Shown: positions 1 to 64,000 of the stretch, one piece after another | Numbering within the stretch: the first letter of the stretch is position 1 | Layout of the letters: each line of letters opens with the position of its first letter | From: Euprymna scolopes | Lineage: Eukaryota | Assembly (NCBI GenBank): GCA_053919585.1 | Contig: CM132797.1 | DNA length: 64,000 nucleotides | Strand: one strand, 5' to 3' | The notes under the pieces: model-generated | The model's input: the letters and a program-made list of their open reading frames with translations, nothing else | Databases searched by the model: none | Told to the model about the DNA's origin: nothing | Position numbers and translations under genes: made by a program

Positions 1-487
1 GTTGCGCTAAAAATTGTTGAGTCATTTTTGTCTGTTCCTGGATGCTAAGGGCTAGAGCCTTAGTTAACTCTGCTAATTGTTCCATGTTAGCTTCTAGTAC
101 AAAAATGTCTTTTCGAATTCTACACAATAATTCCAAAGAAAAATCGTAAATTTACGTATATCGTAAATTAGTAGCAATATGCAGACACAACACGTTTCAA
201 CAAAGTTCATCCATAGTAATTCAACAGGCTTTGTAAAATAATTCTTTTTTTTTTTTTTTTTTTTTTCAACAACGTAAGTTCATACACAAAATATTTCTTA
301 CTTCCCACGACAAATAGTTCCAATTATTTATATAAAGGCAATAACAAACAATTAATTTTCAAAAAAAAAAAAAATATATGGCTGCCGTTCCCACGTGGCA
401 TAAAATGGTACAATAGTCATTGTATTTATATTTTTTCTTTCGAAACTCGTACTCCTTTAGTGTAGTTTCGAATTCAACTTGCGACCA

Positions 488-518
<31 letters not shown>

Positions 519-1049
519 GTCAAAATAAATATAAATTCCACTTTACCTTGAACATGTTTCTATAATTTCTTGTGAGTTCTTTACGAAGAAAAATCCGTAC
601 TTTTCGCTACTTTAGGTAGGAAAAATTTTTAAATTCATTGACGCACGTGGTCAAAAATCCTTGTGTAGTTTGTTTTTTTCGTAAAACAAAAAATCCTTGC
701 ATTGTACACAGTCCTTGGTACGGTAATTTATCTCTGTTAAGAGAAAGAACATCCTTTCGTCGCCATTGTTATATTCCTAAATACTTAGGAAATAAAGACA
801 AACGTGAGTTACACCGAGTGGTATGTGTAATGGGGTTTATTTATAATACAGAAACGTAAGGCTGCTCGCCTAAGGTAAATAGAAGTACATAGTAACAAGT
901 ATGGGGAAGAAAGTCTGATAATCAACACGTAAGACTATCCGTCTTACTGCGACTGCTTGTCTGCCGCTGTCTGCCGCTGTCTGCCAAACAGTCCAATATA
1001 TATATACAGTTTGTAACCGGTGTATAGCCAGTTATGTTCCTTCACAACA
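1..1049 (-). mobile_element. 5' end of a Ty3/Gypsy LTR retrotransposon (Mag-like): 5' LTR 767-1049, PBS about 750-765, leader, start of a gag-like ORF at 85 running off the window
   Basis: On the minus strand, a 283-bp block TGTTG...TAACA contains a TATA-like run and AATAAA. One nt later comes TGGCGACGAAAGGATG, complementary to a tRNA-Ser(GCU)-type 3' end. The ORF MEQLAELTKALALSIQEQTKMTQQFLAQ begins at 85. Confidence 0.75.
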
Positions 1050-1066
1050 ATTATCAATCACATTAC

Positions 1067-1132
<66 letters not shown>

Positions 1133-1169
1133 AAGTGATGGTTGTGTAGTTCCAACGAGAGAAAAAATG

Positions 1170-1303
1170 TATATTTAAAAGAGTGTAGCCATCAACAATT
1201 GTGGTTTTTTTTTAAAAGGTTTTCATCATATTTTTATTTTAAAATAAAAATATGATGAAAACCTTTTAAAAAAAACCCACAATTGTTGATGGCTACACTC
1301 TTT

Positions 1304-1311
<8 letters not shown>
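1170..1311. repeat. Near-perfect spacerless palindrome (about 71-bp arms) between (TA)n tracts
   Basis: Arms are reverse complements about the centre 1240/1241, with one mismatch. Confidence 0.9.
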
Positions 1312-1341
<30 letters not shown>

Positions 1342-1344
<3 letters not shown>

Positions 1345-1955
1345 CTTGGCCTAACATTTGCAAGCAATATGAACGAGAACAAATACATAGAGGACATTGC
1401 AAAGGCTGCTGCAAAGAAGGTTGGTTCCCCTTAATTGAGCTAGAGGACTACTCACGCCTGAGAGTATCCTGTACCTTTACAAGGCCACCATTCGCCCACG
1501 CATGGAGTATCGTTGCCATATCTGGGCTTGTGCATCTACCACTAGTCTCTCCCCCTCTTAGATAAAGTCCAAAAAAGAGTTGTCAATCTAATCGGTCCCA
1601 CTTTATCAACTAAGCTCCAGCCCCTCTCCCATCGCCGCAATGTTGCATCACTGTGTCTGTTTTACTTGTACCCCCTCAACGTACATATCCCCAACAAATC
1701 CGCTTAGCAATAAGATCTCACCCCTTCAATGTTGTTGTTACTAAATGCCAGAAAGCTTTTTATTCTAATAGTTTCTTCCCTCGAACAGCTAGACTTTGGA
1801 ATTCCCTTCCTGCTGCCTGCTTCCCTGGCTGTACTGATTTGCAGAAGTTTAAATGTAACATAAACAAATATCTTGTTAATCTTTCCTAGATATGGCCCCA
1901 AATAGTAGCCTCTTACGCCCAAGTGACGGTATATTTTGTAAGGGTGAACATGAGT
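1342..1955 (+). mobile_element. CR1 (Zenon-like) LINE 3' fragment, subfamily B
   Basis: Decayed IRPRMEYRCHIWA and [32 protein letters not shown]; 3' UTR tagtagcc...gggtgaa. Confidence 0.85.
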
Positions 1956-2139
1956 ATATATATATGTAGACATATATTAATATATACATATATTAATACA
2001 TACATATATTAATATATACATATATATATATATATTAAACAGATTATTTTTCTCACCATACTTGATGCATGCACGGTTTTTATCTCTAATATTAAACTTG
2101 TTTATTTAGAACAGAGCAAAACTTTACTTAACATTCTCA

Positions 2140-2331
2140 TCCATGCAGGGGCATAGAAGTACCTGTTGTAGAAACCAGGCACATGGTTAACCGTTTTGGA
2201 GTGAAAGCCCTATAGATCTTGTTATGTCACTCATCTAAGAGAAAGAAAACTCTGATATTTAAACTGGGGGAGGGACGCCTCCTCAGTCATCGACAAACTT
2301 TCTAGAGTTGGTGACTCAAACAAATTCTTCA
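2140..2331 (+). mobile_element. RTE-type LINE/SINE 5' fragment
   Basis: ctaagagaaagaaaactctgatatttaaac resembles RTE 5'-UTR sequence; recalled similarity only. Confidence 0.3.
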
Positions 2332-3618
2332 GTTTTGCGGTTTTTCACTTTTTATTTCAGATGAACACATCCCACCTGAAATAAAAATTTATTGATCAAA
2401 ATAAACATCATCAGATTCAACACACTTTTGCCAATACAAAACAAGTGTATTTATGTCAGTAATGTAAAAATCTTGCGTTCTGGTGGCGATGAAATCGTTG
2501 AAAGTGTTTTTGATATCGCTTAGGTTTGAAGCATTTTTCATGCAGAAAGTTGTTGAGATGTTTCAAAAAGTGGTAGTTGGTAGGTGAGAAGTCTGGAGAG
2601 TATGGCGGATGAGCAGAGTTTTGTAGCCCAATTTGTTTAACTTTTGCAGGGTCAGTTTAGCAATGTATGGTCGGGCATTGTCGTAGACGAGAATTGGGTC
2701 TTTTCTGTTGACTAATACTGGGTGTTGTTGTTGAAGTTTCTCATGCATTTCGTCCATTTGTTGACAGTACTTCTCGTCTGTAATGATTTCATTTACATTT
2801 TAAAAACCTGTAATGAATGAGATCGGTCGCAGACCACCAAACAGTCAACATGGCCTCCTTTTGGTGCAACTTTGGCTTCGGGAAGTGTCATGGAGCTTCG
2901 TCAGCATCTAACCACTGAACTGAGCGTTGTTAGTTGTCAAAAAGAACCCACTTTTTTATCGCAAGTCATAATCCATTCAAGAAACGGGTTATTCTTGTTG
3001 CATAAAATAAGGGACACTTTATAACAGAATTTCTTTTGTCTGTTGTTCAATTCGCGAGGCACCCATTTCTCAAATTTTTTGTCATCCCAATGTCTCTCAA
3101 GTGGTTTAAAATCGTTGTATACATTACATCTAATTCAGAAACAAGCCCCTCCCCATGTTAAGAATGGCTTTTTAAATAATAACGTTATTATTTCAGCATG
3201 GATTGGCTTTGACTTAGGCTCTTAACTGGCATCATCTGATGGCCGACCACTATGCTCTTCATCTTCAAGATTCTGTCGCCACCACAAAATTTCCTAGACC
3301 ACCTTTGTGCTGTATGTTCAATAGTGGTTTCTGGGCCAAATGCTTCAATGATATGGTGAGCTGTTTCATTAGCTTTTCGGCCTAGCTTGAATTGGAATAA
3401 GAAAATTGTGTGAATTTGCTTTTTTTTCATCTTGTATCCAACGTTCTGAAAAAGAAGACAATTGTTTTAAAACGATTGTAATTTAAACGATTAGATAGAG
3501 CGAAAAACGTTCTTTAAAATGATATATAAATTAAAGGTATTATAACGAAAACTTATTTGAAAATAGATAATTTGAAATCAAAATCTAAAATTCCGCAAGA
3601 ACCTTTTTGTCAACCTAA
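2332..3618 (-). mobile_element. Decayed mariner transposon (cecropia/Hsmar1-like)
   Basis: Minus-strand fragments KKQIHTIFLFQFKLGRKANETAHHIIEAFG, LVNRKDPILVYDNARPY and WQKCVES. TIR-like end TTAGGTTGACAAAAAGGTTCTTGCGG at 3618; the other TIR is truncated. Many frameshifts. Confidence 0.9.
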
Positions 3619-3809
3619 CATTATGGATGCAATAGACTTTGTCATTGCTTAAGATTTTGCTTTTTTTATATAATTACGTCGGTGTCAGCGACTAAAATAA
3701 ATAAATAATCATAAATAAAGTTCATATGATTATATTTTGTTATTACTTTTTTGACTTTTTTTGACTTTGCCTTTTCCCACTACATATCTTTTCTGTCCTT
3801 ATTCACGTA

Positions 3810-3812
<3 letters not shown>

Positions 3813-3888
<76 letters not shown>

Positions 3889-3982
3889 TTAGTTGTTAAA
3901 ATTACATTCTGAAAATCAAAATATAGACACATATATTCGAGTTAAGAATTTATTGTTTGACAAAAGGAATATATCGAAGGGG

Positions 3983-4054
<72 letters not shown>

Positions 4055-4082
4055 CCCCTTCTATGTATTCCTTTTGTCAGAG

Positions 4083-4138
<56 letters not shown>
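3813..4138. repeat. Microsatellite cluster: (TA)n, (TA)n inside an inverted repeat (3958-4079), (TAA)n
   Basis: Seen directly. Confidence 0.95.
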
Positions 4139-4139
<1 letters not shown>

Positions 4140-4759
4140 CAAACAAAAAAGAAAAAAATCACAAATACATTTGTCAAGAATAGATTCTGAAATGTTTTTC
4201 CCTGATGACATATGTATAAATATCTGCAACAGAGAGATGCAAGTTTCAAGTCATGAATGCATAAGTTCAGTCATCATAACAATGCAATTTGCAATCCCCT
4301 CTGATTCATTCAGGTGGAATAAAAAATAGGAGGCATTACTTTTGGAACGCTGTCATGAATATACAATGTGAGTTATTTGCATTTTGTTTTTTTGTTTACA
4401 ATCACACTAAGTCACAAATACAGTTGTCAGAATAGAGTCCCAAATGGTTTTTCCTTATGACATATAAACTTGCGATTTAATTCTTAGCATATAGAAACTG
4501 CATTTTGTCTAAGGAGGTATCTTCCCACTCCTACTTCAATCACACAAACTGCACCAGAGCTATTTCCGTTTGCAACCAGGTCATCCTGACATGTATTTTT
4601 GTAATCCTCACCAAAATTCATACTAGTTTACATAATCTATAATTACTGGTTTAGGGTCCCAATATATAACAATAATGCAATTCAGCTATTTTCAGAAACA
4701 ATAACTTATTTATAAAAAAAACAACATTAAATCCACTAGAATATATTTCAGTTCCTTAT

Positions 4760-5064
4760 CAAATGTCGATCGATGCCTCCGTTCAGTCTTGAAAGACAAA
4801 GGATACCCCCTGTAGGGGCAGCTGCGCATGTAATTGTGAGGCAAGGGTCACGCAATCCCTAGCCACACCTCTCCTGAATCGACACTGTTTGGGTCCAGTG
4901 GCAAGAAGAAGACCAGGACGACTGGAAACAATGACGAGATAAACAAAGAGCACATACAGCACCTGGTATTCCCAAATGGTCACCCATTTAGTACTGACCA
5001 GGCTCAACGTTGCTTAACTTTGGTGATCCAGTGGGAACTGGTGTGTCAACGTGATTATGCCAGA
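4760..5064 (-). mobile_element. 5S rRNA-derived SINE (SINE3-like); 5S head about 4952-5064
   Basis: Minus strand reads ...aaagttaagcaacgttgagcctggtcagtactaaatgggtgaccatttgggaataccaggtgctgta, a diverged 5S with box A/C, followed by a non-5S body. Confidence 0.75.
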
Positions 5065-5399
5065 TTTGTCAAATAAATCAACAATTTAATAGACTACAAT
5101 AATGGTGCAACGAAACAGAGAAATAATCAGACACGATCAGCTGTAAGGAAATGGTTGCACATGATCCTAGAACCATCTGAGTACGAGACAAAGTCGATTA
5201 TACAAAGTTAAACACTATAAGGAGCCCAAAATGGTTGAATAAAAGAAGATGGATATTTTGCTCAAGAGTTTTTTTTTTTTTTGACGTCATATCATTCATG
5301 TGTGTATGGCGAGGAATTCATTAGTTTTTAAGGATAGTTTCATGACAGCACTCTGCAGATTTGGATCAACTGGGTTCCATTGGTTTATTAAAAAAATCT

Positions 5400-6493
5400 G
5401 ACCCTTTTAAAAGATGACGGTCGCTTTCGATTCAGTTTCGCTTTTATACGAAAAACAAACAAACATGCGAGAGGATGGAATAGCGTGAATTTTATAAAAG
5501 TTGATCAAAATAAATCTAGAAACGAGGTCCCTTCGCAAATCGTAGATATTATAATCTAGGAAGTATATAAAAAGTTCTAAAGAATAGTAATCCCTCTGAG
5601 AATCCACACGAAAAAAGCCTTTGCTGGACATACAAAAATGCGCGCCATTTTGTTTTTTATATGTGCAGACAATATGCGTTTTTGCATTTTGATTTTGTAC
5701 GTTTGTAAACATTGACTACTACATGTTTTTCGGATTGTTGTCGTTTATCTTTGCTGTTGTTGAATAAGAAGAAAGAAGAAGAACTTCTGCTGCTTATGTG
5801 AAGAGCTTATGTGTCTTTGTCGTCAGTGAAGAAAAGAAAATAACCCCGCAGAAGTGTGTGTTCTTTCAACTTAAAATAATTTACATGATTGAAATAGGAA
5901 TTAATTACCTAAATACATCTTTCAGTCACGTAAATTATAAATACATCCCTTTTATGGCCTATCTTTGTGAAATGTGCGTAGGCGGCTTAAAACATGAAAT
6001 GGCATTGTAGCTGAAATTTGTCACACCCTAGCATAACCTAAGTTCGAACCTGCGCAAAACCCCATTTTAGTTAATTTAAGCGATAATCTCTTTTGATATC
6101 ATTTACCGCATACAGACATCAGAATAAAATTCTGACAAAAACAAACAAACAAAAAACAAACAAAAAAAAGCTAACAATTTCCTCGCGTTAAAAATATACG
6201 GATCGGTAGAGAATTCTACTGCGTTTGCTATAAATTATTTGTTGTTTTTATTTCCGATTTACAAAATCTTGACACGTAACTATTCTGAACTTTACTCAAC
6301 AAAACAAATGCAAAAAAAGAAGTAAAGTATTTAAAAAAAATAAAAATAAAAAAATAATACAACGACGACGACGACGACGGCAATTAAAACAAGAACGATA
6401 GTCGCTCGTGTTACGGAATTAGAGTGATCTCCCTTATTTTAGAATTCTCCTATTTGCCACGTTCACGCAGGAATCGTATGCGCTTGAGCCAAA
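5400..6493 (+). promoter_or_regulatory. Putative SCFD1 promoter / 5' region
   Basis: No recognisable TE and visibly more CpG than the flanks, directly upstream of the ATG. YY1-like CGCCATTTT near 5643 and GCCACGT at 6456-6462. The TSS cannot be determined from sequence. Confidence 0.5.
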
Positions 6494-6524
6494 ATGTCAG
6501 CCTCCTTGCGAGAAAAACAAACAG
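6494..6524 (+). CDS. SCFD1: SCFD1 exon 1, coding part ([10 protein letters not shown])
   Basis: aaaATG context, donor G|GTAAGA. Resembles the Sly1 N-terminal S-(I/L)-R-E-(R/K)-Q-T motif, and phase 1 joins exon 2. Confidence 0.88.
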
Positions 6525-9500
6525 GTAAGATCACTAACTTATCTGGGCCTTCCTCTTCGACTGGCGCTATATAATCCCATGTTTAACCAAGCGACACTTT
6601 CTTACTTGAATTATTCGCCAAACACGATAGACTTGTTTCGGTTTTCAGCTGTCATTTATGCTTTTTTCTCGTTAACGAATCGAAGAGGTGTGTACAAAAA
6701 ATGGGTTTGTTTTGAATCTAAAAACCTAAAACTGAGCTTTGAAACCATTTTAGAAATAATAAAAAAACCCAACAGATTGATTAGAATTTACTAAAAATCT
6801 CACTGAAATATTACATTGTCTTCAAATATTTATTTGTTAATCCCGTATTTAAATTGGATTCAGGTTAAGTGACATTTCCTCTTTCCATGTTGTCCATCTG
6901 GATATATATTTCGTATTTTTATGTTCAGGAAATCGTCTTAAACTAATATTTTGGGTAAAATATCCCTTAATATTTTCACCTTCCCCCTTTTCAAATGGTA
7001 TATTGGTTAATTCCTATTTCAATCACCTAAATTATTTAGAGGTTTCGATAATACTAAACAACTGTTTTTGTATACTTGAACCATGTTCGGCACTTCTGCA
7101 GTTTAACATTCACAGGCAAATTTAGAAAGCCATTCTTAACATGGAGAGCGGTAGTGTTGCTAATTCTTACGTTACACGGACGGAACCCTTCTAAAATAAA
7201 AACAATTTGCTTGTCGACGGTAACCTGCACTAGTACCCCAAACCCCATGTTCTCGTAAAAAAACGCACAACATTTAAAGGCACTAAATTATACATGTTCA
7301 CTAGACAAAAACAACAATAAAAAAACAAAAACGCCATGTCTGAACAGAGGCAAGCTAAGGAAGAACGATAACTAAACGTTATACTTTTTTTGTAGACGTT
7401 ACTATGGCGACATAAATTATTTTAAAGAAGATAAATTTGGGATATTAGTCAAAAACGATTTATTTTTGGTTATCTACCCCTATGTGACATATTTTTGGTT
7501 ATCTATCCCTATGTGACATATTTGTGTTAAAAAAATTAATAGAAAATATAAGCATGTTAAGTTACTATAATTATTAGATGTGAGTAAAATAAGGAGTCCA
7601 GTCCAGTACCTTACTTCCTAAAAGAACAAATGTCTGACCTTTCATTAATTTAATCACAACTAATATTTACGATAACTTAACATGCTTATATTTTTTATTA
7701 AATGTTTTAATATAAATACATCTCAGAGGAGTAGGTAAACCAAAATGTTTTTGAATAATGTCTTTGTTTTTCTTCTAAAATAATTTGTCACCAATAGTAA
7801 CCTTTATCCTTTTCTACTCCTAGGATTGGGTTACGAACTAGTTATCGTTATTCCTTAGCTAGCCTCGTTCCAGATTTGATTATAAACGTGACGTTTATAT
7901 TTTCCTGGCCTAATTTTCATTTTGTATATATGATGACAGTTTTAATATATTTTTTTTATGGTACTTGTAAGAAATGGTCATAAGAGTCCAAGTTGGTCTC
8001 AGAAAATTTACAGCAAAGAGAACCCCAAAAGCAACGAGGAAAGATGTCTCTCCTGTCTCTGTCCACTGGATGCTTAAGTAATGACTATTTTTACCGAAAG
8101 ATAACTGCTGACAGACCTTTGACATTTTGAAGAACTCTCTATATTTCATTTCTTCACTTGCACATTGTCCAACTTATTTCCACCGATACCCAACGGTGTA
8201 GGTAATTAAATACTTTTGTTGTTATGAAAGAAAGTTTTGTTTTTCCTTTCATGCAACAGTTTTTATTACATGCCACTAATACGTAAACTTATTTATTCAT
8301 CTGCGGACTATTATCCTCATCTTCATAGTTGTTGTTTTACCATGTTTCAGCCAACTATTCCTCTAGCCTTCTTCAGATGGTTAACTACAACGGGACTGGA
8401 ATGCTGAGTCTCTTAACTGTATCCTCAGTAATTGCTGTCTTTCATAGTTGGTGCGTAGGATTGAAACCGCTATTTTCAGACAATGCTCACCTGAATCCAT
8501 GGAGATTCAACGCCTCTATTCACTGCACTATGGACGCACTGGATAGAGATGTTGAATCTCGATGATTTGAATCCTACCCAAAGCAGGCCAGAGGATCAGT
8601 TGGTCAAAACGTGGTGAGACAACAACAACTATGGAAGGCAGTAATTACTGAGGATACAGTTAAGAGACTCAGCATTCCTATCCTGTCACAGTTAACCACC
8701 TGAAGAAACCCAGAGGGATAGTTGGCTGAAACGTTGTGAAACAACAACTATTGTTAAGTTTTGAGACATTGTGTTGAACCAAGGTGGCGGTGTAGTTCAG
8801 ATCAGTAACCAAGATGGCGGCGTAGTTCAAATCAGTAACCAAGATGGCGGCGGAGAATTAAATGCGGTCCGTGACGTAGCAAACGGCGAACTGATTGAAT
8901 CCAAAATTCAACAATTTTTATTATAATTTTGTGACGTTTTCATTGGTTGTTTAGCACAGCCGTTGATTATAAAAATGATTGGCGAATCCATTCGTCTCGT
9001 ACCCCCATCACAAGTCAAAAACATTTTACAACTATAAAGATGAGGATAACAGTCTGCAAGTAAATAAATAAATAAATATACAAATTACTCCTCTCAAAGG
9101 ATTCCAATAAAAAATGATATAATACAAAGAATCTTATTTCATTTCTATAATTCTCTTCCCTTTGATTACAAAATCAAACGTTCATGTTTTCCGTTCTCTA
9201 AGGCACATTCTCATTTTAGAATGCACTGCAATTTCTTAGAACAGGATTTCCCAAAGTGGGTTCTGGAAGCTCTTTCTTAAAGAGGACCAAATGCTTTATA
9301 TGGAAAAATTAAATGACTGCAAACATTTAATTACTGATCTTTTTTTTACTGGAAATAGATATGATACATAACTACAGGTGTAAAGAGTTTCAGGATGGTT
9401 CATGGAAAAGAAAAGAAAAAAATAAATTAACAAAAATGCAACAATTCAATCAAAAACAAGAAAAAGGTTGTAAACATTATCATTATTTTTTGTTAAAATT

Positions 9501-12500
9501 TGAAATTAATGTTTTTCATATTTATTTTAGAAATGATCTTGCTAATGCTTTGTGAAAAACCTTTCCCCTATTCAGGGGCTCCATCGTGTCCTGAAGCTTG
9601 GGAAACCCTGTCTTAGAATAATACGATTCAGCCATTTTTAATTAATTATATCATGAAATAAAAATCTTATTCAGAAACAAAGTGATTCTGTAAAAGTCAT
9701 AAAGATTTCTTTTCGCTTGTGTGGAACTGTCCCTGCTAGGTGATTTTTTTTTTTTTTTTTTACATAGGCGTCATCACTTATCAAGGCCGATAGGCCACTC
9801 AAGGATAAGAGTTAAAGAGTGTAGAGTAGTCAAAAGGACAATATAGTAATCAATAGTAATGGAAGTTTGGTAAATTTGTTAACTTAAGTGGAACGGCTCA
9901 TCAGAAACTTGTTCACGTTGGACTTGAAAACAACTATATTATAGACAGCTGGAAAGCAGGAAAACGGAAGACAATTCCACAGGCGTGCAGTTCTAAGAAA
10001 GAAGCTTTGATCATGGAATCTGTGTTTAGGTTTAGGTACAGATAAAGAGTGGGGAAAATTATTGATAATGTTTTCAGCTAGTCTAGTGTTTCTTGTGAAA
10101 GTTTGGTGAGGGGGGACCATAGATTGAAGCTCAGTCAAACACTTTCCATGAAAATAATGATAAAGCAGAGACAAACTCGCAACATCTCTTCTGTGAGATA
10201 GAGGTTGCAGCAAAGAGAAAAGGACATCTCCCACCAGGCCACAAAGTCTATTTCGAACCCTATCAAGGCAGGACAAGTCTTTTCTAGCAGCTCCTGCCCA
10301 TATGTGGCAACAGTATTCCATCATTACACGCTGACTAATTCACTTGAAGAGCACAATGATTTCATGCCTCTTGACAGTATAAGGCCATATCTGTAGAACT
10401 GGAGACTTTGATGGTATGGTCACAATGAAAAAAAAATGAATGAGAATTCTTCGATCAGTAGACATAGAACAGTTGTAGTAGGGAGTTCGCAAAAAGATGG
10501 CAAAGCTATTGAGATTGTCAAAAAGTTTTGTTATTTTGTTAATACCATTGGAGTACAAGGTGGAATAGGTTCTGGTGTTCAGGGAACTTCTGTCTTTACT
10601 TACGAGCAGAGTGTTATCAACGTCAACCAAGGCAAGAGTCTATCAGGCATGTCTAAGCAGTATGATGCTGTTTGAAAGTAAAATCTGGCAAGAGTTGAGG
10701 ACTTGCGTTGCATGGAGAGGAATGATATAAAAATGATACAATGGACATGTAATGTTCGTTTTAAAGACTTGGTTTTGATGACTTCAACTCTCTTTCTGAT
10801 CTACACTAATGATCTTTCAAATCACATCCTTAGATCATTCGGAGACATTTTTGCTGACGACCCTACCATCTATGGTGGCACATCAAAGGTCGTAAACAAC
10901 CAAGTTCTCTCTTATTCTCTCTCCTCTGATCTTGAGCATGTGGTACAATGTGTACAAGTGACTGGTTACTTTTAATGCATCTTGGTTATTTGCATACATG
11001 CTTTAACAGCTGCTGCTACTAATATTTTCGCTAGCCAGCTATCCTTCGGCTGCTGCTGCTAATATTTTCCCACGTGCGCTTATACGTGCTCTGTTACAAC
11101 TGTAGAGGTCTGTAGATGCTAGAAAGCCTTCTACTATAATAGTTTCTTTTCTCAGATTGCTAGACTTTGGAATCCACTCCCAATTACCTGAGGTGCTACC
11201 AGATCAGGCTGTCTGAAGATATTGACTTCCTGAGACGAAATGCACCTAACATTGATGCTTTTTGTTTTTCTACTTCCTTTTGAAAAATTTAATTGTTCTG
11301 CAAAAAAAAAACCCCAACAACCCACCTTCTTCCTCCTTTTCCTTCTTCCCATTTCCCCTTCCCTTTTCTCTTTCTATCTCTCCCACTTCCTGATAGGTTT
11401 CCTAACTTAAAATGCACCAAACATTAACACTGTAACCCTTTTCCCTTTCCCATCGCAAAACTTATGTTCTGCAGAGCAGGGAAAACCCCCCAATAAAATC
11501 CACTATAAAACAATCGAACCAAACACTACAAAATAGTGATTGAAGATACCAAGAGATTGAAGAAAAAAATAACTGGGTGCAACATGAATACTATTTCCAA
11601 AATAACTGGATTCGGCATTAAATAACCCCAAAAGGGTTGATATGCCATAAAACAAAACAACCAGACAACATTACCTGTTTTCCTGAAGCACGCATAAGTT
11701 AAAATGGAATGGCTCATCTCCTTACGTAGTTTCCTTGTAGATATCGTCCCAAACAGTAGCCTCTCGTGTCCAAGTGACAATATGCCTTGCTTGAGGTGAA
11801 CATGAAATCCATGAGCTACATGTCTGACAAAGGGGAAAGACTTGCTGTATTTTAGGTTCGAATCTATTCATCTAACACTTATCGTTGGTTAGTTTTGGAT
11901 CTTGATGGGTTTTTTTAAAACTCTTTACATCAAGTGGCTTCATGCTTTGTTTGGAGTGATTTTTTTTATTTATATATTAAAAAAAAAAAATGGGGAATTA
12001 TTTTCATTTGTGCAACATTTTCAGCATAAAACAATCGAATCTATGATATTCAAACTTTTATACTTTTGACCTATTGTAGAGGAATGGATACGCGTAAGCT
12101 GTTTATAAAACACCCAATCACAATAACCGAAAAATGGTTTTATGACAGCAGTGCTACCAAAGTAAGAAATGAATATGCTGTGAGCTTCAGTAGAGAAACA
12201 TTTTACTGAAACTTGAAACATTAAAATTGGTTTTTGTAAATCAATTTCGATTTTATAAAATCAGTTTTGCACTTGATTTGCCATCATTGTTTGAAAAATG
12301 GAGCAAGTGACAAAGCAAGCGGATTACAAGAGACCCTCACTTCATTACTGTACCTGCTGTTACCATGCGTGCCATGACTCAACATAATGTTTATTTAAGA
12401 CCTGCTTTCAGTTAAGTAGCAAGTAATATTTTTTAAATATGGATTTGTGGCATGTTTAGAAAGTGGGTTTTTAACATCATTAACAAATTTGGTTTAACGT

Positions 12501-15500
12501 CCATTGACTTGTGTGTTGGACAGCTTTTTAGAAATTGACCTCTAAATTAACCTATCTTTGGTCAAATCTTTATTTAACCATCTTTCTCTGACATCCATCC
12601 TGATCACTTCATTCTGGCTCCCCTGTGAACTGGCCCTGCTACCTCGACTGTTCTACATCTACTAACCCAAAACCTTTCATTCAAGCTCATCAAATCTAAG
12701 CGTGTCTTTAAGATTCCCATTACACATCCATTGTATCATTTTCACATCATTTCTATCCATGCTATGCATAGCGATTGTCATGTGACAAGTGCTTGTCAGA
12801 TTTATTGACACAGGAATTTCTCTGACCCATAACTGACTAGGTTTCACTTCCATTCATCACACTGTCTACACATGTCTATTAGACTGTTCTTTTTGTCGAC
12901 GGTGGTAATGCTCTGCTGTGATAATTAGAGTAGAAAATTGGACCCTAGTGACCCCAGATAGAATCGGAGGAAAATTTAAATGCTGCGTTTTTTAATATTT
13001 TTTTGTTTTTGATTATTCGTATTATTTTGATTCTTCGAACTATTGTTCACATCTGGATTTTTACGGCGTTATAGTTCATTTAACCTCTGATCTTCTTCGG
13101 GTGCATCTTGTTGAACTCTGGAATCTGCATGGAATTTAGAACAGGTGGGTAGCATGCTCTTGTTCTGTCAGCCATGATAGGGTAGAAGTCCTAAATAATT
13201 CACAAGTGTATTTTGAGTGTCGCTTGCACTATCAACCTCCGGAAGAGTGTAACATTATAACTGAATTTTATCAAGTACTTTATCCACTATGCCATGGGTC
13301 CTTGTGAAAATATTCCAGAGTTTGACAAGCTACACCTAAAGGTCAAAGGTTACATTAACTGAAACATTGTGAAAACAACACTTGAGATGCGAACAATAGT
13401 CCAAATAAAACAAATATGAATTTAGATGCTGTTATAAAATGCCATGGAAAAAAACTTTTTTGAAAACTTATTGGAATTTTCTTTTAACACATCGATTTCT
13501 ATTGTAACCAATCAAACGCTTTTATTTGATAGACTAGCATGGTTAACCGGCATTGCCCAGGTTGAGGAGGGAGGGATAACAAAACATTCTACAGTATTTT
13601 TTTTTTTATTACATTTTCACCCCAAACAAGGCACATTGCCACTTTGGTGTAGGGGGCTACTATCAGGGGAAACATCTACTGGGGTACTATGTAGGGATTA
13701 GGGCAGCGAGATGTTGGTTCACGTTGCACTTGAACTTATGCATGTCAGTACAGTTGGGGAAGCAGTGACCTGGAATGGAATTCCAAAGTCTAGCTGTTCT
13801 GGGGAAGAAACTACTGGAGTAGAAAGATCTTTTACATCTAGGGATCTCTACAGTGTGGGGGTGGGATTTTGCAGCTTGTCGGGTCTGTCGAGGGTGTTCA
13901 CGTCGTGGGGGCACAAGTGCTTGCAGTTCTTCAGAGCATTCACCATTATAATACTTGTAGAACAGGAAGAGGGATGCAACGTTTCGACGATGGGACAGAG
14001 GCTGAAGCTTAGATGCCAGTTTAGGGCCTATCAGATTTGCGACTCTCTTTTGAACCCTGTCAAGAAGCGATAGACTAGTAGCCGATGCACCGGCCCAAAT
14101 ATGACAGCAATACTCCATACATGGGCGAATAGTGGCCTTATAGAGGTACAGGATACTTTCGGGTGTTAGAAGTTTTCTAGCACGGTAGAGAGAGCCCACC
14201 TTCCTTGCAGTGGCCCTGGCAATGCCCTCGATGTAATTGTTCCAACTCATGTTGTAATGACTGTAAGGACTGAACATTTTTCTTTTCATTTGCTCTCTTT
14301 TCCACTTAAAAATCAATTTAACATAGCTTGTTACATTATAACATCTATCTCTATTCCAAATTTTATAAAAATCTGTCGAGTCATTCTCCAGTCGATTGGT
14401 GCATTTATTTTCAAGGGTTAATGTAATGAAGCCATTTGTCAGTTGAATGATGAAGAATATTATGAGAAGCTTGAAAATGATGGAATGAACAAAGTTTGAG
14501 TTATATTTTATTTGTTTACATTGGCCGCATGATCCCTGATGTTTTGTTTCTAATTTCCTTTTTGTTCTTTATCTTATGACCAATTTTATTTTATTATGCT
14601 TCTAACCACTTTAACATATCTAATTATCTTTCACTTCGTCGTAAAGACTATTACAGACCCATGCACAAACTTGGAGTCTATATTTGTAACATCCTGCCCG
14701 AACTATAATCAGACGACCAGGTCATCATGTGCTTTATAGACTAACTTTAGAACATAGCGTTAGCTACTTATATTTTCTCTACCACTCTTCCTCAGCCCAA
14801 GACTGTACTCTAATCAGTCACGTTTCTGACAACATAGATATAGCACTCTCCCTAGACACTAGTGCCCAAGTAAATATATTTGGTGACTTTAATGTCCATC
14901 GCAATAATTGGCCTTGTTTCTGTAGTTAAACAACCACAGCTGGTAGCATCACACATAACTTTTCTGTATTGCATTCCCTGACACCGACAGTAATGTTCCC
15001 AACTTGTTCCTCACATTGTCAGGACTAGCAAGCCTCACTTCTAGACCTATTTCTGACCACAGTTCCTATTTCTGACTACAGTTCCTATTTCTGACCACAC
15101 TTCCTATTTCTGACCACAGTTCCTATTTCTGACCACACTTCCTGAGGATTGTGTAACAAATGTCCATTGCCCATGCTGATCATGCTGTGATAATGCTAGA
15201 CAATAAACTCTTGACCCAAAGTTTAAAAGCCATTGCTCAAAACAATAAGGTGCTATAACATGAATGGCTCTCATCTTGAGGAGGCTCCATATTTTGACAA
15301 ACTTCTAGGTTTGACCTTTACTCCTTATCTGAGGTGTAACACATACATCAAATCTGTTGCCAAGGTCGCTGGAAAAATGGTGGGATCGTTCTACTGCTCC
15401 AGTAGATATCTCACTGTTGATGCAGTTCTCTACCTGTGTAAGAGCCAAGTATGTCCAAGGATGGAGTACTGTTGCCACATTTAGGCAGGAGTTGGCAGTT

Positions 15501-18500
15501 CAAAATAGACTTTGTAGCCTAGTGGGGGATGCCCTTTTTCTTCCCTGCAATCTTGTTACAAGCCTGTCTCTGTTTTATCGTTATTTTCATGGTAGGTGCT
15601 CGGCTGAGCTCCAGTCTATGCTCCCCTCCTGGACTTTCACAAAAAAACACTCATCTAGTTTAAACCATTATCAGTAGTTTCCCCCACTCTTTATTTGTGC
15701 CTAAACCTAGATGTAGATTCCATGAACAAAGCTTCTTTCTTAGAACTGCACGCCTGTGGAACTCTGTTCTGTTTTCCTGCTTTCCAACTAACTACAATAT
15801 GGTTGTCTTCAAGTTCAATGTGAACAAATTCTTTATGAGCCATCCCCTTATGTAATCCAATTTATCAAATTTCCACTACTAAAGATTACCACAGGTTCCC
15901 CTTGATCACTGTACACTCATTAACTCTTATCGTCGAGTGACCTCTGGGCCTTGATTAGTGGTGAGTCCTTTGTAAAAATAAAAATAAAAAAGGCTGACTG
16001 GGAAGATATCAGGGATCACATCAGAGATGCTCCATGGGGAATTATCTTTTCTCTTCCTGCAGAACAGTGTACAAATGAGACTACTGAATAGTTCAAAGTG
16101 GCAATTACTGCATGTGTTCCCACAATGAAAGTTCTGTAGCAAACAAAACTGTTCTCAATGGTTCACAACTACTTGTGCAGCAGCCATTGCTCAAAGGCAG
16201 CAGGTATACCACAGATTCATCTGACGTAAGTCTTGTACAAGTAGACAAACGCTTATAGAAGGTAGAAGTAATTGTAAGAGAAATAACCACAACTAAGAGA
16301 GAAACCACTATAAAACGCATTGAAGCGCAGAAATTAGGAACTCGTGTTTCTGGAAAATTTATAACAGTGTAGTAAATAATGAGCAATCAACAATCATGAG
16401 GTTGTTTGCACGGCAACCGAGAAAGCTAACATGTTTGCCCGCCAGTTTACCTCCAACTCTACTTCCTCCCAGATTTTCCTTTGCAGACAGAAACCATACT
16501 AGATGATCTGAAAATCACCCCTTCTCAAGTACATGATATCATAAAAAACCTCAAAAGTATGTGGACCTGATCTCATTCTGTCTGTACTATTAAAAAAATG
16601 CTTCACTGAAGTTGCTCCAGTTCTCTTCAAACTGTTCAACTAATGCTTTAACTGATCTTGTTTTCCTGAGTGCTAAAAAACTGCTTTGTGTGGTACCAGT
16701 TTACAAGAATTCTAGTGAAAGAACTGACCCATTAAATTATCGCCCCATTAACCTCCCTCTTTTCGCCAAAATATTTGAGTCCTTAATTAATCAAGCACTA
16801 CTTCACCACCTCACACTACTAAATTTCTGTCAGCAGATTTAGGCAAGCCCGTTCTATAGCAGATATCCTAACTGTAACAGCTGAATCTTTATGCCATGCA
16901 CTGGATAAGGCAGCTGAAGATAGGGCAGTAGCCCTAAATATCCAAGGCCTTTGACATGGTATGGCACAATGGTCTTCTTATGAAAATCAAATCCTATGGT
17001 ATTACTGGACAAATAGTTAACATGATTAAATCCTTCTTAAATAAAAAAAAATTATCCAGTTGTTCTCGATGGTCGTACATCAAAACAATATGATATAAAT
17101 GCAGGTGTGTCAGGGATTGATCCTTGGACCTCTATACTTGATATTCATAAATGACCTCTTTGATAAAATTGTCTCTGAAATGGGTATATTTGCTAATGAC
17201 ACCACACTTTATAACAAATTCAAGGGGAAAACGAATAAACACAATTTCTAGGGGAAGACCTCCAGTCTGTAGGGGAATAGGAACAAAAATAGATGGTAAC
17301 ATTCAATGCTGCCAAGACTAAACTTCTTTCCTTCAATAACTATAATAAACCTTCTCAATCACTAATAGCCATGGCTAATGATACATTACCTAAAAGTATT
17401 TCACTTAAACTCCTCAGCTTAATATTCACAAGGACATGAGTTGGAATAGATACATTGAGGGCACTGCCAAGGCTGCACAAAGTTACTTATACCTGAGAGT
17501 ATCCTGTACTAGGCTGTCACGCTTAAATAGGGTTCAAAAGAGAGTCACCACTCGAATTAGGCTTCAATCTCTCATTGATGAAATGTTGCATCCCTCTGTT
17601 TTACAAGTATTTTAATGGAAAGTGCTCGAACGAAATTCATGCCCTTGTACCCCTCAACATAAATACGCCCGACAAACCCGACAAGCAGCTAAATCCCACC
17701 CCTATGCAGTAGAAATTCCTAGATGCCAGAAAGCATTCTACTCTAATGGTTTCTTCCCTAGGACGGCTAGACTTTGGAATTCCCTTCTGGGTTCCTGTTT
17801 CCCTGACTGTACTGACATGCAGAAGTTCAAGTGTAATGTAAACAGACATCTTGCTGCTCAATTGCTTCAATATCCCTGCAACTGATGTTCTAGATATGAG
17901 GGGCGTGCAATAAGTAATACCCCTGACCCACTTCCAGTTGTCTGATCTAGCTGAAATTTTGCATATGCAACGATTTATATCTCTACGGGCTATGTGGCAA
18001 ATTACAGCTCTGAACTAATTGTGGTTTCTATTTTACAGGTGTTTGAACTGAGTCAGGTGTGAAATGGAACCTGTTGAATGTCGAGCAGTGATCCGGTTTT
18101 TGTATTTGAAAGGACGCACACCACAGGAAACTTTTGATGAAATGAAAGAAACTTATGGTGATAATACCCCATCATATGACCTTGTAAAATGCTGGCATCG
18201 TGAATTCAAACATGGCCGGAAGTCTGTAGAAACAGCTCCCAGACCTGCCCCCCCCCCCCTTCTGCTATTGATGAGGCATCTGTCGGTCAAGTTGAGGCTG
18301 CCATTTTGGAAGATCGGTGCATTACTATTCGCCAAATAGCCCAAGATGTCAAGATTAGTACAGGGTCTGTGGAAACTATCATTCATGACCATTTGCATAT
18401 GCATAAGGTGTCTGCCCGATGGATTCCCAGGTTGCTCACATCATTCCAGAAGCGAGAACGCGTCGAGTGCTCGAGGATGAATTTAGAGATGTACCAAGAA

Positions 18501-21500
18501 GATGAACCAAAGTTTTTCAAAAGACTGATTACACAGGATGAAATCTTGGTCCATCACTATGATCCAGAGACCAAAGCCCAGTCAATGCAGTGGAAGCACT
18601 TGGACTCACCACCGCCAAAGAAGGCAAGGATGCAGCCCTCCACTGGCAATGTCATGCTCACAGTCTGGGACCAGGACGGAGTAGTGATGACAGATTTCCT
18701 GGCAAAGGCTACCACAATTACAGGAGCCTATCATGCTTCACTTTTGGGGAAATTAAAGGAAGCTATCAAAATCAAGAGGCGGGGCAAAATCAGCAAAGGT
18801 ACCCTCCTCCTGCAGGACAATGCTCCAGTCCACAACTCGCATGTCGCCAGATCAGAAACACGGGCGTGTGGTTATGAAATCCTTCCCCATCCTCCCTACT
18901 CTACTGACCTTGCACCCTCTGACTTTCATCTCTTCCCAGCCATGAAGTTGTTTTTGAAAGGAAAGCGTTTCCCAGATGATGCAGACTTGATTTCTGAAGT
19001 CACGTCGTGGTCGGAGGACCAACCTGAGGTGTTCTACAAAAATGGTCTCCAGAGCTGCATCAAATGATGGGAGAAATGCATAACTCTGGGTGGTTCATAT
19101 GTAGAGAAAGACTAATAACTGTGCCAAGTTTCGTTGCTCTACTGCTATGGGAAGTGGGTCAGGAACATTACTTATTGCACACCCCTCGTAGTAGCTCCCT
19201 ACATCAAAGTTGCACTGTGCCTTGTTTGGGGTGAAAATACGAGAAAAATAAATAAATAAAAATTTTGTATGTTTTAAATGTTATGTCATTTGTTCATACA
19301 TTTTGCTTAAAAAAATAAAATTTCAAATTAAAAAAAAATCTCTCAAGCTTACAAAATAAAAAAAATTATAAATAAAACGTTTTTAATTACATCTATGAAA
19401 ATCAGTGTGTGTGTCGTTTGTTTAAAATTCAACCAGAAATAAAAGAAAAGGAATAGGGTGTCGATCCAGAATGTGTCCTCTTGGTATTTGCTGATTATGG
19501 AGTGCCTCAAGTCTAATTGATCCATAATATTATATACCACTCTTCTCATATAAAAAATCTTTCAGTATTCAGATTGTTGATTTTTCAGATATTAACACCC
19601 AAGCTTCTCTCTTTTCACCATCAATGCTTTGATGTTTTGCCTGTCGAAATGAATAACTTTCTCCTTAATGAATCCTCTTGTTTTGATAAACTCTTTGAAC
19701 TGACTTTAACTCCACATCTCAAATGAATGATGTATATCCAATCTGTTGCTAAGATTGATGGGAAAAATGGTTTGATTTCCTTGACTGACTCCATATGTTA
19801 CTTAAGATGTATGTAAGGTGCCACTCGGAACACGCTTTCTTGTCATGACATAGTACAAAAGTAACTTTGAAATGATCTCTTTTTATCACAGAAGAGACAT
19901 AGCTAGTCTTTCTCTGCTCTGTTGCTTTCATGGAAGGTCCTTGCCTGAGCTTCAATCTTTGATTCTTCCTGATGTAAGACATTCACATTAAGAACTCGTT
20001 TTCTATCACAATAGAAAAAGACTTTCTTGTTTTTCTCAGTGTGCCTAGTGTCAGGCGGAATTTCCAATGACAACGCATCTTTTAAATGTTTCCGTTTGTG
20101 GAACACATTACCACAGGACTGCTTCTTTGCAAGCTGCAACATGGTCGTCTTCAAATCCAATGTTCATAAATATTTGTCATAAACTGCTCCATAATTTAAC
20201 TTAATTCATACCATTTATTTTATTAATTTATTTTTATTTTGGACTATTATCCTCATCTTTATTAGTTGTTGTTTTTTTACAACGTTTCAGCCAACTATTC
20301 CTCTGGCCTTCGTCAGGTGGTAACCACGACGGATAGGAACCTCGAATCTCCTAACTGCATTCTCAGCAATCACTGCCATCTGTAGTTGTTGTTGTCTTAC
20401 CACGTTTTGGCCAAGTAAACCTCTGGCTGGCAGTTACCACCTGACGAAGACCAGAGGAATAGTTGGCTGAAACATTGTAAAAAAACAACTAATAAAGATG
20501 AGAATAGTAGTCCAAAATAAAAATAAATTAATATATATAATGCTCATCTCAAAAATGAATTCCAATTAAGGAATAATGTATATATACCATTTATTGTCCA
20601 TCATTTCTACACCTCATTAATTCTTATCCTCTAGTCACTCTTGGCCTTGATAAGTGGTCACCAACATTAAAAAAAAATCTAATGACTTCTTCAAATCACT
20701 CTAAATGTTGTTGGGCAATGAAAACCTTTCTTTTTTTTTTTTTTAAATTATGTTTTGCTATCCACAATTAAACCAGATTAATCCTGTCGGTGCACATTCT
20801 CCGGGTTTTTTTTTTTCATTCACATTCACCCCTAACAAGGCATATCGCTACTTGGACGTAAAAGGGCTACTATTTGGAACCACGTCTAGGAAAGATTAAC
20901 AAGATGTTAGTTTAAGTTGCATTTAAACTTCTGCATATGAGTCAGGGTAGCAGGAAAGGATTTCCAAAGTCTAGCTGTTTGAGGGAAAAAGTTATTAGGG
21001 TTTTCTGGTATTCAGGGACCTTAACAGTGAAGGAGTATGATTTTGTTGCTAGATTCTTTGACAGTTTTCTGAGCTTTACTACTTCCATGCTGCTCATGAC
21101 AAATTGGAAGTGGGCATTTGTGTGTGACACCATTACAAAAAGATTAGGATCTCTATCCCATTTTGTTTTTCAATCCATCCTCCCCACTTCCATGGCTGAG
21201 GAACTCCACCTACCCCCTGTATAGTGACCCCTCCCCCAGAATATGAGAGAGAAGTTAACAGATGCTACACCATGTTCAAGAGGTACCTGGAACTGTGCAA
21301 AGTAGGGCATCCCTGAAATATTGTACATGCCTTCTTACCTGAATGCCTGGTAATCCCAAATGGTCACCCATCTGGTACTGACCAGGCTCAACATTGCTTA
21401 TCTTTGGTGATCAAATGAGAACCAGTGTGTGACCATGGTTATGTCGTATATATCTATGAAAGATGTGTTTTTTTTTTTGTTTTTTTTTTACAAAGGAGTT

Positions 21501-22903
21501 ACCCTTTAACGAGGTATGGAAGCCTCTCGAGGATAAGGGTTAATGAGTGGGAAAATGTAATCGTAAGTAGTGGAAATTTGGTAAATTGTGTTACTTAGGG
21601 GGATGGCTCATCAAGAACTTGTTTACATTAGACTTAAGTAGTATCATGTTGTAGTCAGCTGGAAAGCAGGAAAACGGAAGAGTTCCATAGGCGGGCAGTT
21701 CTAAGAAAGAAGCTTTGTTCATAGAATCTACGTTTAGGTTTAGGCACAGATAAAGTGTTGGGGAAATTATTGATAGTGGTTTCAGCTAGACGTGTGTTTT
21801 TTGTGAAAGTTTGGCACGGGGGGGGGGGGCTTATCTTGGCAGGTTTCATTGCTGATTCTCTATTGTTAGTTGTTCAGACTCCAGAAGCACCGGTTGACCT
21901 CAAATTCACCACAAAAATGCCTGCAGGTGTGAAGCGACGGCTATTAACTGTAATGAATGAATATGTAATATGAAGATAATTTGTTATCAGAATGCCACCT
22001 CATGCTGAGTGAAATTGCATCTCGTTGAAAAGATGACAGAAGAAAACGCTGAACTGTCAAAGGTTATAAAAGTCACCATTTTCTTGCAATAACTATTGCA
22101 GAGGTTACCACTCATGAATTTGATTACAAAAACACAACGGGTATTGTCACAAACATGGATGCCAACCAGGTGTAACCCAATGTGCAAATTGACAGAAAGA
22201 TATCTACCTATTGCTACTCTTGTCATTCAACATTTATATCCCTTCCCTGCTAACCTTTATTTCCGAAAAGCAAACTTTTATAGCTACAGATGGCACAAAT
22301 AATCTATAGTCTTTTTCCATCTCTCTTTTACATTCACCCAGTCTATTGATAGAAAACCAACAGTTACAATCTGGTTATAAATATAAAATATAGAATTAAA
22401 GAAAATATTACCTGCATTTGGAGCGTTGCATATATTTTGAAATTAAAGAATTATGTATATAAATACATTTGGAAGGCTAGAAAACGATGCATATCTATAT
22501 ATCTATAAAAGTGACTGTGTGTGTGTGTGTGTGTACATTTCCCTACACAATAACTGTCGATTTTTAAGTCTACAGACTCGAAATTTGATATACAGGGTAC
22601 TGAGATTTGGGAAAATCTTTGTGATCGATTTTTGGTCAGAAATTTGGCATTTAAGGGGTCAAAGTTTTGACCTTTTGAGAACTTTACCAAACTCCTCCGA
22701 CAATTTTGGTTTAAACACTTGAAATTTTTGATATAGGTTCCTTGGACATGGATCTAACTTAATAACTTGATTTGAGCCAAACAATAAATGTTAAGGGGTC
22801 ATCATAGAGGTCAAAGTTAAAAAAATTGACCGTTTCTTCTTTTTTTTTTTTTTTGCTCAACATACACCTCCAAACACCCGGGCAACGCTGGGCTGAAATG
22901 CTA

Positions 22904-22951
<48 letters not shown>

Positions 22952-25900
22952 CTACCTTCATTTAGTCACATAAATTAATATACAAAAGTATAAATTTATG
23001 TGTAAACTTTAAGTATTTACTTCAACAGTGCTCAATACGTAGGTAGAGCTAGATAGTAAGTTGTAAAATATATATGGCGAAGGCATTATAAAGGGAGATG
23101 AGTAGCAAGATTTTTGTTTACATTACATTTGAATTTCTGCATATCAGTACAGTTGGGAAAGCAGAATCCCGGAAGGGGTTCCAAAGACTTGCAGTTCTGA
23201 GGAAGAAACTCACCATATATATTCATGTGCAGTAGTGAAACAGTTGACAGATAAAACTTTGATGACCTCCCATGTACCAATTTTTCAATTTTAACCCCTT
23301 AGCAATCTTTTTTTTTTTTTTTTTTTTTTTTCTGGATAAAAACTGATTAGTTTTTCATGTGCCCCTATATACCAAATATCAAGTCTGTAGATCAAACATT
23401 CGTTGAGTATATAGGTTGAGAAGCGTCCTCACACAAACATTCTCACTTTTATAGATATTTCTTATACTGATTAGTTATGTTTTAATGACTAAGGAAAAAA
23501 TCATTTTTATTTTGTCAAATGAGGCATTCACTAAAAAACAAAAAAAAGATTGTGGACCGATTATTTCCTTTGGTTATTAGCATGTATCTAAGCATATCTA
23601 TATATGATTCTATATATGATTGGTTATTAGCATATCTATATATGCTCTGAAGATAGGGATGTAACTTCAGTGAGTTATTTGAAACAATTTGGACGATATT
23701 ATAAGGAATATATATATAAATATACCCTAAAAATATACTTTTTTCAAGCAAACTACCTTTATCTGTTATAATTTTTTATATAAACTCAGAAATATATGTC
23801 TATGTATATATGGACATTGGCCATTGAAGGTTGAGTACATATGCTGGCATGGAAAGAAATGATATGAGAATAATATGATTACTGTGAATCTTAAAGACAG
23901 GCTTAGTTTTGTTGACCTCAGAGGAAGACAGTTTTAGTTCATAAGGTAAATGTGGAGATTATAGGGATGGGACTTGAAAGAAGGATAAAGACTTGGGTAG
24001 AGATAGATTATTTGAAACTCAATTTCTAAAAGCTGTTCAACATCTTACAGCATGTAAAATGCAATCAATTATGGTAAATATTAGACACAATCGTTCAAGC
24101 AAGGTGCATAACATTATCTGATAAAAATTTTTTTTTTTTATAGAAAACAATGAAGTTTATGTCAACTATATATTCATATATATTTTTTTCTTTCTAGCTG
24201 CACTGAAGCGTATGCTCACCTTTAACAGTGCACCAACGAAACAGGTTTCAGCTGAGCCACAATGGAAGGTAAGTTGAACAAAAAGAACCAAACAAAAATT
24301 TTTTGGCAAAAGTAAAATTGAATTCCTGTATTATATTTCAACTGTTTATATTTGTTTTCATTATCAAGAATCATGTTTACATAAAAAATTTATACCAAAT
24401 TCTAAAAAATTTTTCTGAGTAACAATACTTTTTTAGCTAGAATTAAAGTGTAGTTTCTGTTTTGGTGATGCACAGTTTTTTTCTGTCTTTGGTCAGAGGA
24501 AGACTGATGTAATTTTAATTTCTGTTCCAATCTAGAATGCCTCTTTGGGGAGTTCAATTTTCCCTGTAATAATAACTCTGCTCTCATGGGGAGACAAGTA
24601 TTTAGGAACAAAACTTTCCTTGTGTCATTTTGGATCAACAGGGAAGAAGTCATTACAAAAATGGTTTAAGCTCTGTTGATTTTGGGGCCCGAGGGGAAAA
24701 AATCCCTCGCATTTAAAAATTTTTTTTTTCATATTTAATGCATAATGTTAAAAAAATAAATTGGTTATAATAAGGGAGATAATAATCTTAGAAAGAAAAC
24801 GTTGATAATTAAAATTCATATCAAGTGCAAATACTGAAGGAAAACTCTCAGCTATGTTTTCACTTATGCCTATCCTTGTCCTAAAGAAGCGAGAACATGG
24901 GTCCTGGAGGGTTTTTACATAATTCGCAGGCAGAGGAAGTATGCTCAGTCCGTAGAGGATGAGAGGAAAGACATTAGTGGCACACTCCTCCACTCTACCC
25001 TTTAAGGAAAGTTTCCTTTGAACCCACCAGTTGACCATGGCTTTGACCTTTGACCGTACCTCTGACCAATTCTTTTTGAGCTAAAAACCCAGTCCGAACC
25101 ACATGCCGAGGATCCAAACCAGGCCGTTCGTTCAGCTGAAGGGAGCTGGAAAGGTAGCGGCGCCTGTCCAAGTCCCCAACTTGCCTCCTGAAATGATAAA
25201 AGAAGAATGAATAAGAATGCCTTTCGTAAAGGTTTTATCAGCTTAAAATATATACACGTGTTTGGCAAAATCAATATGGCGGAATCCTTAGTTCCGGCCA
25301 AGGGGAATAACTATGATTCATTTCCTGAAGAGTTACAGTAATTTATTATAACACTCCTTAGCTTGTGAAGTAATGGTTCTAACAGGGATGACAGTGGACA
25401 ACTCTGATGTACCGATTGGTAGATGGCAAAAGATTTTGAGTGCTTTCTCAGTTTATCTGTACCATTGCCGTCAGCGCATGGTACAGTATGGATATTCATT
25501 TGCAGAAGTCCAGTTTAAATCTAGCAGTCTCTAAAACAGATGCAGGAAGTAATGGTCGACCCTATCAAAAGCTTTGGACTGATCCTAATTGATCAGTGCA
25601 GCTTCCATGTCGTCTTCTTTCCCTCCCTCTAAGATCATACGGATCAGGTGCAAGTTGTTTTGAATCGATCTCCCTTTCACAGAATAGTTCTATTTGGGTT
25701 CGATCAAATCACCGATGACAATCTGGAGCTGATTCGATAGGACCTTGGCCAAAATATAAAGCACAAATTCACTTGGGTTTGAACAATCTTTTTTTTCTGT
25801 TCAATATGCATATAAGATGGAGCAGGGAACAGGTATCTAAAAATATACTCTTCCTCTTTTTCTTTAATATATTTGTTTTGTTTTTTTGTTTTTTCACTTT

Positions 25901-28900
25901 CCTTTCCATCACATATTCCTGATTTATTCTGTTCACATGTTTTTAATTTTTCTCGATATGCTTTTCTTTCTTTTTATTCTTCTGCCCTTTTTGCCTCTTA
26001 CCTCCTCTATTTTTACTTTGTACTCCCCCATCCCATCCCTCACCCTTTCTTCCACCCTGCATTTTTTCTTTCTATGTCATATAAAGCTAAATCACCAAAC
26101 AAATATGATCAAACGAATTGACCAAAATATCTTGGTCCAGTTTTAATGATGTGCTTGTATCCTTATTTTTACTATCATGTTAACTTGCTTATCCACATTT
26201 CCATAAAGTAATTTTATATTTTGTCTAAAATTTTCGTTTCATATTCACTCCTTCATATGTATATTTTTATTTTCAGGTTCTTATATACGATCGATTTGGA
26301 CAAGATATTATTTCTCCTCTATTGAATGTGAAAGAACTCAGAGATTTAGGCGTTACTTTACACTTGTAAGTATTTTATTTTCAATGATTTTTTTTTTTTT
26401 AGTTTTTAAACATTTCATTTTTAGGCAGTTACAACTGAAAAGTTTTTCATACAAGAATTTGGATGCTAAAACCAGCGCAACTTCAAGGAATTGCCTTTTG
26501 ACTTTTTTTTATTTATTTTTTTATTTTTGAAAGAGCAGCGCGACTATTACAAAATGTGAAATTGCAGATTGTAATTTTCATTAAACAAAGCATTTTATTT
26601 AGAAAAAAAAAGGCTGAAAACATTTAAGAATGATCCTGCGACGACTTTTTAATGTAACAAAGTTTATAACATTAATAACAAAAAACTAATCTTTAATGTT
26701 ACAAAACAGAACGAAGATGGAATGATAATTGTACAAGAATTGTAATTTTTATTAAAAAAAATTTTTAAAAAACAAAAGTTTAGTTTTTAGCGTTCTGAAT
26801 TCTATGGAAAAAAAAACGAATGAATCTTTTAGTAAAATAGTTATCTCTCTTAGATCAATAAAGACTTATACAAAAGGATAAATAGTTCCCCATCATAAAC
26901 TACATTATGTTCAATTATTGAAGGGACGCTATTGCAATAATTGCCTCCCTCTATGTAAAGTTTAATTTAAATCAATTTAAATCAATGTAAATTTCAATTC
27001 CAATAATCAATTTAAAAAAATAAAAATTACAGAAAGATTAATTATTTATTTTGTTTGTAAAAATTAACTTCTGTATGAGAATTTTATTGCAACAAAATAA
27101 AGATATTAAAACTTTATTTTTTTATTAGTGTCCACATGTTAATAATTGTGGCAAATACGTTTGAATATATTTAAAAAAAATTAGTATTGATGTTCTCACC
27201 ATTACCAGTTTAATGTTAGTTTTACATGCTGGCATGTGTTGGACAACTTTGAGAAATTGACTTCCAAACTAACCTATTCTCTGGCCAGATCTTTATTTAA
27301 ACTTCATAACCTGAAATACAACAGATTTTCTTTAGAGGTTATTTCCTTTGTCGAGGCAAGATTTTTCTAGGCTTAATGCTCCTTCTGATGCCAACACAAT
27401 TTGGTGATGGGAACCAGTGCTTTTATGGAAGCACTATCTTTACCAAGACGAAAGATTGATTCATCTGATTTCTTGAACAACTATGTACATCATTAGCTAT
27501 GCTGCGTTGATTAAGACGCAGCAAAGTCTTTTAGTTTTTAATTTTTATTTACACATAACACAAACAATTCTCCAATTTAAAATAGTTATTTGATTTTATG
27601 TAGCCAGGGATAAAATTAGTGTGGATCAAAAATTATTTTGAGAAATTAAAGAACTTGATTTCTTTATTTATCTTTGAGTAGGTTTTTATTGCTCTTTCTC
27701 TCAACTCCATTTTTATCGCTTCCTCCCATGTTTTACTTGGCCTTTCCCTATGAACTGAACCTGTTACCTCAACTGTTCTACATCCACTGACCCAAGAACT
27801 CTTAATATGGCTATACCGTTGAAATCTCCTATTCTACACACGTCTTCATATAATCTTCCTGAGATCATTAGAACTAAATCTGTCTTTAAGACTTGCAAAA
27901 GTTCCCTAGACTCATTCCATCCATCTAGTAATATATAAGTTTAATAAGTTTAATAAGTGGATTGACGTAACTTTGATTGTGACGTCTGCAATTTATGATT
28001 CTTCCTTTGTGTAACAGGTTACTTCATACCGATAGAGATCCGATGCCAGACGTTCCTGCCATTTATTTTGTTATGCCAACAGACGAAAATGTTCAGCGAA
28101 TTTGTCGAGTGAGTATTTATGACAAATAATTTTACACAGCAAAAATCTGTTTTTTAATCCATAACTAAAGCAAAATAAATCTTGTTTGAAGAAAATTTCA
28201 ACACATAAAAATACAATGAATTTTAATTGATAATTGAATTTCTATTTTTTGCAACCCTATCCATCCATCAATCCATATCTTTAAGCCCCTGGAGGGCATA
28301 GGCCAGCTGCATCTTTGTAGATGCTTTTTTAGTGAGAAGTTTTCGTTTTTTTGGGGGCTGAGGGTACTGGCCCCATGGCTAACCTTCCAAGAAGGTATAT
28401 ACAGCGCCTCACCTTCCCAAATGATCACCCATCTGGTATTGGGCAGGCTCAACGTTGCTTAACTTTGGTGATCTGCCGAGAACCAGTGTGTCAACGTGAT
28501 TGTGCGATACAATTTTTTTTAGCTAAATACATTATCATATTGCCAAGAGTATGATGCAACAATAGCAAATGAAAATTAACTCCTTAGAAATGAAGATTTG
28601 CTGTTTAGATCTGACTTTGAAAATCTGACCAACTCTATATGCTAGATTATAAACTTTCAACAGATCTTAGAGTCTGATATCAAAATCTAATATAAAACCC
28701 AAACAAATAGTATTTAAAAAAAATATTAACAATACATGTTTGAATAAAAAATTTTCCCTCTGTATTTATCTGCACATGAACACACTTTGAACACCTACTA
28801 GACACTATCCATGAGTGTCTAAGGTCTCTGTACAGTGGTTTATTAGGACAATCTGGTATGCTCTGACTAATGATTCAAAGTCCAAATAAGATCCCCTCTG

Positions 28901-31900
28901 TATGGCTATGCACTGGCACATATGAGGAATGGTGCATCTTCTCCAAGTAATGTTACCTTAAGTAACAGAAGTTATTTGGATACTCCACCAGACAAAATGA
29001 AGGTACTCTTGCATAATTTGACCCGAATTCTCGTGAATTCCCGTCAAGCATGGATTGGGCGAGACCGGAGTTTAAAAATATTTTTGTTTGTCAGCTTTTT
29101 TCTTTTTTTTTGTTGGTTTAGTTGCTTTCTTCTTCCAATTCGAATGTCGTCTGCTTCCATTTAGATAGCGCTTTTTCTTTGGCTAATCAAACTCTTAAAA
29201 ATTCAATCAAAAAAAATAAATAATAAATAAGTAACTAATCAGAAAATAAAAAGCCCCCCCCCTTAATATCACCTTAAAAATCACAAAAACATAACAGAAA
29301 AAAAAATTAAATAAATAAAATATAAAAGTCGAGTTAGTGTTTCAACATTTGAACAATGCCTGCGCTTGCGGCTGACACCGATGATTACCGGTCTCGCCTG
29401 ATCCATGTTTGACGGGAATTCACAAGAATTTGGGTCAAATTATGCAAAAGTACCAAAATGAATCCTTGTCCTGGTGTGGTACTTTCTCGTACTATTTCGT
29501 ACTATTTTGTACCACTGGTCATGTGGTTCCCCACCACCATAACCTGGGTGTGATTTGGTTGCGCAGAATGATACACTGAAAAAATGGGATCACAATGCAA
29601 TTTCACGATTCCCTTTATCTTCGATCCTGGTTACGGCACTGTTATGTCGTCACAGAATATAACTGGTTGTTAAATGTGGGAATTACAAGAAGACATCGTT
29701 TTGGCACAAAATTATTTATTTAAACAGAAAAACAGTAAAACAACAGGAAAGCAACAGATGATGTGAAATGCTGTGTCAGCCATCTTGAAAAGTCTTCCCC
29801 CCCCCTTGCCATCCAGGGGAGATAACTCTTTGCTTTTCGGTTATTTCCCTTTATAACAGGCACCAAATCTGTAACATGATGGGCCAATCACCAGAGTGAC
29901 GGCCCAACGGTTACAAGAAATGTCTTGGGAACGGTACAAATCTGTAACACGATGGCCCAGTCAATAGCATGACCGACCCACGTGTTACGTAAATGTCTTG
30001 AAATGGCACCAGATTGTAACAAGGATCAGTCGCTTCAACATCTTTTTGTCAGAGTTGAAGAGTAAAGGCATACCTGGGATTTTGGGTGTGGCTGGCTGGC
30101 TTCACTCTCTCAGGATGATGTCTTCATGCTGGTAGTTTTCTAGCTGGAATCATCTCTGTGTTGGAGTCCCCCTGACTGGAACAGCTACAGGTACTGTCAA
30201 CACAATTGTAATATACATATATAAATTTGAACTAGTTTATTTTTGTACATAAATATATTACAATATTTTACAATTTAAAATTACAACAATCAACAATTAA
30301 TTTTGGATTATAAGCTATCTAGCTATTTCTAACTAGTGCTAAAGGAGAGAGCGTGCCTCCTCTTCTCCCTTTACAGAAAGGCCAAAAAGTACTTGCTCAC
30401 CTCATGGTTGCTGGCATCAAAGAGAAATGGAATCGTGAAATTACATTGTGGTTCCCTTTTTCAGTGTATCACTCTGCTCAACCAAATCACACCCTAGCTA
30501 TGGTAGAGATGAACCACACGACCAATGGCACTAGAAATAGTGCCACATTGGAAATTCGTAAGACCACAAGGAATATATACTATAACACTGCTCAATTTGA
30601 TAAAAATTATGCTCTCAACATTTTTTTCATGTTTGTGAGATAAGAGAGCTGGAATTGAATATTCAAATGAAAGATGCTCGACTCAGAAAGACGGCACCTT
30701 AATTGCTGAAAATTTAAACTCAAATGAAATAAAAGGTGAATTAAAACAAAAAAAACTTTCTTCTCAGTTGAATTCTCAAATAGTCATAACTTTTTTCGTA
30801 CAAAATCGATATTTTCTTCTGGTTTTTCAGTTTTCTTTGTGGAATGTTTGACTTTATTCTTAACAACAATAAATCTACTTCATATTATTTAGACGGAATT
30901 TCGAAATTCCCAAGTTCGACGGAAACATTCTCAAGTTTGACAAGATACACCTGAAGGAGGTTGGAGGTTACATTCACCAAAACATTGTGTAAATGACACT
31001 CAAGATGAGAACAGTAGTCTGAAGAATCTAAATAATACGAATAACTAATCCTCATCTCAAAAATTCAGAAATAAACTACTTCTATGCATAAAACGGATAT
31101 AATAGAAGCAGCAGCAGCCATTGCAACCTTTACAATTATTAGTTTTATAAAATATGTATCTAACTACTGTGGTTGAGATTCAGACTGATGATCATATGTT
31201 TTTCGTCTCTGCATCCTATTTTTCTTCTCTTATTTTCTTCTTGTTTGGAAAGTTATTACTTATTATTATTATTACTTATTATTATTATTATTATTATTAC
31301 TTATTATTATTATTATTATTATTAGTACTTATGAGCAGATAGTTTGCTAATAGCAAAAACATAATAGTATAAATTATTAAAACCAATGTATTTCTGTTCC
31401 TTAATGCCTGTTTCAGTTATTTTAATATTTTGTAATTACTTGGAAATTACAAAAAATGACTTGTATAATTACCCTTCAAAAGTTTACAGCAATTTGTATA
31501 ATTACCCTTCAAAAGTTTACAGCAAAATTTAAGTTGTTTGCATAAAAAGTAATTCTAACTAGCTTTAAACTGTAAGTTGTGGCTTAATTTAAATATACAA
31601 AATGGGGGGGGGAGTAATAAAATTAAAGTAAAACCACTCCCGGGTAATACCGGGTCAGGACAACTAGTATATAATATAAATATATAAGTCAAACTCTCAA
31701 ATATTTCATCAAATCGACCCCCAAAATATCTGTAAATTCATTTTCATTATTAATTTTTTTCTTTTTTCCAGGATTTTGAAAATCAAATGTATGATTCTTA
31801 CTACCTGAACTTTATATCTTGCGTGTCTCGACAAAAACTAGAAGATATAGCAAGTACTGCCATCCAACACAACTGTGTCTCATTAATATCTAAGGTCAGT

Positions 31901-34900
31901 ATTTAGTTTTACTTTTATTTGTTGCATATCCTCAATGCTATGGATATGGGTGTGTCTGCCTTTCCTGAACTGGAACTATTTTTCTTGTGACTGTGATTTG
32001 ATGTAATGAAAAAAAGAAAAAGATTTTCAGGACTCCTTCTCACCAACACCGCAATTCATACCAACACTTAAACCATAATTCTCAACTCTCAACAACTATG
32101 CTAATTCATCCTTCTTCTAGTTGATATTCCCCTCACATGCAAATTAATACCATATATAAAGAATTCATCTACAAACTTAAGTTTTTCTTCTTGTGCCTTT
32201 CTCGATTCTGTCAACTGACAGGCCAACTAGGGGTGCTGCTGCTTGTGTATCTTCTATTACACTTGAAGATTACGCTCTTGGCCATAGTATACTGTAGACC
32301 CCCTCCCATTTAAAATTTAGATTTTTAAAGAATAAAAAAAAGAATTTCTGTTGCTCACTGAAGAAACAATTGAAGAACTAAATTACAAGAACATAAACCT
32401 TTTTTTTTTTTTTTTATGAAAAAATTCATAAATGCTATTCGATTGTCCATTTTCTAACACCTTTAGTAGTTGGTGAGTTTAGTTGTTTGTTTTCTGTGCT
32501 TTAAGGAGATAACAATTATCATCATATTTAGTTTAACGTCCATTTTAAATGCTGGTATATATTAGTTAGCTTTTAGAAATTGACTTTGAAACTAACCTAT
32601 CTTTGGCCAGGTCTTTATCCCTCTTTCTCTCGTATCCTTCCTTTAGACTTTCTCTCATGTTGGTCCCCCAATTTATCAGAGAGGGACTTAAGTTTTCAGT
32701 GGCGCCTGTGCTTCCGTGCGCCCAGACGATTGCCAAATGACCGTCCATTAGTTTTTCCTGAAATTTTGCCACAAATTGTATTTCATTAAATAGATGTGCA
32801 CAGTAAAAAAATTGTTTTGCAAAAATTCCCGTTGCGTCCCCAGGGGCTCAAAAGAGGTCAAAAATGCCCCAAAATGATACGTTTTGCCCCATAACTTTTG
32901 ATCCATCTATTAGATTTTTCTGAGACTTGGCCAAGATATGGAGCCCATTGTTCTTAATATAAATTCAGTATGGGTTACCCTGGCAAAATTCTGGTTCACG
33001 TCCCCGGAGACTTAGAGTGCTAAAAATGCCCCTTTTTGTGGCTCTTTTTCATATTTCTCAACAAAAACTTGATGTGTCTGACTATATAGTGGTTTTTCAT
33101 GGTGGTCCACTCAAATATATGTGTTAAGACCTGAAACTGCACCGTTTTCAATTTACACTGGGATTCGGCATATCTAGTGGCTCAAAAGAGGTAAAAAATG
33201 TCCCAAAATGGCTAAAAATGACACTTTGCCCCATAGCGTTTGATTTTCCTTGCCAAAATGTTGAGGCCATTGTTTTTAATATTAATTCAGTATGAGTGAC
33301 CCTGGCAAAATTCTGATTCGCATCCCTCTGGGACTTTTAGGGTTAAAAAAAATGTGCCTTTATGGAGCTCTTTTTTTCATATTACTCAAAAACTTGATAT
33401 TTTGTCTATATAGTGGTTTTCCATGGTGCTGAATTCAAATATACGTCCTAAGGCATGAAACTGAACCATTTATCAATTTTCACTGGGATTTAGTATTCCC
33501 AGGATATCAAAAGGTGTCATAAATGCCTCAAAATTGCAAAAAATGACAGTTTTTACCCCATAACTTTTGCCCCATTAATTAAATTTTCCTGAAACTTGGC
33601 GAAAATGTGAAGGCAACGTTGGCCCTTCACACTTCTCACATTCATCATTTTTTCACTATTTTTTTGTTGCATCATCTCACATGCAGCACCAGAGGGAAAC
33701 CACACGCGTGACTTGTTTACTTAATGGACCTCTATCAAGTCGACAAAATACAATTGAAGAAGGTTGGAGATTACATTAACTGAAACATTGTATAAATGAC
33801 ACTCAAGATGAGAACGGTAGTCCAATGAATCCAATTGTTACAAATGTTTTGATAGCTTATTTAGTATTTATTTTTTGAAATGATTTTTGTCAAAAATTTT
33901 AATTTTATCTTGTATTTTCCTGAAATTCTAGACCTTGATATTTGTTGTTAATCTTCTGATCTCGATATTTGTTGTTAATCTTCTGATCTCGATATTTGTT
34001 GTTAATCTTCTGATCTCGATATTTGTTGTTAATCTTCTGATCTCGATATTTGTTGTTAATCTTATGATCTCGATATTTGTTGTTAATCTTCTGATCTCGA
34101 TATTTGTTGTTAATCTTCTGATCTCGATATTTGTTGTTAATCTTATGATCTCGATATTTGTTGTTAATCTTCTGATCTCGATATTTGTTGTTAATCTTAT
34201 GATCTCGATATTTGTTGTTAATCTTATGATCTCGATATTTGTTGTTAATCTTATGATCTCGATATTTGTTGTTAATCTTATGATCTCGATATTTGTTGTT
34301 AATCTTCTGATCTCGATATTTGTTGTTAATCTTCTGATCTCGATATTTGTTGTAAATCTTATGATCTCGATATTTGTTTTTAATCTTATGATCTCGATAT
34401 TTGTTGTTAATCTTATGATCTCGATATTTGTTTTTAATCTTATGATCTCGATATTTGTTGTTAATCTTATGATCTCGATATTTGTTGTTAATCTTATGAT
34501 CTCGATATTTGTTGTTAATCTTCTGATCTCGATATTTGTTGTTAATCTTATGATCTCGATATTTGTTTTTAATCTTATGATCTCGATATTTGTTGTTAAT
34601 CTTATGATCTCGATATTTGTTTTTAATCTTATGATCTCGATATTTGTTGTTAATCTTATGATCTCGATATTTGTTGTTAATCTTCTGATCTCGATATTTG
34701 TTGTTAATCTTCTGATCTCGATATTTGTTGTAAATCTTATGATCTCGATATTTGTTTTTAATCTTATGATCTCGATATTTGTTGTTAATCTTATGATCTC
34801 GATATTTGTTGTTAATCTTATGATCTCGATATTTGTTGTTAATCTTATGATCTCGATATTTGTTGTTAATCTATGATCTCAATATTTGTTGTTAAGCTAT

Positions 34901-37900
34901 GATCTCGATATTTGTTGTTAATCTTCTGATCTCGATATTTGTTGTTAATCTTCTGATCTCGATATTTGTTGTAAATCTTATGATCTCGATATTTGTTTTT
35001 AATCTTATGATCTCGATATTTGTTGTTAATCTTATGATCTCGATATTTGTTGTTAATCTTATGATCTCGATATTTGTTGTTAATCTTCTGATCTCGATAT
35101 TTGTTGTTAATCTTCTGATCTCGATATTTGTTGTAAATCTTATGATCTCGATATTTGTTTTTAATCTTATGATCTCGATATTTGTTGTTAATCTTATGAT
35201 CTCGATATTTGTTGTTAATCTATGATCTCAATATTTGTTGTTAAGCTATGATCTCGATATTTGTTGTTAATCTTCTGATCTCGATATTTGTTGTAAATCT
35301 TATGATCTCGATATTTGTTTTTAATCTTATGATCTCGATATTTGTTGTTAATCTTATGATCTCGATATTTGTTGTTAATCTTATGATCTCGATATTTGTT
35401 GTTAATCTTCTGATCTCGATATTTGTTGTTAATCTTATGATCTCGATATTTGTTGTTAATCTTCTGATCTCGATATTTGTTGTAAATCTTATGATCTCGA
35501 TATTTGTTTTTAATCTTATGATCTCGATATTTGTTGTTAATCTTCTGATCTCGATATTTGTTGTTAATCTTCTGATCTCGATATTTGTTTTTAATCTTAT
35601 GATCTCGATATTTGTTGTTAATCTTATGATCTCGATATTTGTTGTTAATCTTATGATCTCGATATTTGTTTTTAATCTTATGATCTCGATATTTGTTGTT
35701 AATCTTATGATCTCGATATTTGTTGTTAATCTTATGATCTCGATATTTGTTGTTAATCTTCTGATCTCGATATTTGTTGTTAATCTTCTGATCTCGATAT
35801 TTGTTGTAAATCTTATGATCTCGATATTTGTTTTTAATCTTATGATCTCGATATTTGTTGTTAATCTTATGATCTCGATATTTGTTGTTAATCTTATGAT
35901 CTCGATATTTGTTGTTAATCTTATGATCTCGATATTTGTTGTTAATCTTATGATCTCGATATTTGTTTTTAATCTTATGATCTCGATATTTGTTGTTAAT
36001 CTTATGATCTCGATATTTGTTGTTAATCTTATGATCTCGATATTTGTTGTTAATCTTCTGATCTCGATATTTGTTGTTAATCTTCTGATCTCGATATTTG
36101 TTGTAAATCTTATGATCTCGATATTTGTTTTTAATCTTATGATCTCGATATTTGTTGTTAAACTTATGATCTCGATATTTGTTGTTAATCTTATGATCTC
36201 GATATTTGTTGTTAATCTATGATCTCAATATTTGTTGTTAAGCTATGATCTCGATATTTGTTGTTAATCTTCTGATCTCGATATTTGTTGTAAATCTTAT
36301 GATCTCGATATTTGTTTTTAATCTTATGATCTCGATATTTGTTGTTAATCTTATGATCTCGATATTTGTTGTTAATCTTATGATCTCGATATTTGTTGTT
36401 AATCTATGATCTCGATATTTGTTGTTAATCTTCTGATCTCGATATTTGTTTTTAATCTTATGATCTCGATATTTGTTTTTAATCTTATGATCTCGATATT
36501 TGTTGTTAATCTTCTGATCTCGATATTTGTTCGTTAATCTTCTGATCTCGATATTTGTTGTTAATCTATGATCTCGATATTTGTTGTTAATCTTCTGATC
36601 TCGATATTTGTTTTTAATCTTATTATCTCGATATTTGTTTTTAATCTTATGATCTCGATATTTGTTGTTAATCTTCTGATCTCGATATTTGTTCGTTAAT
36701 CTTCTGATCTCGATATTTGTTGTTAATCTATGATCTCGATATTTGTTGTTAATCTTCTGATCTCGATATTTGTTTTTAATCTTATGATCTCGATATTTGT
36801 TGTTAATCTTATGATCTCGATATTTGTTGTTAATCTTATGATCTCGATATTTGTTGTTAATCTATGATCTCGATATTTGTTGTTAATCTTCTGATCTCGA
36901 TATTTGTTTTTAATCTTATGATCTCGATATTTGTTTTTAATCTTATGATCTCGATATTTGTTGTTAATCTTATGATCTCGATATTTGTTGTTAATCTTAT
37001 GATCTCGATATTTGTTGTTAATCTATGATCTCGATATTTGTTGTTAATCTTCTGATCTCGATATTTGTTTTTAATCTTATGATCTCGATATTTGTTTTTA
37101 ATCTTATGATCTCGATATTTGTTGTTAATCTTCTGATCTCGATATTTGTTCGTTAATCTTCTGATCTCGATATTTGTTGTTAATCTATGATCTCGATATT
37201 TGTTGTTAATCTTCTGATCTCGATATTTGTTTTTAATCTTATTATCTCGATATTTGTTTTTAATCTTATGATCTCGATATTTGTTGTTAATCTTCTGATC
37301 TCGATATTTGTTCGTTAATCTTCTGATCTCGATATTTGTTGTTAATCTATGATCTCGATATTTGTTGTTAATCTTCTGATCTCGATATTTGTTTTTAATC
37401 TTATGATCTCGATATTTGTTTTTAATCTTCTGATCTCGATATTTGTTGTTAATCTTATGATCTCGATATTTGTTGTTAATCTATGATCTTGATATTTGTT
37501 GTTAATCTTCTGATCTCGATATTTGTTTTTAATCTTATGATCTCGATATTTGTTTTTAATCTTATGATCTTGATATTTGTTGTTAATCTTCTGATCTCGA
37601 TATTTGTTTTTAATCTTATGATCTCGATATTTGTTGTTAATCTATGATCTTGATATTTGTTGTTAATCTTCTGATCTCGATATTTGTTTTTAATCTTATG
37701 ATCTCGATATTTGTTTTTAATCTTCTGATCTTGATATTTGTTGTTAATCTTCTGATCTCGATATTTGTTCGTTAATCTTCTGATCTCGATATTTGTTCGT
37801 TAATCTTCTGATCTCGATATTTGTTCGTTAATCTTCTGATCTCGATATTTGTTCGTTAATCTTCTGATCTCGATATTTGTTCGTTAATCTTCTGATCTCG

Positions 37901-40900
37901 ATATTTGTTCGTTAATCTTCTGATCTCGATATTTGTTCGTTAATCTTCTGATCTCGATATTTGTTCGTTAATCTTCTGATCTCGATATTTGTTCGTTAAT
38001 CTTCTGATCTCGATATTTGTTCGTTAATCTTCTGATCTCGATATTTGTTCGTTAATCTTCTGATCTCGATATTTGTTCGTTAATCTTCTGATCTCGATAT
38101 TTGTTCGTTAATCTTCTGATCTCGATATTTGTTCGTTAATCTTCTGATCTCGATATTTGTTCGTTAATCTTCTGATCTCGATATTTGTTCGTTAATCTTC
38201 TGATCTCGATATTTGTTCGTTAATCTTCTGATCTCGATATTTGTTCGTTAATCTTCTGATCTCGATATTTGTTCGTTAATCTTCTGATCTCGATATTTGT
38301 TTGTTATAATAATTCCTTCGATCATTTAAGATTTCTTTTTTTTTTTACATCCCTTTAATAATCAATTCCTTTTTTGTATTTTGTCTTTTAATTTTAGATT
38401 TATGACCAATATTTGAACTTCATCTGCTTGGAAGATGACCTGTATACATTGCGACATCAAGAAAGAGATGCCATATCTTATTATGGTAATCATGTTTCTT
38501 TGCATCTCAAATTTAAATAAAACTTAATTTAAAAACATTCAATGACTTAGAAATGAATAAGTATCTTTGCGAGCATTTATTTTGTTAAATTTATTGTTTA
38601 TGAAAACGTCTTATCAGTTTCACTAAAAAATGTTTAATTTTTACTACAAAATAATTTTTCAAAGATAAAACGTATTTAAAAAATTTTTTTTTATTTATTT
38701 ATTCCAGCAATCAATCGGGGCCAAGTTGATGATAAAGAGATGGATACGATCATGGATATTATTACTGACAGTTTATTCTCGGTATTTGTAACATTAGGTA
38801 AGTATTTTTTTTCATTCTTTTATTGTAAGTATTTTTGTTTTTTTTTGTAATTTGTCTTGACATTAAAATATTTTCCAAATTTTGAGATGGGGATTTCCAA
38901 ATATTATTTGGATTCTTTTAATAACATTCCAACAGATGGTGCAATAAAGTGCAAAGAAATAAATAGTTCTAAATAAGTCTTTTGGAAGTTGAAGGTTCAA
39001 TCCTTAATACAGGCACTATTATGAATATAATTAAGAATTTTATCCGGTCATGGCTGACAGAATGAAGACGGTCTATCCCGTGGATTACTTTTGGCAGCCA
39101 TTTAACTCTTACTTTCCTTATATTGTCCTTTAGACCTCACATTCCAGGAACAATTCTTCTGACAAAAAGGTAATAATTGCTGTTTTATAAGTCAGAATCT
39201 ATTCCATCTAACATTTATCGTTGGCAAGTTTTTGACCTTGAAATCATATTTTTTTTTTTTTAACTCCTTACATCAAGTGGCTTCATGCCTTGTCTGGAGC
39301 AATTTCTAGTAAAAAAACAAAAACAAAATAAAAAGTACAGTTCAAAATTCCATACAGATTCCCAGGTTCGACAAGAGACAATTGAGGTCAAAGATCATAT
39401 TGGCCAAAATGTAAGAATAGTCCAAATAATTTGAATCGTATAAAATATGTATATTTAATGAATTGTTATAATCTTGGTTTGAAATGACTATAATCACATT
39501 GACACACTAGTTCTATAAGATCACTACAGTTAAGATTGGGCCTGTACAGTACCTTATGGGTGATTATTTGGAAATCAAACTCTCTTTAAAAATTAATCTA
39601 GAAATCATTTCTATACAAAAACACATTTTGACATACAATAATCCAATGATAGTTGACATGCTGTTAAAAAACTTTGACAAGTAGATTGAATAATCACCAT
39701 ATCGTAACATATTAGTTATTCTAAGATATTTATTATCTAGAGGATAAATATGAGTGTCTTTGATTCCGACATTAAAATAAGATAGAACCGATTTACATAT
39801 ATACAAACAATATATTTATTATGAACAATGGAAAAAAAAAACATAAGACCATATGTGTGCGTGTACACATGTGATCAGCCATAGTTCTGAAATGTGCATT
39901 AATGTTGTAGTGAGATAAAGTGTTCATTAATTTTTATGGTGAAATTAAGTTAAACTTACCTCGAATATTTGCATATGTGTACAGGTGGAAAATTGTTCCT
40001 TGCATGTGTGTATTTTTTGAGCTACTCGTATCGTGTGTATTCATTGTCGTGTCGAGGTGAAAAGAAAGAAAAAAGAAACAGAAAGAAAAGGTCAAAAGGA
40101 ATTGACGGTATTTTAGCTTTTCTCTCTGTTCTGTTTTACTCCGCATCACTTAAGATGTCGACCACTTACAATAATACAAAGATGTTTTTGTTATGAAATG
40201 GATTTGTAAGTAGAAACGCTCAAATATAAAGAAATAATTGGATGAAACGATTTTATGCAGATCATTAAGAGTAATGATTTATTTAAACAAGTCGCATCTG
40301 AAAGGAATCACTTTGAAAACCAGTGTCGGTGTTAGCGTTCATTGAATTATTGTTTCTGTTTATCACTTTGTCAAAATACAGGCAAAAAAACTGCTTTAAA
40401 AACTGTCTTTGGAACAAGGGAGATAACTTTTGCATACGAAGTTATTTCCCTTTTAAAAATATTTAATTTCCTTTAACTATAAAGTATTTGAAAGGTTCAT
40501 TTTCTCTGACATTTTTCTTGTGCAGTGATGTAAACACCGTTTTCTTACAAAGGATCCAAAATTAGTAATTAAAGCATTTTCCCGATTGAGTTGATCACTG
40601 ATGACAGAACACAAATATTTTATTTTCTTCTTTCAGGAATGGCACCTATTATCCGTTCTCCTCGAGGCAACGCAGCAGAACGAGTTGCAGAGAAACTTGA
40701 TAAAAAGCTCCGGGATAACATCAGAGATGCCCGAAACAGTTTATTTACCACAGACAGTATTCAGGCTGGCCAGTTTAGGTAAATTCACATATACAAAAGA
40801 CAACCATCAATATATTTTTTATTGTTTTTAATTTTTTTCTTTTTTTTTTCAGTTTATTGTGAGCATGTTTTTTATTGGTTTCATGGCATATCAACTTTTT

Positions 40901-43900
40901 TTTTTTTTTAAATATTCAATACTGCAATTCATTTATATACTATTAGGCATGTTAATAATTTTAAGTTTTCTTTTCTTTCACAAACTTTCCTGATTACTAA
41001 AATATCCAAATTTTGCGTCTTATATCAAAATAATTCTGTTGCTATCTTCTCTTTATGATTTGAATTTGCACCTGTATGTGTTCACTACACAAGATGTGAT
41101 TGTCTGCTCGTTATGCTTTTGTGGTCTCTGTTGATGCTGCAAAAGATGAATTCTTTCTTCAAATATAATTTATAATGTATGTTTGCGCCTCCAGCTACTT
41201 ATGTAGGTAGGGAAGGTGTATATATGTCACCTGCAAGAGTTCTTAGAACATGAAATACAATACAACGGCCAATGTGGAGATACAAAGATATAGCTTTTCT
41301 CATGGTTGGAACTGTTTCATGTCACCTGATTCCTGGACCTGGAAATAACTGAGGTACAACCACAATGCGATGAGGTTTATTTATTTATTTAATTTTTTTT
41401 TTTTTGAGAATCTTTATTCTGATTCCTCCGAACGGTGGAAAAACCTCTTCACAAGTGACCAGCTATTTCCTCTTCATCCCAACCATTACGCTTCTTTTTT
41501 TTTTTTTTTTTTTTTTTTTTACATAGGCATCACCACATTATCAAGGCCAAGAGGCCACTCAAGGATAAGGGTTAAAGAGTGTACAGTAGAAATTGGACAA
41601 TATAGTAATTATTAGTAATGAAAATTTGGTAAATTTGATAACTTATATGGAACGGCTCATCAAGAACTTATTTACGTTAGACTTGAAGACAACCATATTG
41701 TAGTCAGCCGGAAAGCAGGAAAACGTAAGACAATTCCACAGGCATGCAGTTCTAAGAAAGAAGCTTTGTTCATGGAATCTACGTTTAGGTTTAGGCACAG
41801 ATAAAGAGTGGGGGGAATTATTGATAGTGTTTACAACTAGATGAGTGTTTCTTGTGAAAGTTTGGCGAGGGGGGACCATAGATTGAAGCTCAGTCGAACA
41901 CTTTCCATGAAAATAACGATACATCAGAGACAAACTCGCAACATCTCTTCTGTGAGATAGAGGTTGCAAGGAAGAGAAAAGGACATCTCCTACGAGGCTA
42001 CGAAGTCTATTTTGAACTCTATCAAGGCAGGCCAAGTCCTTTCTAGCTTTTTCTTCATTCTTCACTTCTGAAATCAATCATCTCGCAACTCTGGCCGAGA
42101 TTTGAACCAACTGGACTGCAAAAACTGACCGATTCCAGTCCGACTAGATGCTCTCTGACTGACTAGAAATGCATGTGCACCCTCTATTATATTAAGGTGT
42201 ACGTGTGGGATGATAACATTGTTAACCAGTTCGCACTCAAAATGCACTGACCTACCTCGTGACCCCTACTAGCACACAGGTACGTGTCATCAATCGATGT
42301 CAACAAGTTTGAAGCCTGTCAGTCTTAACCTTTTGACCTCTCTGTACTTAACTTGAACATAAGCAAGTAGGTTCAAGCTTGTACCACGTTAACCGCGTTT
42401 ATGACACGCAACGCACTGACCACGCTAGAATTTCAACATGGTCAAGAAGATGTAGGAGAATAATGGCATATGAGTTTTGGGTAAGGTAGTTAGCCAGGAG
42501 GGGCTGGAATAATGTAACACAACAAAAGACGTCTGCAGAAGGCCAGAGATTTCAAAGGCGAAAATGTTATAAATATAGACATCATGATGAGGAATGCAAT
42601 CTGAAATATGCAAAATTGCAACGCCATCTCCACCAAGAAAATGGTTTATTGCAGAGAAGGAAGGGATGTTCTCAACTTCTTTACTAACTTCCTGGATATG
42701 AAATTAGAATTGCCTTTGATGGAGAAATCAGCTAAGGAAACAATATTTGAGATGTAAAGGAGAACTTTAATGAAATATTCGAATATCTATGGATCTCATA
42801 TAGAAATCAAGTGTTAACTCCAGGAAGGTGACCCCTTGATTTCTGAGAATTTCAACAGAAATAAAATGAAACAAAACGTTGATAATCCTTGAAGTTTTAA
42901 TCTACAAGTCATTTGAATGCGTGAAGTAATTTTCTGTAGAATAACTGAAAGGTTAAGTTATCATCATCATCGGTTTAATGTCTGTTTTACATGATGGCAT
43001 GTGTTGGACAGCTTTTAGAAATTGACTTTCACGTATCAATTTCCCATATGTTTATTCCTTGACCTTTTCCTGCCACCTCAACGGTTACTAATGCAACAAC
43101 TTTCATCGATTCTTTAAATACAGCCTTACCATTAAAATCTGTTCTACACACATCTTCCTAAAATGTGCAGATTTGACATCCATCATATCATTCTTGTGTC
43201 ATTTCTTTCCATGCAACGCATGTCCTCAACACTTTCTTTATAGGTTTCATTCCCATACATTATCACACTGTGTACACGTGCCTGATAGACTTTTCTCTTA
43301 GTCGATGATGACAACGCTCTGCTGGTTAGTAGGGCTGTGACAACAGCATATTCTTTTCATTGTTTTGACTCCTGAGTATATATCCGTTAATATCTTATGT
43401 TTTTATATATAGTGATGTGGTTCTCGGTTGATTGACTGTGTTTTAGTGTGTCGGATATATACTTGAGAGTCAAAAGAATGAAAAGAATATTCTGTTGTCA
43501 CAGCCTTAGCAATGACAGAAATTCCTTGAACTTCATCCACTCCTAACTCTTGTAATCATACCAACATCAGCTTCTCGTTGTGATCCACTGCTATCATCAA
43601 GATGTTTGTAATATTGATTGAACATCGTCCCCATTTAAACATTAATGTTGTTGATGATTTGTTTGTGTATGCTGATATTTTCTATGTATTTGATGCTGAA
43701 ATATGTGCACCAATAAGCTTCCTATTTGAATATGGGAAACATCTCGGTGTGGATGAGAATTGAATCTGAAGAAAGCCAAAAGATGCATTGATTGAAATGG
43801 TTGCATTGAGAATAATAGTCTGAAGAAACAAAAATAAAATTGACTTTATTTGAAAATCCGCAACTTGTAACTGACTTTTTATTGTTTCTTTTTAGTTTCC

Positions 43901-46900
43901 AGAGACCTTTGCTCGTCATTCTTGACCGAAATTTGGATTTAGTTTCTCTGTTGCACCACACCTGGACATATCAAGCCCTTTCCCATGATGTCTTGGTAAT
44001 TATGCAAATCTTTAAATATATTTTTTTCTCTCTCCCTCTCTTTCCTTACTCTATATTTATCTCTTCTCTTGTCTCTCTTTCCCTCTCATTCTCCCTCTTC
44101 CCCTCTCATTCTCCCTCTTCCCCTCTCATTCTCCCTCTTCCCCTCTCATTCTCTTGACCCACTCTATCTTTCCCTCTCTCTTTCTCTCCCTCAATCCCCT
44201 GTTTCTATCACCCTCTTTCTCTGTATCTATATGTATCTCTATTTTTATGTGAACTAGCTTCAAATTACAAATTTCCTCAGTAGTCAACATGGATGGTGGG
44301 ATTTTTTGTGCATCTACAAGTAAGTTTAGTGCTTGAAAAAAAAAAAAAAAAAGAAGCAAATCAACTTTTTAAATTGAACTTTTGAAAACAAATTCTTAGT
44401 AAATATGAAAGTTTTCTTCATGAAATGTCTTCTTATTGATCTTTCTTTTATCGCTTATGTAGCTGGTGTCAGTTTAGGATCAAATAATCAGAAAACAAAT
44501 CTTTTTATTATTTTGCTGAACTCCATGAAAACATTGCGCATAATCTTTGATATTAATTGTCCATATATTTGCATATATCCCACTTGGGGCTCATGGAAGA
44601 TATTAACTTCTCAAAAGTGATTATTTAGCACGTCTTGTAGGGCTAAAGTCAATGCTGGAAAAGCAAGAGTAAGATCGCTTCAGGTTCTGCTAAGAATATA
44701 ATAAAAATTACTTGAAATTTCTACCTGATTGTGGCTGATGAAGCAATAAGTCCTGTGGATTAAATAAAGGTTTCAGTTGGAAATTCCATTGCTGAGTTGC
44801 ACTAGACATATATGGAAAACGTTGGAGTTACATTGTCATAATAAAGCTAAAGTTAAGAACAATTGTCCAAATAAATGAAATATTTTATTTTTAAACAACA
44901 GGATCTTCATTCTGTTGAATATTTTTTTGGTGATGATTCATTCATAGTTAGATTCATTGGTTTTGATCTTCTGATTAAATTGTACCCCCCCCCTTCTTTT
45001 TATTCCTTTGAACTTTGAACTCTGCAGATCTTTCAAGCTGCACTTTTTGACTAGTAAAGGGCAGACAAGACATTGTATGGTCTTCCTTTCCAAATTTGCT
45101 GATGGTTGTAGCTCAATCTGGTTATAGTGACTTTTCATCATCCTTTTTCTGTTTTCAGGAAATTGAGTCTTTCACTGAACTTAAAGTGCCTCTGAACTAG
45201 AAGGGAGGATTTCAGGAGGAGGTATTTCCATGTCAGCAGAAGTTATTCTCTATCCATTTGGTCCATAACTGCAATCTGGTCTCCTGAGATGTTAAGAGCT
45301 GAACATGGCTGAAAAAGTTTCTTCTGACTTCAGTCATTGAGACCTTGAACGAGATAGTGTTCATCAATGGAGATGTTTGTGATCTCCACTTGGTAACTTT
45401 CCGTCTCGCATCTGCAGATGAAAAGATAAAAGTTGAAGTAGGCTTCAGTCAACTACTAATTAAGCCGCAAGGGTTTTACTTGTTTTTTTTTATACTCTGA
45501 TCAAGACATATTGCAACTTGGAATATAAGGGGCTACTATTTGGGGTCGTGTCTAACAAAAGATTATGGGGAGTTGAGTAGCAGGATATCTGTTCATGTAA
45601 CATTTAAACTTCTGCAGATTAGAATAGTCAGCAATAGGGAGGAAATTTCAAAGTCTAGCAAACCAAGATTTATGTTGAATCTAATTTATTGTCACAAGTT
45701 TAGCTTTTCTAAACAGGGCATGCATACTCCGAAGAGGAATTGTACTCACTGTTTTAGACTCCTCATCATCAGCAGGAGAGTTTTAATCCTTAATTCATCT
45801 TAAAATAAACTTGTACTAAAATAGAAACTGTCTTAATTTTCCTCTCAGGATTTGTTAGTTTTCTGAAGAAACTTTTTTGCTGTGATTAAAGACTTACTTA
45901 CATCAATTAGTCTTCTTTAAAATTTTGATTATAGGGCCAATTATAGGGAAGAGTTTTATAAAATAGTAGAATACTATTTAACGACTATAACATTGAGCAA
46001 TTAAGTATTGATGCTTTATAAGTGTAATCGCATAATTATAAAATCTTATTGGTTTTATTTTATTAATGTGATTTTATGATTATCTTTTTAAATCTTAACA
46101 GGAATTTAATCTTAACAAAGTGGAAATTGAAGAGAACTCTGAAGTGTTATCACCGAGTGGCAGCACACGGCCGAGAAAGAAGAAAAAAAATTACGCTTTT
46201 AGTTTTTCTGATAAATTTTGGCAGACACATAAAGGAAGGTAAGAAAATACATTTAAAATAGATTCATCATCATTGTTATAACGTTTATTTTATGTTGAAT
46301 GGATTTTAAAAATTGACTTCACAACTAACCTTTCTCTGGCCAGGTCTTTATCCCACTTTCTCTTAAATATATTTTTATACCCACCATGTTTTCTCATGCT
46401 AACCCACCTTGCTGCCTAAACTTTTCTACTTCTACTAACGCAAGCACTTTTACCCATTTTTTTTCAATGTGACCAAACAAACAAAGTCTCCTGGTCTACA
46501 CACATCTTCCTCCGAGTTCATCAAATTGAAGCCTTTTTAAGGAGAGTAGAAAATGGATCTTGGGTTTACTTTCAGCAGCTGCGTAACTTTCATTTCCCTT
46601 ATTTTGTCCTTTAGTCCTCACATTCCACGAGTGATGTTTCTGACAAAGAAGAAAGAATTGCTGTTTTCTGGGTCAGACTCTATTCCATCTAACACTTATC
46701 GTTGGCAAGTTTTTGACTTTGAAGCAATATTTGATTTTTATTTATTTTATTTTTTTCAGCTCTTTACATCAAGTGGTTACATGCCTTGTCTAGAGTGTTT
46801 TCCATAAAAAAGACTCACCTTACATATCTATTGCATCATTTTCATATCATTCCTCTCTATGCAACACATATCCTCAACCCTCACTAGTGAGGTGTCACTT

Positions 46901-49900
46901 CCATATATCATCACATTGTGTACTTGTGCTTGATAGACTTTTCTCAAGAGAAACATCTCTCGTAGAAAACACTCCTCCCTATGTTATATGACGAATCCTC
47001 AAATTATAGGAACTGTGTGAAGCGACCTGGTACCGGTGATGGAGATAAAGTGGCAACAAGTCACTTACAAATATTTCTTGGAAAAATAAATAAAAAATAC
47101 CGTCAAATTGGCGTAAAAAAATAATGATGTAGATTTATTTATCGGAGAGTTACATGGAGTAGAAGTTTATTATCTAGTGAGTTCTTAGGGTAGAAATCCT
47201 TCTGACTGAGGAAATTGTTTTTTTTTAATAGTTGGGTTAAGGAGTAAAGGTTATTAAAAAGAGGAGCTCATAGAATAGTTAAAATCCACATGGGTTTAGA
47301 GTTCATGGTAAGAGCATGTGTTGAAAACATGTGTTTTTTAAAATAAAAGTTCATGGGAGTAGTTAAAAGTTTGTTCGTTACAAATTGTAACAAGAAAATG
47401 CTGCGGGGCTTTCCTTACGTTAGCTGTAAGTGTTGCCATTTTTTTAGGGTCCTTTTTCTGGGTGTCTTAGTCCTGGATAATTACATATTTTGTACACACG
47501 TGGTGAAGGCTTTGCTTAGTGCCGCGAAGGGAAAACCCGTCCTACCATGTCGAACTCTAGCCTTCTCAAGAGGAAGGGAGAAGTCCCTTATTTCCTGTCA
47601 CATGATTTTTTTGAGAACCGGAAACGGTGACTTCTAAAAAATGTTCCTTGTCAAGTTTGGTTCCGGCATAGTTGCTACATGTGTTAACCCTAACTCCCAA
47701 AAATATATCTGTTAAAAACATTCGACATTGTTTTGCTTTGATACCTGTAATCCCAGACGTTATGACCTTTTCGCTTGCGCACAAGTTAAAATGTTAATTA
47801 ACTCCTTTTGTGTTACAAATGAATAAACGTCGGGGTTTACCATTCTTATTGTGGACGGAGTCGCCTTTAGATGTGTAGTAAGCGATCTCATCCTCTATTG
47901 TTACGTATCAGATTGAAGAATAAAGTCACATGGTCTCGTTGCCATGAAATGAAGACACGAAGTATGCCGAAATATAATTAAAACCAAAGTACATCTAATT
48001 ACAAATTAAAGATTGTAACAGTTCACAACAAAAGATGATTTATTAGTAATGTTACTTGCGTGAGTCTTTGATGAGAGGTCAAATGCCGGTTTAGTTGTTT
48101 GCCAAAACCGGGACGTGTTTTTCATCACATCTGCATTTAATTGCAAGGTCCAGCAAAAAGAGAATGAATGATACAAACTGGAAGTGAAGGTGGTTATATC
48201 GCCCCCTTGTGGCAAAGACTAATATTGCCAGAGTTAAAGGGCAATAATCGTGTTTGCCTTAAGGTCATCCGTTTGTATTTGTGTGTCCACTTGTGTCGAA
48301 AACTCGGTTCCCATAATTGTGTCCAAAATATTCATCTATATTTACACACGTAAAAAAAAAATATTTATCTATATTTACACACGTAAAAAAAAAATATTTA
48401 TCTATATTTACACACGTAAAAAAACATATTTATCTATATTTACACACGTATAAAAAAATATTTATCTATATTTACACACGTATAAACAAAATATTTATCT
48501 ATATTTACACATGTATAAACAAAATATTTATCTATATTTACACACGTATAAACAAAATATTTATTTATATTTACACACGTATAAACAAAATATTTATCTA
48601 TATTTACACACGTATAAAAAATATTTATCTATATTTACACATATATAAAAAACATTTATCTATATTTACATACGTATAAAAAACATCTATATTTACACAC
48701 GTATAAAAAATATTTATCTATATTTACACATATATAAAAAAAATATTTATCTATATTTACACACATATAAAAAAATATTTATATTTACACACGTATAAAA
48801 ATATATTTATCTATATTTACACACGTATAAAAATATATTTATATATATATATATACACGTATAAAAACATATTTATCTTCATTTACACATGTATAAAAAA
48901 ATATATTTATGCATATATAAAAAAAATACATTTACACACATATAAAAAATACATTTACACACATATAAAAAATACATTTACACACATATAAAAAATATAC
49001 ATTTACACACATATAAAAAAATATTTATATTTACGCACATAAAGAAAATATATTTACGCACTTAAAAATATATTTACACACATATAAAAAAATATATTTA
49101 CACACATATAAAAAATATATTTACACACATATAAAAAAATATATTTACACACGTATAAAAAAATATTTATATTTACACGCATATAAAAAAATATTTATAT
49201 TTACACACATAAAAAAATATATTTACGCACATAAAAATATATTTACGCACATAAAAAAATATATTTACGCACATATAAAAAAATATATTTACACACATAA
49301 AAAAATATATATTTACACACATAAAAAATATATATATTTACACACATATAAAAAAATATATATTTACACACATAAAAAATATATATTTACACACATATAA
49401 AAAATATATATTTACACATATAAAAACTGTTTACACACATAAAAAAATAAATTTACACACACATATAAAAAAATATATTTACACATATATAAAAAATATA
49501 TTTACACATAAAAAAAATATATTTACACATATAAAAATATATTTACATACATATAAAAAATATATTTAAATACATATAAAAAATATATTTACATGCATAT
49601 AAAAAATATATTTACATACATATAAAAAAATATATTTACACACATATAAAAAATATATTTACACACATATAAAACATATATATTTACACACATATAAAAA
49701 ATATATATTGACACACATAAAAAAAATATATTTACACACATATAAAAAAATATATTTACATACATATAAAAAAAATATATTTACATACATATAAAAAATA
49801 TATTTACATACATATAAAAAAAATATATTTACATACATATAAAAAAAATATATTTACATACATATAAAAAAATATATTTACATACATATAAAAAATATAT

Positions 49901-52900
49901 TTACATACATATAAAAAATATATTTACATACATATAAAAAAATATATTTACATACATATAAAAAATATATTTACACACATATAAAAAAATATATTTACAT
50001 ACATATAAAAAATATATATTTACATACATATATAAAAAATATATGTTTACATACATATAAAAAAATATATTTACATACACATAAAAAAAATATAGACACT
50101 TTATTCTCTTCTTCACAACATTTTTTTTTTGTTTTTTAACAAACTGTATTTTTCGGAATTTTTTCATTTTCTTCTTTTTCCCGCTTTTTGCTATGATCGA
50201 AACAAAAACTGAACTTTTGACCCTGAAAGGTCAATTTTCCTTTTGCATGCCTTTCTATAAATGGTATTAAAAAGATATTTAATATATACTCCAGAAATGT
50301 CACCCATTGTGATTGAGTTAGATTGTTTGAATAAGAAAGAGACTTTTTGCAAATCCACTTTTTCCTCATTCAAAAAAAGAAATTCTAAAAAAAAAAGGAA
50401 AGAAAATAAAATATTTGCATCTTGATGCACTTCCAAAACAATGTTTATTCAAAGTTTTTAGATTTTAACTTTAAAGCTGCTTACAAATTTCTAACTTTTA
50501 TTCTAAATTTTTTACAATGCACCATACACACACTTTAAAGCTTACTGGAGAATTCTAATAGAACTGCGTGCATCTACACCTAGCACAACCTTGATTCAAC
50601 AATATGAATGATGGACACATTTTATACTTGTGAGAAAAACAAAAGAACTCTTTCTTTCTCTGAAGAATGATTTCATCCGAAATTAATAAGAAATATTTCA
50701 GTTAAAAAATTGAAGAAACAAAATAAAATATTTGCATCTTAACGTGTTTCCAAAACAATTTGTTTATTCAAAGTTGTAAATAGAAATGAAATTTGTCAAG
50801 ATAAGAGAAAGCTCAATATACTACTAGATAGAGCAATAAAAACAAGAAAATAAATGATGAAAATAAAAATTTAGTAAATTACAATATTTATTAAATCATC
50901 GAATATTCAAAACCAGAAATAAAAAAATTATTTTTCACGCGTGAATAGAAGAATAAAAAGCAGTAAAAAAAGAAAAAAAGCATAAATTTTAAAATATATA
51001 AAACTAGCAGGGAGGGGGGGTACCCGGTGTTGCCCTGGTTTTTAGAGGCGTGTGTGGTTGGGGGGGGGGGTAAAATGAAAACAAAGCGAAGTCATAACCC
51101 TGTTTAAATATTATAAAAACAATGTTAAAACTATTAAAAAAAATTCTGTAAAAAAAACCCAAAAAAAACAATTAAAAAAATGAATGTGATGCAATACGAA
51201 CGGTCCGGCGGTGCCCGTGTGTTTGAAAAATCCCCAAAAAGTTTGAAAGGGGGTTTCAAACTTGAATCATTAAGGCAAAAGCGCCAAAAAAAAAATAAAA
51301 ATAAATAAAGTGATGAATTAACTAAAAAGTGAAATAGGTCAAATATCAATTCCGCAATGAAGTTTGTTTTGGTTTAGTTTCAGTAGTCACATCACACTCG
51401 AATTCTAAATGAATTAGTCGTTAAAACCAGAAGTAAAATCCGGTTAGTCTCGGAGATTGCATCTTTCAGTAACGAAAAAAAAGCAAAAAGAAAACAATAA
51501 TAGTAATTTTTTTATTTCTATTTTATGATGGAAAAAACAGCATAAATCAGGGAAAAAAAGATTTAAAAAAAAAAAAAAAGGCATAAGTAACCGAGTACAA
51601 TTCCAAACTGGTGTGTTTCCTCGTACTGTTCCTTGTGAACGCATCTGCTGCGGTGTAAATGGAGAGAGGGGAAAGGAGGAATCTAATAGAGAGAAAAGAT
51701 GTTGCAACTTTCATTGAATCTAAGCGATTTTGACAGTGGACTCTCACCAGAAAAAATATAGGAATGTACCATTGTCGAGGAACTGTACTGTATATCGATA
51801 CTCTATGGCTGACTGGGATAGCTTCCGTACATTCATATCTGACCTACATCTGCATTCCATGTTTAAAAAGGATGTGTCCTCTATAGTATCAGACCTGACC
51901 GAATGGTTAATTGTAGGCATAGATCGATTCATACCATCCAAAAAATTCCAACAAAAACCTAACAGCCAGCCATGGTTCTCCCCTGAATGTGCTGCTGCCA
52001 TCACGCACAGAAATCACTTTTTCCATAGCTACCAATGTAATAGATGTACTGAGACTAAAGCTGCTTTCAGGACTGCCAGCAACCACTGTAAAAGAGTCAT
52101 AAAACATGCAAGAGAGCTATATGGTCAGTATGTTAAATCCAAAGTAGCTGAGCAGCAGCTTGGTTCCCACCAGTTCTGGCAAATAGCAAACAGGATCTTG
52201 AACAGAAGCGTGCATTCTATCCCAACTATCATCAATGGACCTGAGGTCATCTTATCAGCATCAGACAAGGCCAGACTATTTGCCAAGAACATTGTAGCTA
52301 ATTCTACCCTATGCGACAATGATCATCAACTCCCTGTATTTCCTCCTATAACAGATAACACGCTATGCAACATACAAATATCTGTGCGTGAGGTCGCCAA
52401 GCTAATCAAGAACTTTGATTCCAGTAAAGCAACTGGCCCTGACGGCATTCCAGTTATAGTGCTGAAAAAGCTCCAACCAGAACTTGCCCCCATACCAAAC
52501 TGTTTAAGCGTTGCCTTAAGGAGAAGTGCTTTCCAACACCCTGGAAAGCCTCATCAGTATGCCCTGTATTTAAGAATTCAGGTGAAAAGTCATCTCCCTC
52601 TCAGTACAGACGGATAAGTCTCCTGTGTGGCATGAGTAAGTTGTTGGAATCCATATTAAATAAAGAAGTAGTCAACCACCTCAACAGAAACAACCTTCTT
52701 AGTGACATGCAATATGGTTTCCGCTCTGCAAGATCTACAGCAGATGTGCTAACGGTTATATCACATAGGATTAGTGAATCTCTTGACAAAGGCTTCCTTT
52801 CCAGGGCAATTGCTCTTGACATATCAAAGGCCTTCGATAAGGTATGGCATAAAGGTCTACTTCACAAGATTTCCAGCTACGGTATAACTGGAAATGTTTT

Positions 52901-55900
52901 CTCTATCATTAAATCATTTCTCACTGATAGGCTCATAAGAGTAGTGGTTGATGAGCAGAAATCAGAGGCCAACAGTATTAATGCTGGAGTCCCTCAGGGG
53001 TCCATCCTGGGCCCAACTCTCTTCCTGATCTACATCAATGATCTCCCAAAATACATACTTAAATCATTCGTTGACATCTATGCTGATGACATGACCATCT
53101 ATGGCAACGCATCAAAGGCCGTAAATGACAAAGTTCTCTCTAATTCTCTTTCCTCTGATCTTGAGCACGTGGTACAGTGGGGGAAGATGTAGCTGGTCAC
53201 TTTTAATGCATCCAAAACCAAGCTTCTATCTTTACATCATCAACGCTCTGATCCTCATCTGGCATCAATTGAAATGGATGGCTCTCGTCTTGGGGAGGCT
53301 CCATGTTTTGATAAGCTTCTGGGTTTGACCTTACTCCTGATCTGAAATGGAACACGTACATCAAATCTGTTGCCAGGGATGCTGGGAAAATGGTGGGATC
53401 CTTCTACCGCTCCAGAAGATATCTCACTACTGATGCAATTCTCTATCTGTATAAAAGCCAAGTACGTCCAAGGATAGAGTACTGCTGCCACATCTGGGCA
53501 GCTGCTAAAAACAGCCTATTCTGACTTGACAGAGTACAAAATAGACTTTGTGGTTTAGTGGGGGATGCCCTTTTCTCTTCCCTGCAACCTCTCTCCCACA
53601 GAAGAGACGTTGCGAGCCTGTCTTTGTTTTATCGTTATTTCCATGGCAGGTGCTTGTCTGAGCTCCAATCCCTCGTCCCCTCCTCGCCAATTTTTCACGA
53701 GAAACACTCGTCTGGCTGAAACTACTGTCAATAATTTTCCCCACTCTTTATCTGTGCCTAAATCCAAACGTAGATTCCATGAGCAAAGCTTCTTTCTTAG
53801 AACTGCACGCCAGTGGAACTCTCTGCCGCTTGCCTGTTTCCTACCTGACTACAACTTGGACATCTTCAAGTCCAACATAAACAAACTCCTGACAAACCGC
53901 CCCCTTAAGTAAGACACTCTATCAAAACCCCCAATACTAATGATTACTACAATACTATCTCATTGATTACTGTACACGCAATAACCCTTATCCCTGAGTG
54001 GCCTTCGGGCCTTGATAAGTGGTGACCCCCCCCATGTAAAAAAAAAAAAAAAAGGTAATAGGCCTATAGCAAACCTCAGATAATGTGCTACAGTCTGTAT
54101 GCATTACATTTGCATGTAACGTCATGATTTTTAATCTTATTAATGTCAAAGTTGGAGGGGAAAAAATGAGTTTATTTTATTTATATAGATAGAAGATAGA
54201 TAGATAGATAGATAGAGAAGATAAAAGAAAAATCCAGGCAAATGAACAAGTAAGGGAGTTAATTCTGTATATATTCAAGTGAACTTAGCTGACTAAGGCA
54301 TTAGTATGACATTGTGATTGATATCACGAGTTTTATTTGAAATACTGTTACTTAACTTTGAAAGTCCATGAGTTAAGGAAAAATAATTTTTTGTTTTAAA
54401 TATTTGATGAATTAATAAACATTGTAATTTGCTTCATTTCTATTTTCATCATTCATTTTCTCGTGCGTGTTTGTATATTTTTGATAAAAGTTATCCATGG
54501 ATGTGCGGTTCTTGCTAACTAGCAATCATCATCAAGGTTTGATTTTGGTAAGGATTGAACCTAGAACTACATTGTCTGTAGTTTGGTGTTTCAACTGCTC
54601 CATTACTTCTAACTCTTGCTATAATTTTTAAAGGTTTTTCTTATTGATGTCATATTTTTAATAGAAGTTTTGAAAATTCTTTCTTTTAGTTTTTCTAATA
54701 TTTTTATTTTCATGTTTTTTTCAGTCCATTTCCAACGGTTGCGGAGGCCATTCAAGAAGAACTGGACTCGTATCGGGCACAAGAGGATGAAGTGAAGAAA
54801 CTAAAAGCAGCTATGGTAAACATCTTTTTAGTTTTACTTATGGATTATTAATTATTAACACCAAAAGCCACTTGAGGATGAGAGTTCATGAGATGGATGA
54901 ATTTGACAGTCGAAAGATGAAGGATATTAGGGGAGTATTAAAGATGATTAATGCAATAAACTGTTCGATTATGTGGAGAATTTATGACAAGAATTTGACA
55001 TTGACGATAACTGTTGTAGTTTGCAAGAAAGTAATCCTTCAGTGATGTGTTCGGCAGACAAGAAGCCCTTACAAAGACGCTTTGTTTATAGAGATTCCAC
55101 CTGAAGTGCATGAAGGAAGAAAGGAAAGATTTTTTTGTTGTTGTGGCAGGCAGACGAGTTCTTGCTTTGAATGTTTTACAAGGAGGAACCAGAGATTGGA
55201 GCTCAGTTGAGCACTTCCATGTAAATAGTGATAAAGTAGAAATGTTGTTTGTGGAAAAGGCAGTGCAAAGAACAAGAGATCATCTTCCAGTAGATTTTAA
55301 AGTCGATTTTGTACTGCAAGAAAGAGCACCTCTTCAGATGTAGCAGTAGTAGTGTAGTACTCTATCTTTGGCCATAGATGATTACATCAGGATTTTGGTA
55401 CGTCCTAGAATGATAGAATTATCCGACCATTTTTTTTCTTAGCAACTAATTAAATATGTCTTCCATTTTAGATCTAATGAGTCCTAAGAAAAAATTAACT
55501 TTTAAAAACGCATGGTTATTAAAAGTGAAATCAAGTTATAAAGCTTTAAAGATGTAAAGTCAAATGTTTACGATGTTATATTTTTTATATGCTTTGTTGC
55601 TTTTCTGATGTAAATAATTTTAATCCAACAGGGATTGGAAGGAGAGGATGATTCTGCCATTAGTATGTTATCTGATAACACTGCTAAACTCACTTCAGCT
55701 GTCAGGTAAAACCATTTTTCATCTGTCAAAATAAAAACTAAAAAAAATTATGATGTAATCTTTTTGAAGAATGCGACAAATTTTCATGTGAACGCACATG
55801 AGCAATTTTAAACGAAGACATTAACATTTGTAGTTACATTCCTGAACTGTTATTGATGTTGGACATTATTTACCGTTTTATATTTTTCTTGTATTATTTT

Positions 55901-58900
55901 TTAATTCATGTTAATTAAATTTTATTTGAAGATAAAACCAAAGAGAAAAATAATCTGTATATGAGAATGTGAGGACACTTCTCAACCTATATACTCAACA
56001 AATTTTTGATTTACAGACTTGAAATTTGGTATATAGGATATTCAGACATGTGGAAATCTTTTTAATCAGTTATCATCTGGAAAAAAGGGATCCTAAGGGA
56101 TCCAAATTGAAAAATTGATATGTGGCGGTGATCAAATTTTTATCTATTTGTTAACTGTTTCATGTATGCGCATGCATGAATCGTTTACATGGCAGATTCC
56201 TTATGTTAAGAATGAGTAAGTTTTAAAACGTTTTTTTTTAAAGATCGCGTCAAGCTGGCCTAATGGTTATCATACTTGATTTCCTGTCTTTGGGTTTTGG
56301 TTTCGATCTCAGTTCGAGTATTTTTTTTTTTATTTACAAGAAGTGAACTGTTTAGAAGAATAATACTCGCATGCACGTTTGGGATATGATGTATTTATTA
56401 TTTATTGTTTTTTTTACAAAAATTTTTGAATAAACAAAAAAAACATTGTCCCTAATTATCAAAACAGAAAGTTCTATTTTTCCAGCTGTGTGTGCTTTAA
56501 GTTCTCATTTTCAAATTACTTCATGTTCTGTAATTATTCAATTTATATTTAATTTAACTTTCAACATCTTGAATTGACTTTTCTCCATTTGAATTATACT
56601 TTTAATATCACAAGCAAACTGGAGTTATCTTCCATTTGCCTCTCCATGAGGGTGAAGTTAGCCTTAAAAAAACAAGTTTACAAATGAAACAAAATTTAAC
56701 TTTCTTTTTAATAAAGAAAACAATTCTGTGTCATTTTATTTTTTCTGTCTTCAATCAGGAAGGGAGAAATCCTTCCAGACTGAGGTAATTTTAATTTTTG
56801 TTCAAATACAGAGTGTCCAATTTTGGATGGAACAGAATTTCCCCTACCTTAAAAATCGACCATATAAATTTATAAAATAATACATTTTTTATTGAGAAAA
56901 AAAAAAAAAAAATTAGAAACCTTTTGCCTCACCACTTGGGCAGATTAGACACAAATTTTAGATGTTTTTTTTTATGTTTATGAAAATAAATATTAAAATG
57001 CAAAATTCCTCTCCAAAATTATATTAATTATACAGAATTGTAATTAGTTAAATATGAATGTAAGAATCAAAATTAAAAACGAGAATGAAACACTTCAAGT
57101 GTACACAACTGGGGGAAACAAAATTCGGGTTTGACAAATAAGGACAATGATTTGTTCATTAAAATATTTTGTTAAAAATTTTTAAAAAATCACACATTAA
57201 AAAACAGATACTTAGTATCCTACCATTTTTTTCTCAAAATCTTAAAAAATATTAAAAATCTTGCAATGAAAAAATAAAAAGAACTAAGGTTTTTTTTTTA
57301 TCCATTTGTTTATAGCATGCACATATTAACTATAAGAAACTGGTGTAGACCTGAAGTGCTTTTTTTTTTTATTTTGCTTAAAACCTAATTGATCCCATGC
57401 ATTTTGTTGGCACGTTAATTATAAGGAAATGGGATTAGCAAAATTAAAGATACTAAAACTCTGAATCTTTCCAAATCAAGTGTCTAAACTTTTCAGTTTA
57501 TTTGTTTACTAAATCAAAGTCTTCAAATAATATCCCTTAAAGGGTTGGTCCCTTAAGGACCTGGATGAATCTGAACCCTTCAATCAATAAAACCAAACAA
57601 ACCGGAACAATAGGCGTGAGGGATAAAAATAACAGATTCACTAGAAGCACGAATAAGATGTCATGAGAGATAATTATCAGTAGGAATAAATGACAAAAGA
57701 TAACAATAGGTCCACACAAAGCACAAATGGGAAATTATGAGATATGTCAACGCAAATTACACAAAAAACATTGTAGAAGAAGAAAAATTTCATCTAGTTA
57801 TTGACTCCTTTACATAGCAACTGTGATTACTTATTAGGAATCCCAACTATTTTTATTTATTTTTTTTACATCGAAGTATTCCTGGGTTCAGGCCAATTAC
57901 GCTTGTTTTGGGAAGATTATTGTTCTCTTCAATCGCAAGCACAACACACAAAGCTGTGTCGTTTTGTTTGACTGACACAATCATCGGTCCCGGATATGAC
58001 CTAAAACTATATCCGATGGTGAGGCCCCACCTTGCAGGCCTTAGGGAGTGTGGAGCCACTCATTAATTGCCATTGCTCCCAGGTCCACTCTGACCCGGAG
58101 TGGTAGTACCTGTTAGGGTCCCAACTATGGGTTAAAGAGAATCTGCCCCCCCCCCAATATATACGCCATTAAAAAGCGTTCCTCAAAATAACTAGATTCG
58201 GCATTAAATAACCTGAAAAAGGTTGATATGCCGTAAAACAAAAACAACCAACTAACCGACACAGCCATCACCATCTGAAGCAATGGACAATTCATATAAT
58301 AGAGAAACACATGCCAAACACACGTATCAACAAATAAATAAATCCTAATTTTAATGACAGATGAGTTACTTCCCTTGAATCAATATACCAGAAGTGCAGA
58401 CATGCTTACTGTTCAGTGAATCAATAAATGTCTATGGAGATTATAGGAAAAATTATCAAATGTTAATATTTATGCATTTACTGCTCGATTTACTTCACAC
58501 TCTGAGCACTCAACATGTCTGCCTTAAATTCTCTCTACTTCCTATTTCTTCATTCAAGGGAAATAATTCTTCTGACAAAACCATCTCCTTCTCATATCAC
58601 GTATGCTGTACATGTTTTAACAGCTAAGACTGATAACTACTACGGAGAATTTTTTTACCATCAGATGAAGAGGTTCTTGATGAAATCTCAAGAAGAACCC
58701 GGGCAAAGTGTGCAATGCAAACAAAAATGAATGGTTTGGATGGAAGATTATGAAACCAATTATTGATGTTGAAGATTAAGGATGTGCGTGGAAAAATGCC
58801 TTGTTGCTAAGTAAAAAGAATGCTGAAGGAACTTACCTAAAATTTTTGGATGAGTTTGTGTAGCATATAAGGTCCAATTACAGGCAAAAGGGAAAAGTAA

Positions 58901-59005
58901 AATGGTGTCTGTACCTGGTGGGTCTCGCAAAGTAACATGAAATCTAATAAAATTGTGTCAGTTTGAATAACAAGGCGAATTTCAGAGTAGTGAGTTTTGA
59001 TTACA

Positions 59006-59045
<40 letters not shown>

Positions 59046-59447
59046 TCTTGGTACAGCAAAATGGAAGGAGAAATTTCAGAGGAAACATAATTTAATTTAA
59101 ATACCAAAAAAACAAAAAATCGTTTGTCTACCTAGCCTGTGTAGACAAAAGATTTTGAAATATCAGTTGGAGATATTTATTGATTTAAAACCACCTGAAC
59201 AGTGAGATTTTTTTTTTTTTTTTTCTCACTGGTCTTCCAACTGAAACCAAATTTCCTTCTTTCCTCATTCGTTTCTTAGTTTTTAATTAATCATTCTGAC
59301 GTTTCCTCTTAGAGGGTCAGACGATAAGGCCTTAAGGAAATTTTAATAATTTCACCTGCCCGTTTTTTTTTGTTTTTTTTTTGGTATTTAAATTAAATTA
59401 TGTTTCCTCTGAAATTTCTCCTTCCATTTTGCTGTACCAAGAATTTA

Positions 59448-59516
<69 letters not shown>

Positions 59517-61589
59517 TACAGAGATGTGATGATTTTAACAACCAAACCACAATGACTACAGAAAGGAAACAAAGAAAGTATGATAATGCCAACCAGAAAT
59601 ACAAGAGAAAACTACTTAACTAACATTAGTAACAACAAAACAAACAGAATTATATTTTTATGATAGAAAAACATCCAAAGATTACAAAACATTTTTTTCT
59701 CAGAGAAAAAAAAAAGTTTGGATAAAAAAATTCAAACAGAAATAAAGACTCTGACCCAAAATACAAAACCATTTCTCTAATTGAAGTCCAACTGACCAAA
59801 AAAATATTTAAAATGATGCGTTTTATTTTGTTTCAGTTCTTTGCCTGAACTTTTGGAAAAGAAGCGCCTTATTGATATGCATACCAATATTGCCACGGCT
59901 TTACTTGAGCATATTAAGGTATATCAATTTAAAACCAGTTTCTTTTATATTTTTTGCTAAATTGTCACCAAAAAATGTAGTTGTTAATATCGCACTTACC
60001 AACCATTGTTGTAGATTTATTCTTTTTAATTTTATTACATTCCGTGTTCTGAAGGCTTTTCATGCCAAATATAGTGCCATTCTACTCAGTAGTTTGGTTA
60101 GAGCCCATAGTATTTTTGATAATGATCTATATTTGTTTAATTTCATGTAACTTTTGGTGCTTGTTCAGAATTCACCCTCATCAAAAAAAGAAAACAAATT
60201 AAAAAAGAAAACATAAATGATGCATGCATCAGTAATGGAAAGAAAATATTATATACTAAATAACATGTAAATTGCTCAAGTAGTTTTCTTTTTAAATTAA
60301 AAAAAGTCAAATTTTATGGCTAAGCTATGAGTAACAATCTTGCAATGCCATCTTGAAAACAAGAAACAAGGGAAATAACTTCAAATTGTAATTTTAGACC
60401 ACAGCCACTGTTGAACTCAGAAGTTGTTTTCTTCTTACAAAAATACTTGACAAATTTTTTTTTTTTTTTACACAATGATCACCACTTATCAAGGCCCGGA
60501 AGCCACTCAGGGATAAGGGTTATTGCGAGTACATTACGTTAGTGTGGAGATTTGATGAAGTGTTTGATTAAAGGGGCAGTTCATTAGGAATTTGTTAACA
60601 TTGGACTTGAACACATCCAAGTTGTAGTCCGGAGGGAAGCAGGCAGACGGAACAGAGTTCCGCAGGCGTGCAGTTCTAAGAAAGAAGCTTTGTTCATGGA
60701 ATCCGCGTTTTGATTTAGGCACAGATATAGAGTGGGGGAAATTTTTCACAGTGGATTCAGCTAGACGGGTGTTTTTCGTGAAAGATTGGCGAGGGGGGAC
60801 CAGAGATTGGAGTTCAGACGAGCACCTGCCATGGAAATAACGATAAAAAAGTATAGGCTCGCAACGTCTCTTCTGTGGGAGAGAGATTGCAGGGTAGAGA
60901 AAAGGGCATCCCCCACTAAGCCACGAAGTCTATTTTGTACTCTGTCAAGGCAGGATAAGCTGTTTTTAGCAGCTCCTGCCCAGATATGGCAACAGTATTC
61001 CATCCTTGGACGTACTTGGCTTTTATATAGATAGAGAATTGCATCAGTAGTGAGATATCTTCTGGAACGGTAGAAGGATCCCACCATCTTTCCAGCGACC
61101 TTGGCAACAGACTTGATGTACATGTTTAATTTGTACTACTAAAAAGACTAGAAACAAATTTAAGTGAGTAAATATAAGGAGAAAACAATTTCAACTTAAC
61201 AAGATGGTTTTAACAACTGATAAAGTACTGATCAAAGTAAAAAGACACCTGGGCAATGCCGGATGAGTGAAGTTGTTACATACTCAGCCTTGTATTTGAA
61301 CACATAGCAATCAAGTTGCTGTAATCATTACTGACACATTGACTTTTATAATGGTTATTCATACATTGTTTTGCTGTTCTTTTTTTTTGTTTTGTTTTTT
61401 ATGATCCTTTCAGGCAGATGAAATGCTGGTTTTGTTATTAAATTTTTTGATTATTTATACATTTTACAAAGACAGAATTGACAAGAAAGGGAATCATTTG
61501 TTCAACAAATATATTTTTTCATGTTACAGGAAAGAAAATTAGATGTTTATTTTGAAACTGAAGAGAAATTGATGAGCAAATCTGTTACG
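6494..61589 (+). CDS. SCFD1: Sec1 family domain-containing protein 1 (Sly1 orthologue); 14 coding exons in window, 3'-incomplete
   Basis: Exons splice in frame (1269 nt, 423 aa) with GT-AG introns: [20 protein letters not shown]...[18 protein letters not shown]...[13 protein letters not shown]...HHTWTYQAL...[40 protein letters not shown]. This is collinear with animal SCFD1/Sly1 as I recall it. Confidence 0.96.
7330..7890. mobile_element. Palindromic (foldback) MITE-like element
   Basis: Matching inverted blocks: gaggcaagctaaggaagaacgataacta / tagttatcgttattccttagctagcctc and ataagcatgttaagtta / taacttaacatgcttat. Ends not resolved. Confidence 0.65.
8697..8738 (+). ncRNA. Minimal type-I hammerhead ribozyme motif
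   Basis: cac-CTGAAGA-a-[stem II]-GAA-ACGT-T-gtg: conserved core, stem I cac/gtg, palindromic ACGU stem III. Confidence 0.6.
8752..9030. mobile_element. Solo-LTR-like insertion (TG...CA) with 5-bp TSD ACTAT
   Basis: actat|tgttaag...ttttaca|actat; the host repeat is continuous once it is removed. Confidence 0.7.
9242..9610. mobile_element. hAT (Charlie-like) MITE
   Basis: TIRs CAGG(A/G)TTTCCCAA; 8-bp TSD TCTTAGAA at 9234-9241 and 9611-9618. Confidence 0.85.
9745..10325 (-). mobile_element. CR1 LINE 3' fragment, subfamily A, poly(A) tail
   Basis: ORF 9884..10324 [11 protein letters not shown]...[12 protein letters not shown]...FKSNVNK; poly(T) on the + strand at 9745. Confidence 0.9.
10330..10770 (+). 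mobile_element. RTE (BovB-like) LINE RT C-terminal remnant
   Basis: [15 protein letters not shown] and [17 protein letters not shown] fragments. Confidence 0.6.
10780..10982 (+). mobile_element. CR1 RT fragment
   Basis: [10 protein letters not shown]...IFADDPTIY; homologous to 53015-53215. Confidence 0.8.
12475..12925 (-). mobile_element. RTE-type LINE 3' remnant
   Basis: Shares its end motif (catcat...gtttaacgtcc...tgtgttggacagcttt..agaaattgac) with copies near 27200, 32520, 42960 and 46260. Confidence 0.6.
13010..13420. mobile_element. Degenerate foldback hammerhead-type repeat (second subfamily)
   Basis: 13010-13140 is inverted relative to 13305-13420; matches copies at 30900-31075 and 33735-33835. 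Confidence 0.55.
13605..14255 (-). mobile_element. CR1 LINE 3' fragment, subfamily B
   Basis: ORF 13687..14316 [26 protein letters not shown]...[14 protein letters not shown]...[10 protein letters not shown]; close to 62180-62866. Confidence 0.92.
14640..15990 (+). mobile_element. Decayed CR1 LINE with internal deletion (endonuclease remnant plus 3' end), subfamily A
   Basis: NIFGDFNVH (APE motif), then [14 protein letters not shown]...MEYCCHI, and an A-rich tail near 15985. Confidence 0.8.
17897..19188 (+). mobile_element. Full-length mariner transposon (irritans-like), 1292 bp
   Basis: About 36-bp imperfect TIRs (YGAGGGGYGTGCAATAAGTAAT...CTGACCCACTTCC) and TA TSDs at 17895-17896 and 19189-19190. 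Confidence 0.95.
18064..19115 (+). pseudogene. Mariner transposase pseudogene
   Basis: HTH ORF 18064.., WIPRLL, TQDE, QDNA and [13 protein letters not shown] motifs. Frameshift near the poly-C at about 18250 and a premature TGA at 19065 before WEKCI...YVEKD*. Confidence 0.92.
20220..20583. mobile_element. Foldback Penelope-like element with hammerhead motifs and a 12-bp TSD
   Basis: About 105-bp inverted arms (20221-20325 / 20433-20535), a short unpaired tail, and TSD ATACCATTTATT at 20208-20219 and 20584-20595. Confidence 0.8.
20278..20319 (-). ncRNA. Minimal type-I hammerhead ribozyme motif
   Basis: Minus strand: cac-CTGACGA-a-GGCCAG aggaatag TTGGCT-GAA-ACGT-T-gta. Confidence 0.62.
20810..21065 (-). 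mobile_element. CR1 3' fragment, subfamily B
   Basis: Same 3' UTR (ggctacta, cacccc.aacaaggca) as the 13605 copy. Confidence 0.75.
21170..21450 (-). mobile_element. 5S rRNA-derived SINE-like copy (head about 21342-21450)
   Basis: Plus strand cccaaatggtcacccatctggtactgaccaggctcaacattgctta is the reverse complement of a diverged 5S. Confidence 0.7.
21470..21830 (-). mobile_element. CR1 3' fragment, subfamily A
   Basis: ORF 21655..21849 ...[23 protein letters not shown]; poly(T) at about 21470. Confidence 0.85.
22494..22904 (+). mobile_element. Non-autonomous Helitron
   Basis: A|TCTATAT 5' end, (GT)n, subterminal hairpin CCCGGGCAACGCTGGG, CTAG|T 3' end. Confidence 0.8.
23215..23457 (-). mobile_element. 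Helitron 5' fragment (same family as 55953-56185 on +)
   Basis: Shared gaggac.cttctcaacctatatactcaac...acagacttga.atttggtatatag. Confidence 0.6.
24198..24268 (+). CDS. SCFD1: SCFD1 exon 2 ([24 protein letters not shown])
   Basis: tttctag| acceptor, AAG|gtaagt donor, 71 nt. Confidence 0.95.
24870..25755 (-). mobile_element. L1/Tx1-clade LINE RT remnant
   Basis: [32 protein letters not shown] and [12 protein letters not shown] fragments on the minus strand. Confidence 0.8.
26277..26365 (+). CDS. SCFD1: SCFD1 exon 3 ([29 protein letters not shown])
   Basis: tttcag| acceptor, |gtaagt donor, 89 nt; conserved SM-family motif. Confidence 0.97.
28018..28108 (+). CDS. SCFD1: SCFD1 exon 4 ([30 protein letters not shown])
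   Basis: aacag| acceptor, |gtgagt donor, 91 nt. Confidence 0.97.
28258..28510 (-). mobile_element. 5S rRNA-derived SINE-like copy with a (TGGA)n tail
   Basis: 5S-like head about 28398-28510; the body ends in (CATC)n on the + strand. Confidence 0.7.
29002..29454. mobile_element. MITE with GGTAC termini and an 8-bp TSD (Merlin-like)
   Basis: About 67-bp TIRs; TSD AAAATGAA at 28994-29001 and 29455-29462. Confidence 0.8.
29640..30021 (-). mobile_element. Possible solo LTR with internal approximately 75-bp repeats
   Basis: TGTTA...TAACA termini; TATA- and AATAAA-like motifs on the minus strand; no TSD found. Confidence 0.4.
30900..31075 (+). mobile_element. Hammerhead-type Penelope-like repeat copy
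   Basis: tacac-CTGAAGG...AAACATT-gtgta followed by the family tail gatgagaacagtagtc. Confidence 0.55.
31772..31894 (+). CDS. SCFD1: SCFD1 exon 5 ([41 protein letters not shown])
   Basis: ttccag| acceptor, AAG|gtcagt donor, 123 nt. Confidence 0.96.
32690..33620. repeat. Unclassified repeat with about 2.5 tandem units of roughly 330 bp
   Basis: aaaagaggt.aaaaatg.cccaaaatg recurs near 32850, 33183 and 33509. Confidence 0.65.
33935..38300. repeat. 27-bp tandem satellite array (roughly 160 units), monomer GATCTCGATATTTGTTGTTAATCTT(A/C)T, with 26- and 28-bp variants
   Basis: Seen directly; fills most of SCFD1 intron 5. Confidence 0.98.
38398..38485 (+). CDS. SCFD1: SCFD1 exon 6 ([29 protein letters not shown])
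   Basis: ttttag| acceptor, G|gtaatc donor, 88 nt. Confidence 0.96.
38708..38797 (+). CDS. SCFD1: SCFD1 exon 7 ([30 protein letters not shown])
   Basis: ttccag| acceptor, G|gtaagt donor, 90 nt. Confidence 0.95.
40637..40778 (+). CDS. SCFD1: SCFD1 exon 8 ([47 protein letters not shown])
   Basis: tttcag| acceptor, AG|gtaaat donor, 142 nt; lies within ORF-track 40591..40782. Confidence 0.97.
41495..42050 (-). mobile_element. CR1 3' fragment, subfamily A, poly(A) tail
   Basis: ORF 41643..42077; close paralogue of 9745-10325. Confidence 0.9.
42960..43640 (-). mobile_element. RTE-type LINE remnant containing a MITE
   Basis: (CAT)n tail plus the family end motif; homologous to 12475-12925. Confidence 0.6.
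43332..43506. mobile_element. Small MITE (about 55-bp TIRs, probable TA TSD)
   Basis: ggctgtgacaacag.atattcttttcatt / aatgaaaagaatattctgttgtcacagcc. Confidence 0.7.
43896..43995 (+). CDS. SCFD1: SCFD1 exon 9 ([34 protein letters not shown])
   Basis: tttag| acceptor, |gtaatt donor, 100 nt; hallmark Sec1/Munc18 DR..D...HxWTYQAL motif. Confidence 0.97.
46102..46238 (+). CDS. SCFD1: SCFD1 exon 10 ([45 protein letters not shown])
   Basis: aacag| acceptor, AG|gtaaga donor, 137 nt. Confidence 0.94.
48330..50092. repeat. AT-rich minisatellite (about 32-bp unit grading into an about 23-bp unit)
   Basis: atatttatctatatttacacacgtataaaa changes to aaaaatatatttacatacatat. Confidence 0.93.
51004..54195 (-). 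mobile_element. Non-autonomous Helitron apparently split by a CR1 insertion
   Basis: 3' hairpin CAGGGCAACACCGGG plus CTAG at 51004 (minus); a TCTATCTATATAAATAAAA 5'-type end near 54190. Confidence 0.5.
51730..54053 (+). mobile_element. 5'-truncated CR1 (Zenon-like) LINE, subfamily A, with RT domain; longest well-preserved copy
   Basis: ORF pieces 51730..52617 ([16 protein letters not shown]), 52632..53192 ([31 protein letters not shown]) and 53565..53912; poly(A) at 54038-54053; frameshifted. Confidence 0.95.
54725..54815 (+). CDS. SCFD1: SCFD1 exon 11 ([31 protein letters not shown])
   Basis: tttcag| acceptor, ATG|gtaaac donor, 91 nt. Confidence 0.96.
54850..55480 (-). mobile_element. Highly decayed CR1 3' fragment
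   Basis: LYHYLHG...KASL remnants homologous to the other copies. Confidence 0.55.
55632..55705 (+). CDS. SCFD1: SCFD1 exon 12 ([24 protein letters not shown])
   Basis: aacag| acceptor, AG|gtaaa donor, 74 nt. Confidence 0.96.
57985..58260 (+). repeat. SINE-like dispersed repeat plus a ggcatatcaacc-type repeat
   Basis: ctcccaggtccactctgacccggagtggtagtacctgttagggtccc resembles an abundant octopod repeat as I recall it; 58185-58255 matches 11600-11665 in this window. Confidence 0.45.
59041..59447. mobile_element. Foldback/MITE-like element with near-perfect approximately 70-bp inverted ends, embedded in (TA)n
   Basis: taaattcttggtacagcaaaatggaaggagaaatttcagagg... and its reverse complement; (TA)n on both sides. 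Confidence 0.75.
59837..59918 (+). CDS. SCFD1: SCFD1 exon 13 ([28 protein letters not shown])
   Basis: tttcag| acceptor, AAG|gtatat donor, 82 nt. Confidence 0.96.
60455..61125 (-). mobile_element. CR1 3' fragment, subfamily A
   Basis: ORFs 60761..61123 and 60534..60749; similar to 53355-54053 in the opposite orientation. Confidence 0.92.
61530..61589 (+). CDS. SCFD1: SCFD1 exon 14 ([20 protein letters not shown])
   Basis: ttacag| acceptor, |gtaatt donor, 60 nt; the next exon lies beyond the window. Confidence 0.94.
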
Positions 61590-61917
61590 GTAATTTTTAT
61601 TTTTATTATTTATTAAAAAAACATTTTTTTTTCTTATAAGTCATTATTTATTAAGGTCCAAAGGCCCCTCGAGAATAAGGGTTAGTGAGTTTGTCAGATG
61701 AACAGTGAGACAACATTGTAGGTATTGTTATCTGATTTCACACAGATTTTGCTTGAAGAAAGTTTGGAAGTGAATTTCTAAAAACCATCGAACACACGCC
61801 AACATTTATCTGAATATGAGACAATGGTGATTAGAAAAATAAAATATTCGAATCGATAATAGTTATATATTGGAACATGTAATCAATTTTTTAACCAATA
61901 AAATTTTGATGACTAGT

Positions 61918-62866
61918 AGCTGATGACACCACACTCTACAACAGGCATGACAGGAAAACAAATGAACACATATCTAAAGAAATGGCAAAAACACTAGAGG
62001 ATGACCTCCAATCTGTAGTGGAATGGGGACATAAATGGATGGTCACATTCAATGCTGCCAAGACTAAACTTGTTTCATTCAATAATTACAAGAAACCTTC
62101 TCTGCCACCAATAGCAATGGTCAGTGACTCCCTGTCTGAGAGTACATTTTTCAAACTGCTTGGCCTAACGTTCACAGGAAACATGAGTTGGAACAATTAT
62201 ATTGAAAACATTGCCAGGGCCGCTGCGAAAAAGGTAGGCTCTCTCTACCGTGCTAGAAAACTACTGACACCTGAAAGTATCCTGTACCTCTATAAGGCCA
62301 CAATTCGCCCATGTATGGAGTATTGTTGTCACATTTGGGCTGGTGCATCTGCTACTAGTCTCTCGCTCTTAGACAAGGTTAAAAAAAGAGTCGCCAATCT
62401 GATAGACCCTGAACTGGCATTCAAGCTTCAGCCTCTGTCCCATCGACGAAACGTTGCATCTTTCTGCCTGTTCTGTTCTACAAGTATTTTAATGGTGAAT
62501 GCTCTGACGAACTGCAGACACTTATGCCCCCACAACATAGACACCCTCGACAAACCCGACAGGCAGCTAAATCCCACCCCCACACAGTAGAGATCCCTAG
62601 ATGTAAAAGATCTTTCTACTCCAGTAGTTTCTTCCCCAGAACCGCTAGACTCTGGAATTCCATTCCAGGTTCCTGCTTCCCTAACTGTACTGACATGCAG
62701 AAGTTCAAGTGCAACGTGAACCGACATCTTGCTGCCCAAATCCCAATATAGTGCCCCAGTGGAGTAGTTGCTGCCTCTGATAGTAGCCCCCTACACCAAA
62801 GTGGCAATGCGCCTTGTTTAGAGTGAAAATATAATAATAAAAAAAAAATAAAATAAAAAAAAAAAG
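61918..62866 (+). mobile_element. CR1 3' fragment, subfamily B, A-rich tail
   Basis: ADDTTLY then ORFs 61982..62590 and 62524..62751. Confidence 0.92.
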
Positions 62867-63139
62867 TAGGATGTCTTTTATCTTAGTTTATATAAGTTTA
62901 TATATTTCTATGCATAGAATTAATTCCTAAACTAATTAAATCATGAATTTTGAAACCGAATTGCTAGGCTTAAGGGTGAGTAATATTGATTTATATTTAA
63001 TTTAGTTCTATACAAAAGGTGGAAGCCCTTTCTGAAAATTCAGATACTTTCAATTTCTCGTAAAATTTTAAGAATAATTATTAAACATTCTCAAAATTTC
63101 AATTTCTTTAGCATATTTTAAAATGATTTTTATATAATA

Positions 63140-63688
63140 CTAGCGAGCGTACCCGACGTTGATCGTGTGTTTGGAGGTGTGTGTGGCAACTCCGGGGGTG
63201 GGGAAGGGGGGGGGGGGCTAAAAAAACAAAGTAAGTGTGAGGATCGAATCTGAACCCTTGAGGCAAAGTTGTAAATTAAAGTGTGAAAAAAAAAAAGTGC
63301 GACGTTAACCATTGCCCCACCGCGAGATGCTAACGGAAACACGTTTGAATTTATTTAATTACTTGAATTTAGCGGGTGCTCCTTTTAATGAGTTAATGAG
63401 GTCAAGTTTGACTGCGAGATCTCATTTACTGCTGAACGCTTTTTTTTTTTCCCCCCAAGATGTTATAGGAAAAATACTAACCCACATGCGGCGAGCAACA
63501 AATATTGAATATTTACCTTCCCGAAATCGAGCAAATTAAATAGACAGGCGAGCTTCATTGTTAACTGTGAGATATTACGATTTATATGTGATAAGTTGTG
63601 AACCGACCGACCGCTTCTCTGAAAAAAGGCGTTTTGTTGACATACAGAAAAAGCAAACACACATACATACATACATACAAACACACAT

Positions 63689-63725
<37 letters not shown>

Positions 63726-63762
63726 TACATACATACATACATTTTCACTTTTATATTTATAG
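63140..63762 (-). mobile_element. Non-autonomous Helitron
   Basis: Minus strand: TCTATAAATATAAAAGTG 5' end, (TATG)n/(TG)n, ...CAACGTCGGGTACGCTCG-CTAG|T 3' end; ends related to 22494-22904. Confidence 0.75.
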
Positions 63763-64000
63763 AAGGTGGTCACAACATCCTATTAGAAAATTCAAATGTC
63801 TTGGATATGCACTGAATGTGATCCATCATACTTAGACAACAAGCAAAATTCTCTGGATTATTTATCTCTTAACATTTGTTAAGTTTAAGCCTCAAGTTAT
63901 AGACATTTTCTAGAATCTAGATCCTGGATTTTGATTGAAATTGAAATAAGGATTACACAAGATTTTTATTTTGAGTATTTTGTTTTTCTATTTTATAATA

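Follow-up and report, generated by a model that had tools for sequence, protein, structure and literature searches.

Minimal hammerhead ribozymes (min-HHRs) of Penelope-like elements (PLEs) possess one G10.1-C11.1 pair, a palindromic 15.2-16.2 pair and opposite-strand motif pairs 100-700 bp apart (Cervera & de la Pena 2014, PMC4209133; see also Lunse et al. 2016, as cited in PMC6765202). The elements described here, from a 64,000-nucleotide stretch of Euprymna scolopes DNA (contig CM132797.1; the window), are a further instance of this already known hammerhead type. They share with it the type-I topology, the lack of helix III, the palindrome ACGU following GAA, a nucleotide left unpaired between A9 and position 10.1, the G10.1-C11.1 pair, and a stem II that is longer than the short stem I. 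Copies likewise number thousands in a genome, most of them single or in opposite orientations, and the motif is located close to the 3' end of elements with a reverse transcriptase (RT) and a GIY-YIG endonuclease. They differ in that, within the PLE terminal region, the motif of family B, and of the related PLE family P2, has a tRNA-promoter-like head upstream of it, and in that a second PLE family of this genome, P1, has U instead of C at core position 3.

The Schistosoma Sm-alpha and Sj-alpha elements (Ferbeyre 1998, Laha 2000, as summarised in PMC6765202) are likewise short, non-autonomous and of high copy number, with a pol III-type promoter and a type-I hammerhead, in an invertebrate genome that also holds PLEs. 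In Sm-alpha, which is often in tandem, the hammerhead is canonical, makes loop-loop contacts and is proven to be active, whereas the A/B motif is minimal and putatively active, and its copies are mostly solo or head-to-head. Animal non-LTR retrozymes (Cervera & de la Pena 2020, PMC7229834; Li et al. 2026, 10.64898/2026.07.22.740005) are also non-autonomous and hammerhead-bearing, with a proposed or shown PLE pLTR origin, but their defining traits are tandem repeats and circular RNAs in abundance; here tandems are rare, and neither circles nor cleavage ends were seen in RNA reads.

PLE enzymes cleave and extend both DNA strands, with reverse transcription from two internal sites, and their insertions can have an adjoining inverted, 5'-truncated copy and an optional 30-40-bp tail at one end, the tail being explained by the two internal RT start sites and by extension of both cut strands (Craig et al. 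2021, PMC8557442; Frangieh et al. 2024, PMC11167929). Both features are shared by the elements studied here, the difference being that they are seen in elements of ~300-400 nt without a reading frame, that a microsatellite target is not evident for A or B, and that one foldback (A2) has a clean 12-bp duplication. We consider it very probable that the window holds dead copies of two short non-coding retroposon families, A and B, which were copied by a PLE RT-endonuclease.

Decayed hammerhead copies in the window

The hammerhead-like pattern in the window is real and above chance. The core pattern CTGANGA-N(8-36)-GAAACRTT has three exact matches (8700+, 20281- and 20441+) versus 0.07 expected, and the tail GATGAGNANANTAGTCC, allowing two or fewer mismatches, has eight (8305-, 9039+, 13037-, 13386+, 20241-, 20497+, 31004+ and 33807+) versus 0.45 expected; the pattern is present at the places listed in a first-pass annotation of the sequence. 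There are in total about eight decayed copies, belonging to the two short element families, the limits of which were set by BLAST with full family members. The min-HHR motif is genuine at the family level, with all of the window copies being mutated; none passes a strict hammerhead descriptor.

Foldback A1 consists of a left inverted arm at 8277..8533(-), 5'-truncated within the tRNA-like head and identified by BLAST to full A copies and by inverted repeats I1, I2 and I4, and a right arm starting at 8533..8751(+), identified by BLAST, direct repeat D1 and the core pattern. The right arm has a degenerate hammerhead-like unit at 8576-8626, in addition to the hammerhead at 8697-8738, and continues at 9028..9121(+) (BLAST, tail match and inverted repeat I2) with the tail, an (AAAT)n run and the optional extension ending ...CTCAAAGGATTCCAATAA. 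A foreign insertion of ~280 bp at 8752-9030, flanked by ACAACTAT, divides the tail of this arm, so the copy at 8640-8751 is split rather than truncated. The 8697-8738(+) hammerhead has an intact core, with stem II broken (GG to AC) and the fold lost; the remnant in the opposite arm, at about 8338-8380(-), has a C15.2/A16.2 mismatch and G at position 17.

Foldback B1 pairs an old family B copy at 12986..13303(-), the inverted arm (BLAST and tail match), having about 63% identity to full copies, with a 5'-truncated direct arm at 13308..13416(+) (BLAST; tail at 13386-13402). The hammerhead of the former, at about 13065-13105(-), is decayed, with U4C and a damaged GAAA box, and the remnant of the latter, at 13331-13372(+), has G5A and A9G.

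In foldback A2, the inverted arm, at 20221..20427(-) (BLAST, core pattern and sequence), and the direct arm, at 20430..20586(+) (BLAST, core pattern and tail match), are together enclosed (around 20220-20583) by a single 12-bp target-site duplication, the left copy of which, ATACCATTTATT, is at 20208..20219 and the right copy, an identical 12-mer, at 20584..20595. The tail plus optional extension are present on the direct arm end only. The best-preserved hammerhead in the window is that at 20278-20319(-), in which every core nucleotide and GAAACGTT are kept and stem I is down to 2 bp; in its counterpart at 20438-20479(+), 15.2-16.2 is a C/A mismatch and stem II contains one A/C mismatch. The alternation GAAAC(G/A)TT between copies is CpG decay of GAAACGTT.

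Two family B copies are solo and 5'-truncated, i.e. B2 (row L061) at 30901..31071(+) (BLAST and tail match), which carries the tail and optional extension and has a hammerhead remnant at 30946-30991(+) with A9G and G12A, and B3 at 33735..33844(+) (BLAST; tail at 33807-33823), with a C3U remnant at 33748-33793(+). The decayed traces noted previously near 39370 and 44810 correspond to weak BLAST traces, one being a strongly decayed family B trace with internal deletions at 39326..39430(+) and the other a very weak B-like trace at 44761..44875(+), comprising a 29-nt BLAST match alone plus a tail-like ...TTGTCCAAATAAAT; a further weak BLAST trace is at 38978-39062. Core mutations, noted in the initial reading, are present in several copies; the cores at 8697(+) and 20278(-) are intact and the stems there are defective. 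No copy is intact overall.

Families A and B and Penelope-like elements of the genome

Candidate copies in the 5.9-Gb mollusc genome number, on a first look, at least 2,154 for family A and at least 2,959 for family B, with 87-93% identity, supporting the proposal in the first-pass annotation of a high-copy non-autonomous family with a Penelope-type minimal type-I hammerhead. In both families, a tRNA-promoter-like head with A and B boxes is joined to a body particular to the family and to a common 3' module, the latter being formed by the minimal type-I hammerhead without helix III, a ~40-nt tail and an optional 32-35-nt extension. Majority sequences built from 30 copies of each family have all of the core nucleotides (CUGANGA ... 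GAAA, in type-I order with stem I flanking) and match, at the level of sequence, the published min-HHR definition (PMC4209133); of the motifs at the sampled loci, 14 of A type and 10 of B type pass the strict descriptor. Examples of intact copies are L027:1504-1549(-) and L079:1546-1591. Rfam hammerhead models gave no matches, even at E<=10, in the window plus 15 loci, and these misses are not counted against the minimal form because the Rfam models include helix III.

The unpaired A between A9 and 10.1 is invariant in alignment A1, and H17 and stem I come immediately after GAAACGU, without a helix III loop. The 10.1-11.1 pair is G-C in 43 of 67 rows and G-U in 19, and the 15.2-16.2 pair is C-G in 45 of 67, with the remainder being mostly CpG decay to C-A. 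Conservation across the 46 hammerhead positions of family A is lowest at N7, H17 and C11.1, the last of which decays as CpG; position 17 is G, which hammerheads do not tolerate, in 7 of 30 family A copies. Stem II is GGCCA/TGGCC in family A and GGTCG/CGACC in family B, and the two subfamilies distinguished in the first-pass annotation differ in this stem; by contrast, its division by stem I (cac/gtg or tacac/gtgta) was not upheld, as CAC/GTG is common to both families and TACAC/GTGTA occurs in 4 of 30 sampled B copies. In stem II 94.6% of cells are paired, with both partners of all five pairs changing among families A, B, C and P1, and the structure as a whole is 82% paired versus 13-48% for shifted-partner controls, with no shuffle reaching the observed pairing; these cells are not independent, only about 4-5 between-family changes lying beneath them, several at CpG sites. 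The consensus and covariation analysis suggested with the original annotation found the core present, together with stem II compensatory changes across four families.

No PLE-type RT or GIY-YIG reading frame was found on searching the window, as had been stated from the outset. Elsewhere in the genome, family B constitutes, with the same layout, the last ~390 nt of P2, downstream of the GIY-YIG endonuclease reading frame. P2 was sampled at its endonuclease end, and in 7 of 10 sampled copies the reading-frame end is followed by an AT-rich UTR of ~170-200 nt, after which comes B in its complete form; the reading-frame end aligns with the GIY-YIG domain of P1 (E 3e-8). P1, the dominant PLE of the genome, has RVT_1 and GIY-YIG in a single frame, a microsatellite target and a 3' end of the same architecture, i.e. 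hammerhead, 38 nt, optional 29-nt tail and (TA)n. The search for a parent element was therefore successful for family B but not for family A, as 30 of its loci lacked any PLE reading frame over a distance of 1.5 kb; it can be inferred that family A is mobilised by the same or a related PLE.

With respect to the heads, there is an A-box, TGGCGCAGTGG, and a B-box-like GGTTCAATCC or GGTTTCAATCC, with the resemblance being at the box level only, as neither ARAGORN nor the Rfam tRNA model calls the heads as tRNA. Five of 30 B copies start within a 6-nt interval at the head, versus about 0.5 expected under uniform starts; the sense strand of the elements has almost no T4 runs, which is weak evidence. 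Sharing of a 3' end with an autonomous partner is SINE-like, the partner for B being a PLE, not a LINE, and the B head itself is also found in P2.

In the element plan, a head of ~90 nt, in which the A and B boxes are tRNA-gene-like, is joined to the body of the family and the common module. The hammerhead of this module is made up of stem I (CAC/GTG), CUGANGA, a single unpaired A, stem II of 5 bp, and GAAACGU with U or C after it; with helix III absent, catalysis would proceed via two motifs pairing through the palindrome ACGU. The head may act as an internal RNA polymerase III promoter, enabling the terminal part to propagate alone in a SINE-like manner. Master copies may keep the hammerhead as part of the 3' module used by the enzyme, or to trim multimeric transcripts, with inserted copies probably decaying neutrally. 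A more specific and tentative proposal, which on balance we regard as somewhat doubtful, is that P2 is a PLE with a tRNA-gene-like pol III promoter upstream of its hammerhead, that a head-started B RNA of ~390 nt is copied in trans, so that the PLE spawned its own SINE, and that the A and C heads with the same module are further products. If so, the hammerhead-tail module would serve PLEs as a LINE-derived 3' tail serves classical SINEs.

Insertion signature and alternative origins

The foldbacks, single target-site duplication and optional tail match the products of PLE enzymes. An inverted copy is present upstream in 12/30 A copies and, depending on the probe, 10-17/30 B copies, but downstream in 0/30 A and 3/30 B copies; the optional extension occurs in 10/30 A (32-35 nt), 13/30 B (32-35 nt) and 16/23 P1 copies (29 nt). 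Inverted arms of 129 nt with 86% complementarity, together with the duplication around the A2 pair, might also suggest DNA transposons of the foldback or MITE type, with the motif lying by accident in their terminal inverted repeats; however, each arm is a 5'-truncated copy of an element that is directional and is also found solo with an identical 3' end, the inverted partners of family A are upstream only, the extension is at one end only, and arms can be unequal (318 versus 109 nt in B1), making this the least probable of the origins considered. Ordinary LINE-dependent tRNA-type SINEs, with a fortuitous, non-functional hammerhead-like string, would account for the A- and B-box-like motifs in a SINE-rich genome (5S-derived SINEs are in the window too), and for the lack of Rfam hammerhead matches and of a cleavage signal in RNA reads. 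Such an origin is nonetheless highly improbable given the complete B element behind a GIY-YIG PLE frame in most sampled P2 copies, the presence in P1, the sequence of which is unrelated, of the same motif architecture equally far from the 3' end, the stem II compensatory changes, and the PLE-specific foldbacks and optional tail.

The first-pass annotation offered retrozyme-like elements as another reading, according to which tandem transcripts are cut at flanking hammerheads, ligated to small circular RNAs and copied into DNA. More-than-unit head-to-tail arrangements, with a unit of about 430 nt, do occur (L021, L030 and possibly L005 and L015), as does a 125-nt tandem of the hammerhead unit at one locus (L023/L026), family A has an internal duplicated, degenerate hammerhead unit (D1), and a 2026 preprint derives animal retrozymes from PLE pLTRs (10.64898/2026.07.22.740005). 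Head-to-tail tandems are, however, at just 2-4/30 A and 2/30 B loci, with none in the window, foldbacks (i.e. head-to-head pairs) and solo copies prevail, the motif is the minimal form without helix III rather than the canonical type I of retrozymes, and RNA reads gave no ends at the cleavage sites and, among the best-supported joints, no unit-length back-joints. The retrozyme-like reading was not supported and we consider it unlikely. Copying by a PLE enzyme is the preferred explanation.

RNA cleavage and the host gene

A minimal hammerhead requires a second same-orientation copy to form helix III, and RNA cleavage by the window copies is not expected. There was no pile of molecule ends at the predicted cleavage sites in two polyA and two single-cell RNA runs, the reads of which span the sites, and unit-length back-joints were absent among the best-supported joints, polyA and single-cell libraries being poorly suited to circles. 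An active PLE likewise showed no cleavage signal in published work, and a role of catalysis in mobility is unproven because PLE hammerhead mutants still insert in vitro (PMC11167929).

Sec1-family exons are present at 28019-28156 and 43876-44001 (+), the best match among solved structures being Sly1; assignment to a Sly1/SCFD1-like gene is plausible. The idea, raised initially, that sense copies could cut the SCFD1-like pre-mRNA is not supported because no copy passes the strict descriptor and RNA reads cross the sites without an end pile; all of the sense copies are defective in core or stem, and the foldbacks supply no same-orientation partner. Retrozymes are reported to be depleted from introns (Li et al. 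2026, 10.64898/2026.07.22.740005); the window copies, by contrast, lie in and around the Sec1-family gene.

Hammerhead-bearing repeats in the window and their genomic families

The recurrence of a hammerhead pattern in the window, as described in the first-pass annotation, is borne out: the exact core CTGANGA-N(8-36)-GAAACRTT matches three times (8700+, 20281- and 20441+) versus 0.07 expected from shuffles, and the tail motif GATGAGNANANTAGTCC, allowing 2 mismatches, eight times versus 0.45 expected. The limits of the elements, set by BLAST with full-length copies of both families taken from other parts of the genome, define two family A foldbacks, A1 (8277-8533 on the minus strand with 8533-8751 and 9028-9121 on the plus) and A2 (20221-20427 minus with 20430-20586 plus), an old family B foldback, B1 (12986-13303 minus with 13308-13416 plus), two 5'-truncated solo family B copies on the plus strand, B2 (30901-31071) and B3 (33735-33844), and, near 39.0-39.4 kb and 44.8 kb, weak traces. 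The right-arm copy of A1 is interrupted by an insertion of ~280 bp (8752-9030, ACAACTAT on its flanks), the tail picking up at 9028; the insertion contains a 30-bp tandem duplication (8777-8836).

No window copy is free of disabling changes, which extends the annotation's remark that many copies are mutated in the core. None of the window motifs passes a strict minimal-hammerhead descriptor, the least damaged being that at 20278-20319(-), and Rfam, at gathering score and at E<=10, gave no hammerhead and no tRNA call for the A/B elements in the window and 15 loci. For locus annotation, the window copies are dead repeats, not active ribozymes in a Sly1/SCFD1-like gene.

In the 5.9-Gb assembly to which the window belongs, a genome search gave at least 2,154 first-look candidates for family A and at least 2,959 for family B, the scored copies being 87-93% identical to those in the window. 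In the alignment sample (30 loci of each family), A and B are each ~300-400 nt in length and have a common plan, i.e. head, body and 3' module. The heads contain an A-box-like TGGCGCAGTGG and a B-box-like GGTTCAATCC or GGTTTCAATCC; ARAGORN found no tRNA in 15 family A loci. The bodies are unrelated, and the 3' modules homologous, that of family A being CAC CTGA(A/C/T)GA A GGCCA-10 nt-TGGCC GAAACGT(T/C) GTG, with GGTCG and CGACC as the stem II halves in family B. The hammerhead is followed in both families by ~40 nt containing GATGAG..TAGTC, and in 10/30 A and 13/30 B copies by a 32-35-nt extension. The three least conserved motif positions in family A are N7, H17 and C11.1; N7 and H17 are positions where hammerheads tolerate variation, and the variability of C11.1 reflects CpG decay, as does the G/A alternation in GAAAC(G/A)TT.

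A ~125-nt hammerhead-bearing family A unit is tandemly duplicated at the fetched loci L023/L026 (G000:C11:6797400-6797633), and a degenerate internal copy of the unit occurs within family A in the window (8576-8626 versus 8698-8748). Two further hammerhead families comprise a third variant resembling A/B, whose stem II is GGCCG/CGGCC (L002:2702-2747, minus strand), and a distinct type-I motif whose helix III is a 6-nt palindrome (ACGTGT; L021, minus strand, reverse-complement position 800).

Penelope-like elements and the parentage of family B

The genome has at least 15,395 GIY-YIG candidates. In the dominant Penelope-like element (PLE) family, P1, RVT_1 and GIY-YIG lie in one frame, and the element ends, ~460 nt past the stop codon, in CTC TTGAAGA A GCCCG-7 nt-CGGGC GAAACGTT GAG, followed by 38 nt, an optional 29-nt tail (16/23 copies) and (TA)n. 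P1 is alike in architecture to A and B, but is dissimilar in sequence, with U at core position 3; A/B-type 3' ends behind P1 were rejected, and A and B boxes were sought in its 3' UTR and not found. P1 is apparently young, with frames of ~800 aa and a hammerhead that retains G8 and has U in place of C at core position 3 (e.g. L050:910-952, minus strand, within loci L032-L060); the hammerhead is identical in 20/23 sampled copies, the remaining three each having one or a few changes at other motif positions.

With P1 as query, tblastn identified an endonuclease remnant adjoining a B copy at locus L072, and a genome search with this remnant led to a second PLE family, P2 (90-92% identity). At L072:1779-2531 the P2 endonuclease coding remnant is fused directly to family B at its head-body boundary (position 112). 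This was rejected as a true endonuclease-to-B junction, because other P2 copies part from L072 exactly there and none of the other scored copies has it; L072 is a one-off chimera, which may be a template-switch product. Seven of ten fetched P2 3' regions continue past the frame end into an AT-rich UTR (~170-200 nt) and then a complete B element, i.e. head, body, hammerhead and tail. The P2 frame end can be aligned with the P1 GIY-YIG domain (E 3e-8). Family B is thus a PLE terminal region. Along the P2 reference, 30 B copies have scattered 5' ends, with four copies extending into the P2 UTR and five starting within 6 nt of the head start, versus about 0.5 expected if uniform.

A parent element of the Penelope type, as envisaged in the annotation, was thus found for family B, with a GIY-YIG reading frame; for family A, 30 loci showed no reading frame within 1.5 kb. 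From the homologous module and the common insertion signature we infer a PLE partner for family A also. Of the two origins proposed by the annotation, Penelope-derived was right, family B being anchored to P2, and retrozyme-like is not supported.

Minimal hammerheads in PLEs and their short derivatives have already been described, and the finding itself is not new. The elements do provide, for a large mollusc genome, a clear example of a complete short element traceable to the terminal region of a frame-bearing PLE, and of the complete signature of PLE insertion, with a foldback, an optional tail on one side and a single target-site duplication, in elements lacking a reading frame. The sole point that goes beyond the literature searched is the tRNA-promoter-like head in the P2/B terminal region, with its apparent SINE-like offspring; such a head suggests a route by which PLEs produce SINE-like offspring, which bears on the open question of the purpose of PLE hammerheads.

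Hammerhead structure and insertion signature

The minimal hammerheads of PLEs, as defined by Cervera and de la Pena, have a type-I order without helix III; G10.1 pairs with C11.1, the 15.2-16.2 pair is palindromic, stem I is short and stem II longer, and motifs are often paired on opposite strands 100-700 bp apart (PMC4209133). The majority sequences of A and B share all these features, and the strict descriptor is passed by 14 A-type and 10 B-type motifs from the sampled loci. In an alignment of 68 natural motifs (30 A, 30 B, one variant 'C', three P1 and four window copies), 94.6% of stem II cells are paired, with both sides changing in all five pairs, and the whole structure is 82% paired versus 13-48% in shifted-partner controls. 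Since the independent events, i.e. between-family changes, are few and some are at CpG sites, the covariation evidence for stem II is supportive rather than strong. Intact copies are predicted to fold with stems I and II formed and the core open; the window copies at 8695 and 30944 fail to do so. RNAcofold of two copies gave domain-swapped dimers, a result uninformative on the 4-bp ACGU helix.

At 12/30 A and, depending on the probe, 10-17/30 B loci, the main copy has an inverted, 5'-truncated copy upstream; one is found downstream at only 0/30 and 3/30, respectively. A single 12-bp duplication, ATACCATTTATT (20208-20219 and 20584-20595), brackets the A2 pair, which has the optional extension at one end only. 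Craig et al. give these same features for PLEs (PMC8557442). Frangieh et al. found that a PLE protein cuts and extends both DNA strands, with reverse transcription beginning at two internal sites, the interval between which is the optional tail (PMC11167929). This mechanism would account for the insertion features above. In the same work, hammerhead catalytic mutants still inserted in vitro and PLE RNA-seq revealed no ends at the hammerhead cleavage site (PMC11167929).

The head-to-head arms of A1 (8325-8453/8623-8751; 129 nt, 86% complementarity) and of A2 (20221-20427/20430-20586) would each form a long RNA hairpin if transcribed. These hairpins are possible dsRNA substrates for editing or small-RNA pathways, though the RNA reads could not tell editing from family divergence.

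Transcripts, host gene and neighbouring repeats

RNA reads of the same species, from two polyA and two single-cell runs, were matched at 85% likeness to L009, a fetched locus with an intact A motif on its minus strand plus B copies. Its SINE parts are covered to a depth of 400-1,100 in both orientations. In the four runs no position near the predicted cleavage sites passes a test for many molecule ends, and reads continue through GAAACGTT/GTG. The reads thus lend cleavage no support, nor do they count against dimer-dependent or low-level cleavage.

Sec1-family exons are present at 28019-28156(+) and 43876-44001(+). The best solved-structure match of the latter is Sly1 (E 3e-5), the SCFD1 orthologue of yeast, making it plausible that the gene is an SCFD1 orthologue, as annotated. 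The accompanying proposal, that sense-strand copies could in principle cut its transcript, is unsupported: B2 and B3, intronic and in sense orientation, both have core mutations, each foldback gives only one sense motif per transcript, which the partner arm would sequester in a long hairpin, and the reads matched to L009 show no pile of ends at the cleavage sites.

The window also contains 5S-rRNA-like sequences, probably the heads of 5S-derived SINEs, at 4951-5067, 21335-21448 and 28396-28512 on the minus strand (Rfam 5S_rRNA, within 48-70 bits) and at 39480-39589 on the plus (only 23 bits); no hammerhead module was found in the downstream parts or tails of these SINEs. A mariner-type Transposase_1 reading frame (18306-19067, plus strand, E 5e-18) and an RVT_1 reading frame (52632-53192, plus strand, E 2e-26) are other transposon remnants, unlinked to the hammerhead elements.
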